DNA of 64,000 bases from Moniliella sp. 'wahieum' (taxonomy: Eukaryota): NCBI GenBank assembly GCA_003971905.1, contig RSEE01000011.1, positions 558,001 to 622,000 on the forward strand, given 5' to 3'. The notes beneath the pieces were generated by a model that saw only the letters and a program-made list of their open reading frames with translations, made no database searches and had not been told where the DNA came from. This document shows positions 1-64,000 of the stretch, in pieces (the first letter of the stretch is position 1; each line of letters begins with the position of its first letter). A program made the translations under genes and the position numbers.

Positions 1-544
1 CAGCTTAGTACTTGGGTGTGGGTTGCTTGTCTGATTCTGGCGGCATGCTGATGGGAAGCGAAGCGAGGCCGGAAGGGCGGAATGAAAGATGGTGGGTGCA
101 AGTGGGGCAATGGGGCAGCGCCCAACAGCAGTAGGGTTGTGCTCGTGACTCCAGCTGATCGGCCGGGGTACAGCTGAACAACGACGCACTGCGGAAGAGC
201 ACCAGTGGGCGCGGCCTGCATCGGCACGGCAGCTCGGCACAGTGGGCAGCAGCTCGGCTGGGGTCGGAGTTGTTGGGTCTGGGACGCGGGCAGACGAGCC
301 GCGCGCCATTCAAGTTGCATTCGGCCCAGCACTGGCTGGCGCAGTGCGGCTGCAGCCGCACGCTGAAAGCGGCAGCCCGCAGCCAGGCAGGCCAGGCCGA
401 CTACCCGCGAAGCGAGTAAATAACAATACTACCTCGGCGCCTGCAAACATCCACACGACGACAAATCGGGAGGCACTCGCCTGCTCTTCTGCTCTTTCGT
501 TTCGGAAGCCATTAGCCACTGCGCATCCCCACCGCCCCTCCGCC

Positions 545-2505
545 ATGGCCGCACCTACACTCCAGGTGCCCGCTGGGCCCATGCTCAAGTACGACACTGT
601 CATCAGCAACACCTACCGCATCTTTGTCCTCATCTCTGTCGATAATGCCCACTCCACCCCCGGCCTCGCCCCGAGCTCGTCTGGACCGTGTCCCCGCAGC
701 CCAACGCGCCCCTCGACCCCGCCCAGGACCACACCGCTGTTGCGCATCCACCCCCTCTACCACTACACAGGACCCGCCGGCGACGTCACCTTCTGGCGCT
801 TCCTGCTCGAGATCCCCATGGCCCCCACCCCTGCCTTTTGCTCCTACCAGATTTCCCCAGCCGCGTTGCCCCCAAACCCCAGCAGCAGTCCGACTCGGTC
901 GACCCCACCCGTCCCTACACCTTTGCTGTGCCGGTGCCCAGCAAGACTTCCACTGGGCCGCCTACTCCTGCAACGGGTTTTCCCTCTCGGTCAACCCGGC
1001 CGACTTCAATGGCCCCAACCCAGTGTGGGAAGACCTGCTGCGCGCACACGAGCGCAACCCTTTCCATGTGCTCAATGGAGGCGGCGATCAGAGTACGTCT
1101 CGCCCTCCTTTCTCTCTGCCCCCCGCCCACCTTAACCCGTCGATCCAGTCTACTGCGACCGCATGGTCCGCGAACCCGAACTTCAAGCCTGGCACAACAG
1201 CAAAATGCCCGCGACGGGGTGCCATGCCTCTGACTGAAGAAATCCGCATTGGCCTAGACCGTTTTGGATCCAATGGTACACCGAGTGTTCTCCACGGGCG
1301 CATTTAGTCCGTGCCATTGCCCCAATCCCCATGGTCAACATGACCGACGATCATGACTTGATCGATGGCTTTGGCACTTACGAAAAGGAATGGTCCACCA
1401 CCCCCATCTTTAACCACATTGGTACCCGCGGCTACTGGTGGTACCTGCTCTTCCAGCAGTTTCCTCGTCGATGAGGTCGATGGGACCGACGAGGCGACTC
1501 ATCCCACAAGTCGATCATCTTTGGTGCGGTGGACGCCCCCTTCATCAAGGGTGCTCGCGGTCACACCTTCCTTACCTACCTGGGGCCCCAGCAGTATCTC
1601 TCTCTCTCGACTGTCGCGCTGAGCGGACGGTCAACACGGTGGTAAGCGAGGCGACGTACCGCAAGGCTGCAGAACTTGTACAAGCTCCCTAGCTCGGTCA
1701 ACCACCTTGTATACTGCTGGGTGTACTGGCGTACCCGCGCATGGTGTTTGTAGAGAAGATGCTGTCCAACTCATACAACCCCGTGGTATTTTGGCCAAGA
1801 CATTCAGCAGTGGGTTTACCAACTCGTTTGATGAACGTCCCGAGCTTCTGGACGACCTGGGGGACCATTGGTGTGCTGGCCCGCACAAGCGCGAGCGCAA
1901 CTGGTTCGTCGAGCAGTTGCAGCACCTCGCTACTGCTCGAGCTTTGCGCATCTCCTTTATCTCGGGCGACGTGCACGCTGGGGGAGCAGGCTTGTTTTAT
2001 GGCTACACCCCAGGACGCGCCCAAGGACCCGAAGCACATGCTCGCCGTGATTACCTCGGCCATTGTCAATACCCCTCCGCCCGCGGCACTCATCAGCATC
2101 CTCACAAACTTGCCGCCAAAAACACCGCTCGCTCTTCTACATTGGTACCAAGGAGACGATGCTGGGCTTGTTGAGCAAGGTCTGAGTGGCCAGAAACAGA
2201 ATGACAGTATATTATCGGAGCACGGAATTGGTGCGACGTACGACTGGACCCGGCGGGCACGGGCACATTGCAATTTGAGCTGCGGTCGAAAAAGTTCGCG
2301 GCGGGGGCGAGACGAAAGGCTACCTGTCCAAACCCCGCCACCGGCCTGGCAAGCCACCGGTGCCCCCCTTCTTCCCCACGCACGAACACCATCCGCTTGC
2401 TGCGGCCATTGCGCACGTCCAGTCGGCCGAACAACACTTGACAGGAACCGCCCACCCTTCGCACCCGCCTCCCGGAACGGCTTGAACAAAATTGAGCCCC
2501 GCTGA
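545..2505 (+). CDS. PhoD-like (alkaline phosphatase D family) metallophosphatase domain protein; frameshifted in this assembly
   Basis: Pieces across frames: MAAPTLQVPAGPMLKYDT, WAAYSCNGFS, HVLNGGGDQ, RISFISGDVH, VITSAIVNTPPP, GARNWC. These are motifs of the fungal PhoD-like family. Probable short intron near 1093-1148. Confidence 0.75.
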
Positions 2506-5256
2506 GTCACGCTTTCCCGTGACAGCAGTGTTTTTTATGTTTGTTTACTTCGCACGATGCTAGGATTAGACCGCGTGCTATGGTCCGGAAATACCATTTT
2601 TGTAACTGAACTACTCTGTGATGTGGTTCGCACTAGCCTCCCTTTTCTTGCTGCAGCTTGTCTTCTCCATCCTCTTATTGCCCCTTGTTCTAACGGATCT
2701 CACGACCTATCACTTGCTCGCGGTCAATTCGCTCTGTACTTCCCTCATGCCGTTGTATCCTTTAAAGAAATCTTTCTCCCAGCCTGTCATGGGCGGGCCT
2801 CGAACTGGAGCCCGACCCGCCATAGATTATAGGGGTGCTTCCGTTGGAGACAGGCCCTCCGGTTGATCGCGCTTGAAACACCTGCCAGATCCGAACGGAG
2901 CAACTATACTAGTAGAGACGAGGTGAGGTCTCTCGATTGGGGCGTGGACTTGCTTAATAGCAAGAGTGCGTATGTACCGGAACGAGCAGGACTAGTGTTT
3001 CTGTATGGGATGCTCAGAGCCTGAAGAGTTGGCCCAAAGGTTGGGACAGGCAAGACAGGGTAGGCCCGGTCCTGTCACAGAACAAAACACAAACCTCCCG
3101 GAAAGGAGCACAGACCTACTAGTAGGGAAAGGTTCCCACACTCATCCAGGAAACACGGAACAGTCAACCCAGAAAGGCCACCATGCATCAAGGTACATGG
3201 AAGGCTCTCCGCCCTTAGCCAGAAACGCAAAAAAGTCATGAGGGGGTAATCTCTCACAATGAATACGAGACACTCTCCGTCAGATCAGGAAACTGACGTC
3301 CAGATCCGGAGGCTCAACTTGAGCTCACTTGCATCCAAGACCAAAAAGACCAAACAGTTGAAGTAGAATAAAATCAAAGGACTCAGAAGCTCACGCACGG
3401 ATCACCTCAGCCATACGAAAGGGACTTAAGTTTTCGTGTCCATCTTAACGAATACCTAATAACCCACACAGGCCATACAGGAGGAGACAGGGGGGGGGGG
3501 AATGGGCTCGCTATACCCTCTGTCGCCCGCGGCAGATGTTTTTCGTGGTTCTTTGATAGTTGAGATATTATGGCTGTGGGCAGGCCCAATGCAGCGCTGA
3601 TCCATCAGGGAGAGGGTGTCGGTATATTATCTGTGGCGTGGGGGGGCACTCGGGTTGCTTTTTGCTTTGCGATATGGGGCTTTGCCCTGTACCCACACAT
3701 TACTACCTACACATGTTATCTTCTCGTATACCGACAGCAATAACGTAGCTTGGTCCTTTCCGGTATGTGGGTCTCGAGAACTCAATATGGGGACAAATGG
3801 TAGCTTTCAAAAGAGAAGTATATAGTAGCTTTCTGTGTCGCGTGGTGCTCACACGCCCTTTTCCACTGCTTTTTCGCACCCTATTTAATGCGGGTCCTGG
3901 ATCTGTTTTGTCTGAGAGGCTGTTTGGGTGTGCTACGAAGACTGTAGCATATGACATCAGAGTCTGCTCACTAGCTCGCTCGCGCATTCTATTCGCCTGC
4001 GCGAGCGTCAGGCCGTGGGAGACGCCCTTGGAAGAGGTACCTCCTTCCCTCTTTTTAGGGCCCACATCAGGAGCCTCAAATAACGTGTAACGTTTAGCGC
4101 GTTTAGCATTGTCGATCCTTATTGGAACCCTTTCCTTGCGGTGTTTGCGACGCGGCGGCTGCGTTTGATGGCGTCTCTCGGACAGCACCAAACGGCGGGG
4201 GCGTATCTGCCATCATATATCGCAGAAGCCAAAAAGGAGAGAAAGGCGAACGAAGGAATCTTCCGGGAAGCCGGATGGCCGAAGGCGTGTCAGCATGTCA
4301 CTTGTTTGTGAGCGACGCGCGCGGGGGAGGACCGGCGTGGAATGCATTCGGTCGGCAAAGGCAAAGGGACAGGAGTAACCCAGACCTAGCCGACGCAGCC
4401 CTGCCAAGTGCAACCCTAATGGTCATAAAGAAGCTATGGGACAGCAGGAACACCCTGAGGTGCGCTGTGGTGCGATGTGCGCAGTGAAAGGCGGCCCGCA
4501 CGGCGTCTGTGTATGTGGAGAGGGCGATCCGCGAGCGCGAGCTGGCCCGTGCAGAGACACTACTAGCGAGTCGTGTTTTCCGTACCACCGACGTGTGTGG
4601 CGGCAGCCTCGCCCAGCAGCCCCAAGGAGAGCAGCCGGGTACTGCTATTGATGCCGACAGGGGCACAACTCCCCTTCCTTTTTGCTTGGACGATACAATG
4701 TGCAGGCACACCAGCATCCTTATCTGCCTCGGTCGGTCTGCGCCTCTGTGCAGTCTGAGACTGGCGGCCCGGTGCCGCAGGGCCTCTGTGGCGGAGGCAG
4801 CCCGCCTGCACGAGGTGAACACCCTCACGCGTAAGAGGCTGCATGTCGGTGCCTCCTCCTACGCTCCGCGTTCGCACGACAGCACACTTGCCCTGCACCC
4901 CTCGCTTCTCCACAGCCGCGTCTTGGCTGCGGACCCTACTGGCGCCGTGTCCCTCCATAAGGCCTAAGGCCCAAGGCATTTCCGCTTGCAGAGCGTGGGA
5001 GCGCTCAGTGTCTTTCGCTTTCCTTGTCTTCCTCGGCGCCCTCAGCTGCTGTGTGGGACTAGTCGGAGCTACCAATATGGCGCTACTCGGCGTTAGTGTG
5101 TATAAATATAACCCTTTTGCGCCCACACCCTCGCCTCGGCCGCACCCCTCCCTCCTGCTCTCTGCCGTTTCTCCCCCCTCCCTCCCCTCCCTCCCCTCCC
5201 TCTCGTTCTCCCTCCCCCCGCCAGCCACCCGAACGCCGGGCCTCCTCCCTTTCGCA

Positions 5257-8200
5257 ATGTCCGACGACACAGGCTACGGCAAGGGCGCTTACGGCACCCA
5301 CGTCAACGACGAATATGCCGCCCTCATCGACTTTATTCGCGCCCAAAAGTCTGTTTCTGCCGACGATGGTGAAATTGACGGTGTTACCATCGTCCGCAAA
5401 CGCGAGCTCCTCCGCCCTTGGAAGGTTCGTGAGATCCGCGTCAACAAAGACGGGGAGGAGGAGACTGTAGCTGCCAAGGTTCCCGCCAGCTGGTACGTTG
5501 TTTTCCTAGCCCCCTTTAATTTTGCCATTATATCCCACCCGTCATTTCGGCCTGGTGTTGACAACCTCATTTTGGGTATATGGCAGGCTTGAGACGTCGA
5601 TGCAGCAGGGTCTGTCCGAGTCGGATGTCCACACTCGGCGTGCCCAGTTTGGTTACAATGAGCTGGAGGCTCCGTCCGAGAACCTCTTTCTCAAGTTCCT
5701 TGGGTTCTTCAAGGGCCCCATTCTGTACGTGATGGAGCTGGCGGTTGCATTGGCTGGTGGTCTTCGTGACTGGATCGACTTGGGTGTTATCTGCGGTATC
5801 TTGGCTCTCAACGCTTTTGTCGGTTGGTACCAGGAGAAACAGGCAGGAGACATTGTTGCCAGCTCAAGGCTGGCATTGCTCTCCGCGCCATTGCGATTCG
5901 CAACGGTCAAGAAGTTGAGATTGAGGCTCGGGAGGTTGTGCCTGGTGACATTGTTGTGGTGCAGGACGGTCAGACGGTTCCCTGCGACGGCCGTCTGTTG
6001 GCCGACTATGACGACAAAGATGGTTCGGCGGCCGCTGCGATTCTTGAGAAGGCACGCGCTACTGCTCATGACGAGGACGATGACGAGGGCGTGGACAAGG
6101 GCCCGGCCATCATTGCCTGCGACCAGTCGGCCATCACGGGTGAGTCGCTGGCCGTCGACAAGCACATTGGTGACACGGTCTTTACACCACTGGCTGCAAG
6201 CGTGGAAAGGGTTGTCCTGGTGACCGACATTGCCAAACAGACGTTTGTGGGCCGCACCGCTGCCCTTGTGCTTGGCGGTGCCTCCAAGGGTCACTTCCAA
6301 AAGGTTATGGACTCGATCGGCACTGCGTTGCTCGTGCTGGTTATGGCGTTTGTTGTTGGTTTCTGGATCTCGGGTTTCTTCCTGCCACACTGGCATTGCT
6401 GAGCCCAAGGAGAACAACTTGCTCACTTACACCCTGATCTTCCTTGTCATTGGTGTTCCTGTAGGTCTGCCCTGCGTCACCACCACCACTATGGCTGTCG
6501 GTGCTGCCTACCTCGCCAAGCGCCAGGCTATCGTTCAAAAGCTCACCGCCATTGAGTCGTTGGCCGGTGTCGACGTACTTTGCTCGGACAAGACGGGTAC
6601 CCTGACTGCCAACAAACTCTCTATCCACGAGCCTTTCACTTCGGAGGGTGTGACGTGAGCTTCATGATGGCCGTGGCTGCCCTCGCCTCGTCCCACAACA
6701 TCAAGTCGCTCGACCCATTGACAAGGTCACCATCTCCACCCTTAAGGACTATCCCGGTGCCCAGGAAGAGCTCGCTTCCGGATGGATCACCCACCGGTTC
6801 ACTCCCTTTGACCCTGTTTCCAAGCGCATCACGGCTGAGGTGGAAAAGGATGGGAAGCAGTTTATCGCGCGCCAAGGGTGCCCCCAACGCAATTCTCAAG
6901 CTCTGCCAACCCGACCCTGAGCAGGCTGCCCAGTACCGCAAGGTCTCGGGCGACTTTGCCTCTCGTGGCTTCCGTTCCCTCGGTGTTGCCATCAACGATG
7001 GCGAGTGGCACCTCCTCGGTCTCATGCCCATGTTTGACCCTCCTCGTGGTGACACGGCTGCGACGATTGCTGAGGCCCAGAACCTGGGGATTGCTGTCAA
7101 GATGCTTACGGGTGACGCGGTGGCCATTGCCAAGGAAACGTGCAAGATGCTTTCGCTTGGTACCAAGGTGTACGACTCGCAGCGTCTGATTGGATCTGGC
7201 GGTCTGGCTGGTTCGGCCATCCACGACTTTATTGAGGCTGCTGACGGGTTCGCCGAGGTGTTCCCCGAGCACAAGTACCAGGTCGTTGAGATGCTCCAGC
7301 ACCGTGGTCACCTGGTCGCCATGACGGGTGATGGTGTGAACGACGCCCCGTCGCTGAAGAAGGCGGATTGTGGGATTGCTGTCGAGGGTGCTTCGGACGC
7401 TGCCCGCTCGGCAGCCGACGTGGTTTTCCTCGACGAGGGTCTGTCGACCATCATCACCTCGATCAAGGTTGCTCGTCAGATCTTCCATCGTATGAAGGCA
7501 TACATCCAGTACCGTATCTCGCTCTGTCTCCACCTTGAAATCTACCTCTTGCTCTCGATCTGCATCCGGGAAGGTGATCCGTGCCGACCTAATTGTCTTT
7601 ATCGCCCTCTTTGCCGACTTGGCCACAATCGCTATTGCCTATGACAATGCTCCCGCTGCCAAGGAGCCAGTCGAGTGGCAACTGCCCAAGATCTGGACCA
7701 TCTCAACCATCCTGGGCATCCTGCTTGCGGCCGGCACGTGGATTGTCCGGGGCACCCTTTTCCTCCGGACGGTGGGATCGTGCAAAACTTTGGTAACCTG
7801 CAGCTCATCCTCTTCCTCGAAGTCTCGCTCACTGAGAACTGGCTCATCTTTATCACCCGTCTTGGTTCCGGCTCGGCGGATGAAACACCATTCCATCCTG
7901 GGAGCTGGTCGGGGCCATTCTGGGTGTTGATGCGTTGGCCACGCTCTTCTGTCTGTTTGGTTGGCTTGGCGGGCCAATTGCCGAGTACATTCACTCCCCG
8001 CGCTTGCGCCACAACAAGCACAACTGGACCGACGTGGTGACTGTTTGCGCGTCTGGGCCTATTCGATTGGTGTGACGATCATTGTCACGGTGGTGTACTA
8101 TGTGCTGAATAAGATTGGCTGGATTAACCGTATGGGCCGCCGAGTGCGTTCGACCAAGAATGAGGTCCTGGAAGACTTCTTTACCAACTTGCAGCGCCTC

Positions 8201-8284
8201 ACTGTCGTCCATGAGAAGACCGAGGACGGCGACCCTGACATTTACTCCTTCGCCACTCGGATCGAGGTCGACGAGGAGGATTGA
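5257..8284 (+). CDS. PMA1: Plasma-membrane P-type H+-ATPase
   Basis: [25 protein letters not shown] (phosphorylated Asp), [59 protein letters not shown] intron at about 5493-5586. Confidence 0.97.
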
Positions 8285-8932
8285 TCCACCCCATTTTTCG
8301 CACCCATCGCACTTCTATGCCCCTCCTCCCCTTTTGGCTCCTCACCCTACCTTTATTCTTTTTGGTAGCCATTGTATGACCCCACCTTAAGCACACTTTA
8401 CCCGGGCATTGTGGATTCTGCTTGGTAATCGGTCTTTCCATGGGCTTTCTCCGGGTAGACTCCGTTCTGTCCCCTCTTTCCCCATTTACTGCGCATCAGT
8501 ATATATGCATTCCCTCTTCTCCCTTTTCGTTGCCTTTTGCTTCACTACAGTTCCACACCCCCCAAACACATATAGAACTCCGCATGAGGGCGCAAGGACT
8601 CTGCTGCTGTGAGTCTCGAGGCGGACACACATATCATCTTCCTTCTGCGGTGGCCGTAAGTGGGTAGCATCCATCAGCTGGAATTTGGCCTGGAATGGGG
8701 AGAGGTTTACACCATTGGATATTCATAACCGCAGTTGGCAGCCGGTGGTGAAGATGATTCACAGGGGGGGTTCTGGCGGTGAAGCTACGCTGTTACGCAA
8801 ATAGTATCGATTGTGCGGTTGTGATATTGATTTCGGTATCTCGGATCTCAATCCGCCGAAACAAAAAACTCCGCCCAGCAAACCTTCTTACCTGCTTCCA
8901 TCTCAACGCACGCGGCCCCGCTCACCACCATC

Positions 8933-10438
8933 ATGGTGCTGCCGTCGATGCAAGCCACGCGTCGCTCAATGGCGATGGCCATAGCCAGGGCTAAGGCTGT
9001 TGCTCGGCTTCTCCCTTGTCTTCGTCCTTGCCGAGGCGGCGCGGCCTCGGTTCCCTCGCTGCTGCCCCCATCTCCGCTCCCACATCTCCTGCTGGCGCCG
9101 AAGCCCTCGCTAGCGCCGCTCGCAATCGCATTGCTGTTATCGACCGCCGTGCGGTTGCGCCAGCGCTCATTGACCGGCACGCCCGTGCTCACACCTACCT
9201 CCGGCTATCCCTGACCGAGCGATGCAACTTGCGCTGCATGTACTGCATGCCCGCCGACGGCGTCCCGCTCACTCCATCTTCTCAGTTGCTCACCGCTGAC
9301 GAGCTCAGTCGTCTTGCGCGACTCTTTGTGCACCGCGGGGTGACCAAAATCCGCCTACGGGGGCGAGCCTACTATTCGCCGCGACTTGCCCGAGATTCTC
9401 AGTGCGTGTCCTTACCTCCCCTAGCCCCCCAAACTCCTACTCCTTCTCTCCTCCTCCGTCTCCCTCTCTTCTGCCGTCTAACTTGCTCCACATTCAGCTG
9501 CGCTCGGTGGTCTACGTGCCGATGGCCTGGAATCGATTGGAATGACGTCGAATGGGGTGGCACTTACCCGCCGCCTGCCTGCGCTTGTTGACGCTGGACT
9601 TACCCACCTCAACCTTTCTCTCGACACGATGGACCCGTTCAAATTTGAGATTATGACGAGGCGCCCGGCTGGTGCGCTGGACAAGGTATTAGCCGCGCTT
9701 GAACTGGCCCAGTCACTTCCCTTGCAGAGCGTGAAGATCAATGTCGTCGTCCTCAAGGGCCTCAACGATTCGCCCAGGAATTGCGCGCGTTTGTTGATTA
9801 CACACGCGAACATAAGTTGTAGTGCGGTTTTATTGAGGTACGTTCACCTTCTTCTTTTGTGGCCTCTCCTATTTCTGGTTCTGTTGCTTGGTGGCCCTAA
9901 CCACTTGGCTGGCTCATAGTACATGCCCTTTGACGGCAACCAATGGCAAACGTCCAAGTTGGTCCTTATCAGACATTGCTCGCTCAGCTTCAAACCATCT
10001 ATGGGCCGCTGGAACGCCTCCAAGACGATAAAATGACCGAGCAAGCACTGGCGTGTCCCTGGATACCAAGGTAGCATTGGTTTCATCACAAGGTACGTTC
10101 TGTCCTTGATGGGAATTCGTTGCGTTAGCCCGTAGACATACTGGCGCCAGTATGACCAACCATTTTTGCGGTACGTGCAATCGATTGCGCATCACAGCCG
10201 ATGGCAACCTGAAGGTGTGCTTGTTTGGGAACACGGAGGTCTCCCTCCGCGACCAGATGCGGGGCATGGGGCTCAGGACAGGGGACGCAACGACTGCTGG
10301 GCAGGGCGGGCAACGGATGAGGAGCTGTTGGAGGTGATTGCAGCGGCGGTGGGGCGGAAACATGCCAAGCATGCCGGATGCGATCGCCCGGCGACATTGC
10401 ACGGCACAAGAACCGACCCATGATCCATCGGCGGGTAG
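8933..10438 (+). CDS. cnxABC: GTP 3',8-cyclase (MoaA/MOCS1A part of the molybdenum cofactor step-1 locus)
   Basis: [19 protein letters not shown] (radical-SAM CxxxCxxC), [41 protein letters not shown], and C-terminal NRPMI.IGG-stop (ATC GGC GGG TAG, 10427-10438). Arg/Ala-rich presequence-like N-terminus; several introns. Confidence 0.93.
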
Positions 10439-10628
10439 CCTCGCTTCCTGCCCACATGTACCTGCAGCGTTGCTTCACCCCTTTTATCCCCTGTTTCCTC
10501 ATATTTCCTTCCCCTTTTCTCTTGGGGGGGGGGGGTTGCCCCTGCGCTTGGGACCCAGAGGAGGGACACTTGGATGGTTGTGTCTTGTCGAGTAGCTGCT
10601 GATCCCATCACTTTCCTTTTGTTTGCAG

Positions 10629-11980
10629 CCCCCACCTCGTCTCCCTGCCCTCGTCCCGCCCGCTTGGGGCGCTGCCCGCCCCCGCTCCAGGCTCGCCTGC
10701 GTGCCCGTCCATACGAGCAGCACTGCGCAGTTCTACTCGCACTCTCCACACCTCCACTCTTACTGCTCGCTCGTCCCCCAACCACAGTACCGATAACGAC
10801 GACATCGCCACGCATGGAACGATATGCTACCTTGACGGGTGGGAAGACGTGGACCCAAGGAAGTACCTTTAGCTCATCGCCCTCGTCCTTGCCTCCGTCC
10901 GCATTACCGCCTCGACCCACCGTCCCAGCATGGGTCCAACCCCAACCCAGGGCAACAGACCTGGTCGAGTATATGGGCACCAGCCAGACGACGATAACCC
11001 CTGGTCCAACCTCGATGCTTTTGCCGATAGTTCCACGTCGTTGCGCCCTTGCCTTCCGGTCCGAATTCTTCCCCGTTCGCTTCGCAAGGGTGGGACGGGC
11101 GTCGGCTATGGGCTCGGCCACGCCCCGCAACCGGGGGACAGCGCAGAGGACGCTGCCATGAAGCGCTTGTGGCCCAGATGGTCGCGCGGGGCTCGAACTT
11201 GGGCGGGCCGTTGGCCCCATCGCCTAGGGAAACACCTGCGCCTCCGTCTGCGCCTATACCGGCGCCCGCGCCCACCTCGTCTGTGAACGCAGCCTCAGCT
11301 ACGGCCCCTCAGCCTGGGGACAGTGCCGAAACATTGGCCATGAAAGCCCTCGTGGAGCAGATGGTTGCACGGGACTCGACTCAAGGGGAGGCATCGGCCC
11401 CGTCGGCCAAGAGGGAACCAATGTACACTTCACCCCCGCCTGTGCCACGCCCGGTACATGCAGCTCCACGCCTAACCCATGTTGCCCCCCTGGCCCAAAG
11501 AGGGCGGAGTGCACATGGTGGATGTATCGCACAAAGCTGCTACCCGGCGCAGCGCCACAGCCCAAGGCCGGATCTGGTTACCAAGCGGGACGGTGGAAGC
11601 GGTACAGGCGGCAGAACAGGGTGGGACCTCTTACCAAAGGCCCCATCTTCCTCACTGCTCAGTTGGCTGGGATCATGGGTGCGAAAAAAACGGCGGAGCT
11701 AGTACCGCTGTGCCACCCGTTGGCCTTGAGCCAAGTGGAGGTGGATCTGGCCTGGGACGAACCAGAGGAGGAGGGGTGTTATGTCGTGGTCCGCTGTACC
11801 GCGCATACTACTGGCCCGACGGGTGTCGAGATGGAGGCCTTGGCTGGCGTTTCGACTGCCTGCCTCACCGTTTGGGACATGACAAAGGCCCTGGCTGGTA
11901 CCGAGATGGTGATTGACGATCTCAAGGTTGTGGCCAAAAGCGGGGGACGCAGTGGAGATTGGGTGCGGGAGGATGCGTAA
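10629..11980 (+). CDS. cnxABC: cPMP synthase (MoaC/MOCS1B part of the same locus) with a long linker
   Basis: LTHV..GVHMVDVSHK..RSATAQG, AQLAGIMGAKKTAELVPLCHPL, TGVEMEAL..VSTACLTVWDMTKA, KSGGRSGDW. Branch point, pyrimidine tract and AG end at 10628. Confidence 0.9.
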
Positions 11981-12341
11981 CTCGGGGCCTAAGCGACTGC
12001 ACTACCGTTGTCCTCAAGAAAAAGATGGTGATGAGGAGGAGGAGGATGGCGATGGGGATGACGATGGATGGAGAGTGCATTTAGCGATTGAGGTTACGCG
12101 GGCTGGTAGCGTTTGTTCCCACTTTCCTCAGGCGGTTCAGTAGCCGCAGTGGTAGTAGGTCCCCACGGACCATGTTATGCGACAGAATTGTACCTTGAAT
12201 AGGCGCTGAACCCGGCCAAAGTGGAAACATTGAACAGATCACTGCAGCTCATTAATTAAGTGGTGGGCCCTCGAGGTGAAGTTAGAACGTGGCGCTCATT
12301 CCGTTTCCGCCACGCTGCCACCTCCCTCTAACCCCCTCGCC

Positions 12342-13173
12342 ATGGCCGCCGCACCAATGTTGCTCACACCCCAGTACGTTGGCCGATCTGCGACGGGGAT
12401 AGGTTTACACTGCTCCCTACCGACACCAGCGCCGACTACTGACCGCCACCCCCCACTCCGCTGCCTGCTGTCCAGGCCGCCTCATCCCCAGCCCGTCTTT
12501 GCAGATCTTCTGGCCGAGCTGGGAGGTGGTGTCGATCTCACTTCTCCCGCTCCTTCGCCCGATGCCCGCACCTCATCTCCTACCACTTCCAGGTCCGTTC
12601 CTGCCAACGCCTCGTCCCCGTCTGCGCCCACATCAGCATCTGTCCCTTCGACATCGGCTCTGCCCCCTCTCTCTCGCCCCTCTTCTCCCTCGTCCCCCCC
12701 CGCCTCCATCCCAGTCTTCTACAGCGCTCGGGCTTGCAGGTGGTCTCCGCCGCCGCCAACCAGCGTTGGATGCGGCGACTAGAAGCTGAATATGGTGGTG
12801 CGTCTCCTCTGGCCCCCTCTCTACCTGTGGCCGGGGAAGACGAGACGGATACGAAAGAGGAAGAGGACCAGGACAATGCGGAACACGCTTCGTCGCGTGC
12901 AATGCAAGCGGGGCTGATGGGGTGAGTTGATGCGGATGGCCGGGGCACTCAAAGGCAACAGCGTAGCTTTGGCTCAGGCACTGGAGCGGGATCGTCACCT
13001 CGTCGAGGCGGCCGAGACCAAGTTGACGAGCAACCTGGACTTTATGACGCGGACAGAGGTCGTTGGGCGAGGTGAGCCACCGCGCTCGCTCCATGACCTG
13101 GCTCACCATATACTCCCTTGCCACCGTCGTCGTTTCCTGGATCTTGATCTTTATCCTGATCCGGCTCACGTAG
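12342..13173 (+). CDS. USE1: USE1-like ER SNARE (coiled coil plus C-terminal transmembrane helix)
   Basis: LMRMAGALKGNSVALAQALERDRHLVEAAETKLTSNLDFM followed by terminal hydrophobic TWLTIYSLATVVVSWILIFILIRLT*. Intron at about 12376-12475. Confidence 0.65.
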
Positions 13174-13399
13174 CCCACTGGCCACAGGGACGACGCCCTT
13201 GGCGAGTGGGGACATGGAGCTATGAGAATGGCGTGACCTGGAAACCCATGAGATTGGGATCAGTTAGAAATGTTGGATCGGCCGGGAGCAGGTTGGTCGG
13301 GTATGAGGTTAGGAGGGGACAAGAAGGCAGGGCGATACAAATGTCGAGGTTTAAACATGAAATGGAGGACGAGAGAGCAACAAAAAGCAAAGACTTCTA

Positions 13400-14157
13400 A
13401 AGCATCTAGTTCGGCGGCGCGCACACTACTTCATCAATATAGCCGATGCCATCTACTCCACATTGGACCGGGTGAGGCCGGCGATGGAGATGCGGCCATT
13501 GGCAGTGAGGTAAATGTGATATTTGCCAGCCAAAATCTGACCCTGCGATGTGTTCACCCCCGTGTAAAACACAACATGCCGATCTGTCAGTATGGGGACT
13601 ATAATCACTCACGCCGGTCGGCGGGGGTATGACAGCGCTGCAGTGCAAAGCCGTATACAACTCCCGCCGCATCTCCTGGATCCGCAGTGCAATCATCTTC
13701 CCGTCCGCTTCCCATGGCGGATGAACGTTGCATCCGTGAGCAGGTGCCGCACCACCTGTGTGCTCATATGCGGGAGGGGTATACTGACTTCCGTGCGAAT
13801 CAGGGTACTGGGTTGGGAAGCAACCTGCGCTGTGCAACTAGGCGCAAGGATATGCAGTGCGCCAACTCGCTCGCCGCACAAGCCTGCATTGCTGGAAAAG
13901 GCACACGAGTAATTGAAGGGATGTCGCCGTGATGAGCAAAGTGCATGATGGTTCACGCGTCGGCATCCAGGTCGCCCGTGTGGCAAATCCTTGGTGGCAC
14001 AGCGAAAGGAAAAAATGAGATGTTTGCGTGCCACGTAGCATTTGTGTGATTGCCTGTCACTCTGTGCCCGGTCGGTCAAACACCAGTGTGGTTTGTGAAG
14101 CGGCCACGGAAGCACTTGGATTGCTGATCCTGAGCAAAACCACAAGTACCTACCCAT
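13400..14157 (-). pseudogene. Aspartate aminotransferase (class I PLP) pseudogene, 5'-truncated
   Basis: Minus-strand motifs in the correct order: H(K)PTGV (HNPTGVD), QGFATGDLDADA*, FSSNAGLCGERVGALH (canonical SFSKNxGLYGERVG), RIQEMRRELY, QIGMLCFT, KYHIYLTANGRISIAGLTRSNVE*. In-frame stop codons; N-terminal portion not found. Confidence 0.85.
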
Positions 14158-14784
14158 TTTAAGGGTTATATATAGGACGTTTACCGAGGAGCAGCCAGCT
14201 GATCTTTGGGTCGGGCAGCCGAAGTTGTCGGCAGAACTGGAATTAGCCTCCGTTCAAACAATCTTCGGTGCCTGTGGGCAAACCCAGGTTACACCCTTGA
14301 CCCAGTCTCGACTCTGGCCTCCCTCGCCTTAGCCTCGTCTGTGACAGGTTGGCTGTGTTGGGGAGGGGGGGGGGGCACGAACCACCCACAGGAGCTGTGT
14401 GCCAATAGGGGGGGCTGGAATCAGCCAGCGTAGAGCAATGGGGCTTGAGGCGCCGTCGTCAGTTGAGTTGTCCCTCCGTTTTTCTCTGCTTGACGACGCC
14501 CGCATTTTTCCCTAGTACTAGCAAAAAGCGCGCATTGAGTACACATCAGCGCGACTATTAGCGTTATAGCTTTTACATTTACACCCCGCACGACGAGACC
14601 TTTTGTGAATGCGAAGGGTAATCCTAATCCTGCGGCCTTCGCGAGTGATATTCTGTTGATGTTGATAAGCGAATGCGGGGGTACGCTGACGTCAGCTGGC
14701 TCCTGTCCCATTTACTGTGTGTGCACCGCTTGGGATATTGCGATTACCAGCGGCTGCACCACCACCTTGTCTCCTGCCGCCGCC

Positions 14785-17755
14785 ATGGCTGACCCGTTTC
14801 TTCCAGACCAAAAACCAGGTCCTGTCCCCCACACCCCCATCCCCATACCCTCCATATCCCCATCCCCACTCCCACACTCCCACTCTCCGCCCCGACACCA
14901 GCATTGCGTCGCCCTTCGAGGAGGAGCATCCCGCCAGTGCTCCCTGCCCCGGCGCAGCGGATGCCGCATCGGCGTCATCTGCGGGGGCACTCTCGCCTGC
15001 GCCCGTAGCCCGTGGGTCTGAATACTACGACAACCAAGACCACGATGACCACGCTGATGTTGACGATTACGATGACGATGTGTACGCTGATGGATATGGA
15101 CAGACCTCATTTGCTGCGGCCGCTCAGAGCATGGCCGCCTCCATCGCCAGCGTTGGTCGCAGGATAGCCGCACCGCTGAGAAGGAGCGGTCTGCGTTCGG
15201 ACTGAGCCATTCTGCAACTTTGTCTCACCAGCAAGATGAGGAGATCCCCCTGTTGATGCTGATGTTGAGACACAATCCCCCCATACCCGCACTCATACCT
15301 CCCGCCGCCGCTCCTCTGCCTTCTCGCCCCCACCACCACCTGACGATGTGACGTCGGCGGTGTACCGGTCCCACTATTCTTCCCGATCATCCGCTACTCG
15401 TGGAGCAGTAGCAGCACTCTCCCCCGTGATCGTGCGCTATGGCAGTGGGTCAATATTGTTGACTTGGACGCGTTTCTGCGTGAGGCATACAGTTACTACT
15501 ATGGAAAGGGTTTCATCGCCCTCGTTCTATCCAAAGTTCTCGGTTTGGCAACATTTGCATTTGTGGTCAGCTTCTCCACCTTTATTGGCGGATGCCTTGA
15601 CTTCAGTAAGATCCGTCACAATGGCCAGCTGGACGACATCATTGTCCCCCAATGTTTTTCCCGTTTTTCCTTTTCCTCCAAGCTGCTATACTTTTTCCTG
15701 TTCCTGATCTTTATTTGGCAGGTTGTAGCCACCGCATTTCAGATCCCCCAGCTCTGGGCTATGAGGCGCTTTTACACGTATGTTCTCGACATTCCTGATG
15801 TATGTCCAGTTACTCCATCATTCCTACATGCTGAGGTGTTTATGCTGAAAATCTTCCTTTAGGCGGACGTGGCCTCCATCTCATGGAATGAAGTCGTGAA
15901 TCGCCTCTCCAACCTGCGGACCACCAATCCCATCGTCTCGCTCGAGCCTCGCAACACGAACCTTGACCAAACGAGCCCAGCTGCTGCCGGTAGCAGTAGC
16001 CGCCCGGGGACTCCCCCCCTGCGGCGAACACGATGGATGCACACAATGTGGCGAATCGGATCATGCGTCAAGAAAATTTCCTCATTGCCCTCTTCAACAA
16101 GGACGTTCCGGATCTTCGTCCCCCTTGTCGCCGCGAATGGCCTATTGGGTCCGTTTTGTTGGCATAACGCCTGAGCCCATCTTGACGCGCAGTCTACTGT
16201 GGAACCTCAAGTACTGTCTCTTGGACTTTCTGTTTGACGAGCACTCTGTGCTCCGTAAACAATTTCTTTCGGAGCGGTACCGCGAGCCGTTGATCCGGGG
16301 TCTACGCCATCGCTTCTATTTCATGGCGTTGGTCAACACGCTGTGCTCTCCCTTCATTGTGCTGTATGTGCTGGTGTACTCGTTTCTCTCGCTACTTTGA
16401 AGAATATCACAAGGATCCTTCCAATCTTGGTTCGCGGCAGTACACTGAATGGGCCCGCTGGAAGTTTCGTGAATTTAACGAGCTGCCACACCTCTTCAAG
16501 CGACGAATTCATCGATCCTACCCTGCTGCCCGAAGATACATCAACCAGTTTCCTAAGGAATCGGTCGCCATTACTGCCCGCTTCGTCGCTTTTGTCGCTG
16601 GTGCGTTCACGGCGGTGTTACTGCTGGCGTCTGTATGACTCGGACTTGTTCCTTCACTTTTATCTCGGCGGGCAGCGCAGCGTTCTATTCTACGTGAGCG
16701 TGTTTGCCACCATTACTGCCGTGGCGCGTGGCATGATCCCCGAGGAACACCTGGTTTTTGATCCGGAACAAACTCTGGCTGAGGTGGTGGACTACATTCA
16801 TTACCTCCCTCCGCATTGGGTTGGGCATTTTCACAGCGCTGAAGTGCACCAAGAGTTTGGTCGATTGTGCCAGTTGAAGATCAGCCTGTTTGTCACCGAA
16901 CTGTGGTCGGTGCTCCTAACTCCATTTATCCTCTGGCGCTCTTTGCCTCAGAGTGCAGAGGCGATCATCGATTTTTTCCGGACCTACACCGTATATGTCG
17001 AAGGCTTGGGCTACGTCTGTGCGTTTGCCGACTTTAACCTGGAGCGCAACGGGTCTGATGCGTATGGGGCGCCCGAATCAGCGGCGGACCAGCGGATGGC
17101 GTCTAAGGAGGGGAAAATGGAGCAATCGGTGCTCAACTTTAAGGCCGCCCACCCTGACTGGCAACCCCATCGTGCTTCGCTGAACCTGTACCTCTCGCGC
17201 ATGGCAGGCAAGCCCGAGGGAGAGGCAAGTGGAGTGCGTACCGCATCGTCTCCCCTTGTGCCGCGGCGGCGCCTTCACTTTACCCCTGAACTCGGTGATG
17301 CTGGGCGCCGCAGGTACCGGCACCGGTTCGGGCGTGGGCCCGAACTCGGGCTACCCAGGTAATGGGGACAATCCTTATGCCTATGGGGCCGACGACGAGA
17401 TTGCCCACTCGATCCAGCTGGGTTTGGCCGGGAGGATGGGCACAGGTTTGGCGGCCAGTACGTCGCCTTCGGCTGTGCGGTCGGCCCCGCTCCAGGCGGT
17501 GGAAGAGAGCCAGGGCAGCTTGCCACGCTCGGGACGCCCAAGTGGCGAGTAGAGGTGGAAACAGGGGGAGGGGGAGGGGGACCTGGATCGATGCCAACAA
17601 CCCCAGCAATGATGGAGGATGGCTTTGAAGACCCCGCTGCGTTGGCAGCGTCGTCAATGCCAGAGCCGACGCCGCAGATGGCGGCCGCCCAGGCGGGGGT
17701 GCGGGGGCTGTTGGACCAGATGTATCTCGCTGGGCCAGGCCCACGGCGGTGGTGA
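14785..17755 (+). CDS. ATG9: Autophagy protein Atg9 (lipid scramblase)
   Basis: [110 protein letters not shown]-terminal [10 protein letters not shown]. Intron at about 15799-15862. Confidence 0.95.
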
Positions 17756-18187
17756 GCGTGAGGGCGGGCAGGGCCAGTGCTGTGTCGATGCGCGGCTACC
17801 TGACGAATGCGATGGCGAGACACGAGTGGCTAGCATATAATTGGCGACGCGGTCCTGGGAGGACGAGTGCAACAAGGCAAGCAGTGGGTCCACAGGATCT
17901 GCAAACATAACAGCTGAATGTTTCAATTCACGCGCTTGACCGCCATCATGCATCACATGTGTCACAGAAAACGGAAAAGAAAAGTAAGAGAAAAGCGGAG
18001 GGAATTCTGGCGTGGTTTGGTTGCAGCGAACGCCGGCTGCTGTTGCAAACGGCATTGGACACACTGAGGGAGGATCAGCACAGCATCTGCTTATCTTTCC
18101 TCCTTCTCGTCTTCTTCCAGCGCGCCACCACCCCCATTGCTCGCTCTTCACCCTCCCTTGAGGTGCCAACCAATCGAACCCGACTTG

Positions 18188-20761
18188 ATGCCTGCTGCCG
18201 CGTCCAGTGGCAAGCCCATCCCAGCACCGCGCCCCGTTCCTGGGCCCAGCGGTAGGGGCGCCGCCCCTGGCCCTTCCTCTGGCCGCCGCGATCGCGAGAC
18301 TCGTGGCCACCAGCAGCCAACATGGAAGAGCAGCTTGGATCTTGTTTGGTCCTACTCCCGTTCCCAGGCATTCTACGCCGAGAACATCGGCACTTCGCCT
18401 TCCTTTGTCGAGCACTACATTCCTGGCGCCTCCGATGAGGAGCAGGCTTTTGACGCCTCCGACTCGTTCGAAGATGATGAGGACTATTATGACGAAGATG
18501 AGGACGAAGAGTACAGCGGCGATGAGGAAGAGGAGGAAGAGGGTTCGGGACAGTATTATGCCACCGGCTATACCCCTGATGCGTCTGAAGCCCCTGTGGA
18601 CGATAGCCTTGCCCCGTCCGAGAGCGAACACGGCAAGAAGATGAGGCCGGTGGCACGACCGTGGACCTTCGCCCATCGCCGCCCAACCACTGGGTTGGGG
18701 AACAACTTCCCTCGAATGCGCGTGCTCCACTGGGAGGACAGGCGGACGCGGCGCACTTGAACGATGGTCTTGGTTTGAACCAGGCCAACCAGGGCCTGAG
18801 CAATCTTTCGCGTGCGGCGCTGCAGGCACGTAATGATAAGCTGCGCAAACTCGCCGACGACGATGGCACATCCCAAGACGAGGGGCGTGAGCGCGGCCGG
18901 CGTCGAACCCGGTCCGACATGGACAAGGAGGTTGGACTGCTGCAGCCTCCTGCTACTTTGGGCTCGAGCGGTCGTCGGCCCAGTACAGCTGACTCAACTG
19001 TTTCCGGCAGACACCTCCTCGGTACTCGTCAATCTCGCTCTCAATCCAGCAGCCCTCGTACCCGCCGCTCCCACCCGCGTCCTCGCCCTCTCAGTTCGAC
19101 TGACCTCGAGAATGGTGATCCCAAGCTGGGTCCGCGTAGCCCGATGGCCAGTGGGGAGCAGGCCGCCCTCTTGGATGGGGCCAAGCGTCGTTCGTCTGGG
19201 CTGGGAATCGCAGCTCGTAGGCGTAGCACTCTGATCCACCCCCATGCAGCTCCAGGGGTGGCTTATCCTGCTGGTACGAGTACTTTCCTCCAATCTTGGT
19301 TCAACACCCTCAATGCCGTGATGGGCGTTGGCATTCTGGCGACGCCATTGGCATTTAGTTATGCTGGCTGGATTGGTGGCCCACTGCTCTTTCTGATCTG
19401 TGGCGGTCTGACCAACTATACTGGCAAGGTTCTCTTTCACATTCTGGCCCGCAATGGCCGACTCAAGACGTACGCTGATATTGGCTCGTACGCATTTGGT
19501 CCTCGTGCGCGCGCGTGGGTTAGTACTCTCTTCTGCCTGGAACTATGGGCGGGTGCGTGGCTTTGGTTATCCTTTTTGCCGACAGCTTGCACGCCATCTT
19601 CCCCACTGGTCCTAGCGCGGATGCATACAAGATCGTCTGCCTTGCCTTCGTTCTCCCCACCATCTTCCTCCCGCTCAAACTCTTGAGCCCTGTGAGTGTC
19701 GTCGGAATTCTGTCGGCATTGACGCTCGTGCTGTGGTGTTGGTCGACGGGGTGATTAAGCCTTCGGCGCCAGGCAGTCTTTGGGAATGGGATTCTTCGGG
19801 CACTGTTCGTCCCGACTGGGCCCGCGTACCCTTGGCGTTTGGTCTGATCATGTCGGGTTTCAGCTCCCATCCAGTCATCCCCAGTTTGGCACGGGACATG
19901 CGGGAGCCGATTCAGTTCCCCAAGATGCTTGACCGTGCTTATCTCGCTGCTACTGTGCTCTACCTTTCCATGGGGGCCGCGGGGTACGCCATGTTTGGTA
20001 CGAACGTCTCGGATGAAATCACCAAGGACTTGGCCCGCACCCCTGGGTTCCCGCCCACACTCAATCAGGTGGCAGTCTGGCTGATTGTGATCAACCCGCT
20101 TTCTAAGTTTGCCCTCGCTGCGCGGCCGGTAATCAATACCTTCGAGTCAGCTCTGGGGGTGGAAGAGCCTGCGGCCCCACATGCACGCCCGCAGTCGCAC
20201 CCGCCTCACCACGCACACCGACGCGCCTCTCACCGTCCTTCTCTCGCGGTAGAGGAGGAAGGGTACGGAGCCATGGGCCAATCGTCGTATGTCGCGCAAA
20301 TTCACACGTGCCTCTCCCGCTTCCTTCCGCCGTTCGGTGGCCGCACCGAACGGGACAGCCGATCCTAACGCTAAGCGCCCACCTCGCTCGGTACTGCCCC
20401 CACCCTCGATTCGCTCGGCTTGGGACCCAGTGGCGAAGCAGCTGCGTTGCCAGATGGTGCCGGTGCCAGCCACGCGCCAGCGGAAGAGGACCGCACCTCC
20501 CGCTTGGTCCGGATTGGTGTGCAGGTGGGCGTGTCGGTCCTAATTACCCTCACGGCCATTGCGTTGCCTGGGTTTGAGAAGGTGATGGCCTTCCTCGGCT
20601 CGTTCTTGGTCATCACTACCTGTGTGCTCGGACCGCTTTTGGCTAAGCTCAAGCTGTTTAGACACGAGATGAGCTATGGCGCCATCATGCTCGATCTCTT
20701 CATTCTCGCTGTGTCGGCAGTCGCGGCGGTCGTGGGCACCATCTGGGCGTTTGCCGACTAA
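18188..20761 (+). CDS. AVT1: Vacuolar amino-acid transporter (AAAP/Aa_trans family, Avt1-like)
   Basis: Long acidic N-terminus with YSRSQAF, then STFLQSWFNTLNAVMGVGILATPLAFSYAGW, TYADIG, FGLIMSGFSSHPVIPSLARDM, GYAMFG, INPLSKFAL, PGFEKVMAFLGS. Confidence 0.88.
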
Positions 20762-21198
20762 GAACGCCCAATCGGAAGCTGCCTAGTTTGGTTCGGTTTG
20801 GTCTGCTCTCGCCTCGTCTGATCCAGGCCAGTCTCGTCCCACTCTTTCGAATCCAGTCCAGTCTACCCCCTTGCCCAACCCAATGTTTATTACTCACGTA
20901 TTGATATGGATGCATGGCTGAGAATGTGCTTAGTGGTGGTGCTGGGAGACCGCTGTTAATTAATGTACCTTGGAAGTGAAACCCTTGTACTAGTAGCCAA
21001 TTCCGCGCCCTTGGGGGTTGGGCCACAGGATATTCCGCCGCCCAGGAGGAGCCAAGGCAGGTGAGACTGGCGCCATGCTGGTGCTGCGATGCGGTTGGTT
21101 GCCCTGCGCTCGCCGTAGGCGTGGCATTGCTCGCGTAGCTGCCACCCCACATCTCTCCCCCACCCCCCACCCCTCCTGCGCACTCCCATCCGCCCATC

Positions 21199-21992
21199 AT
21201 GTCCTGGAAGGGCTTCCAGAAGGCGATCAACCGCGCCGGCACCACGGTCATGCAAAAGACCGGGCAGATCGAGCGCACCGATGACCCCGAGTTTGACGAG
21301 TTCATCTCGGTTAATAAGGGCATGGAGAAACAGATCCAGCAACTCCAGCGGGAAGCCAAGACTTACCTCGATGCAGTTCGCGGTATGGCCGCTGCCCAAT
21401 CCCGCATTGCAGATGGAGTTGAGCTCTTCTTTAACGACACAAACGAGTCCTCCGTCGCCGCCAACGCCTACCGCCGCGCGGCTGATGAGTACGATTCGGA
21501 ACTGGCTCAGGACATTGACGCTACTTTCCGCGCCACCGTGCTCGACCCGATCGGCAAGATGGCATCCTACTTCCCTGAGATCAACAAGAACATCGAAAAG
21601 CGCAATAAGAAGTTGCTTGACTACGATGCCGCTCGTTCGCGGTACAAGAAGGTGCTGGACAAGAACCACGAGGACCCGACTAAGCTGCCTCGTGCAGAGA
21701 AGGAGATGGAAGACACCAAGCTCTTGTTTGAGACGATCGATCAGCAACTGAAGGAAGAACTTCCCAGCTGCGTGGGCTCCGAGTCCCTTATCTCGACCCC
21801 TCGTTCGAAGCCATGGTGCGCGTACAAGCCAAGGTATCGGAAATGGGCTACGAAAAGCTGGGTGGCGTACAGAGGTACTTTGATGAGCGGGTGCGCGAAG
21901 ACTATGCTGGCGGTGTATTGGACGAACAGGTGGAGGGCGTGTTGAACGAAATGCGGGCGCTGAGCATTGTTGGTATCTCCACTGGCGAGTAA
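21199..21992 (+). CDS. RVS161: N-BAR amphiphysin-like protein Rvs161/Hob3
   Basis: MSWKGFQKAINRAGTTVMQKTG, KRNKKLLDYDAARS, EDPTKLPRAE, QLKEELP, PYLDPSFEAMV. About 265 aa with no SH3 domain. Confidence 0.93.
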
Positions 21993-22188
21993 CGTATATG
22001 GCATTTACCCCCCTCTTTCTTCCCGGCCTCTGTCTCTTCTCGCCTTACACTGATGGACGCTCATTTAACGTCTCGGCTCGATCCGAGCAATACGAGGTCC
22101 CCTACTGGATCACAAGGCACCGGGCGTGTGCCCTGCACTTTGCTTCCTGTCCCCCATAGCTCAGGTTGCATAGTCAAATACGAAATGA

Positions 22189-22899
22189 TTACTTGCGTCC
22201 CAAACCAAAGCGGCTGAGCATGCCGCCTTGAGCTTTGGCTCGGACCGTCCGTCTTGGAGGATGAGGCCGTGGCGCGGTCCGCACGTCGCTCCCGGATCGT
22301 CTCTCCCAGCACAGAATAGAAGCGAGGGTTGAACCGCCCTCCCTCGAACGCTGGCACGCCGTCCAGCTCAACCAAACGTGGGTGACTGACATCCGTTGCA
22401 TCCTCGGCCTTGTGCTCGGGGTAGGCCCACGTCGAGTCCAGGTAGCCCGTCTGCGAGCGTTGAGGCAGACCACCCTCCTTTGCTGTGCCTGTGAAGACAA
22501 AGGGACGAAGCTGGTGACAGAGGAGCGGACAGACAGACAGACAGATAGACAGGCGGCACATACCAGACAAGCAAGTAAGCAGAAAAGTCAGCTGAGGCGG
22601 CCGAGAATGCGGGCGAGCAAGAAGGCTGCGTACCTTGCACTCGCCCAGGCCAGGGGGAACAACAAAAGCAGTGGTACGGGACTCGTCGATCTAGGCCATC
22701 TTCCATGTCCACTCGTCGGGGAAGCCCTTCTTGTCAAGCAGCACCTTGCCGCGGCGGGTGGTGCGCGTGATACGTTGGCGCAGCACACATTCTTGGCGCC
22801 CGTACCCTTGTAGAAGTTCTTGTTTCCCGACTTGGAGTAGATGGGCAGACGCAGCGCGCCGAGCACGGGCGCGGTGGCGCGGAAGGGGGCAGCCGACAT
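22189..22899 (-). CDS. MRPL27: Mitochondrial ribosomal protein mL41 (yeast YmL27)
   Basis: MSAAPFRATAPVLGALRLPIYSKSGNKNFYKGTG, IDESRTTAFVVP, LRPFV. One intron containing a (CTGT)n-like tract. Confidence 0.8.
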
Positions 22900-23161
22900 G
22901 GCGGTTGCGGTGGTGGTGGTGGCTCAACGGGGGGTACTGGGGCCTGGGGATTGGGCGCCATGGGCATGCGGCCGCTAGAAGTTTCCAGGCAGCAGGCATG
23001 AAATTGCAAAAGTAGGCGGGTGCCTTGGGACAGCGCGGCGGAACAGAGGAGGGCGGAAGCGGAGGGCGCAACCCTAGCACGCATGCTGGGCGCCATGCAC
23101 GGGGAGTGCCAGCCTCCGCTCCCACCCGCCAATCGCCTCAGCCATAGCCGCTGCCTCGCCC

Positions 23162-26100
23162 ATGAGCCGCCGTCGCTCGGGCCGCGTGTCTGCCGCCCGC
23201 GACCCCCCCCCCCCACCGCCATCCGCCCCGCTCCCCGACCCGGCCTCCGATCCCTCGCCGCCGCCCCCTCGCCGTCGCGCCCAGCGTCCCGCTCCCCATC
23301 GCCCGCCTGCGACGCGACTGGCGCTTTGCCGCCGTCTGCCAGTTCCTCTGGTCCCTCCAGGACGCCCTTGCCCTCCCCAACTTTTCCACCCACACTCTCG
23401 AACAAGACCTCGCCCTTCATGGCGGCACGTACGCCGCCGATGTGCTGCTCAGGCTCCTGCGCGCCCTCACCCTCCGCCCAGTCTCGCAGCTACTTGGCTC
23501 TCCATCCTGCGCAAGAGTATGCCCTCCGCGCACCGGAGCGCACCGCCTGGCTCGGCTCCGATGCACACCCGCGCGCATGGTCTTCCCTTGCGATGACTCA
23601 AAGTAGGCGTGCTGCATGATGTGACGGAATGGTTTATGCACCAACCTGAACGATTTCGTAAACTGCTGGGCTCGGACGAGGATCTGGTCCAGTGGGGCCG
23701 AATCGAGCCAATCGGGTGGGACCGCCATGCCAACACGTACTGGCTCTTTGATGATAACCGTCTCTGGGTGCAGTACCCCCCACCACCGGACGCTTCCTCC
23801 CCCCCCCGAGCCCAGCCCCGAACCCAGCCCCGAGCCAACCCCTCCTCCACCGCGCGCCAAGGGCAAACCCAAGCCCCAAGCCAACGGACGCGCCAAGGGC
23901 CGTCGATCGACTCGCAATTCCACTTATCTGGAAGAAAACGGGGAGAGAAGGAGGAGCAGGAGGAGAAGGAGGAGCAGGAGGAGAAGGAGGAGCAGGAGGA
24001 GAAGGAGGAGCAGGAGGAGAAGGAGGAGCAGGAGGAGCAGGAGGAGCAGGAGTCACCCAAATTGTCGGCACGGGAGCTGCGTGCCCAAGCGCGCCAGTCT
24101 CGCTCGCACTCTTCACCTCGCAGCCGGAGAGGCCGGCGCAGGGCTAACTCGGAGGAAGAGGAGTGGGAAGACCCTCCTGAGGAATGGTTGAACGACACGA
24201 GTGTCGACCGAACCGCTTTGCAGGAGAATGCCTCAGCTGATGAAAATCCGGCCGCTGCCAAAGAGGAGGAAGACCCGAAGCCCTCCCAACTGAGGACAAA
24301 CAAGAGGACACACAAGAGACTTCTTCTCAAGATGGTCACCACGCTCAGGAGCAGGATGCTCCCAGGTCCGAGGTGACTGAGGACAAGAGGGAAGGTGAAG
24401 CCTCCGAGGCTGAGCAGGCACAGCCGACCCAACAAAACGGTGTGCCACACGAGCAGCGTACAGTCAACTCGACCCAGGATGAAGATGCAAATTGACAATG
24501 TGGGCCAGCCCAGAACGGAACCGCAGGAGCCGAAGGGCACCGAGGCGAACGGTGCGCTCAACGCGAGCTCACAGTGGGTAAGGAACCGAAAACGGCGGAG
24601 CTACTGGCCCAGGAGAAAGCGGAGGCCCAGCGTCGCGAAGCTGAGGCTGCCCAAGCCCAATTGGAACAAACGTGGGCCGAGTGGGATGAGCAAGTGGAAC
24701 GAGATGCAGCTGCACTCGAGGCCGGACTGCCCGGAGAGGTGGATGCCGAAGGCTCTCCGCGTTCAGTTGAGATGGAAGTGGTGTGTGTGACCCGTGCGCA
24801 ATGGGAGGCGTTTGCTGCTGCCCTTTGTCCACCGGAAAAGGCAAAGCCACACAGAAAGGGGGCAAGCCGGGGGTTGGTCCAAGACCCAGACGAGGCTGCG
24901 CTCCACGCCCATCTCGCCTCTGACGTTCTAGACCGCATTCTGGCCGACCTTGATGCCCAGGCCAAAGCAGCGGCGATGGAATTAGCGTTGGCATCGCGCA
25001 AACGGTCTTCTCGCCTCGTTGCCCGAGAAGAGGAACATCGTGCTGAGGCGGAGGCAGAAGCGCAAGCCGAAGCCGAAGCACGCATCTTGGCTGCTCAACG
25101 GGCAAAAGAGGAAGCAGAGCGTGCCGAACGGGATAAGCTGAACAAAGCCCATGCACGGGAAGATCGGTTGCGAGCCCGGATTGAGGAACAGCAGGCTCGT
25201 CGTGAAAAGCAGGAGATGGATCGAGTGGAACGTGAGAGGGTTCGGGAAGAGCGCAAGCGTAAGCGGGACGAGGCACGTGCCTCATCAGGGGGACCATCTA
25301 CCCCTCATGCTGAAGCCATGTCACTACCGGCCACTCCAGGTTCCCTCCCACCGCCTCCGGCACAGAAGAAGGCCAAAGTTTCGGCCCCTCAAGACTGGGA
25401 GTTGCCTGTGAGGTCTGTGGAATCCATGGGCACAATCTTTTAGCCAAGGGAAGGACTGTCGCTTGCGAAACGTGTGGGGTATGGCAACATACCCAGTGCT
25501 GGTCCAAGTTTGTTAATCGGCATGGTGCCCAAGCTCCCAAATGGACCGATCCCAAGACGATATTCTATTGCACTCAGCACCGTCCCTCTCCGATCCTCGG
25601 TGCCGATGGTCAGCCGATCGAACGTCCAAGCGACGAGCGCCAGCGCAAGCTTGAAGACCAACGAGCCAGGGCCAGAGAACGCAGAGCGTCTCGTAAGTCC
25701 CTCACCTTAGCCGTAGGCACGGAGGGGGTCTCGGCTCCACCTGTTTCGGCTCCTGTTCTTCGGCTCCTCCCTCTTCGGCTCCTCCCTCTTCGGTTCCTCC
25801 CGCTTCGGTTCCTCCCGCTTCGGTTCCTCCCGCTTCGGTTCCTCCCGCTTCGGTTCCTCCCGCTTCGGTTCCTCCCGCTTCGGTTCCTCCGCTTCGGTTC
25901 CTCCCGCTTCGGTTCCTCCCGCTTCGGTTACTCCCGCTTCGCTTCCTCCTGCTTCGCTTCCTCCCTCTACTCTTCCTTCTAGCACGCCTACCACCGTCAC
26001 CCCAGCGCCTTACACGCATACTTCATCGAAAGCAGCTGGACCTGCTCCCCCCGCCTCCCACCCCCACCCCCTCTGCCTCAGGGATCCAACTTTGCTCCAC

Positions 26101-26742
26101 CCTACCCTTTCCCACCGCCATTCTTCCCTGGGGGACGCCCTCCGGCAGCCGGGGTCCCACAGGGTTTCGCACCAGGTCCATCGAGTTTCCCCCATAGGGC
26201 GAATGGAGCGCATGCACCGCCTATCGGTTATCCTGGCACGCCTGCCTCTCCGGGCCAGGGTCAGGGTCAGGGTCAAGGACAGGGTCAGAGACATCCCCTT
26301 CCAGTGGCCCATCCAGCACCGCCTCCGGGCCAGGGTCACGACACCCGTTCCCAGTGGGACATCCAGTGCCACACTTACCACCACAGTTGGCCAATGGACC
26401 GAGGATGATGGTGTCCCCGTTGGATGCCCTCGCGGTCGCTGCAGCGCAGGGCCAACGACTGGAATCACCGTCGGTCACCTCACAGGCGAGTCCTGGCAGC
26501 ACTCTCCACCCAGAGGGCAACAGCAAGCTGCCCGAACTCCGCCAGTGTCTGTGGCTCGACCTTCCAGTCCGACTATAGCCACGGTACATCGGGCACCGTC
26601 GACGCCTGGATCGTTCCCATTGCGCTACCAAGCCAAAGCATCGCCCTTGGCACAACCGGCCCAAGTGCCCGGCGAGCAGCCCAGTGCACCACCATCCGTG
26701 GCGGGCATGGGACGCGTTCCCTCCCCTTCGCCCCGGACCTAA
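23162..26742 (+). CDS. ISWI-partner-like chromatin protein (RSF1/Ioc3-like: DDT/WHIM-type motifs, coiled coil, PHD finger, low-complexity tail)
   Basis: LRRHWRFAAVCQFLWSL, RIEPIGWDRHANTYWLFDDNRLW, VCVTRAQWEAF, RKRSSRLVA coiled coil, WELxCEVCG..VACETCGVWQHTQC (PHD). The 3' end is uncertain. Confidence 0.7.
23945..24052 (+). repeat. Coding tandem repeat (GAGAAGGAGGAGCAGGAG)x5 plus partial units, encoding EKEEQE
   Basis: Directly visible 18-nt unit. Confidence 0.95.
25758..25965 (+). repeat. 15-nt coding minisatellite TTCGGTTCCTCCCGC, about 13 copies (PPASV-type repeat)
   Basis: Directly visible; one unit is 1 nt short. Confidence 0.95.
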
Positions 26743-28073
26743 CTATAAAGCTCTGTCTACGTGTTTGGGATGGTCCAAACAGATAATGAATGGCGGGCTA
26801 GGTGAGATCGTGTTGAGACCTAATGGCGTGAAGTGTGGTATTTGAGCCATGTGAGAAGCAGCGCATAGATAATGCCGTATGCTGCGTGAAGCTTCAGTTT
26901 GTGGACAAAAGAGACGCTTGCATTGGCCTGGCTCAACTCCAACATCAACACGGATGTAAGGCCTAAGGCCTGAGGTTAGGCCTGTGGCGGCGCATGCGCA
27001 TTCTGTAGGAAGGAGGGGTTGAAGCATCCGAGTTGCCGATAGTTGTCGGTTACCGGTTACTGGCCTTACCGGTTACTGGCCTTACCGGCTACCGATTACC
27101 TCCGGTGGCCTATGGTAACGGTAACTACTAACTAGTAGCCGGACAGTAGCCGGTAACCAGTAACACTACTAATAAAAGGGTGCAGGGTCGGAGTTAGGTC
27201 TGACACCTGTCTGAACCAGCCGACGGCAGCAGTTGTGACAGCCATGTGCGCTCGCAAGTGCCTCGTCCCGCCCACCTATCAGGTTATTGGGTCTTGAGAA
27301 ATGTTCGACAGAACCTAACCGCCGGGCCGCATTGCTTTTACTGCGCCTCAGGCCTCAATACGCCCGCTGAGACAAAGCGCGTGGGTGCGTATCTCCAGCC
27401 ACGTCAACATGCTGACGTCGCACTCATGGAGGTGCACTATACATGTCGCCCGAAGCACGCTATCTTCAAGCTCCAAGCTTCAAAGCTCAGCCAATCGATC
27501 CGACCTCTTCGTCAAATGGGTCGTGTGTGTGACAATGAGCCCACCTTACACCGGGGGCACACACAGCCGCATGCTAGATCCTGCGAACGATTCAGCCAGT
27601 GGGCTGAGGCGCTGCGGACTGAATATCTGAGCCTCATCGTCGCCCCCGCGGCTCCAACTTGTGCACTTACACAACCAAAGCATCTGCCGCGTGTCTCGAC
27701 GATCGAATCCGTCCCTATTCTATCCCATGGGATTCTCGGAGGGCGGGTTGCTGATACACGCGCGCACGCCCTCTCTCTCAGAGCCCTTTAGTAGGCTGTC
27801 AAGTACAGCATGTCGCCAACGCTTGATGCAAGCCTGATGTTACTGCTCCAAAAATAGCTGGCCCCGTACCCGGTCACCGGTACCCTTAGATTATCATGCG
27901 CGCCGCACGGGCCATCAGCCACTGGTTGACGTGCTGTCGCCCCGGAACGGAATCCATTAAAAACACGCGTAGTTGTGGCACCTTAAGATGCTATAGCCTT
28001 ATCCCCCCTTCTCTCCTTCCCTCCCTCCTCCAACCACCACATCTCCACATATCCGTCGTACCACTTCACCGAT

Positions 28074-29039
28074 ATGACCAACGGAATCACTCGCATTGCT
28101 GTCGCTGGCGTGGGCCACGTGGGCGCGCCCGTGCTGAACGCCTGCTTGCTACGCCCGGTCTGGCCAAGCCTATCGTGCTCACTCGCAACCCCACTGGACC
28201 AACCGTCCAACCGTATGCGGACAAGGTTACGCTCGTCAAGATCCCTTCCTACGACGACGAAGCCGCAGTGGCCGAGGCTCTGAAGAGCCACAACATCGAG
28301 GCTCTGATTGCTGCCACCGGTGGTGCCAACGGTTCCACCCAGCTGCCGATCGCCAAGGCGGCTAAGGCGGCTGGCCTCAAGCTCTTTGTCTCGGCTGAGT
28401 TTGGCCTCGACTTCCGGTACCTCTCCGCAGCTGAGCTCCACCCCTGGCTTGCGGACCGCAAGGCTTTCCACACCACTTTGAACGAGGTACGCTCCTCTCC
28501 TCTCCTTTATTCCCTTCCCTCTCTTTTGAATCTCGTATGCTGACATTCCACTTCAGTTGGGAGTGCCTTGGGTTTCGCAGGCCAATGGCCTGTTTGCCGA
28601 CTGGGCCCTCACCCCCTTCTTCGACATCGACGTCAAGAACCGCAAGGCGACCATCTACGGTGACGGAAACCAACCTTTTGACGCGACCGCTCTAGTGGAC
28701 ATTGGCCGGGCTGCCGTATTGGCTACGCTGGCGCCGCTGCCGCAACCGGGGGCCGGACGCAACTACTGTCGTTGGCATCACTGCCTCGTGGAACCAATGG
28801 ATTGCGCAGCTGGAGAAGCTGACCGGGTCCAAGTTTGACGTTACCTACAAACCTGAAGCGGAGGTCAAGGCGATTGAGCAGCAGCCTGATCCGGCTGGCT
28901 TGCTGCTTTCCTCAAGGCGGCCCAAGCTGACGGTCGTGCCCACACCGCCACGGACAAGGTCGACAACAAGCTGCTCGGGTTCACACCGACCGCCACTTTC
29001 GAAACAGTGAGCCAAGCAGCCGTCGCCGCAGCCAAGTAA
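28074..29039 (+). CDS. NmrA-like / isoflavone reductase-like NAD(P)-binding protein
   Basis: RIAVAGVGHVGAPVL (Rossmann motif), QLPIAKAAKAAGLKLFVSAEFG, ATIYGDGNQP, DIGRA, LEKLTGSKFDVTY. Intron at about 28487-28557. Confidence 0.88.
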
Positions 29040-30031
29040 GGTATTCATTTAACCTTCTGAAACAGTTGGTTCACCAGTACAAATGAAGTACAAGGGTATG
29101 AGCATAACAACCGTTGCCAAGTATAATGGGGGTAGTTGCCGACGTTGCCAAAACAAGGAGAGGCCTTTTTTGGATAGTACAACCACGCGTCACCGGGCAA
29201 ATATACGGTAAAGATCGAAGTAGTATAGGCCACAGTAGGGAGATATTTTCCGACCCGGAGGTTGCACACTATGTAACTCGACAGCGCTGTCTGCGTTCGA
29301 CCTTCATACGGAGTGTGCTATTTTCCGCCCTACAAATACTAGGCGACGATGGTCGAGTTGGGTTCAGCACATTCAACACACTCAACGTTCAACGTTGAGT
29401 TCAGTGTTAAGTTCAACGCCTCAGCACACAGAGCAGGCGCTGAGTTGGTTGAGTTCAACTTTTTCAGCGCTCGGTTCGAAGGCTAAGGCCTGAGGCTGTG
29501 ACCGCGTGAGCGCTGGCCCTAGCCGGCGTCCTGAGCGTAAAGAGACCATACAATTGTGGGAGGCGAGCAAGGCAGGAGCGGAAGTGGTGTGGATGCAATC
29601 AAGGGGAAGGCAGCCCGAAGGCGCAACAGGAAGGGGGCAGAACAGAGGCGGAACAGGGCCGCCTCGCGATGTTGAAGCTCGAAGAAGGCAGCTGTGGTGG
29701 GACAACGGTGTGTGGCGTGCTATTTGTGTGATACCGACGGCGGGGAAACGATCACTGATGCACGTACTGATGCATCGCATCATGCATCATGCATCATGGC
29801 TGAGGCTCAGCGGTTCAGGCGCAGGGCGCCCAGGCCTGACGGTGACCGGCTGACCTTAGGCTGGGTGCCGATGAGGCCGAGGATCGATGGTCAGAATGTC
29901 AGATGCAGATTCAGACAGGCAAGCCCTGGTGGCCTTCAAGCTTCAAGCTTCACTCGGTGTGCGAACATCCTGCCGCCGCTCCCTTGAAACTTGACTTCTA
30001 CACAACCATCCGTCACCATCTCGCCCTCATT

Positions 30032-31922
30032 ATGCCCCCAACAGCGCAAAACAGTTTGTGGTCGACACTGAGCCACGATACCAACAACATCATTGTGCCC
30101 CGCAGCTCCATCAAGAGGATGAGGTCGATGAGGTCGATGAGCTCTCCCGAACCCCAGAGATCTCGCCCGCCTCACGCACGCCCAGAAGGCCTGGGAGGAC
30201 CGAGTATTACAATCCGGTCAGGTCTCCAGATAGTACTTCCGTAAGGTCGCCTACTGAGAATGGCGATCACGGCATCAAAGCTGAGGAGACCGATGGGAAT
30301 ACTGAGGGTACTTCTGGTGGGCGAGAACACGGAGGAGGGCAGTGCTAAACACGCTAAGGCCCACTCAAAACCAAACGCATATCCACAATCGAACACCTTG
30401 CCAAAACTGTTCGTGCCCCAGTGCCTGCCCCCAAATTCCTTTTCCAGTTATGCACCATGGCCGCTATGATTATGGCGGTGTTCTGGATCGACGTCTGTTA
30501 CCTCTTTGGCTCCTTTTACCACGAGCCTTACTTTACTCGACGCGTCCAAGTACCCGTTGTCGACTTTGACGGGGGTGCATTTGGCCAAGCTTTGGTGGCC
30601 ACCGCAGCTAAGCTCAATGCCACCCACGGCTATCCCACCTACACCATTCACCCGGCGAACGAAACGTCCCCACACCAGCTCGCCCATGACGTATGGAAGG
30701 GAAAATACTGGAGCGCAGTATACATCGAATCAGGTGCCACCGAGCGCTGGATGGCAGCGATAAATGGCACGGCCACTGCCTACAATCCCTCTGCCACAGC
30801 TCACACCTTGGTTCTGCCCATTCGCAAGTATGTTTACATGAGCAACTTGCTCATCAGTGGCAACCAGCTGCTCTCAGCTTTCCAGGTGTCCCTCGGTACC
30901 AATGTGGTTGCACCAGCCTTAGCCAACGTCTCATCAAGTGTGCTAAGCACAAGTGCCACCGCTCGCTCAGCGGCCGCGGTTGCTGCTGTCGGAACCCCTC
31001 AATATGCCGACGGCCGCAGTCAACTCCCGTACAATGCACCTTACTCGGAACAGTGGCCGTCGTCTTGAAATTCTGATGAGTTTCTTTCATGATGGGCTTT
31101 AACGCCATGTCCAATGGTTACAACTTGTGGGCGTCCATGCCCAGTACTAGACTCCATGTTGCTCGTTGGCATTTGGGACTCATCTGGCCCTTGCTCACAT
31201 CCCTCTGCGGCACCGGGTTTGTGTTGGTCTTCAAAGGCCCACAGTACGATATTCCCGTCGCTCGCACCCTTTTCTCTCTGGCCCATTATCTGGGTTAACA
31301 ACGCAATCCATTTGGGGTAATGGACGTGATTACTACCTACGTCCCCCTCCCCATTCTTCCCCTCGTCGTGGTCACGTGGACCTTGTCTAACGTGACATCG
31401 ACTTTAGCGGCCCCGAACTCAGTACGTCCCCCCCCCAGATCAGGCGCTACCACATTCAGTATCGTTATCTTGGAGTGTAGTACTACTGACCCATTTCTCT
31501 CGACTTTTTTCTCTTGCCCTCACGCAGCACACCACTTTTACCGCACGATCTACTTCTGGCCCAGCTACCACACTTTCAATCTCGAGATGTGTGTGCTCTC
31601 TGATGGAGGCTTGACGAACACACTCAAGTATAGCATCCCCGTTGCCATGGCATGGGGGCCCTTTCCCTCACAGGCTCTTGGTTCGCCACCGCTCGCAGGG
31701 TCCGTCTCGGCCGACTGGCGTTCGCACAACAAGTCCACGAGGGAAAGGCCACTGGCATTCCTCGTCGAAAAACTCAATCTGCTGGAGCGGAAGCTTGAGA
31801 TCTGGAACCCGTCTCATGCACTCCCTTGGTTTAGGGCTGGGCACTCGAAACTTGAAACTCGAAGCTCGGGAGGACTGGCCAATGATTCAGCGGGCTCACG
31901 AGTTGGCAGTGGGGTACCCTAA
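30032..31922 (+). CDS. SNG1-like / DUF3533 multi-pass membrane protein
   Basis: YLFGSFY, VPVVDFDGG, VWKGKYWSAVYIESGAT, YNPS, VTWTLSNV..HFYR...WPSYH. Start and stop approximate. Confidence 0.75.
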
Positions 31923-32461
31923 TGGCCGGGATATTATAGCCTCTGCCGCTAGTCTAAGCCAGTTTCCTGCATTCTTTCGGTTCCCTTGTCAAAAGGACCC
32001 CCCATCAACTATCCACTTTGGCAATGCTCCCTCAAAGCCACACCACTAAGGACTATTAACATCAAAAGGACTTTTCTCTGTAATGCACCTGATCTTCTCG
32101 GCGAGGCCGGCACAGACATGGCAGGGGAACGATTGGTATTTACCCATAATGGCGCAATCGAGACTTTGCCCAACCTGACATGTCACTTGCCATCGTTGTA
32201 TCTTCAATCGTGGCGACCCCAGGCGGGCAGGGGGCTAATACAGAAAAAGGCTGAGGTAGGGAAGGTCCAGTGGGAGGCGGGGGAGTACGGGCGAAAAACA
32301 GATGAGAGGGGCAGGAGCAAGCGGGAACAAACAGGACCCATAGGTTACGCATGAGACGTGAGGGGGATCTCATCGGCACTTGGTGACCAGGGGAAGGGGA
32401 GGGTTAGTACATGGAATAGAAAAAGAAAAAGAGACGCATAGTCCACAGAGGTTTCGAAAGC

Positions 32462-33184
32462 TTACTTCTTGAAGTCATGGAGAGCGTCGCGCATTTGGTG
32501 CCCATAGGAGGTTTGCAACGTGACGAAGTAGGCCTAGGGAAGGGAGGAAGATCACCAGTTAGTTCGAACGCTCATGACACAGAGAAGGGAGAAAACGCAC
32601 TTCAAGTACCGCAAGTAGGAGGAGGAGACCAGACATGCAGCCCAATTGGGCATAGATGAGAGCGTTGCAAATGTCGTGGCCAACTTCATTGGAGGTATTG
32701 GAGTTGAAATTGTTGACGTGGCCCGAGGCGGTGATGGGCGGGTTGTACCCAAAGTTGCCCATGCACGAGTTGTACGTCTTGGAGTGCTGCACCCCGGCCA
32801 CAATGATAACACGATAGCAGGATGAAGATGACCAGCAGGCCTAACCGGTGGAGAAAGAGGTAGAGACGGTAGACCGAGTACCGCTCCGTCGCGATCCCAA
32901 TCACACCCACCACCTGCCACAAACCCACAACAAGGAGCGAGAGACCAGTGAGATACTTTGTCCATGATAATGATACCCCCATCAAAGCAACAATCTCCTT
33001 GGGGCCAAATGCAAGGGCACACCCGGCGATGCCCATGAGAAAGTTGAGAAGGCAGATGCCGTAGCTGCCACTGTTGATCAGTGGCAAGGCCTAGAGTGGG
33101 TGGGCATATGTTAGACCGGGGCTTGGACAATAAGAGCAAGCACCAACGTACACAGCAGCAAAAGTTGATCCCGTGGCGGCCCAT
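32462..33184 (-). CDS. Uncharacterised small multi-pass membrane protein (about 4 TM)
   Basis: MGRHGINFCCC, intron, then PLINSGSYGICLLNFLMGIAG, VIGIATERYSVYRLY, Cys-containing loop, C-terminal TM. Clear GTACG/CTAAC/TAG introns. Confidence 0.65.
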
Positions 33185-33765
33185 CGTGCAGAACGGATGG
33201 TGGTGGTGGTGCACCAGGCCCCCGCCCATGAAGCCCGGTGATACATGCGACGTCTGACAAGCCCCACGCTCGATGCGGAGCGCAGTGGAACCCTACCGCT
33301 TCAAAGTTGCACCGCAACTGGCCTCCGACACAGGGCCAGTTCGGCACAAATGGTTGTTTCATTTTCGTCCTCATCCAAGGGTGCTTGGTGCAGCCAACGC
33401 CGACAGCCAAAGCCGAAGACAGCCACACCAACAGCTGTTGACAACGATTGTGGAGCAGGAGCCCGGGGCTTGGAAACTCCGTTGGTGGATGCAAAATTAT
33501 GTGAGGGTCTAGATATATTATCTAGGACACACGATTGAAGCAGTTTTGATTGCGTTGCAGAGCACTTTGGGGCACGCTGTGGAAGATGATATAGTGGAAG
33601 ACGATATAGTCGGGTGACGAACACAGGGGGACACGAGAATGCAGCAAAAAACGAGAGATCGGCAGTGAGGCAAAAAACGAAGGTGGAGTGTCTCCATAAG
33701 GAGAAAGAGATGCGAGGGAGCCTGCAAACACATTCCCCGTGACCAATGACCATGAAAAAGAAAAG

Positions 33766-35707
33766 TTACCGCATGAGTTGTTCCCGAGATGGCGAGTAAG
33801 GATAGAGGTCATTTCCGTAAGCCTGGGAGTATCCAGTCGACTGCTCCGACGCATCCAGCGGAGCGAGAGAATCGCCCAAGTCACCCAGGTGAGAGTGGCT
33901 TGAAGGCGGCGCAAGGTATGCTTCAGAAGCAGAGTCCGGAATGGCTCGACTGGCCGCAGGGATCAGCTGCGTGTCGCTCCGGTTATCGTCGAGCAGGCTC
34001 TGGCGGTCCTGCTGCAACCGTTTTCTGGGTCGCCAGTACCGCCGGCACAATCTCGGGTCCGTACATATCGGTAAGCTTGGACATAAAGTCCTGCTGGATC
34101 CGAGCAACCGTGGTAGAATTAAGACGATAGGCAGGGGGGGTGAGACCCTTTCCGAAACGATAGGTGATGTGGTTGGATGACAAGAGTGAAACTACAATCA
34201 GGACAAGGTGCGGGCCGACGAGTGAGAAAGAACAGGTGTAGATGTACCGCAAGGCCATGCGTTCAAACCGTGTCATCCGCCCTTTGCACCCGGGAAGAGC
34301 AGAACGGGCATAACACAGGCTGCTCTCGCTGGCCTCGATTGTAGGGTTGAACCAGCCACAACAGGTTAGCGTGTTTTGCACCATCCTGCGGCCGTCCACA
34401 CCAAGGGAACGAGACCAGGCCTCGTTCATTTTCCCTTCGAGGTTAAAGGTGTGCCGCTTGTAGGCAATGTATCCGGGCGCGACAAGGAAGGCAAAGCAGA
34501 TCCAGTGGAGGAGGGTCCAAACAGCAAGGAAAGCACGGTTGTTGAGCAGGATCCCCGCCCATCCGATGATTGATGTGGTAAACATCAAAGACGCGGCGGT
34601 AGTGCCGAGAATGAGTTCAGTATGATTGACGGTCCGCACAATGTCCGAGCGAGCCCATACGTTGGTCCAGGTAAGAATGGTGCCTACCAGCCCACCAATG
34701 GAGATCAGGGTCAGCAACGTATTGGCACCAAAAAGGGCCCACTTGAACTTGTTCCAGCGGAGACGGCGTTTGCCCTTTCCGTCTGAATCGCGGGCAAAGA
34801 CGCTGTTCATGAGGCGATGGACAAAGTTGGGCTCTTCTTGCGTGTCGGGGTCGTCCTTGTAAGTGTCAAGCACTTCTTTAGCCGTCACACTAAACACAGT
34901 CCGGTGCCGTAGGCCAGCCTCTTGCGCGGCGGGGGTTGCGCCCGATGCAAAGCCGAGGTTGACTCCATCGTCGTCTTCAAATCCACCCGCCCAAGACTGA
35001 ATGGCCACCGCCGTTCGGACCCCATGCATCCCTCCCCCGCCTTGCTTAGGCAATGCGATGGAATTGAGATGCGAATGCGACCGGAGCGAAGGGGTAGGAG
35101 AACGGTGCCCGCCCAAGGTCGGGAGATCAAGGGTGCCGTCCTCTTCTGCAGCAAGTTGCTGAAGAGTGGGCTTGGGCGTGTTCTTGGAAGCAGCCAAATT
35201 GGCCGAGAGGGTGGACCAGCGGCTGGGATCGCCCCTACGGAAGGCACCCGCACCAAACGTGCTTCCCCGAGGAGTGGCAGGTGCGCTGGCACCAAATTCC
35301 TCATCCTCTCCGATTGCTTCGTAGTGGCTCCTCCGCTGCTGGTCAACGTAGGGCGACGAACCACGGTGGCGACGGGAGCCAAGACGGTGCATCCGGCCAA
35401 TCTTGCCGGGGAGATAGTGGCTCGCGAGCGACAGAGGCCCGTCATTGGTTCCGAGATTGGGGCTGGGAAGGGGGCTGGTGAGTGGACTGGCGGAGGGAGA
35501 GGGAGTGAAGGCCCGGCCGTAAGAGAAGCGCTGGGTTAGACCATCTGTGGTGGTGAGGTACGGATCGGCCGAACCCGCATCAACCGGGGGACTGAGGGGC
35601 TGCGTGGCAAAAATCTTGGGGCCGGTAGGAGAGGTGGACAGGTGGGGCACTTCGGAGGGGAAATGGTCCGCCTCAGGCGTCGTGGGTTGGGCAAAGGGAT
35701 ATGACAT
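33766..35707 (-). CDS. TSP2: Basidiomycete Tsp2-type tetraspanin with long N-terminal tail
   Basis: LRWNKFKWALF, GILLNNRAFLAVW, PGYIAYKRHTFNLEGK, QNTLTCCGWF (CCG motif), CYARSALPGCK, SNHITYRFGKGLTPPAYRL. Confidence 0.88.
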
Positions 35708-36993
35708 GCCCAAGAAGCGGGTAGAGAACGTGGATGGGGAGGTGGCTCAATAGGGTGGCAGAGAGGAAGGTGGGGGGGACGAAGTGCGTGGGCAGAAGGC
35801 AGCCAGCGACTGGTGAGGTGGAGGATGGCCCACCGGCAATCTCCGCCAGTGCCCCGCCTCCTCCGCTGCTTAAGCTGGCCCCTGTTCTGCCTGGGAAGTC
35901 AAGCTTCCAGCTTCTGTCCAGCTTCAGGTGCAGGAGCATGGCCATTAGCTAGCCGGGAACATCACTGGTCCGGTCACTGGCCACCAAGCCACGGCCGAGG
36001 AAGCGCAGAGCACGAGGCCTAGTTTCACCCACAATCTCAGCGAAACGGCCCCCGTGCCCGTTCTCAGCAGATCTGCAGCCAGGCACCCCGGGTGAGCGCG
36101 GTCAGCGGCTCAGCGCCATAGCCTGCATATAGCATAGCCCTCCTGAGTCCTGATCCCATAGCGCTTCGCGGCGGAAGGGCACGCGAGACTGGTGTGGTGC
36201 CGGCCTGGCCCAACGCCGCCCGCGGCAGCACAGCCACCAGGCCCCGAAGCGCCCCCGCGCCCCCATTGATGTGGCTGGGAATGCAGCCCAGGAGCGGTCT
36301 CTCTCCATCACACACACTACTGAGTCCTTTAGAGCTTTGGGCCACGTCTGAGGCCTGACGCGGCTCTGGGCCGCTGCCGCCGCCCGATGGGACGGATGCA
36401 CTGATGCATGGAAGGACTGCCCTTGCAAGATTCACGCATCGGAGACAGTCCACATGCATCATGCATCACATGTCACAGCTGAAAAATGTCGCTGTATAGT
36501 CGAGGAAAGACGAGTAGCACCAAGTACTCAGTTGAGTACGTTGAGTACTCAAGTTGAGTGAGTACTCAGGTAGGTAAAAGATTCGTTGGTAGTGAGTACG
36601 AGTAGACGTAGAGGAGAGTAACTAGTAACATCATGGCTAGAAGGGAGACATGGGAAAAAGTTGAAGCACTACTGGATTATCTAGCAAGAGGGTCGTGGCG
36701 CGTGACGCCTGGTCAATGGTCGCCGGTCACCGGTCACCGGTCATTCGTCCTCGTCCTTGTCATGCGCTTCGCTCGTCGCGCGTCGATGGATCGATCATAC
36801 AATGCAGGATGATGTCGATGATGTGCATGATGGGCATGATGCATGATGCATCGAGAGCCACCCACCGATCACCGCATGATGTACCCGTTCAGGCCAACCC
36901 TATTTGTTTCTTTGTTGCTGGGGCCTACAAGTGATTTGCGTTTGGCGATCGGTGGCCGGTGGTAGGTGGGTGGATTTCTACCCATTTGCGAAG

Positions 36994-37092
36994 AGCTTCA
37001 AGCTTCAAGAGCTTCAAGCTTCCAGCTTCAAGCTTCAAGAGCTTCAAGCTTCCAGCTTCAAGCTTCAAGGTTCAAGCTGAGTAGCTTCAAAC
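36994..37092. repeat. (AAGCTTC)n palindromic-heptamer array with a 30-bp higher-order period
   Basis: Directly visible; the 30-bp period holds from about 36994 to 37069. Confidence 0.95.
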
Positions 37093-37184
37093 TCCTAAGT
37101 TGAATCAATCAATCAGCGCCCGACCTCAGGGGCCTGTGCCTCAGGTATCAGCACGTCACCGGTCACCCTCTCAGACCTTCAGAT

Positions 37185-37244
37185 ATCTCAGACTTACTCG
37201 TGAGGCTCATGCGCATCTCAGACTTACTCGTGAGGTTCATGCGC
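37185..37244. repeat. 30-bp tandem duplication ATCTCAGACTTACTCGTGAGG(C/T)TCATGCGC x2
   Basis: Directly visible; 1 mismatch. Confidence 0.95.
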
Positions 37245-38202
37245 ACTAGCGAAGTTACTAGTTACTATTAGTGACTTATGACTGTCATAGTCACTAGCGT
37301 TGAGCCACCGGCTGGCTCGTGCTCTGGCCAACGTCCCTTCTGTTCCTCCTCGGGCCCTCGGGCCTAGGAGTTCCGTTCTTCTCTCTGCTGTTTTTTCCTT
37401 GTTCCGCAGCTTAGCCCCTGGTGGCGACTCCCTGCTTGATGTTCCTCTGTAGGCGTTTCTGGTTGGCTTAGATCATTACCACCACCAATGGGTTGCAGGT
37501 CTCATCAATTAGTGACTTTCACTGAGGGACAGCTTGGATGATCGATGATCGATGATCGATGGTCTCGACGATCGATGTCGATGAATAAGTATGTCCATTC
37601 CGCCTCCGGTGCCACAAAAAATTGGACCGCGAACTTATCTGTGGTCCCGGTTCCATTATCCGTGTTATGCATGTCATCCGATCGTCAATCTTCACACAGT
37701 CATTCTGCTCCTGTTGCCTTTTTTTGACGTTTCCTCCACCAGCTAGTATAAGTCGCCTCTTGTGGAGCGATTACCATTATCCCTCCAACCCACAAGTTGT
37801 TGGCATAGCCTCTCAGTTTTGCGCCACGATTTTCAGTACTCGACAACGTACTCCACTCCACAACACTCAACGCTTGACCTGTGTTCGGGCTATAACGCGT
37901 AACGCCAGAAGCAGACGTCGGGCCACATGTCACTAGTGATCAACGTTACACGTTGCCTTCCCCACCCCCTCCTCAAATTGTACACTCACGCAAAATTGTA
38001 TACTCACTGGCCATCATACTATACTCGTTCTCCTTCTATTCTGAGAGGGGTATTGGCCTGATGGTAAAGCGGTGCCTGGTATAAAAATGTGGAGTAAATT
38101 GGATTTGTGAACATTTCGTCTGCTTAGCTCAGCCCCGCTGGTCCTTTCTAGCTTCGATTGCTGGACGTGGCGAGCAAGTGGAGCTCCTGGATGGTAACGA
38201 CG

Positions 38203-39033
38203 ATGGCCAACGAGTACGGGAACGGGAGTGCAAGTGGAAGTGGGGGTATTGGAGACAACGGGACGGGAAGCGGGTCCGGCCTGATGGGTCTTAGCGACAC
38301 ACCAGCCAACAATACACCTTCTCTGGGGTGCTCCACCACCTCCAATCCGAATGGCGGCAATACGAGCGCGAACGCAACGAGTGGGAGATTGAACGCGCTG
38401 AGATGCGAGCCCGCATTGCCCTGCTCGAAGGGGAACGAGCCAGTATGGAGAATGCCAAGACCGATCTGATGCGCCGTGTTAAGATGCTCGAGTTTGCGCT
38501 CCGCCAGGAACGGGCGCGCTACCTCGTTGCGGCCGCGGGCGCCACACAAGATTCAGGCCCCGCTTCCCCCGTCTCCCCCTCCGAGGGACACTCTAACGAC
38601 CATCCCGACGAACCCCACGAGGAGGAGGAACACCCTCCTCACCCGATTCACGCTCAGATCGCCAACATCCTTCCTCTCGCCCGCTCTCGTCACGCGGGTC
38701 TCGCCCCGGTCGGCGCTCGGCGCCGCCCCTCTGGTTCCAGCGTGCTGCTAGCCCAGAAAGACCCTAAGTCCAAAGCGCGAAGCAGGGACTTTATGCAGCA
38801 GTATGTCCTCCTCTTACCTTGTCTACCCCATCTTGTTAGGCATTGGGCTAATCCAACCCAGATGTCTACAGGAGATCAATTACCTTACCAGTGCTAGTGC
38901 ACTAACCCACTCCCCGACCATGGGACCGAGTCGATGTTGGGATTACCTCTTTTTCTCAGCTGGGACAAGCCCCGCGGCCACGGCGCGTCATGGAAGAAGA
39001 GCTGAGGCACCCTCAGGAGCGTCAAGAATTTGA
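38203..39033 (+). CDS. Striatin (Pro11/Far8-like) N-terminal region only; WD40 repeats not found
   Basis: YTFSGVLHHLQSEWRQYERERNEWEIERAEMRARIALLEGE..DLMRRVKMLEFALRQER, then DPKSKARSRDFMQQ, intron, CLQEINYLTS. Confidence 0.85.
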
Positions 39034-40572
39034 TCCTCCTCATTCGCCTGTCCGGAATGAGACGTTGGTGTAGCGATGGCAACGATGCGTCTCACTCGAC
39101 GATTTAGGGGAGGCAAGCCAAGGCCCATCAATCATTCGCCTATATCCAATGCTTCCTGGTCTCCATGTTTTACCGCATTTGCTTGCTTGTGTTCGTCGAG
39201 GACTTTCCCTCCTGGTAACGAGGGACAAGGTCATTGAACCTTGTTCTGGCCTGCGTTACCCACCTCCCGTTATACTCATCGATCCGCTTCCTGCTAACCA
39301 TCTTACCTCAACGACAACCAGGGATATAGGTTTTCTTCGAGGAAAAGTCCTATATTGCTCACGTTAGCGTTATCCCAAGATTCGGCATCCATAGGAACGG
39401 AAATGCTCTGTATGTGATTTTGTGGGCGAAGTCGGGAAAGGCAAAGTCATAACTTGGTGGGAGAAACAATGCTATACCTGCGCAACCAATGGATCACAAC
39501 TCAGAGCTGCATGAGTAGAGTGGACGTTCACGTTTGACTCTGCTGACGATAACTACGGGTATACATCCAAATACCATAATGGGGTATTATCCGCATACCA
39601 TGCCTCCAAGTCAAAGCCCCCTCTTTCTTCAATGGTCTTATTTGTTTCGCTGGAAAGCCCAAAATGGTTCTCCTCTCGAAGAGAAAGACAGAGATATGAT
39701 AGACAGCTAGGGCCAAGTTTTCAAGGTACATCTAATCTTGTACCCACAGTATCTATATCACAGTACCCAGGTGGGTGTCGTCAGAGAGACTAAAATAGCG
39801 CGGGCAGCATCAGTGTGATCAGTGTTACTATCGAAGCAATCATATACAGGTAACGTTAATTTAACGCAATATCGGACCGCTTCCTGCTGGGGCGTCCATC
39901 GCTCATGGTGCCTGTGCACTCTCCCATACGAGATCCCTCCTTGTGCGGAGGGCTGAGGCGCTGGCTCACCAGTCGGTAATCGTTTTGGCATTCTCATCGT
40001 CTTGCGGCGCGAATGAAAGCAGAGTGCACACTTTACAGCTAGGACGATTAGGACCTTTTGTCCCGCCGCTTGAACAGATGCGCGGTTTGGGATGCTCGGT
40101 ACAATCATTAATCAGTACTCAGTGGGCAACTATATCCGGTGGGCAAAAGAACTTGAAACATAATATTCCCTTTATTACCTCCCTGTGCCCTCTAACAGGT
40201 TTTAGTGCTTTAGTTCGCTTTTTCATTCGGAATTCAGTGCAGGTGTATGGTGCAGGTAAACCTGGAGTCCTAGTGGCCCTCGAGGACGATACAATCGCAC
40301 TGTTGTGGTGGTGGTCTATTGAAGCCAGCCAGGAACGCTTATAGAGGAACATGATGCTCCTGCATCAAGCACAGCCAATCGCTGCCAGGGCCTAGGCTGT
40401 GCGACAGACGCAATAAGACAACGGAACACGACATTATAGTAGGCCTAAAAAGAGAGACTGAAGGGGGGCACCTAATAAGTATAAAGAGAGTCTTCCAGCA
40501 TCGTAGTGCACATCTAGTTTCCATTCCTATCATATCTCACATCAGCCCGCCACGTTCCAAGTGCTTGAATAT

Positions 40573-42430
40573 ATGACACTACGCGTCAACAAAGAAGCCT
40601 TGCGTATGGCCTTGGCCGACCCGAGTGAGGTAGTTCTACCCCCCTTCCCCTGCGAACTCAGGGAGACGTACGAAGGCCTTCAAGTCCCCTTTGACGTATG
40701 TGATGCGTTGGAGCCATCTTTCACTGTTTACCAAACGGCCTACGGGAGGAAAGGGTAGCATTCTACGGTCCCGACGGCGTTGCTTGGATCAGCCGTTCGC
40801 ACACCTTCCCTGCCGCATGGCCGCGCTTGCTACGGGAGGCAACCTTGCCCGAGGGCCAAGCCTTCCCCCCCGGGTCTGAGCAAAGAAGAATCAGCAGAAG
40901 GGTGGAAGGCATTGCAAACTCATATCGAGCGCTTGGCTCTGCACCCAGCTCCCCTTGGGGAAAAAGAGAAGAAGCGAATTCTAGAAGAACGTATTCGTGA
41001 CAAGCAAAGTCAACTATGGGGTTCGTCGAACGAATCTCCCCTTCCTTCCCCGTTTCTGCTTCTCTCGATGAGGAAGGGGAGGATGTGACCCTAGTTCTGG
41101 CTCATGGAGCAGGGATGGTCAAAGAGGTACGTTTGTGGGCCTTTAATCTCTCTTCTATATAATGGGTAATTTAGGGGGCATCGCATCTGAACAGACTCTG
41201 ATCTCCATTATGCAGATTTTCGAGCCTTTTCTGTGCATGTTGGTTCACCGTCTGCACGGCAACAAGGTGAAGATTCGCGACATTTGGACTATAGACAACC
41301 TCATATCGGGTGAGGCGGCGGATCTGAATCGTGAAGGTAGCGCACATGGTCGTAAGTCCAGATTTTTTCGGACCTAAAATGCTGTATGGTACGGAAACAG
41401 TCAGTACTGTACTAACAGAGAAGATTATTGTCCTGAAAACAGTTGTTTTTTGGCCGGATCTGTGCCGTGACTACATCCAGTTTGGGACCATTACCTCCCC
41501 CCATCCGATAAATGGTCACCCCAAGTCCTGCCTCGCCTTGCGTCTGATCGCCCTCGTCCGCGCACTATCTTTGTCGGCCATAGTATGGGTGGCGCACTAG
41601 GGGGGATGGCACTAAACGTTCGTCCAGATCTGTTCCACACTGGTATCTTGTTCGATCCTGTTTACAATATGCCACCTTTCTATGCTGTGCGGGATATACC
41701 ACCTCTTCTTAACGAAGAATTGGAAGAGATCCCGCGTGGCCTACCCATTTGGACGAGCTTAGAACGAGGGCTTACCAAGCTGGCCCACTTGGTGCGTAAA
41801 CGACGTGATCTGTTTCCTAATCAGCAAATGGCAGAGAGCGCCATCCGTCGCGCCTATCCGAATTGGACTGAAGAGGCGATTGCTATTTATCTCCGCTTCG
41901 CCTTTTCCTTTCGCCCTGATGGTGTAGCCCTGAACAACAACAAGATGGCCGAAGCCGAAGTCTACGCGGCAGGATGGCCCAGTGTCTATGTCCATCTGGC
42001 TAACACCAGTGGGCGCTTCGGTGCGTTTCATCCCCCCGCTCAGGGCCGACTGTACGTTCTTTGTGGTACCGATTATCCTGTGCACGATACGCCCTTTCCC
42101 TTTTTCACTCGCGTCCGTGCTTTCCCCCTCAACGCGTCCCACTTACCCGCCATGCCCTTGAAACTCCAACGGTCCAATGGAGAGAAGATGCGTACCGCAC
42201 TCACTCAGGCTAACCTGGCCCGCTACCCAAGTGATCCACCCTTTAAAGACTGGCCCACTCTGTTGCAGTACCTTCCTATCCGTGGAGAGGCTGTGCTCGT
42301 TGAGGGGGCCCAGCATATGATGCCCCAAATCCACCCGGATCTCTGTGCGGATATGGCGAGTCAGTGGCTGGAGGAGGCCTTGCTCTTCCCCCTGTCCAAA
42401 GAGAGTGAGTGGTCTGAAGCGCGACTCTAG
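40573..42430 (+). CDS. Alpha/beta hydrolase with C-terminal peroxisomal PTS1 (-ARL), Lpx1-like family
   Basis: LVLAHGAGMVKE, intron, IFEP; IRDIWTID..GEAADLN; FVGHSMGG nucleophile elbow (about 41572-41594); ILFDP; EGAQHMMPQ catalytic His; ends SEARL*. Several introns. Confidence 0.85.
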
Positions 42431-45144
42431 AGCCTCCTATCACCGCCTCAATTTCGATTTCCCACCACATCAATCAATCTTTCGGGTATAATATATGGAG
42501 CGATTCAAAAGGCGGCTACGCTGTTTTTGCGCGGAGAGGTCATAATGCCACTGTGACCACATTGATCTGATTCCTGAAAGAGCCGCTAACGGGCTCTCTT
42601 ACTCAGTGCTCATATTCCGGTGTAGCTTGGAGTAAGTACGAGAAGATAGAGATGCACAACTGCGTTCTTTCATCTTCTCCAAAGTAAATCCCCTCCTCCT
42701 CTTCTATCCTCTCTCAGGAAGAAGCTGCATACATTCCAACATGTTTTGTTGGGGCACCGTCCACACCCAGACGTGAGCGCCCAGCTGAGCCTCGGCCTCA
42801 GGGGCGACCATCCTCTGACACGTTTTCCTCCGTCGTGGACTACGGAAGAGTTGGCCGAGGGTGAGGCGGTGAGGTGAGCGTTACAAACCAAGTTAGTGGT
42901 CACTACCGACCCCTTTCTGACATCCATGACTATCATGACGATCATGACTGTCATAGATTAGGACCTTTACTTTGATGTCATAGACATCAAGTAATAACGC
43001 AGCTGTTCTCGATGACGGGGACGGTAGTGATGTCCATGACGTCAGATACGAAATGGATGTCATTGGCGACATGGATACGAGACTCGCTCAGGGTATCAAA
43101 GACATCAGGGAAGGGGAAAACATCAAAGGGTTACGCCCTATCAATGATAGGGTTCACGTCAAATATGTCGGCGATGACAGCACTACCAAAGATGCCTTAG
43201 ACGTCGTGGGTGCCTTAGACGTCGGGGGTGTCATTGACGTGAGTGATACCATAGGGGTAATAGATCTCCAACAATGGCATTGATGTCCCCGGGGACCCCG
43301 ACATCAATGTCTCCGCAGCTTTCCATGGCATCATTGCATCCGCCGATGACACTGTCGACATCGAGGACTATGACTGCTCTCCTGTTGCATACACGTTTCT
43401 TTGGGGGACTATAGAATAATAATGGCTAATCCTATAATTAAACCACAAAAAAGGAGATCTGGTATTTGGATAGATTGGTATTGCATATCGTGCCAGGTCA
43501 CCACATGTGTTCGAAGGGTTAGTATCACAGACGCTGCGACGAGGATCAGCGGGTACAGTTGCACCGGAGTCTCAGGGATGGCATCCAGTGAAATGCCCCA
43601 CTGGTTTCACAGTCCGTTAGACAGCTTCTCCACCTGGTTGTATATTCAGCAAATCGAGACAGAGATGAAGGAGGATGGGAATGCGCATCGCCGGAAGGAT
43701 CCTGCCCTCCACGCCGTTGAGGTTGCGGTCATACTCTCCCAGGTTGTGTTTGACAACCTTCTTGTGAAATGAGGCCACACTGACGACACCCAGCGTGGGT
43801 CCGCGGGCCTTACTTACCCAGTGGTGCGTCTCCACCTGCAAGTGGGTTCGGGTAGAAGCGTTCAGAATGTACCGTGAAGAGGAAAGGAACCAATTGAAGA
43901 TACGCACATTAGTTACGATCTCGTAGCGGATGACCGCTATGGCTAGCGTTATTCTTGCCCGTACTTCTTTGCCTAGGCACCCTTTATCATCAGTTGCAGC
44001 ATCGATAACGGTGCCAGGAGGCCTTGGTCTGGCAACGTGACTTTTGGCCCATTCCTGCTCAACCCAACCTTCCTTTCTTCCTTTTGTCAGAGAGAAAGCT
44101 GGGTCTCGAGCGATTCAAGATAGATAGTACATACCGCACAAAGGCACCTAGATGAGACGCTTCCCAAGGAGCCTTCATGGAACGCATGACTAGCTGTTTA
44201 ATGTACTTGCGCTGCAAAACCAAAATGCCTTTAAACGGAAAAAGATGCTGTGGTCAGCCTTAATCATCTGAAGATGAAAAATGGAGGCATACAGACATAG
44301 GGCGGACTTGGCCAACAGCATCTCGAGTCCGCTTTTCTGCGTCTTCATCCTGGCTCGCAGTGGCCTGCGACATGTGGCCGTCCGCGTCATGATCTCATGA
44401 AGAACTTTCCGTTTTGCGCTTTATGGAGTTCATGTTGCATTTCGTTTACCCCACTTACGGCTTCGCGGACGTCTGCGACCTGATCTTGGAGTCGGATCAT
44501 GGCCCTCCACATGGGGTGTCGAGCACGTCATGCTCTGCACAACAGGCGGCTGGCCGAGGCTTGGAAGTCGGCTTGGAGGTGAACAAACGTATAATGGCCG
44601 AGGTGTGCGCGGATGTCGTCCGGCTGGTCCTGGATGCAGTCTGGTTGCCTCGCCCGGCCACTGGCTGTCATCAAAATATCCACATCGGGTGTGATGGGGG
44701 CCATATCGGGACTGGCGGGGTCCGAAAGCGTTCAGACGTTGGAATGAATAAGAGTTGGCCTCGCCTTTAATAACTGCCACTAGTGCTACTAACCATTTGC
44801 ACATGAGAGCTACAGAGGCTAGAGAATATACTCCTGCCCTCCAGGAAGGAATATTGGAAGGATTGATAAGGAAGCATCCGCGCTTAGGCTGCGCCTTTTC
44901 CCTACAGTGGCGCCACTTGGCGCTTGGCGCTTGGCCTGGTATACGCCACATGGAACCGTGCTGCAACTGTCACAGATAGGGCGAGTACTTGCACTGTGTA
45001 GTGCACCCTCCGCTTCGACGGACATACTAGCGCATGGAACCGTGTCCGGTGGGCTGAATAATGATGTGAAAGACCAGAGAGCAGGCAGTTGACGGTGTAT
45101 TGCATTTTGCACATGAGCGGATGAGCTACAGAGATGGTATGGGA

Positions 45145-45495
45145 CGTTCCGGTGTCTCTCGATGCGGAGCCACACATGTCATAGGCATCTCTTCCAAACA
45201 CGTCATCAGTCTCTACATGCCTAGCAAGAGAGAGCTACAGTAGTAAGGCATAAAGCGCAGTCACAGTTCTGTCAAGTCCGCGGTCCGGTAGGCCGCAGCA
45301 GACAAAGGGTTCTGCCAAGACTGTGGGCGCAATGGGAACAAATCATCGTACCCATGCGCCCATATTGAGCGGGCTGCGAAGGATGCCAGCTGCATGGATA
45401 GATAAGCTCTCTCTTGCTAGCCTATGTAGAGGCTGACGTGCTAGTAAGAGATGCCTATGACATGCGGGGCTCTGCGTCGGGAGACACCGGAGCGC
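45145..45495. repeat. About 90-bp imperfect inverted repeat around a spacer of about 170 bp (MITE-like or inversion relic)
   Basis: 45149-45237 (CCGGTGTCTCTCGATGCGGAGCC..CATAGGCATCTCTT..CTAGCAAGAGAGAGC) is the reverse complement of about 45405-45490. Confidence 0.85.
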
Positions 45496-45718
45496 CTCGT
45501 AACAAGAATCAAAAGAAAATACAGAGGCTATATATAGAGAATATGTGCCTTCCAGGAAGGAGTATTGGAGGACAAAGGAGGCACCCGGTTGCTCAACACC
45601 GTGCTGCAACTTGGGTCAATTAAAGGACATTAGATTACGATTACACCGAACCATGCCACACTGATGCTAGAGTGCGACTTGGGAGCACTCGCGATCCTAT
45701 GGATCAGCTGCGAAGCAG

Positions 45719-45873
45719 CCTTCAGACAAGGCGTGAAGGCAAAGTGGTGAGCCACAAGTCTTCAAGCAACGTCTCATTGTGAGGAGCAACAGGTCAAGAA
45801 AGGAAGCAGAGGCGTACCTTCAGACAAGGCGTGAAGGCAAAGTGGTGAGCCACAAGTCTTCAAGCAAACGTCT
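45719..45873. repeat. About 55-bp direct repeat x2 (CTTCAGACAAGGCGTGAAGGCAAAGTGGTGAGCCACAAGTCTTCAAGCAA..CGTCT)
   Basis: Directly visible at about 45719-45775 and about 45818-45873. Confidence 0.95.
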
Positions 45874-46065
45874 GAAGGGAAGGAGAAAGGAGAGAGAGAA
45901 GGGAGATGGAGCGAGCAGGGCGTGCGCGGCCTGCGAGCGGAACGCTTCCGCTCGGCTAGGCGAGCGTCACCGATCCATTGAGGGCCGCGCAGGAGAACCC
46001 TAGCAGTACCTCTAACAACTGAGAGGAGTGTGGAGTTACTAGTTACTAGTTTTCTCTATACTGCA

Positions 46066-46812
46066 TCCCTATCATTGACAGAGCTTTAAAGGCGTCGCGG
46101 TGCTCTCATGTACCGCCTTCCGGTACGCGGTCTGCGCCTGCCGCGTTACGCGTTACATGAGTTGCTTGTTTGCTCAGGCCGACGAGACCAATTTTCTCAC
46201 GCCCATCGTATTTAGATGCTTTGGGATGCACCTTACACTACGCAGCCCCTGTGCTGGCGCCGCACGGGGCCGCATGAGAGCACCAGTACAACCCTGCTGC
46301 CTGCGGCGCCATCGACTGATCGCCTACTGCGATTCTCAGATCTCATGCCAATCGATAATCTCTTCAAGCTTCGCTTCACTAGCTCTTCAAGCTTCAAGCT
46401 TCAAGCTTCAAGCTTCACTAGTCGCTAGTCACTAGCTCCACCAGTACTCTAGTACTCTTCGTACTACGTGAGGCCGGGTGAAAAAATGGGAAATGGGAAA
46501 CGCCCCTGTGCACTTTTACATCAGCGCGTGCCACGTTCAGTCCACCCAGCCAGCGCGTATCTCTAGGGGGAACGGTGGCTAAGGTGGCGGCCAAGCACCG
46601 AGCTGGGGCGAAGAGCTGACCGGGCGCCGCCGTAGGCCCGGTGGTCTCCTCGTTGGTGATGTTATTTGTCTCTCCAGCGTGGAAGGGTTCCAGCGTGGAA
46701 CGGTGGACCGGTGGACCAGTGGAACGGCGGCTACGGTGGCAACGGTTGACCCAGCCCAACAGGCTGGGGCGAAGCCTCAGCAGACCGGGCCGTGGGCCCG
46801 GTGGTCTCCTCG
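46066..46812 (+). mobile_element. Non-autonomous Helitron-like element, copy 1, with two tandem 3' ends
   Basis: 5' A|TCCCTATCATTGACAGAGC. 3' hairpin CCGGGCC-GTG-GGCCCGG followed by TGGTCTC-CTCG|T at 46812; an internal second 3' end at 46652. Termini shared with 62460-62828. Confidence 0.7.
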
Positions 46813-48499
46813 TAACCCATGTGTGGTGCTGAGGCGAGTGGCTGGGCTACACGTGCTATTAGGTCAGAACTTGGCATCGAGCTCTCTGTTTTATTAAAAG
46901 GGGGATGTCTGGCCCATCGCTGGCCAACTGTGGCGAAGCAGCGAATACGCGGCAAACACATCCAAGGAGGCGGAAACAGCGGCGGAACATGGGGCCATCG
47001 CCTCGCACAAAGACCCCTCTGACGGCCATCATCGAGGTTGCATAAGCAGATCCAGGGACCATTCATTGCCTTTTGCTTGAACATTGAAGCTTGAAGACTG
47101 ATGGCACTGACGTCCTTGTGGTCGCCGATAACAGATTTGACCTCACTCGCGTCCTTGACACGAGGATAGCAAGGGAGAGCCGAGATGGCGCTGACATCCT
47201 GGATGTCAGAATAAATAAGGTTTCTGATATCAGCGACATCACGGCCACGATGGATATTGGTGACGTGTACACTATCAAAAGGGGTCGGTAGTGGTGCAGT
47301 TGTTGAACGTTGAATATTGAATGTTGACTTTGGGCGGCAAGTCGGCCAACGCCGAATCATTAATCACCAAAACAATCTCCCCACATGTGCTATGAACATG
47401 CGACTGTCACGCATGCAGCATAGACGCCCCAGTAGGCCAGTCTCTTATGCATCCCCTATCACACATTACGCGTGGCAATGCGATGGTGCCAGAGGCGCCT
47501 GAGGCCTGGGGATTGTCGATTGCTGCGCAAGGGCTGCATAGCCGATGCACTGATGTGCTGTGTGACAGTACCTGACTGACCGGTGACCAAATCGATGATC
47601 GCTGAAGCGCTGAAGCGCTGAAGCTTGAAATGAAGATTGTTTTCCACTATGCGACGACCAGTAGGGTTTTACCTGGTCTGCCATGTGTGCTCTGGGGCGC
47701 CTCATCGATCATCGGCCTGAGGTGGCTCGTGCGGGGGGAGTCACCGGCAGGGCTGCCATGCTGCACCGGCAGACGCCAGCAGGTGGGGCGGAACACAAAA
47801 GCGCATCGATCCCATCCCAGCGTCTACTACGTATCGGCGGGCGGAGGGTCGATGGCAGCGCTGCGCCAGCCGCGCCAGCCTGCGCCAGCCTGCGCCAAAT
47901 GCAGCGCCATCGGCTGCCCCGGGAGGCTCTGGGCCCGTGCTTCCACCCGCGGGGCTGTCCTTGCCACCGCCTGCCGTCCTTCCAGTGCGCCTTGTGATCG
48001 ATATCGGCTAGTCGCGACGAGAGACAGGGGCAGCGCGCCATTGTCGCCATTGCGGGGAAAGGCACGGCGTGGCGTTGGACCCTGGCAAACCTCTATTAGG
48101 CCATTTAGGCATTCGGCAGGCTCCAACGTCGCTTCTGCTCCGAAGGCTAGTGCTGGGACGCGAGAGCAATGCGCAGTGCGCTTGCAGGCTGAGAGTTGGG
48201 GGGGTTAGCCGGTTAGGGCACAGGAGGGCACAGAGCGCAGACATGCGTGCTAGTGGCTGCCCAGCCAGCGCCCCAGGCCTTGGCCAGCACGCTCAGTAAA
48301 ACTAGTGACTAGTGGCTAGGGATTTCACTATAGCGCTAGCGAGATCCCAATCATCCGCTCGACTTCGGTTGGCCCTTCGTGTTTCTCTCGCCACGCTTCC
48401 TCTCCCTCCCCCCGCCCCCTCCCGTCCTCCCCCGCGACCTCCCCCCCCCCCCCCCCCCCCCCCCACCACCACCAGCAGCTGGTGCAGCACTGGGCGAAC

Positions 48500-50352
48500 A
48501 TGTCGTACCAAAACGCCTACCGCCCCGCCACGGCCTCAGCGCTTTCCTCGATCGAACCCATCAATCCTCCCGTCGCGGCCCCCAACGCCCACCCACCACC
48601 ACGCAAGTATGATCCCTCCATTGCCACCCCTACCACATCCAGTGCCATGGCCGCCACCGCCCCGCTTGGGGAAATAACTGGGGTTTCGAAGCTGAGCCAG
48701 ACGATGACTTGCATTCCATGCGCCCTGGCGAGAAGGACCGTGGGTGGCACGGAATCGACTGGAGGGGAGTCGTCAACCTCCTTTTCCTCTTTGGCGTCAT
48801 TGGCGGCTGCCTCATGCTTTTTGCCGGCTATCCTCTTCTCCGGCATTTCCTTCATCATACCCACAAATATGTCAATCTCAACTCGACCGGCCAGGTCGCA
48901 TCCCTCCCGTCTTTGCCCCAGCTGATCGACCCCGATACTCCTCAGAACGCGTATCACTTTACCTCCCCCGCTAGCAAACCAATACTCTCTGGTCTTCTCA
49001 GACGAGTTCAATCTAGAGGGACGCACCTTCTACCCGGGCGAAGACCCCTTCTGGGAGGCTGTGGATATCTGGTACGGTGCCACAGTCGACTATGAGTGGT
49101 ACTCGCCCGAACAGGTCAACACCACCAATGGCGCACTGCTCTTAACTATGATTCAGAAGGATTCGCACAACCTCAACTTTCAATCAGGCATGCTTCAGAG
49201 CTGGAACAAACTCTGCTTCCAGGGAGGATACCTCGTAATGGCTGTCAAGCTCCCTGGCACCTCGTCACAAAGGGGGTGGTGGCCCGGTCTCTGGACCATG
49301 GGGAACTTGGGCCGCCCTGGTTATTTGGGTTCGACCGAAGGCATGTGGCCGTATGTCTTTTTCCATCCACTTTACTTGTTTGGGTCCCACACTGACTCAT
49401 ATACTCGAATAGCTACTCCTATGACGCCTGCGACTGGGGTACCCTTCCCAATCAGACCAACCCGGAGGGAACTGGGCCCGAAGCAGCGATCAATGCGCAT
49501 GGTCAATACTCGGGTCAGTACGACCACAAGCTCTCCTTCCTCCCAGGCCAACGGGCGAGTTCATGCACATGCCCGGGCGAGGACCATCCAGGGCCGAACG
49601 TGGGTGTGGGTCGCTCGGCCCCAGAAATCGACCTGGCCGAAGTACAGAACCAACAGGCAGGAGGGCGAGTATCTCAGTCTGTGCAAACCGCGCCATTTGA
49701 TGCCTCGTATTGGTGGAACAACGCGTCAGCAAAGCTGTATGGTGAGACTACGTTCAACACCTATACGGGTGGGGTCTGGCAAGAAGCCGTTTCTGGTGTC
49801 GCTGTGGTGCCCGATAAAGCGTACCGCGACGACCCGGCTTCGGAATATGTCGAGTTCGCCATTGAATACGAGCCTGATCTAAATGGAGATGGAACGAACG
49901 GGTTTATCACCTGGTATGTGGACGGCTCTCCCACATGGACCGCGACAGCAGCTTCTATCGGCCCAAATGAGGCCGCCAATATCTCCCAACGCCTGATTCC
50001 ACAAGAGCCCATGTCAATCGTGATGAATCTAGGTACGTCTCCTCTTCCTCCTCCCTCCTCACCAGTTACCTCGGGTTTTCCTCTGACTTTCGCTAACTAT
50101 TCTCCAATAGGTATTAGCTCGGGATTCACTGCGATCCATTGGGACGAGCTCACCTTTCCCGCGTACATGAGCGTGGATTATGTTCGACTTTACCAGCCTC
50201 CGCAACAAACCCGGATTTCGTGTGACCCACCTGACCATCCCACCAAAGCTTTCATTGATGCCCACCCTGAACCGTACAACAATCCCAACCTGACCAATTG
50301 GCCGCAGGAGTTGTACGGCTGGCCGAAAAACCGGCTCCTGCACACGTGCTAA
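48500..50352 (+). CDS. KRE6: Beta-1,6-glucan synthesis-associated protein (GH16, Kre6/Skn1)
   Basis: LIDPDTP, FSDEFN..RTFYPGEDPFWEAVD, SGMLQSWNKLCF, WPGLWTMGNLGRPGY, GRSAPEIDLAE (ExDxxE), IPQEPMSIVMNLG, VDYVRLYQ, CDPPDHPT. Introns at about 49351-49412 and about 50033-50110. Confidence 0.95.
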
Positions 50353-50868
50353 CCTCCTCCTTGGTATCCATCCTACATCCCCCTTCTGAGAATATCGCCT
50401 TTTGTACCCATGGCCGTTGCCCCAAGCTGTAACAATTGCCACGAATGGACTCTTTTGAAATAGGAATGAAGGCAGAGTCTCCAAGTCTCTGATTGTGCTG
50501 GTGATCTTCCTGGTGATCTCAACTGTCGTGTATATCCACTACGACTTCCCGCCGACATCATCGTTCTCTCCATCTTTTTGACTCTGCCGTCGCTCTTGAT
50601 TCGCGCCACTCTTTTTTTCTGTACTGTGCATTTTCCATCAACCTCTGCTCTCTCGTACCGGCCTGAGGCCTAAGGCCTGATATGCGGCCATGTTACAAAT
50701 ATCACACTTCTATTATACTTTGCTTCTTCCTTATGATACGGATGGCAAAAGTTTGACCTGGGAATCATTGTCGGTATTATACCGACTTGCTGTATCGTTG
50801 TTTCTTCATCATTACGAGCGTAATGAGCGAGAGGATTTACATGTGTTCTAATCCCCTCCAGGCCAATT

Positions 50869-51427
50869 TCAGCGCCCACAATAACGCTTCCCCTCCTTCT
50901 TCCTGACTTTGCCAGGGGGGCAGTACATGTGCCCGTCGACCAGCTCACGTAGCCGCCGTTCAAGTGCTTGTCGGTGGTGCGGGGAGCGCAGGACATGGTA
51001 CGCCGTCCAGGCAAGAAACCGAGGGTAGAGGACGGCACCAAACCACATCTGTGGGTCCAATACGAAAAAAGGCCAAGAGAGGTTAAGTATAGCTCAGGAG
51101 AGTACAGTGTCGACAAGGAGGAGGGAGTGGGGGAGGCTGGGTACCAGCACCGCAAACAGAGTGTGAAACAAGGATGTTCCCATCCCTACATCGTACCGAT
51201 TGACCGACCCATTCCGTCGCCTTTAAGATGAGGAACAATGTGCTGGGTGAGGCAGCAGGTGGGGCCAGGGAAATCACATGATTCGTTTCACAAGAAGCGA
51301 AAGAGACTTACCGTTATTTTGAACAGGTATCGCGCCTGTTGCACAGTGGCAATGCATCGACGCGAGGGGTCGAGACCACACGCTACCAACACCACAGGAA
51401 GGTGAGGCACAAGAGTCCATATAGCAT
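50869..51427 (-). CDS. Hypothetical small membrane protein
   Basis: Hydrophobic start MLYGLLCLTFL, a GTAAG donor near 51312, second hydrophobic stretch LYLTSLGLF..PQMWFGAVLYPRF, basic tail. No family recognised. Confidence 0.3.
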
Positions 51428-51963
51428 AGTCTTGGTATGGTGTGTGACGACGGAGCCGGTGGTGGGGGAGAAGAGGGGAGAGACGATACTCCAGTTATCA
51501 GGGGTAGCGTCCGTGCGCAAGGAGGTGTGAGAAGAATTCCTGTTAGACCGAGGGAGGCTAAGGGCGGTGAGGGAGGCTTCCGGACTGTGTGACAGGGTGA
51601 TGCTCCTCTTCTTGATTATACGGCGCAGCGGCGTGGGGGGTCTTGACGTGGCTGGTGTGTCTGCCACCCCAAGGACATAAATGCGATTGAGATACATGTA
51701 ACTCTCAGAAAAGTGCCTCCGCCCATAGAGGGAGCAGGCCTCCGAGTAGCGAAAGAAGTGGTAGTGGTAGGGTCTCTGTACGACAACACCGCGCTTGCGC
51801 TGTGGCCTGCTGTGCCCCCCAGTAGTGAACACTTCGAAGATCAGTTGAAACGTTCAGCCTTGTTTTTGCACCGACTGATGTTCATGAAGCTTGATGAAGC
51901 TTGAAGTGGGAACTGTGAACTTTTTTTTTCCCACCTTGTTTGCCTGAAGCACCAGCCACCACC

Positions 51964-53068
51964 ATGTCCCAGGACTACACGCCGCCATCAGGCTTTCGCC
52001 TTGCTGACTTTCAGGATGAGGGCGAATTTGATGCGGCTACCCTTGGGCCTGCGCTTCAGGCGAAAGACAAGGCACTGTGGATGGTCAAGCTGCCTGCGGG
52101 GCTGAAAGCGAGCGAGCTCGATGGGCTCAAGCTCCCACTTACCTCGTCTTTGGAGAAGGGCCGCGTTCCCACCATAGCACGCTTCTCCGCCGGACCCAAG
52201 GGGGAGAAGGTGGATTACCAAATTGTCCCTGTTCCTCTGCAGGAGGGACTGGCTCAACCTCCCCCGGTGCAGAGATGCCCAACTTTGACATTTTCCTCCC
52301 TGATCAGCGTGGGGCTATGGCCGTGTTCCCCGTCCCAGCCATTACTTTACTGTGGCTCTTGCACCACCACCTGCCGCCCAGGCACCCCAGCTGAGGCCGT
52401 GTTACCCATTAAAATCTCCAAAGAAGAGGCAAAGAAGGTTGAGCGTGCGCTGGAGGCACGCAAGACTCCGCATGTCCAACCATCGCATAAGCTCAATGGC
52501 TTTTTCAACCCGGCCGGTGCTGGGGTGGGAAGCAAAGAATTGACCAAGGCATGGGGGAAGACTCAGGCTGTTGATCTTGCTCCCGAGGCACAGGAGGAAT
52601 TGCGCCATTTCCTCTCCGGTCAGCAGCAACGCGATTTGCGTGCCCAGTTTGTCGCTGCCGTCGGTACCCAACCTGTGGACGGGGCCGAGGAGCAGCTGGA
52701 GGTTGCGGCACAAGAGGGCCAACATGAAGATGTGACTATGGATGATGGGGCGATTTCCACTCCGGCTGGTGGTCAGTTTGAGTCCAACGACCCGTCCGTC
52801 CCTGAGGTGGACATTAAGCCGAAAAAACAAGCAAGAGCAGGTGACGCCAGACGAAGCGGATAAAAGTAAGGACAAGCACCGTTCGTCCAAGGATAAGGAC
52901 AAGAAGCGTCGCCACTCCTCATCGAAGCACTCATCCAAGGACAAGGGTGATGAAAGCAAAGAGAAGAAGCACCATGCCTCTTCTTCCAAGGAAAGAGAGA
53001 AATCCAAGAAGCGTCGCTCGAGCGAGAGCAAAGACGAGCGGAAGCCCAAGCAAGAAAAGACCGAGTGA
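51964..53068 (+). CDS. RPA34: RNA polymerase I subunit A34.5 (Rpa34/PAF49)-like
   Basis: MSQDYTPPSGF..KALWMVKLPAGL..LDGLKLP N-terminal motif and a Lys/Ser/Glu-rich C-terminal tail. Confidence 0.7.
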
Positions 53069-53816
53069 AATCCATTGTATTGCATTATTCCCATTCACAT
53101 CCTCGCCAGCGATATCTGGCCTTAGTCTTTCTTTGAGATGGAAAGCGCGCTGCAGGCCCAGCACATATCCATGTAGGCTAGTTAGCTCGAATCCCCCAGT
53201 CCCATTAGTAGAAACACATGGTGCTCCAGGAATATTGAAACCCCATTTGTCTCGTATCCGCCAAGGCGCTCTTCTCCCACCAGCCGCACCAACATCTCTA
53301 GTTACTCGAGCTTGTAGCTTCAATCACAACAATGCTTCGCACACGCCTTCCCCCTCGGAAGAGTATGAGGACTCTCCATCCGCCCCGCATGTGGGGGCAG
53401 CATTACCAACCTCGTCTACCGCCTGCTGAATTGCGCCTACGTCGAATCCCCGCCCCCCTACCAAGGAAGAGGAACCCATGGACGTCCGGATCCTGCTTGG
53501 CATTGCCGCTTTCGCCCTCCTGATTGGAACCGGCGTGGGAATTTACCTCGCTTATCACCCTGTTGTAGATGCCACACGGGCGTATACACCCAAACCTCGT
53601 CCTGCGTCTCATGGACTGACCTCATTTCGCGACCGCGGAGAGCTGTGAAAGTGCCATTCACTTCCCTGTTGTTTTTCACTCTGCTTGAGACGATGCCATA
53701 TTTCCGGCCATGAGGGACTGGACGCTTACGATCGCGTCCTTCGGGCCTCTGCTCCGCACCTGTAACCACGCATCCTCCAAGAGGGCAACAGACGCGAGAT
53801 GCAATGAACGATACAC

Positions 53817-54267
53817 TTAGAAACCGATGGGGTTGACACGGCGGTCCACCTTGGTCCACTTGGCGAACTAGGGGAGAGAAATGGAGTGTCAGCATAAGGT
53901 CCGGAAGAACACGCGAGGATGCATACATGGTTCAGGGGCTTACGGTAGCCCCGGGCATTGCGCGAGTGGGTGTACTTGTCCTTGGCGGGCATTTCGTCCA
54001 CAAGGGGAAAGAAGGTGGTAGCGCTGCAGTGCACGCAGTTGTACCCCGCTATCAGCGAGAGTGGCAATGACCTTGTCGACATTGGCCAGGCGTTGCTGCG
54101 CTTTGCTCGGGTCCCAGACGGCCGCGGCGCTTCCACAGTAGGCGCCGAGTGTGGCATGGAAGGCCGCAGCGCTCCACAATACGGGCGCGGGGGCCAGCAC
54201 TCCGAGTGCGGCCAGCAATGGCACCAGTGGTGCGGTTGAGCATCCGCAGTCCAGACAGTCCCAACAT
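53817..54267 (-). CDS. MRPL31: Mitochondrial ribosomal protein mL60 (yeast YmL31)
   Basis: LLWK..W, QRLANVDKVIATLADSG, EMPAKDKYT, RGYRK..H, intron, KWTKVDRRVNPIGF*. The start may instead be the ATG at 54329. Confidence 0.85.
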
Positions 54268-54485
54268 GACGATGGCAGTGGTAGGCTGGGCTTGCCGTTG
54301 GAGGCCCGGAGGAAGAAAGAAGGGAGCATGGCGTACGTAAGCTACCCGTGGGTTACATTGAAATTATCGTGAGCGGTGCAGGGTTCAACTTGAACGTTCA
54401 ACACATTCAGGACGCTCAGGCTTGCTCAGGTGCTCAGGGCGTAGCGGCGGCAACTCGGCGGCCCACCACCTCCATGCTGGTAAGC

Positions 54486-56274
54486 ATGTCGTCGTCCCCG
54501 ACCTCGTCCAGCCACGCCCCGGCTTCGTCCACACCGTCGGCGAGCCGATAAGGGAAAAGGTAAGGGTAAACAGGTTACCAAGGTCAACCCTCCTCCGAAG
54601 GATCCTAAGAAACCTACCGAGCCACCCTCGGCGCCGCTGGACCCCCAGGCACAAGCCGGAAGGAGCCAAGGCCGCGGCTAAGAAGGAGAAGTTGCGTCTT
54701 AAGAGAGAGGAAATCAAGAAGGCCAAAAAGGCCTCCAAAGATGCGCCTGAGGCCAGAAGGGGGCTACCTCAACCGAACTGAAGCCTTCAGAGAAGGAGGT
54801 CGAGACCGAGGAGGACAAAGCCAAACCCAAGAAGAAACAGCGGACGAGGAAAAAGAAGGAGGACGGGGGTCCAGCTACCAAGCATGAGCGTAAGCCCCGT
54901 CTCAAGGTTGTCGTGCGACATTTGCCGGCAGCATTGCCCGAGAAAGTTTTCTGGGCGAGCATCCTACCCTGGGTGCGTACCGCTGCCCAAGTAGATGCGG
55001 CCAAGAAGGTACTTGCAGGAGACGTTGTCGAGGCAACTGATGTGCCTGCAGTTTCCCCCTCTGTTCCCGCTACCAATGATACTGAGGCTAGCCCTTCTTC
55101 CGTCGAAGAGGCGAATTCAGCGCTCCCAAGCCTCAACATAAACCGATCGAGCCCTCTCTTCTTGCAGCGAGGGAGGCCGCGCACAGACTCTGACATCGAC
55201 TTTTTGAATGTTACGGCCAAGTGGATCAGTTATGTGCAAGGCAAGCAACGTGCTACGTACGTCCCCCCATTCTCTTCTGTCTCCGCCTCACAGACAGGCA
55301 GCTAATAATACTTATCACAGGGGAAGCGCCAAGCCCACCATCCCTCTCGAGCCTACATCAGTTTCGTCTCGGATGAAGCGCTGGGTGCGTTTGTGGGTGC
55401 ATTCCAAGGCCACACGTTTAGGGACAGCACCAGGAACACGACCAGTGTTACCCAGATCGAGTCTGCCCCTCATCAGAAAGTGCCAGAGCCTCAAGGGGAG
55501 CGAGAGAAAGCGTGGAGGCCCAGAGGGTGGGAACGATTGAGCACGATCGGAGTACATTGCTTTCCTTGACCTCTTGAAGGAAAGGAGGAGGAAGCCACAG
55601 CCGAAGAAGAGACGAAGGCCGCTCCCTTTCGGATGCGCAGCTGACCGCGTCCTTACTGGCAGCTACCGAGGCAAAGGCCAAGAAGCCCGCCTTGCACAAG
55701 AGGCCATGGCCCGCTTACGCCGCTTTTGGAGCATCTGAGGATGCAGCGGGAGAAAACGCAGAAGGGGCGGGGGATAAGGGTAAAGAGAAGCTGGATCAGA
55801 GCAAGCCAAGCCTGAGGCTGCCAAGGAAGAAAAAAGGAGAAGGATAGCGAAGTGAAAAAGGACAAGGGGAAAGAGAAGGAGAACCTCAAGGAAAAACCCA
55901 AGGAAAAACCCAAGGAAAAATCAAGGAAAAACCTAAAGAGAAACCCACGGAGAAGCCCAAGAGAAAGCCATGGAGAAGCCCAAGAGAAGAAGACCAAAGG
56001 AGGCGAGAAGGAGAATGGGCTCTCCCACTCCCCCTCCCAAAGGAGGAAAGAAGAAGTCTCCCTCTGGCCCATCCACAGCCCTTCGAACTCCCCGCCAGCG
56101 GGTAAGATATCGATCCTCAAACGTCCCCCCCTCCCCCCGAAAGGGTCTGCTTCAACCTCTGGCCCCAACTCTGCTACGGCTTCCGCTCAAGCATCCGCTC
56201 AAGCATCCGCTCCAGATAAAAAGGACAGGCCAAAAGAAGCCACCTTACAAGAAGAACCAGCAGGACCGAGCTAG
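54486..56274 (+). CDS. UPF3: Nonsense-mediated decay factor Upf3 (Smg4/UPF3 RRM-like domain)
   Basis: RLKVVVRHLPAAL, YVQGK, intron, PSRAYISF..F.GAFQGHTFRD, IESAPHQKVP, GTIEHDREYIAFL; Lys/Glu-rich tail. The 3' end is approximate. Confidence 0.88.
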
Positions 56275-57904
56275 CCCCTCGCATTTAGCTTCTCTTTCCC
56301 AATTGCTTCTCTGTGTCCCGGGGCACACGTCGCAGTGACAAGGATATGTGCTCTTTCTTGCGGAGCACGGAGTGACTCGCTCAGTTGGCCGTGGTTGCCT
56401 GACGCATTGTGGCCCACCTCAATCACTGTCACATGTTTCTCATGTATGTCATACGCTGGCAAACCGGCCTTCCGTTGCGCCCAAGAACTGCAAACTGCAG
56501 AATGTGCTACGCCCTTGTTGAGCATTTTTGAACGTCTGACATTACAGGTGACGTTTGATGGCTGTCACTTGCGTTCTCCGGCATTGTGCTGCACACACTT
56601 CGTCGGTCTACCGACACATTGCGTCCTTCACATTGTAGAAAACTGTCACTATCAACATTGGGATCGGCGTACACCCTCCCACGGGACAGGGCCACTCTAT
56701 CCAGCCTGATGACCACCACCTAAACTGATAGGCATAGCAATCGGGATACACAAACTGTCTGAGCCAGAGAAGGTCACTGAGGTCAATATTCGATAGTAGA
56801 TATGTGTAGGCAATATCGAACTGCATTAACCGTTGGCACTTAGCTTGATCGGTTCACCCCCCGTAATATACGCTTTTTGTTTGTTCTGGAGAGAAGTAAC
56901 TAGTAGACCCCGAAGAGATCTTGAACATTTACCATGATATCATGATAGGTCTCACCCGTTTAGTAGACAGTCCGGCTCGTCACCACGTTTCGTCCTCTTG
57001 ACTATAGGCGTGCGAGCCCGCGGCGTCCAGTATGCACAACTTGTCATATTCTCGCTCTATCTGTTCTGAGAGTGTGGACACCGCCTGCCGGGTTGAACGT
57101 TTTGAACGTTGACCACGCAATGTTTGCGGATTTCCTTCGTTCATGCAGATCCATCGACCCCTCCTTGGTGCGCGGTGCGCGTATACGGAATTGACCACCG
57201 AGAGACTAGTGCACTACGCAGCACGTGTACCCGGTGTCCACCGTCCACCATATCTTTTTGTGGCCACATCATGCCTGTCCGTCCGGTCATTTACCATCAT
57301 GTGGTTTGGCGTCTTCAGCGCGAACAACAGAAATGCATGGATATACGTGCGCGCCGCCAGCATCAACTGCGTCAACGTACTTATTACTTCTCTCACTATC
57401 AATCCCCGTGAGTTTAGCTACGTTGGCTCTCAGATCCCACGGCGCACATTCGCACGAATTCATACCTAGGGCCTATATGGGGGCGGCGTTGCTAACCCGT
57501 ATAGTGACTAGGGCGTGACGCGAGCTAGTGACGCGTGACGGCAAACCTTTTGCTTGACGTTAAAGACTAAACTCACTGAAATCACTTGCACGACGATCCA
57601 AAAATGCCGATCCCCCAGCAGAGGGCCCAGTGTCTGCACTCTTTCCCAGGGGTAAGATGCTCACAAAACACTGCCCCTACGCTATACATGTCTGGGGGGT
57701 GACACAGGCACAAGGGCAGAGGAAATGCTTGTGGGCTGACAGGAACGACACTGCCGGATGCTGCCTATTCCCGCGCGCAAGCAGCTCGCGCTCGCGCTGC
57801 GATCAGACAAGGGGCATACAAGCGGCCGCGGGTCAGAGAGGGACAAAAGTGTTGTCCCTGCCTTCTTCCAACCTCCACACCTCCCACCGTTTACCGATCT
57901 AAAG

Positions 57905-60062
57905 ATGAAGACCCAATCCTCCCGCACACGCAGCCGGACGCTGCTTCGTGCAGCTCTCCTCGCTGGCGCTGTATCGAGCGCCGCGCCCATGCGCCCTTGA
58001 TTGAGCGCCGTCATGTCAACCGTGCCGCGGGTGCACCAGCTGGTATCTCGAGCAACCCCCAGTCCTTTGACGGACAGACGTTCGACTATGTCATGTCGGA
58101 GGCGGCAATGCCGCCTCGTGGTGGCTTCGCTTGAGTGAACAGGCCAACCTTACGGTCGCCGTCATTGAGGCCGGGCCTAGAGGAGAAGGCGAGCCCAGCA
58201 TCACCACGCCAGCTGCGAACGTACGTTCTTTTATTTCGCCATCGCTTGCAACATCCTGGCTACCTAACATCAACTCTGCAGCTTACAACTCCTCCGTTGG
58301 TACCGACATGGACTGGTCCTACAACTACGACAGCTCAAGCCAGTTGATGAACCGTCAGCCCTTGGCCCCGGGGTAAGACCCTGGGTGGGTCCAGTGCGAT
58401 AAATGGGCTGTACCTTGTACGCCAGCCCGAGGTTGAGCAGGACAGTTGGGCGAACCTCATTGCGAATGGTACGGAGACCCAACATTTGGGCTTGGGACAA
58501 CGTGCTTAACGCTATGAAGCGGAGCGAGACCTACACCCCTGTTGACGACGCTGCTGAGAGCATCATTGCCGCTGGTGCTGGCTCGGCGGCATCGTCGAAA
58601 AAAAGTTTGGTCCCTTATACGTCCTCCAACCACGGTACCTCGGGCCCGATCCATCACAGCTACCCCGGCTACTCGTACGAAGATGGGTGCGTTCTCGAGT
58701 CGGCGGCAATCGCGACGGGCCTCGACATCAACCAGGATGCTTACGGTGGCAACAACTCTGGTCCGTTCCTGTCCATTTCGTCGATCAACCCTGGCAACTG
58801 GACCCGTTCATTTGCCCGACAAGGTTACCTCGATCTGTCGTCTACCGAAGCAACTTGCATGTTCTCACAGGGTTACAGGCAACCAAGATCAACTTTGACA
58901 CCAGCAACCCCCCAAAGGCTGTGGGGGTTAGCTTTGCTGCCTCCCCAACCGGTTCCACCTACACAGTCACGGCCAAGAACGAGGTCATCATCTCGGCTGG
59001 AGTTATTGGCTCTCCCCAGTTGCTCCAGTGTCGGGTGTGGGTGACAGCTCAGTGCTGAACCCCTTGGGGATCAAACAAGTGGCTAATGTGCCGGGTGTAG
59101 GATTCAACCTACAGGACCACCTGTCTACATCCGTCAAGTTTTCTCCCGTAGTCAACACTACCATTGCCCCTGCTCAAGTGACGGGCAATGCGACGGTGGA
59201 CAGTTATGTCAACTCAGCTACGGCTTACATCCCCCTCAGCAAGATTCTGGGTAACAATTCTCAACCCTTCATTGATGGTTACAAGCCACATTTCCAACTA
59301 TGTGGGCCTACGATGCCCCCCGATACGGTCAAGGCAGGGTTTAATGCGACAAGCTACGAATTGGCGTACAACATGTACCCCAAAGACGTTCCCGCTGTCG
59401 AGATTCTCCTGGGTAACACCTATGGCAACATCCTCGTTGAGTGTGGTCTTCAGCACCCTGTTTCCCGTGGCAGCGTCAAGATCAACCCACCTCGGCGTTT
59501 GACAAGCCTCAGGTGGACCCGGGCTATTTGCTGCACGAGGAGGATGTGACGATCATGCGTGAAGGGCCGTATGGCCCGCAAGGTTGGTTCCACGCCTCCC
59601 CTGAGCACTTTGCTGGTACCGAGGTGTCGCCCGGCGCCACAGTCCAGTCCTCGGCTGACTGGAACACCTACGTGGCCAACACTCGTCCGGTACCGAGTAC
59701 CACCCTTCGTCCTCTGCTCTATGCTTCCCCTTGAGCTGGGAGGCGTTGTGGATTCCGAGTTTAACGTGTACAACACACTCAGAACCTGCGCGTCATTGAC
59801 TCATCCGTGCCCCCGCTTTCCATGTCCCAACACCTCATGACCATCACGTATGGCTTGGGCGAAATTGGGGCTGACCTCATCAAGGCCAAGGCCAACGGTG
59901 TCAACTACGGTGTCACCACCAACACCTCTTCTTCCGCACCCCATCTCCTCCACCTCTGGAGGGAGTACGGCAGCCAAACCAAAGTCTAGTGACGGGTCGC
60001 ACCTCATGACCTCAGTGATGGGAATGCTCGTTGCTGCGGTGGCTGGTGCAAGCTTGTTCTGA
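57905..60062 (+). CDS. Secreted GMC oxidoreductase (AA3_2, glucose oxidase/dehydrogenase-like) with GPI-type C-terminus
   Basis: Signal-like N-terminus, FDYV..GGG, VAVIEAG, GKTLGGSSAING, EVIISAGVIGSPQLLQ.SGVG, GFNLQDH, EYHP..CSMLP..GGVVD, LRVIDSS, SQHLM (His/His pair), then S/T-rich linker and hydrophobic tail. Confidence 0.93.
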
Positions 60063-60423
60063 TCCCTTCATATCTGCCCTCATGGTAGTTTTTACCCTTT
60101 CAGTCACGCTCAAATACCGCATTCACGATCCCTGCCTATTACGTCTGCTCTCTCTTCACGCCTAGTTGTGGAAACCCGGGCGGCATTTATCGTCGTGGAC
60201 GCCATTTCCCATGGGCGTCTGACCTTTCGCTTGTTCCACTATACACCCTCCTCTTTCATGCCTCTCCCCCTTTTCCGTTGGACACTTTTTTAGTTATTCA
60301 GTTGCTTTTTCTCCCTCAAGTGTTTCTTCAAAGAATTTATCGTCTGCCGGTGTGCTGCCTACTGAGATCAATCAGAGCTCTGAAGTAGCTTTTGCAGAAC
60401 TCAGTTTATAAAAACTGAGCCAA

Positions 60424-60950
60424 TTGACTCTCCGCCATTCTATCCACCCCGTGCCTCTCCGGCTCTCTGACAAGCAGGTTCAGGTCGGTCTCCATCCGCA
60501 CGCTGTGCTGCTCCACGCGCAGCATGTGCAAGTGCGGCGTCTTGTCCTCGCTGGAGCACATCATGGCTTGCGCCCACACCCAGGCCAAGTTTATCGGGTT
60601 GCACGAGGCAGTACGGGAGCCATTGTCGATTATCCAGCTCGTGCGCTCCATCCCCGACACCCACGTCCTCATGGAACCTGCTGTGGAGGAAGAGGATGGG
60701 TCGAGGCACGGGCGGAAGGCGCTGCGCACCAACTACTGCGTGATGGGGCCCGGAGCAATCGGAGTATCAGGAATGGAGGTGGACCACTTGCTGCGCGACA
60801 CGGGATCGTAGGAGGCGCAGAGCGCGTCCCGGAGGGTGGTGCAGGAGAGCACCGCAACGCCTTTGGAACGCCGAGAGAAGGAGCTGCTTCGGCTGCTGGA
60901 ACAACAGAATGCGACAAGAACGCCAAGTAATACCACTGGGATGCACCCAC
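60424..60950 (+). mobile_element. Degenerate 3' fragment of an RLE-type (CRE/R2-like) non-LTR retrotransposon
   Basis: PLRLSDKQV, CCHC knuckle CKCG-x5-EHIMAC, HEAVRE, V-x2-EP, RT(N/D), REKE. This order matches the zinc knuckle plus restriction-like endonuclease region; there is an in-frame stop at about 60809. Confidence 0.5.
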
Positions 60951-62459
60951 AAGAGAATAGCCTTCCTAAGGCCTAAAAGCCAGTCGAGGGTGATCTGACA
61001 GGTGACATCGGGTTACATCGGGTTACATGGTTACATCGGGTTACCGATTAGCGGTTAGCGCTTAGCGGTTATTTTGTTGGAGTATGGTGGCATGTGGCAC
61101 CACTTGGTGTGATGGCTTGAAGCTTGAAGCTTGAAGTATCAGTCTGTCGTCTGAGACCTGGAGTCCTGAGGCCTGGGCCTGAGGCCGGGGCTAAGCTGCG
61201 GAACCCTTGAAAAAACAGGAGAGAGAAAACAACGGAACTCCCACGCCTGAGGAGGAACTGAAGGGACATTAACCAAATCACGAGCCATCTGCACAGTGCA
61301 ATCGTCCATAGTTTTTGTGTTGACATCCGTCCTAGGACACCGCGCGGACACTGAGTCACGTGAGTCAGTTTTCATTCCTTCCAAGCTCGCATCAGTCTTC
61401 TGGACGATTCAGTCACAGAAGCTCCTGCGTCCAATACGACGTTCAATCTCAGCTGAGGGCTCACATCCTATGGCAGTGGCGAGGCCGACAGCTTGGTGGC
61501 GTAGCTACTTCTCAGTTAAACGTGTTAAACGTTAACGCGTAACGGACAACGGCGGTTCTGGCTCTCACTGGTGTGAGATATTTATCGCGCTTAAGCTTAT
61601 CCATTGATCGCCCGTTAGTGCTTCGCTCTAGCCCCCATTCTTTCAGTTATGTGCAATGTGTGCATTATGGTCAAAGCTGCAACAAAATCGTGTTTGCTGC
61701 TTGCCGGCATCTCGGGCATTCGGCTGGCACACCCGTTCCTTTTCAGGCACTCTGAGCCCCTTTTTGTGGGGGTTTCATTCGTAAGGGCTTCAAGCTTCAA
61801 GAAGCTTCAGCGCTTCAGTGCTTCAGCGTCAACTAGCAACTAGAGATCCCGTTCCGACTCAAAAGTGTTAAAAAAGAGAGGAGCTGCTGTCTTGTCACAT
61901 GTCACGTAGAGTTCGCGGACTATAATCATGCATGCGTCATGTATATATCATGCGGCATTGAGTCCCGTAACGCGTAACGCGTAACGCGGAAGGGAACGAT
62001 CCGCGGACAGGAAGATGTGGGAGAAGAAACTGAATCGGACCACCGAGGCGCTCAGTGCCAAGAAAAACAAAGGGTAGATGTCACAGTCGGGGCTAGGGCG
62101 AGGGAGGCCAGCCAGAGTCGGAACTAGAGGTCAAGGGATGTCAGCAATCGTTCGTGGGGAGGAAGCAAGAGCAGAGGACACGGTGCGAAGCTGAAGAACA
62201 GGGACTAGGGAAGGGGCGAGACGCTCGGGACGAAGGAAATAGAAATAGGAGCGAAGTCACTAGTCACTAATAGGCGCTAGTCACTACTCTATATAGTCAC
62301 TAGTCAGCGAGTCAGCGCTAGCCAGCGCAGTCAGCGCTCAGGCAAACGATGACAGTAGATATCACATACATCAGCGTATCACAGAGAAGATCTTCTGATT
62401 TTTATACATCCGTCCATCTGTCGTGTTCCCATCGCAGGGCGCTTCATCTCCCTTTTGAA

Positions 62460-62828
62460 TCCATATCATTGACAGAGCTTAAGGCTGGGACAGGGGGAAC
62501 GATACGTCTAAACCGAACCGTTCATCTTGCGGGGGTTACTTGAAAGCGCCACTAAGGTCCTATAACGCAGACCCCCTTTTTCTTTACGTCATGCTTACCT
62601 ATTTGTTTGCGCGGGCGGAATGCGCACCCCACCCCCGCGTGCTCAGCCATGCACATGGGTGATAAAATTCCTCCAGCGTGGAACAGTGGAACGGTGGCTA
62701 AGGTGGCGACGGGGAACGGTGGCTACGGTGGCGAAGGTGGACCGGTGGCTAAGGTGGCGACGGTGCACCAAGCACCAAGCTGGGGCGAAGCCCCAGCTGA
62801 CCGGGCCGTAGGCCCGGTGGTCTTCTAG
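62460..62828 (+). mobile_element. Non-autonomous Helitron-like element, copy 2 (369 bp)
   Basis: Starts A|TC (TCCATATCATTGACAGAGC) and ends CTAG|T. Subterminal hairpins GCTGGGGC-GAA-GCCCCAGC and ACCGGGCC-GTA-GGCCCGGT lie just upstream of the CTAG. No target-site duplication. Confidence 0.8.
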
Positions 62829-63487
62829 TTAATCATTAATCATTCCGTTCCGAGTAGATTCTGCCGTTGTCATTGCAGGGCACAACATGCTTCAAGTGAA
62901 GCTTCAGCGCCTTCAGCTTCAAGCTTGAAGCTTGATATATCAGGTCATCGATCACCGGCACCCCACATGCTCGTCTCTCCATGGGGATTACCGGCCTTAC
63001 CAGTTACCGGTTATTCTTGTACTATCTATCGTCCCACCAAGTTCTCTCCATCTCATTCAGGACATGATGTATGATGTATGATGATCGATGATCGCTGACA
63101 TAGGACAGGGGACATGTGACGTGCGGGGCACGAAGAGGACGTCCACTTGCAAAAACCTAGAATACCAACCACCATTAATATAGTAGGACCAAATTAAAGC
63201 CGTGCCCTCTATGAAGTCCCCCTAGTCCTAGCCATTCCGTACATGTGACATGTGTGACATGAGCATGCGAGCCCGCGGGGCCCCAACCACACTGGTCTCA
63301 GAAGCATGCAAGCCCCCATAATACTGTGAGGAGATTGTTCTCCTTAGGACCGGCACCGGGGGATCTGCATACTTAAGTAATAAACCTCTTCTTCATTTCC
63401 ATCGCTATCCATCTAAAGTTGTACCCGACATCAGCCGCACCACCTTCGCTCATTGTTACCAATATCGGCACTGGGGTTTTCCTGCAG

Positions 63488-64000
63488 ATGCTACGCCAAG
63501 TTCTATTACTGGCTCTTGCAGCCGTCCATCTCGTTCAAGCCATCCTTACCCTGAACCCGACCCGGTTCTTGGCTGGACTGGCGTTGAAACGCTCAATCTC
63601 CCCCGTGCAACCGGTCCAACGCCCGCACTGCAGACCAATGGTACCGGCCGTTGGGTCGAGGCGATCGCGAAGGCCAAGCAGGCCGTGGCCAAGCTCACCG
63701 ACGAAGAAAAGGTTTGGCTTGTGACAGGCACCGGGTGGTTGGCTGGCCAATGCTCTGGCAACATTTGGCCTCTCGAAAAGATCGGGTTTAAGGGCTTGTG
63801 TCTACAGGACGGACCTCTGGGTGTACGTGGAGCCGACTTGGTTACAGTTTGGCCCACAGGCATCACCACTGCTGCCCACATTCAGCTCGAATCTCACCCG
63901 TGCCCGCGGCGTTGGTATGGGCGAGGAGTTCCGTGCCAAAGGGGCCAATGTCCAACTGGGCCCCGGGATGAACATGCTACGTGCTCCAGAGATGGACGAA
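63488..64000 (+). CDS. GH3 beta-glucosidase, secreted (5' part; runs off the window)
   Basis: Signal MLRQVLLLALAAVHLVQA, then AKLTDEEKVWLVTG, CSGN, LCLQDGPLGVR, WPTGITTAA, MGEEFRAKGANVQLGPGMNMLR. Confidence 0.93.

Follow-up and report, generated by a model that had tools for sequence, protein, structure and literature searches.

hAT, Transib, MULE and RAG are described as forming hairpins on the flanking DNA, which are opened by host enzymes, e.g., Artemis (PMC5499845). Footprints left by Ac/Ds in Candida and yeast are reported as deletions plus palindromic P nucleotides, with involvement of Pso2, and comprised 28 types among 128 Candida revertants (PMC5873905); in the rice data reported, two intact copies of the duplication were left by only 8 of 94 excisions (PMC4423477). 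hAT families with 7-bp target duplications, named hAT7, are described from the rust fungi Puccinia and Melampsora, and Kyakuja of Laccaria is likewise described with a 7-bp target duplication, its host belonging, like those of hAT7, to the Basidiomycota (PMC12730594).

The stretch of DNA analyzed here (the window, 64,000 nucleotides) also comes from a basidiomycete, the nearest named relative of its ATG9 being that of Tilletiaria (65% identity). Scattered through its intergenic DNA is a 7-base module, T-any-A plus a 4-base palindrome, which is repeated in short tandem arrays. The anatomy of the module is that of an excision footprint, in which a target duplication of 7 bp, with the consensus nnTNAnn, is joined by 2 palindromic P nucleotides. 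The T and A of the usual 8-bp hAT target consensus are placed toward the two ends of the duplication rather than flanking its middle, and nnTNAnn is no simple mirror of it. Furthermore, the modules are more uniform than the rice and Candida footprints described in the above reports. A literature search found no published description of such arrays. A first-pass annotation of this DNA did not recognize them as a named repeat class, and they belong to none, though the kind of process is known, since a chemistry yielding exactly these products is known.

Array counts and position relative to genes

The arrays were found where the first-pass annotation had located them, or no more than about 20 bases away, and TRF agrees. 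The same 6-bp palindrome occurs twice with a 1-nt spacer 19 times, and every pair belongs to the A..T class; in 200 dinucleotide shuffles that class gave 0.03 pairs on average and never more than 1. The C..G, G..C and T..A classes gave 0 such pairs in the window. Identical-hexamer pairs numbered 3, 2 and 2 at spacers of 2, 3 and 4 nt, with none at spacer 0. Exact period-7 repeats of 14 bp or more number 40. The unit is A-xy-y'x'-T+N in 26 of them, no palindrome of another class is present in any, and the remaining 14 are non-palindromic and for the most part C-rich. The arrays are thus genuine and far above chance expectation. Of the 16 possible hexamers, about 12 of which occur by the earlier estimate, 10 are present in exact period-7 arrays, 14 in modules with the same N and all 16 in any TNA-flanked module, the latter two counts being read off the module lists.

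Modules are excluded from coding DNA, as had been claimed for the conserved genes: none of the 55 module runs lies inside Pfam-supported ORFs (15,648 bases in total), and 31 of the 55 fall within the 18.6% of the window that is free of open frames of 300 nt or more. Array clusters are located in 5' and divergent intergenic regions.

In the gene-dense left 27 kb there is a single exact array, TAAGGCC x2 (AGGCCT+A) at 4958..4971 (window coordinates). AGGCCT modules form the chain TAA-GGCC-TAA-GGCC-TGA at 26957..26975, and a decayed cluster at 27047..27180 has GTTAC-frame units (ACCGGT+T) in its left part and GTAAC-frame units in its right part, jointly a large imperfect inverted arrangement. AACGTT modules read TCA-ACGT-TCA-ACGT-TGA at 29382..29398, and (ATGCAT+C) x3 makes a 22-nt run at 29777..29803. 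(ACCGGT+C) x3 forms a 21-nt run at 36718..36743, (ACTAGT+T) x2 lies at 37253..37267, and (ATCGAT+G) x3.5 with decayed units lies at 37537..37584. The palindrome TCA-CTAG-TGA and TAA-CGCG-TAA-CGC lie at 37893..37939; the ACGCGT at 37893 and the ACATGT at 61894 had been taken for arrays, and each proved to be a single module. Further to the right are (ACTAGT+T) x2.6 (46034..46051), (ACGCGT+T) x2 (46142..46156), a TGA chain of AACATT, AAGCTT and AAGACT (47075..47101), (ACTAGT+G) x2.7 (48301..48319) and, 3' of a KRE6-like gene, TGA-GGCC-TAA-GGCC-TGA (50660..50680). The right end holds (AAGCTT+G) x3 (61115..61141), (ACGCGT+A) x3.3 (61966..61988) and a cluster in the TCA frame made up of ACTAGT+C and AGCGCT units, with the 7-mer AGTCACT repeated on either side of fillers of 10 and 9 nt (62255..62340), as well as (ATTAAT+C) x2.3 (62829..62844) and ATGATGT x2.9, a plain non-palindromic 7-nt duplication, followed by (ATCGAT+G) x2.7 (63064..63098).

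Anatomy of the module

Our preferred reading of the unit is T-N-A, a palindromic tetramer and T-N-A with one N throughout, a structure observed 64 times against 2.3 in shuffles (maximum 6). The smallest runs always read ab-TNA-b'a'-ab-TNA or TNA-cd-d'c'-TNA-cd. In six intergenic segments, chosen after the array positions had been seen, 81 of 107 pairs have the same N across the module, and the filler is palindromic in 67 of 107, using 15 of the 16 tetramers. Reverse-complementing the adjacent dinucleotide gives the lag-7 filler in 38 of 50 TNAxy..TNAxy repeats and in 41 of 44 abTNA..abTNA repeats, for a chance of 1/16. T-N-A is also recovered by scans that do not presuppose it: a search for a 5-nt repeat with a 2-nt inverted filler found T.A in 38/61 and 41/54 matches, and a 4+3 scan gave A at the second position in 40 of 42 and T before it in 38 of 40. 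The copied N, the filler rule and the fixed T and A, together with the occurrence of all 16 A..T hexamers and the 12 in-phase heterologous pairs described below, support the earlier proposal that the arrays reflect neither ordinary slippage nor one transcription-factor motif and that the palindromes are written at nnTNAnn sites by a largely sequence-independent enzymatic process.

Selected cis-regulatory DNA, in the form of arrays of dimeric transcription-factor sites or structural promoter elements, would fit the intergenic position of the arrays, partly in divergent-promoter DNA, and the palindromic form typical of dimer sites. We nevertheless consider it very unlikely; no one factor fits, because all 16 hexamers and 15 of the 16 tetramers occur at fairly even frequency, and a filler dictated by the neighbouring dinucleotide follows a mutational rule, not a binding rule.

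Unlike palindromes abut in a common 7-nt frame, with 12 heterologous pairs at spacing 7 against 0–1 at each other spacing from 4 to 11 (the mean at other spacings being 1.3). Five of these pairs, at 36459, 40105, 46387, 47304 and 61526, have TNA-flanked hexamers and read ab-TNA-b'a'-ab-TNA-cd-d'c'-TNA-cd, which in our reading represents two events at one original site. Thus, at 36453..36482 ATGCAT modules on the left and ACATGT on the right are in phase, all with N=C, around a putative original site CA-TCA-CA, and AA-TCA-TT-AA-TCA-GT-AC-TCA-GT at 40103..40123 joins ATTAAT and AGTACT modules with the common site AA-TCA-GT. The array at 46362..46435 consists of (AAGCTT+C) x4.7, a 33-nt run (5+7x4), and in-phase ACTAGT+C units, with CT-TCA-CT as the probable site; the final TNA of its pair at 46387 reads TCG. 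GT-TGA-AC-GT-TGA-AT-AT-TGA-AT-GT-TGA at 47301..47327 contains AACGTT and AATATT modules (site GT-TGA-AT) and then a plain 7-nt duplication (AATGTT).

The lengths by which runs extend at their ends have two peaks, at 0 and 2: extensions of 0 to 6 nt number 16, 7, 17, 7, 6, 1 and 1 on the left and 18, 8, 16, 6, 2, 3 and 2 on the right. Extension 2 outnumbers extension 1 by 33 to 15 (p = 0.007), although this p value, like any computed here, is too small because modules within the same array cannot count as independent. In each of the 11 runs of length 12 the extension is 2 nt at one end and 0 at the opposite end, and none is 1+1.

These features bear on ordinary replication slippage or unequal exchange of heptamers, with slipped strands stabilized by quasi-palindromic hairpins, an origin already disfavoured and in our judgement improbable. 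Array sequences are self-complementary and form hairpins that have a T-N-A triloop (−7.3 kcal/mol, z = −3.9, for 46385–46417; −17.7 kcal/mol, z = −4.0, for 36994–37078), and slippage has probably altered the copy number of the longer ones. However, three of the five folded arrays are no better than shuffles (z = −0.02 to −0.9), and most runs (46/55) are only 10–16 nt long, too short for efficient slippage. Slippage copies units and cannot make in-phase unlike palindromes, a 2-nt inverted filler or ends bimodal at 0 and 2; moreover, hairpin stability favours T-N-A no more than G-N-C, yet the other classes number 0 against 19.

Period-9 products and other periods

In a second class, of period 9, the full 7-mer ab-TNA-cd is repeated around 2 inverted bases. 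Lag-9 cases in which both flanks match and the two central bases reverse-complement the 2 nt beside them number 9 against 0.04 expected, and this class explains the period-9 TRF arrays at 36531, 36808, 61515 and 63244. The first, GT-TGA-GT + AC + GT-TGA-GT at 36531..36568, includes two TGAGTACTCA 10-bp palindromes; AGTACT at 36523 and 36541, previously listed as period-7 arrays, are in fact 10-bp palindromes and a period-9 repeat. GA-TGA-TG + TC + GA-TGA-TG precedes (ATGCAT+G) x2.5 at 36808..36851, and GT-TAA-AC + GT + GT-TAA-AC at 61515..61544 is followed by GT-TAA-AC-GT-TAA-CG-CG-TAA-CG (AACGTT and ACGCGT, site GT-TAA-CG). The units at 63241..63261 can be read as ACATGT+G x2 or, alternatively, as TG-TGA-CA + TG + TG-TGA-CA. 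In the longest array (36994..37078), two lag-9 joints (CT-TCA-AG + AG + CT-TCA-AG) between (AAGCTT+C) units create a 30-nt super-period. At 62890..62942, AAGCTT modules whose N switches between C and G (perfect 12-bp palindrome TTCAAGCTTGAA) accompany the lag-9 CT-TCA-GC+GC+CT-TCA-GC and an ATATAT module. A partial lag-9 case is present at 30129.

AGCGCT repeats at 61804 and 47600 have period 8. The former is GCTTCAGC x3 (AGCGCT+TC), preceded by (AAGCTT+C) x2 (61787..61828), and the latter CGCTGAAG x3 (AGCGCT + 2 nt) with an AAGCTT module at its end (47600..47628). Period 10 is represented by GGTTACATCG x4.6 at 61001..61071, followed by a TTA chain of ACCGAT, AGCGGT, AGCGCT and AGCGGT.

Possible origin of the arrays

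It is somewhat probable that the arrays built up from footprints left at excision by a cut-and-paste DNA transposon, or by a transposase-like enzyme, whose chemistry caps the flanks with hairpins (hAT/MULE/Transib/RAG chemistry). The product anatomy, the T-N-A specificity and the exclusion from coding DNA are shown by the above data, whereas the element, its hairpin intermediate and the way of repair are inferred. An element would insert at an intergenic ab-T-N-A-cd site by cuts staggered by 7 bp, so that the 7-mer is duplicated, and its excision would close both flanks as hairpins. A host nuclease of the Artemis/Pso2 kind would then cut the hairpins 2 nt from the tip, giving self-complementary 4-nt 3' overhangs, cd-d'c' on the left flank and b'a'-ab on the right. 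End joining that retains one overhang and drops the other would produce ab-TNA-cd-d'c'-TNA-cd or ab-TNA-b'a'-ab-TNA-cd, a net gain of 7 bp that carries a perfect A-xy-y'x'-T hexamer palindrome by construction. If the 2 extra bases were kept with no loss on the opposite side, the period-9 class would result (7-mer, 2 inverted nt, 7-mer). The new site would be a palindromic 7-mer with identical, cohesive overhangs on both sides; since such a target regenerates itself, each later visit would add exactly one identical unit and the array would grow, possibly with a contribution from slippage. One-sided run lengths of 12, 19 and 33 nt (5+7k) are present, and the one-sided 19-nt run CT-TCA-(AGCT-TCA)x2 at 29934..29952 matches the prediction of this model. 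If true, repeated transposon scarring would be an unrecognized route to tandem repeats.

None of the 123 ORFs of at least 120 codons in the window matched transposase families, and a search of the window for terminal inverted repeats bounded by 7-bp direct repeats turned up 1 candidate, which was an artefact lying between two arrays. Because one clean product dominates, whereas real footprints are usually messier, iterated excision needs very regular repair or the self-regenerating cohesive-end step proposed above. The absence of a visible element in 64 kb, as well as the uniformity of the products relative to footprints as described, would be accounted for by transposon-independent break-and-repair, with identical product anatomy expected. 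A host nuclease, possibly a domesticated transposase, would break nnTNAnn in open chromatin in a staggered or hairpin-forming manner, or a polymerase would switch templates (snap-back synthesis during end joining), writing insertions of 5–7 nt direct plus 2 nt inverted. We regard this as unlikely, if less so than slippage. A 7-nt direct duplication requires a filled-in 7-nt stagger, and we know of no described enzyme that in one event makes both this duplication and 2 inverted nt. By contrast, both features are obtained if an insertion makes the duplication and an excision then supplies the hairpin and its P nucleotides, by chemistry of the kind described for known transposases. The window contains no pointer to such a nuclease.

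The same module rule is obeyed by fungal-looking metagenome contigs. L075 carries AAGCTT+C x3 and then in-phase ATCGAT+T x3, L016 has AACGTT+A followed by AAGCTT+G x3, and in L081 AAGCTT+G x3 is followed by AATATT. N differs across the block border in L075 and L016, so the footprint model needs an extra point mutation there. An assembly or sequencing artefact is hardly credible, given the specificity of the pattern for non-coding DNA, its many sequence variants under consistent rules and its recurrence in independent metagenome assemblies, including the L043/L066 locus, which was obtained from two samples and is 99.2% identical between them, with an identical array.

Abundance and anatomy of the palindromic arrays

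The first-pass annotation had described intergenic arrays of 6-bp palindromes that begin with A, end with T and are joined by one spacer base, and our counts confirm this pattern. We found 19 pairs of identical 6-bp palindromes with a 1-nt gap, all of the A..T class, in comparison to 0.03 in dinucleotide shuffles. The predicted excess of this class and spacing over the others was also recovered, with counts of 0 for the C..G, G..C and T..A classes and 0–3 for other spacers. Exact period-7 repeats of 14 bp or more number 40, and in 26 of them the unit is A-xy-y'x'-T+N, in which N is the middle base of T-N-A. Modules, i.e., a palindromic tetramer between two T-N-A with the same N, occur 64 times in 55 runs (exact stretches of such modules), with 2.3 occurrences in shuffles. 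As the annotation had also claimed, conserved coding sequences are free of the arrays, with none of the 55 runs located inside the 15.6 kb of Pfam-supported ORFs. Perfect modules constitute 6.6% of the bases in six intergenic segments, which were drawn after the gene map and the arrays were known, and run density is about 1 per 250 bp of spacer.

T-N-A is the constant part of the arrays, and it was recovered by scans that made no assumption about it. In the spacers, two T-N-A stand at lag 7 in 107 cases; neighbouring lags give about 36, and the signal recurs at lags 14 and 21. Of these 107 pairs, 81 have N in common, a palindromic tetramer lies within 67, and 15 of the 16 possible tetramers are represented. 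Unlike A..T hexamers adjoin in one frame 12 times at spacing 7, in contrast to 0–1 at spacings 4–11. In our own reading of the module lists, such in-phase mixtures have the form ab-TNA-b'a'-ab-TNA-cd-d'c'-TNA-cd, where b'a' and d'c' are the reverse complements of ab and cd; examples are AA-TCA-TT-AA-TCA-GT-AC-TCA-GT at 40103 and GT-TAA-AC-GT-TAA-CG-CG-TAA-CG at 61524. A tally we made of the 43 listed single palindromic modules assigns 32 to a shared N, 8 to a complementary N and 3 to some other difference in N; therefore direct copying of T-N-A is the rule and a perfect 10-bp palindrome the exception. Inverted duplication or fold-back, which predicts a complementary N, was rejected on the same counts.

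Most runs are short, with 46 of the 55 not exceeding 16 nt and a peak at 12–13 nt (2 runs of 10 nt, 6 of 11 nt, 11 of 12 nt, 12 of 13 nt, 2 of 14 nt, 8 of 15 nt, 5 of 16 nt and 9 longer). All 11 of the 12-nt runs are one-sided, with 2 nt past T-N-A at one end and none at the opposite end, in the form ab-TNA-b'a'-ab-TNA or TNA-cd-d'c'-TNA-cd. Across all runs the outer extension beyond T-N-A has two modes, 0 and 2 nt, and the one-sided runs have lengths of 12, 19 and 33 nt, i.e., 5+7k. Of the 50 TNAxy repeats at lag 7, 38 have the reverse complement of xy as their intervening 2 nt, and 41 of the 44 abTNA repeats have a filler with this relation to the neighbouring dinucleotide. In a second, period-9 class, two copies of the 7-mer ab-TNA-cd are separated by 2 nt, which form the reverse complement of either cd or ab. 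Nine full cases were found against 0.04 expected, and these products are the period-9 spacer arrays listed by TRF. Since the units of one array are not independent, p values computed for the filler, extension and lag-9 patterns overstate significance. Period-8 units (AGCGCT plus 2 nt) are compatible with a 3-nt inverted tract, and plain 7-nt duplications are rare (ATGATGT at 63064 and AATGTT at 47318). The inferred 7-mer target, symmetrised over 51 chains, is weakly C-G/A-T-S-A-C/T-G. At 62262–62301 the 7-mer AGTCACT occurs three more times around 10-nt and 9-nt fillers (AATAGGCGCT, ACTCTATAT); these copies are possibly imprecise scars that retain both duplication copies.

Slippage or unequal exchange is the usual explanation of tandem repeats. 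Copy number may be altered here by slippage of hairpin-prone heptamers, and the arrays do fold with a T-N-A triloop; slippage is nevertheless unable to create new in-phase palindromes, the inverted-filler rule, T-N-A specificity and the many runs of 10–16 nt. With unlike palindromes in phase, a filler rule, a fixed TNA and 46 of 55 runs at or below 16 nt, the arrays do not correspond to slippage-derived micro- or minisatellites. Selection for binding sites does not fit sixteen hexamers that are each dictated by their neighbours, and bZIP or heat-shock-factor sites were rejected on mismatching half-sites. An assembly or sequencing artefact is unlikely, because coding and non-coding DNA differ in array content and arrays of this design recur in independent assemblies. 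Fusarium mitochondria contain "palindromic microsatellites" (PMC7218506); these are (A)n(T)n structures, unrelated to the arrays.

Excision footprints as a proposed model for array growth

We lean, by a modest measure, towards reading the arrays as accumulated excision footprints of a cut-and-paste transposon that closes its flanks as hairpins. Insertion would duplicate a 7-mer target; on excision both flanks would be closed as hairpins, which a host nuclease would cut off-centre to leave palindromic P nucleotides, and end joining would seal the remaining gap. If the stagger is 7 bp with N at its centre and the hairpins open 2 nt away from their tips, a 4-nt self-complementary overhang would remain on each flank. 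Retention of one overhang and loss of the other would generate the lag-7 class (a 5-nt repeat plus 2 inverted nt), whose hexamer A-xy-y'x'-T would be palindromic by construction because its A and T derive from both T-N-A copies; retention of 2 extra bases, with nothing lost, would generate the lag-9 class. The resulting scar would be a palindromic 7-mer target with identical, cohesive overhangs, so that each later visit would add exactly one identical unit.

The period, the invariant T-N-A, the unchanging N per cluster, the free inner bases, the in-phase mixtures and the 5+7k lengths all follow from this model. It would also explain the lack of arrays in coding DNA, because 7-nt insertions are frameshifts. 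Both components of a footprint are present in the window: a direct duplication of fixed length flanking the joint (9 exact 7-mer repeats, and 38 + 41 lag-7 repeats of 5 nt), and P nucleotides at the joint (the 38/50 and 41/44 fillers, and run ends at 0 or 2 nt). In the published accounts, hAT, Transib and MULE elements, and RAG, which is classed with them, form hairpins on flanking DNA that are opened by host enzymes such as Artemis (PMC5499845), and opening by Pso2/Artemis-type nucleases has been shown in fungi, i.e., Candida and yeast (PMC5873905; PMC5499845). Ac/Ds footprints in Candida, yeast and plants are described as short deletions plus P-nucleotide palindromes, with Pso2 implicated (PMC5873905).

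Several observations count against the model. Reported footprints comprise 28 types among 128 events in Candida (PMC5873905), and clean excision scars are 8 of 94 in rice (PMC4423477). Such published products are more heterogeneous than those of the window, although messy scars are undetectable by the scans used and the apparent uniformity is therefore partly detection bias. N shifts at block borders in two of the metagenome examples (contig loci L075 and L016). The usual hAT target preference is not known to be centred as nnTNAnn. In addition, neither an element nor a transposase was found in the window.

A nuclease or template-switch process that involves no transposon would yield the identical anatomy, and we regard it as rather improbable. 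Still less probable, in our view, is that the writer is a domesticated hairpin-forming transposase kept by the host, or an element in permanent equilibrium with it, which visits nucleosome-free promoter DNA so often that stacked footprints are a main source of new intergenic sequence and tandem repeats in the lineage; this would constitute a repeat-generating mechanism separate from slippage.

The footprint chemistry is already known. In the literature we searched, neither period-7 A..T palindrome arrays nor tandem repeats built from iterated footprints are described, and a self-re-creating scar that grows into a sixteen-flavour, period-7/period-9 family filling promoters appears to be a new outcome. 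If the footprint reading is true, short tandem arrays of sixteen sequence flavours are built unit by unit from transposon scars, because each scar makes the site a better target for the following visit. Proto-microsatellites and fast-evolving promoter DNA would thereby have a concrete origin. The arrays would also form a fossil record of transposon traffic, legible without the transposon, in which the transposase stagger, its target preference and the hairpin-opening offset of the host could be deduced from sequence alone.

Comparison with known transposons and search for an element

Like the window products, hAT footprints (Ac/Ds, Tam3) join two target copies via short deletions and P nucleotides at the former element boundary. 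In contrast, their duplication is 8 bp, whereas the window has 7 bp, one dominant product and scars stacked into tandem arrays; in addition, no element was found within the 64 kb. Two basidiomycete families are described with 7-bp duplications, hAT7 in Puccinia and Melampsora, which clusters with the flank-hairpin users Ac and Tam3, and Kyakuja in Laccaria (PMC12730594). Both are basidiomycete cut-and-paste elements whose duplication length agrees with the repeat unit of the window; they come from Pucciniomycotina and Agaricomycotina, whereas the window is nearest to Ustilaginomycotina and holds no homologue. These families represent a plausible agent for the arrays within the phylum.

The 7-nt repeat unit of the window agrees with the 7-bp target site duplication in the hAT7 family definition (PMC12730594), while neither a hAT transposase nor hAT-type termini were found within the window. 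No transposase domain, including hAT, was detected among its 123 ORFs, and no structure with terminal inverted repeats and a 7-bp duplication was detected across the 64 kb. The 161 pairs of nnTNAnn 7-mers repeated within 600 nt have no common filler ends, and a hAT7 terminal motif abstracted from published consensus sequences was at chance (18 matches against 13.6 expected). As the domain and terminus searches covered the window only, hAT7 may be present elsewhere in the genome.

In V(D)J coding joints (RAG/Artemis), a hairpin opened 2 nt away from its tip leaves a 4-nt self-complementary overhang, from which 2 inverted nucleotides result. These P nucleotides resemble the 2-nt inverted filler at the joint in the window; unlike the window arrays, V(D)J joints are somatic, vertebrate, and free of target duplication and of arrays. 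A comparison of rice species describes excision as a measurable genome-wide source of small insertions and deletions (PMC4423477). The rice scars are heterogeneous, rare and scattered, and they are not iterated into periodic arrays as in the window.

PIF/Harbinger targets have a T-N-A core, often inside a longer palindromic site. The window shares this core; its repeat unit, however, is 7 nt rather than the 3-bp TNA duplication, and its palindrome centre lies 2 nt outside TNA, which is unobtainable from a 3-bp duplication with flank hairpins, where P nucleotides would place the centre at the TNA edge. Table 1 of PMC4423477 gives the PIF/Harbinger duplication as 3 bp with a TAA/TTA motif. Same-N TNATNA has 47 matches, mostly in coding-like DNA, with no spacer concentration. 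Three other designs were rejected. A 5-bp, Transib-like duplication with 2 P nucleotides suits the lag-7 class; its asymmetry about N and its failure to give 7-nt repeats at lag 9 count against it. Residual element-end dinucleotides of the Tc1/mariner type would require 15–16 families. A MITE or foldback element lacks support in that no structure of terminal inverted repeats plus target duplication was found in the window and, by eye, the flanks of same-unit arrays are unrelated.

Metagenome occurrences, source and other features of the window

A scan of metagenome contigs for (AAGCTT+N)3 gave at least 121 loci. As assessed by eye from their context and composition, the majority of the matches listed look bacterial and do not follow the palindrome rule, and a few are intron-rich, fungal-looking contigs with in-phase palindrome switches; therefore the design is not unique to Moniliella sp. 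'wahieum'. Three contigs scanned for domains (L075, L043 and L016) have fungal-type Pfam matches, i.e., protein kinase, NACHT and M35 peptidase. Outside the seeded arrays, module density does not exceed 0.5 per kb in contigs above 2 kb in length; the density in the window, 0.86 per kb, is unusual. The loci L043 and L066 represent one fungal-looking locus from two samples, with 99.2% identity over 5.3 kb. Small indels (4, 2+1, 10 and 1 nt) appear in the five gapped blocks of the alignment, and the array region falls in none of these blocks; this pair, the only allelic one among the metagenome loci, has no module difference.

Bacterial STRR-like heptamer repeats (AAGCTNN) share the period of 7 and the intergenic location with the window arrays. 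In the bacterial-looking contigs, neighbouring units vary without keeping the palindrome (GTGGCTT and GCGGCTT in L067) and no other A..T palindromes are present, and on this sequence pattern we consider them a different phenomenon. Eight low-GC, bacterial-looking contigs (L001, L040, L049, L059, L079, L112, L113 and L118) each contain an (AAGCTT+C) array followed by a similar stretch, GACA..., about 15 nt, TAGGAT..., AAAGGA... and ATG, which resembles a conserved promoter plus leader belonging to a single gene family.

The window is eukaryotic and fungal. Its open frames encode ATG9, tetraspanin, P-type ATPase, MoaA/MoaC, amino-acid transporter, BAR, striatin, KRE6/SKN1 and GMC-oxidoreductase domains, and the domain-bearing ORFs are split in an intron-like fashion. 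The ATG9 piece has 81% identity to an assembled protein (P0001) and 65% to Tilletiaria anomala, followed by other basidiomycetes; based on these relatives, the source is a basidiomycete nearest to Ustilaginomycotina. No Rfam family reached the gathering score across the window.

A dispersed element of about 110–160 nt is present in three copies (46560–46650, 46673–46815 and 62675–62825), one of which adjoins an ATTAAT+C array. In each copy, short-period arrays (GTGGAACG / GGTGGCTAA-type) precede a pair of GC-rich hairpins (CTGGGGCGAAGCCCCAG, CCGGGCCGTAGGCCCGG) and a conserved end GGTGGTCTCCTCG, with no terminal inverted repeats and no Rfam match in the three copies. The sequence AACGGTGG has 5 matches against 2.25 expected, 4 of them within this element. 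The long spacer upstream of the KRE6-like gene contains an inverted repeat with arms of about 90 nt (45148–45236 and 45405–45491; 84% identical, 170 nt apart), at which no target duplication was seen. An exact 51-nt direct repeat is located at 45719–45769 and 45817–45867, 98 nt apart, and a C-rich tract at 48404–48464, with a terminal run of about 25 C, precedes the ATG of the KRE6/SKN1-like gene by about 40 nt. Coding-like DNA contains long in-frame repeats at 25758–25965 (15-nt unit, 13.9 copies) and 23945–24052 (9/18-nt GAG-rich unit, 12 copies). Between two palindrome arrays, at 37185–37245, a 30-nt unit is present in two copies that are 96% identical.

Follow-up and report, generated by a model that had tools for sequence, protein, structure and literature searches.

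Arrays of TNA triplets and flank-copied palindromes in the intergenic DNA of a basidiomycete: possible scars of hairpin-forming excision

The intergenic DNA of the window, by which we mean the whole 64-kb stretch that was analysed, carries about 55 short arrays in which triplets of the form TNA alternate with 4-base palindromes, and this DNA has approximately one putative scar of the kind for every 250 bp. The window belongs to the nuclear genome of a basidiomycete fungus, and its closest named relatives are Ustilaginomycotina, at ~50% protein identity. An earlier note on this DNA had read one such array as the footprint of a cut-and-paste transposon; the pattern that it described is confirmed and is far wider than the place it flagged. 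We hold it to be a serious possibility, albeit one that stops short of probable, that the arrays are scars of TNA-directed cut-and-repair, produced by insertion and excision of a hairpin-forming cut-and-paste transposon. All coordinates below are positions in the window, and the features are given without strand.

A 4-base palindrome bracketed by TNA triplets (TNA-pal4-TNA) occurs 81 times in the window, as against 8, 16 and 23 times for the other complementary brackets ANT, CNG and GNC, respectively. When both triplets were required to share the same N, 64 cases were counted, compared with simulated means of 1.9 (Markov-3, maximum 6) and 4.7 (Markov-5, maximum 11), from 100 simulations per Markov order; viewed from the triplets, 81 of the 179 TNA-4nt-TNA segments contain a full 4-bp palindrome, where 11.2 were expected. 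Exact period-7 repeats of at least 14 nt number 41, and those of periods 8 and 9 number 14 each. The unit can be rotated to abTNAb'a' in 26 of these 41 repeats, with T-N-A at the centre of all 26 and A-N-T at the centre of none, and identical 6-bp palindromes spaced 7 apart begin with A in 19 cases and with C, G or T in 0 (Markov-3 expectation at most 0.14). The restriction to TNA is accompanied by freedom in the palindrome, at least 14 of the 16 possible 4-base palindromes being used. No enrichment was detected for palindromes of 2 or 6 bases, or for two adjacent 4-base palindromes, between TNAs, nor for TNA-TNA spacings of 5, 9 and 11. The copy number of units declines roughly geometrically.

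The smallest products are 12-mers of the form TNAxy-y'x'-TNAxy, in which a 5-base direct repeat is joined by a loop-free 2-base inverted copy. This 5+2+5 form, with TNAxy as the repeated 5-mer, is found 38 times on the plus strand and 41 times on the minus strand (79 in all, against 0.2-0.94 in simulations), and any other 5-mer class is found at most 5 times. The length of the filler is sharply defined: two bases in 38 cases, and 0, 1, 3, 4 or 5 bases in 3, 2, 0, 1 and 0 cases. Exact runs shorter than 14 nt make up 31 of the 55, with a mode of 12-13, and the remaining 24 (at least 14 nt) fit whole head-to-tail copies of a unit. All 11 exact runs of 12 nt are extended on one side, as (2,0) or (0,2) and never as (1,1), for which (2/3)^11 = 0.012, and the bare 10-mer is the end point of only 2 of the 55 runs. 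The unit proposed earlier, TNA-cd-d'c'-TNA, is accordingly upheld, with the minimal product now defined by these one-sided 12-mers as TNAcd-d'c'-TNAcd and not as a full tandem duplication. Examples are TGA CGCG TGA CG at 57528..57540, with a TGACG repeat, a CG filler and extension on the right side only; TGA CCGG TGA CC at 47577..47588; and, in mirror orientation, CC TAA GGCC TAA at 60965..60976.

The palindromes are related to the DNA beside them. In 31 of 48 single-palindrome chains, a flanking dinucleotide is identical to the palindrome half that it adjoins (12% by chance, P=2e-17). All four chains with two palindromes of different type read ab TNA b'a'ab TNA cdd'c' TNA cd, so that each palindrome derives from the flank on its own side. 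In ca TCA TGCA TCA CATG TCA ca (36459..36475), the palindromes correspond, left and right, to b'a'ab and cdd'c' of their respective flanks; both flanks likewise match in aa TCA TTAA TCA GTAC TCA gt (40105..40121), which lies within the span of a striatin gene and is probably intronic, in gt TGA ACGT TGA ATAT TGA at (47304..47320) and in gt TAA ACGT TAA CGCG TAA cg (61526..61542). Ten single-palindrome chains are matched on both flanks, more than an unbiased target would give (1 in 16), and this excess indicates that slippage, or a preference for palindromic targets, also contributes.

The 81 pairs of adjacent N bases comprise 64 identical pairs, 11 complementary pairs (all C/G) and 6 others, 5 of which are A/G. 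The earlier note expected the spacer to flip to its complement, and such flips are real, accounting for 11 of the 17 switches (P=0.008 against 1/3; P=1e-5 against 1/6); the excess is nevertheless less clear-cut when random pairing at the arrays' own N composition is taken as the reference (P=0.096). Changes of the non-complementary kind are seen in TAA GGCC TAA GGCC TGA (26957..26973), where N changes from A to G, and in TGA GGCC TAA GGCC TGA (50664..50680), with G/A changes of N.

The place flagged earlier, 62889..62954, is composite, with ten TNA triplets in ~70 nt. All three strings quoted in the earlier note are present in the sequence: 62916-62935 is CTTCAAGCTTGAAGCTTGA, 29381-29399 is CTCAACGTTCAACGTTGAG and 37929-37939 is GTCACTAGTGA. 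Parsed in the TNA frame, 62919-62942 reads ct TCA AGCT TGA AGCT TGA TATA TCA gg, with two flips of N; 5' of this chain stands TGA AGCT TCA, a perfect 10-bp palindrome (62897-62906), and 3' of it TCA TCGA TCA (62945-62954). The second place, TCA ACGT TCA ACGT TGA (29382..29398), consists of two units followed by a flip of N from C to G, and the third, TCA CTAG TGA (37930..37939), is a single perfect 10-bp palindrome matched by neither flank.

The longest array, (CTTCAAG)x4.7, or TCA AGCT x4 + TCA, occupies 46385..46417 and is followed, with no shift of the TNA frame, by CTAG units (TCA CTAG TCG CTAG TCA CTAG) that reach ~46435. Shorter arrays include (GATGATC)x3.6 at 37537..37561 (TGA TCGA units), (CGTAACG)x3.3 at 61966..61988 (TAA CGCG units), (GCATCAT)x3.1 at 29777..29798 (TCA TGCA units), (GCTTGAA)x3.1 at 61115..61136 (TGA AGCT units) and (CCGGTCA)x3 at 36723..36743 (TCA CCGG units). 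A higher-order 30-bp repeat, present in 2.9 copies at 36994..37078 and built of CTTCAAG units, shows that ordinary tandem duplication also acts on the arrays. The segment TGA AGCT TGA / TGA AGCT TGA AG (51885..51906) has a 10-bp period and a doubled TGA.

Three clusters adjoin genes. The intergenic cluster at 36348..37939 lies between a tetraspanin gene on the minus strand and the striatin gene on the plus strand (15 same-N TNA-pal4-TNA start in 36001-38000), that at 46034..47714 lies upstream of a KRE6/SKN1-like gene (14 start in 46001-48000), and that at 60965..63094 lies downstream of a GMC-oxidoreductase-like gene and includes the composite place described above (18 start in 60001-64000). 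None of the 64 same-N cases falls within the Pfam-matching ORFs, which cover 16,809 bases (P=3e-9 under uniform placement), and this absence fits an insertion of 7 bp that shifts the reading frame. Searches of the window for RNA genes gave no Rfam family above threshold and no tRNA. The arrays fold into stems that carry single N:N mismatches and end in TNA loops; of the five stretches folded, three do so far better than shuffled sequences (z = -2.75 for 62889..62954, where 0/200 shuffles fold equally well, -4.71 for 29382..29398, and -4.36), and two do no better than shuffles (z = -0.23 and -0.91).

We propose that each event would add exactly 7 bp, namely a direct copy of TNA with two adjoining bases, joined by a loop-free inverted copy of those two. 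Insertion of a cut-and-paste transposon would duplicate a 7-bp target abTNAcd; upon its excision, the transposase would seal each flank into a covalently closed hairpin, in the manner of hAT, MULE and Transib/RAG enzymes. Host nucleases would then open each hairpin two bases from its tip, so that the two sides end in the self-complementary 4-base 3' overhangs cdd'c' and b'a'ab, and end joining that retains one overhang and trims the other would give abTNA-cdd'c'-TNAcd or abTNA-b'a'ab-TNAcd. A hairpin opened farther from its tip would have N copied as its complement, which might account for the C/G flips, and further hits at either TNA, along with ordinary slippage of units prone to form hairpins, could lengthen the arrays. 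Other geometries were considered and set aside. A 3-bp duplication with hairpins predicts TNA-TN'A, and a 5-bp symmetric duplication with opening at +2 predicts period 5; a 4-bp duplication with TNA left by the element ends predicts one TNA between two palindromes and not the 12-mer; and a Top2-like 4-base fill-in predicts period 4. With hairpins of the hAT style and an offset of 1 base, the centres should be A-N-T or each unit should carry a flip, and the hAT target consensus nTnnnnAn would itself place A-N-T, not T-N-A, beside the hairpin tip.

The observed geometry matches the model of the earlier note, which is the most economical mechanism for the arrays, and is hard to obtain by slippage alone. 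Both components expected of hairpin-transposon footprints are present: the direct target duplication, as the TNAxy repeat at distance 7, and the loop-free inverted flank copy (P nucleotides), as a filler reverse-complementary to the two bases that end the repeat. The spectrum of variants expected from end joining is absent, with a filler nearly always of 2 bases, although variants that break the period would escape these scans. Palindromes of the inner-only class show no enrichment (17 of the 179 TNA-4nt-TNA segments), the product in which both overhangs are kept (period 11) is represented by 1 case, without enrichment, and for the product in which both are removed (TNATNA) a back-of-envelope estimate suggests no excess. 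End-joining footprints of hAT elements are more varied than the footprint seen here, and we know of no described superfamily that combines a TNA-centred target with flank hairpins. The near-invariant product counts against the hairpin-excision model or needs a special explanation.

As described in parts of one account, hAT, Transib, MULE and RAG enzymes form hairpins on the flanking DNA that are opened by host enzymes such as Artemis, and end joining then leaves footprints (PMC5499845); the footprints of Ac/Ds are described, in a section of another, as palindromic sequences derived from flanking DNA (PMC4561436). The footprints of hAT (Ac/Ds, Hermes), MULE and Transib elements and the P nucleotides of V(D)J recombination, as far as these sections describe them, resemble the arrays in that the target duplication is kept together with a loop-free inverted copy of the flank, and in that longer inverted copies give complementary bases (PMC5499845, PMC4561436). 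The arrays differ from such footprints in their T-N-A core, in a filler that is almost invariably of 2 bases, in the density of scars, which are so stacked that arrays form, and in being known here from scars alone. Families of hAT with 7-bp target duplications occur in basidiomycete rusts, according to part of one report (PMC12730594), and hAT7 of rust fungi thus shares with our model a basidiomycete host, the 7-bp duplication and, on these partial descriptions, a superfamily that makes flank hairpins (PMC12730594, PMC5499845); no hAT domain was found in the window, however, and its nearest named relatives are in Ustilaginomycotina, not in rusts. Targets of PIF/Harbinger elements (Tourist, mPing/Pong) resemble the arrays in requiring T and A with a free middle base, and the relevant section of the source describes a 3-bp duplication and precise excision through complementary 5' overhangs, with no inverted filler (PMC4561436). 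The arrays, by contrast, combine a duplication of at least 5 bases with an added palindrome (2 inverted bases), and they match PIF/Harbinger sites in the TNA core but not in this product; TNA spacings of 5, 9 and 11 lack enrichment. Maize PIF prefers an odd palindrome centred on TTA, and no PIF/Harbinger-type DDE transposase domain was found among the window ORFs.

No transposase domain was found in the 216 window ORFs of at least 110 aa, nor in 147 intergenic ORFs of 60-109 aa, and no element with terminal inverted repeats flanked by an nnTNAnn, any 7-mer, TNA, nTNAn or 8-bp target duplication was found in the 64-kb window. The matches returned by the terminal-inverted-repeat scan were arrays against themselves, two or three pairs at chance level and the inverted pair 37434/40357, which was rejected as an element because its two members are copies of a dispersed repeat. 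The hairpin-footprint model advanced earlier holds in its geometric predictions, but the transposase or element that it implies was not found in the window. By a rough estimate, ~55 arrays without an element copy in 64 kb are weak evidence against a transposon, since a genome might need no more than a few dozen active copies.

The arrays might instead have arisen by replication and repair with no element at all, the quasi-palindromic heptamers forming hairpins on single strands, expanding by slippage and switching N through template switching between arms, with TNA reflecting a preference for T-N-A triloops. We consider this explanation unlikely, though by no means negligible. CNG repeats undergo comparable hairpin expansion by slippage, and hairpin-forming micro- and minisatellites of this kind share with the arrays self-complementary units, one mismatch per unit, short arrays and hairpin folding; the folding of the arrays, far better than shuffles in three of five cases, makes slippage growth plausible without any element, notwithstanding the two that fold no better. 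The roughly geometric fall in copy numbers, the 30-bp repeats at 36994-37078, the 10 chains that amount to full two-unit duplications and the occurrence of (AAGCTTS)3 in at least 121 metagenome contigs of many kinds point in the same direction, and template switching likewise predicts complement flips. Unlike such micro- and minisatellites, however, the arrays have a period of 7, a strict TNA centre, smallest members that are not whole units, and palindromes that vary with the flank. Exact tandem duplication of 7 bp cannot leave less than 14 nt of period-7 identity, whereas 31 of the 55 runs fall below this length and each of the 11 twelve-mers is one-sided; slippage does not produce a loop-free inverted dinucleotide; and the four two-type chains with flank-built palindromes cannot come from slipping of one unit. 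A structural preference, moreover, should favour A-N-T centres too, which are found in none of the 26 period-7 units and in 8 brackets as against 81. Over 452 kb of other contigs (GC at least 0.48; among the matches listed), TNA arrays are not enriched (TNA 24, CNG 50, GNC 40, ANT 15), and the pattern is thus not universal.

A cutter without an active transposon, either a domesticated transposase or another enzyme that makes staggered cuts at TNA and seals the ends, would turn the scars into a record of host-encoded cutting of intergenic or promoter DNA. Such a nuclease explains the TNA specificity, the stereotyped product and the lack of an element copy in the window, yet we regard it as rather improbable: a staggered cut with fill-in is required for the direct repeat of at least 5 bases and would leave a duplication without inverted filler, a single hairpin-forming cut would leave filler without duplication, and insertion followed by excision would explain both at once; no candidate gene was seen in the window. 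Selection of the arrays as cis-regulatory or structural parts of promoters and terminators, such as factor-binding sites or stop codons in each of the three frames, would suit their position outside Pfam-matching ORFs, their clustering in few gene-adjoining regions and the fact that TGA and TAA in a period-7 array hit every reading frame. We think this highly improbable, given that at least 14 different 4-base palindromes argue against any single binding site, that units with TCA or TTA lack a stop on that strand, and that one-sided 12-mers with flank-derived palindromes bespeak a mutational process rather than selection of a motif. Finally, the palindromes might be terminal bases left behind by elements that excise like Tc1/mariner. 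The canonical Tc1 footprint, a duplicated triplet, a 4-base palindrome and the duplicated triplet again, has the same layout as the arrays, target duplication - short palindrome - target duplication, and its central mismatch is resolved either way; retention of element-end sequence with the target duplication is described for mariner/Stowaway footprints in part of PMC4561436. In Tc1/mariner footprints, however, the inserted bases are constant and come from the element ends, which would fix the 4-mer, whereas those of the arrays are variable and copied from the flank, with at least 14 of 16 palindromes occurring and matching the neighbouring flank, and the bare 10-mer that is predicted ends only 2 of 55 runs; such an origin is very unlikely, with next to no weight in our assessment.

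Returning to transposon excision as the preferred reading, we tentatively suggest that a TNA-anchored process writing 7-bp insertions (five direct and two inverted bases) has built a sizeable part of the intergenic DNA, and that its author may be a new lineage of hairpin-forming transposon, or a domesticated relative of one, with a 7-bp TNA-centred target. If the scars do reflect transposon excision, they record cut-and-paste activity in a form that is rare, dense and legible, with ~55 arrays in 64 kb that each show the source flank of the hairpin, and past activity, including the order and side of successive hits, could be read base by base. It would also follow that there is a target type, nnTNAnn with flank hairpins, that we found in no superfamily description, and that footprints can seed micro- and minisatellites genome-wide. 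If there is no element, a mechanism is needed for the grammar, which then defines a new endogenous mutational signature. In either case, frame-shifting, hairpin-prone DNA has been added beside genes, and the 12-mer rule TNAxy-y'x'-TNAxy offers a simple test applicable to any fungal genome. In the open-access papers searched, we found no description of TNA-palindrome heptamer arrays in fungi.

Over 638 kb of metagenome loci (all those listed but one duplicate), TNA is not the enriched class, and no transposase domain was found in 116 ORFs of at least 150 aa from 11 fungal-looking metagenome contigs. Two near-identical metagenome contigs, L027 and L041, align at 99.1% over 6 kb; the arrays are identical, and the 7 gaps of this alignment, two of which are terminal, include none of the 7-bp type. 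Other TNA-palindrome arrays were present, among the (AAGCTTS)3 matches listed, in L079, L047, L087, L011 and L119 only. Contig L079 also carries four repeated AAA_11 helicase ORFs.

Read in the TNA frame (two T-any-A triplets around a 4-base palindrome), the reported place is ct TCA AGCT TGA AGCT TGA TATA TCA gg (62919-62942), with TGA AGCT TCA (62897-62906) just upstream and TCA TCGA TCA (62945-62954) just downstream. Related chains start at 29382 (TCA ACGT TCA ACGT TGA) and 37930 (TCA CTAG TGA), and all three strings quoted in the earlier note were found in the window sequence. The observation is confirmed and extends well beyond the reported place. Tandem Repeats Finder detected many intergenic period-7 arrays in the window, and exact repeats of at least 14 nt had period 7 in 41 cases, periods 8 and 9 in 14 each and period 10 in 4. 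The unit could be rotated to abTNAb'a' (primed letters denote complements) in 26 of the 41 period-7 repeats, always with T-N-A at the centre; the remaining 15 include C-rich tracts and the units CTTGGCG, GCACCAA and ATGATGT. Identical 6-bp palindromes lying 7 apart began with A in 19 cases and never with C, G or T, and the 74 pairs of identical 4-bp palindromes at the same distance were separated by TCA (18), TGA (9), TAA (5), TTA (2) and scattered other spacers. Odd palindromes with arms of at least 5 were TNA-centred in 41 of 102 cases. As a bracket around 4-bp palindromes, TNA occurred 81 times in the window, versus 8 for ANT, 16 for CNG and 23 for GNC, and chains of at least two units numbered 23 versus 2, 1 and 0, respectively. 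Cases with identical N in both triplets (same-N) numbered 64, against simulated means of 1.9 (Markov-3) and 4.7 (Markov-5; 100 simulations per model).

A full 4-bp palindrome fills 81 of the 179 TNA-4nt-TNA sequences (expected 11); only the inner pair is palindromic in 17, which is no excess, and only the outer pair in 32, for example at 47078, 47318 and 62997. Between TNAs, neither 2-base or 6-base palindromes nor paired adjacent 4-base palindromes were enriched in the window. Many outer-pair-only cases resemble CpG-to-TpG/CpA decay (ACAT/ATGT from ACGT, CCAG from CCGG), and such broken palindromes in intergenic DNA hint at CpG decay and perhaps at cytosine methylation. The 55 distinct exact period-7 runs containing a same-N unit were 10 (2 runs), 11 (6), 12 (11), 13 (12), 14 (2), 15 (8), 16 (5) or at least 18 (9) bases long. 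All 11 twelve-mers carried a two-base extension on one side, none having one base per side; therefore, the smallest product is TNAxy-y'x'-TNAxy. A direct search for a 5-mer u, the first m bases of its reverse complement and u again returned, for m = 2 and u = TNAxy, 38 matches on the plus strand and 41 on the minus strand, against a simulated expectation of 0.2-0.94 for both strands combined; each other 5-mer class gave at most 5, and fillers of m = 0, 1, 3, 4 and 5 gave 3, 2, 0, 1 and 0. Nine- and ten-base relatives of the heptamer occur at 61515 (TAA ACGT GT) and 63244 (TGA CATG TG), and an 8-bp unit, TGAAGCGC (T-GA-A plus GCGC), forms arrays at 47600-47624 and 61802-61828, which lie in opposite orientation and are 96% complementary.

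The palindromes are related to their flanks. Among the 63 TNA chains linked by 4-base palindromes in the window, 48 contain a single palindrome; of these, 31 (chance 12% per chain, P = 2e-17) have a flanking dinucleotide identical to the palindrome half next to it, on the left only in 10, on the right only in 11 and on both sides in 10. Of the 17 chains lacking such a match, 7 are perfect 10-bp palindromes and 2 have unrelated N. Two different palindromes are combined in four chains (starting at 36459, 40105, 47304 and 61526), each of which reads ab TNA b'a'ab TNA cdd'c' TNA cd, its left flank being mirrored by the left palindrome and its right flank by the right one. At the reported place, the chain of three palindromes matches its flank on the left only and shows two flips of N to its complement. 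The geometry of hairpin excision footprints proposed in the earlier note thus withstood four independent tests in the window: one-sided 12-mers, a fixed 2-base filler, flank-derived palindromes and two-sided chains. Its predicted flip of N fared less well. Adjacent N were the same in 64 of 81 pairs, complementary in 11 (all C/G) and otherwise different in 6, five of these being A/G changes, mostly within GGCC arrays. Complementary changes made up 11 of 17 switches (P = 0.008 against a null of 1/3; P = 1e-5 against a transversion-type null of 1/6), but this excess loses significance (P = 0.096) when N are paired at random at the composition seen in the arrays themselves. TSA accounts for 70% of TNA sites in array-bearing intergenic DNA, so that the bias of N towards C/G reflects the background.

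Pfam-matching ORFs (16,809 bases) contain none of the 64 same-N cases (P = 3e-9 for uniform placement), which cluster at 26-30 kb, 36-38 kb, 46-48 kb and 60-63 kb. Folding of single-stranded arrays gave stems with TNA loops; of five stretches, three folded much better than shuffles and two did not. The G+C content of the window is 51-64%, and its intron-split eukaryotic housekeeping genes encode ATG9, a P-type ATPase, MoaA/MoaC, an amino-acid transporter, a BAR-domain protein, a tetraspanin, striatin, KRE6/SKN1 and a GMC oxidoreductase; no Rfam families or tRNAs were found in it. For the KRE6 exon, the best named relatives come from Ustilaginomycotina (~50-52% identity), and for the ATG9 exon from assorted basidiomycetes. 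Judged by these split genes and relatives, the window is nuclear basidiomycete DNA lacking a close annotated relative in the protein collection.

How might such a unit arise? A loop-free inverted copy beside its template would mark off-centre nicking of a covalently closed hairpin end, and a direct repeat of at least 5 bases would require a filled-in staggered cut; an element that inserts and is later excised would leave both together. Artemis usually opens hairpins two bases from the tip. If both flank hairpins were opened in this way, 4-base self-complementary 3' overhangs would result, and keeping one while removing the other would give abTNA-cdd'c'-TNAcd or abTNA-b'a'ab-TNAcd. With both hairpins opened at +2, this product would fit a 7-bp duplication only (7+2-2 = 7); symmetric 5-bp or 3-bp duplications were rejected because they predict periods of 5 or 3, neither of which was seen. 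Duplication of 5 bp combined with a single-sided hairpin would fit equally, and the target length is therefore left at 7 or 5 bp. A flip of N could stem from a hairpin opened four or five bases from the tip, and two-type chains from two events on opposite sides of one TNA.

Galileo has a palindromic consensus. Its duplications are 7 bp long according to an excerpt of PMC3573991, and an excerpt of PMC12730594 documents hAT7 families with 7-bp duplications in rust fungi as well as Plavaka termini and duplications. Hairpins are formed on flanking DNA by hAT, Transib, MULE and RAG and are opened by host enzymes such as Artemis, end joining leaving footprints (excerpt of PMC5499845). The footprints of Ac/Ds copy the flank as palindromes, those of Mariner retain element ends, and mPing, whose target requires T and A around a free middle base, generates 3-base 5' overhangs and is precisely excised (excerpt of PMC4561436). 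Among the open-access main texts searched, none was found to describe arrays of TNA-palindrome heptamers from fungi.

We give somewhat less than an even chance to the arrays being excision scars of a transposon, itself hypothetical. Against it stand the near-invariance of the product, the lack of products with both overhangs kept and the failure to find an element in the window: no transposase domain was present in its 216 stop-to-stop ORFs of at least 110 aa or its 147 intergenic ORFs of 60-109 aa. A further weak point is an excess of single-palindrome chains matched on both flanks (10, versus ~1 in 16 expected), which suggests an added role for slippage or palindromic targets. A non-mobile nuclease making the same lesion seems to us improbable; a purely endogenous process of hairpin formation and slippage is rather unlikely, if less so than the nuclease, and other or unknown causes take up the rest.

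The scan for terminal inverted repeats beside matching duplications in the window yielded only array self-matches, two or three chance-level pairs and the pair 37434/40357. The latter was rejected as element ends because it represents two inverted copies of a dispersed repeat of ~100-180 bp (37313-37470, plus; 40290-40420, minus), a third copy of which lies at 61187-61287 (minus). The 5' part of the striatin gene lies between two inverted copies, and copy A contains an 8-bp tandem duplication (CCTCGGGC x2) absent from the others.

Elsewhere, at least 121 metagenome contigs matched (AAGCTTS)3. Most of the matches listed hold only one such array, and a few (L047, L079, L087, L011 and L119) additionally contain TNA-palindrome arrays of other kinds and mixed chains, such as TCA AGCT TCA AGCT TTA TCGA TTA TCGA in L047 and TGA GATC and TAA CCGG arrays in L079. 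Fungal genes (mitofilin, MGM1, Maf1, ICE2, polyketide synthase, DUF6699) are present on contigs of the same sample series. The signature is lineage-restricted and at least 10 times denser in the window than in the metagenome contigs compared, since non-AGCT arrays showed no TNA enrichment over 452 kb of the matched contigs listed with G+C of at least 0.48 (TNA 24, CNG 50, GNC 40, ANT 15), and TNA did not dominate the 12-mer form over 638 kb, which covered all loci but one duplicate. Two soil metagenome loci that are 99.1% identical, L027 and L041, have identical arrays and no 7-bp gap in their alignment; both contain (TGAAGCT)x4 followed by (TGAACGTT)x2, an 8-bp heptamer relative (L027:5970-6030). 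In L079 (20 kb of a 37.6-kb contig), TGA GATC, TAA CCGG and TGA AGCT arrays sit between four ORFs with AAA_11 helicase domains, one per ~5.6 kb.

The window contains further repeats. A dispersed one of ~130 bp (46565-46654, 46694-46820 and 62684-62836; 79-84% identity), without an Rfam match, includes two strong hairpins with G-N-A loops, CTGGGGC-GAA-GCCCCAG and ACCGGGCC-GTA-GGCCCGGT, as well as short tandem units of the GGTGGC type. A foldback of ~370 bp (45135-45504), occurring once, has 71-nt arms that are 82% complementary and seemingly reach ~100 nt, ~170-230 nt between them and no clear target duplication; a perfect 51-nt direct repeat follows (45719-45769 and 45817-45867, 98 bp apart). 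In ORF-rich DNA, a 15-bp unit, CTTCGGTTCCTCCCG, is repeated 13.9 times (25758-25965) and an 18-bp unit, GAGAAGGAGGAGCAGGAG, six times (23945-24052), both probably encoding repeats in a WSD-motif gene. A 61-nt C-rich tract with 24 consecutive C (48404-48464) lies just upstream of the KRE6/SKN1-like gene.
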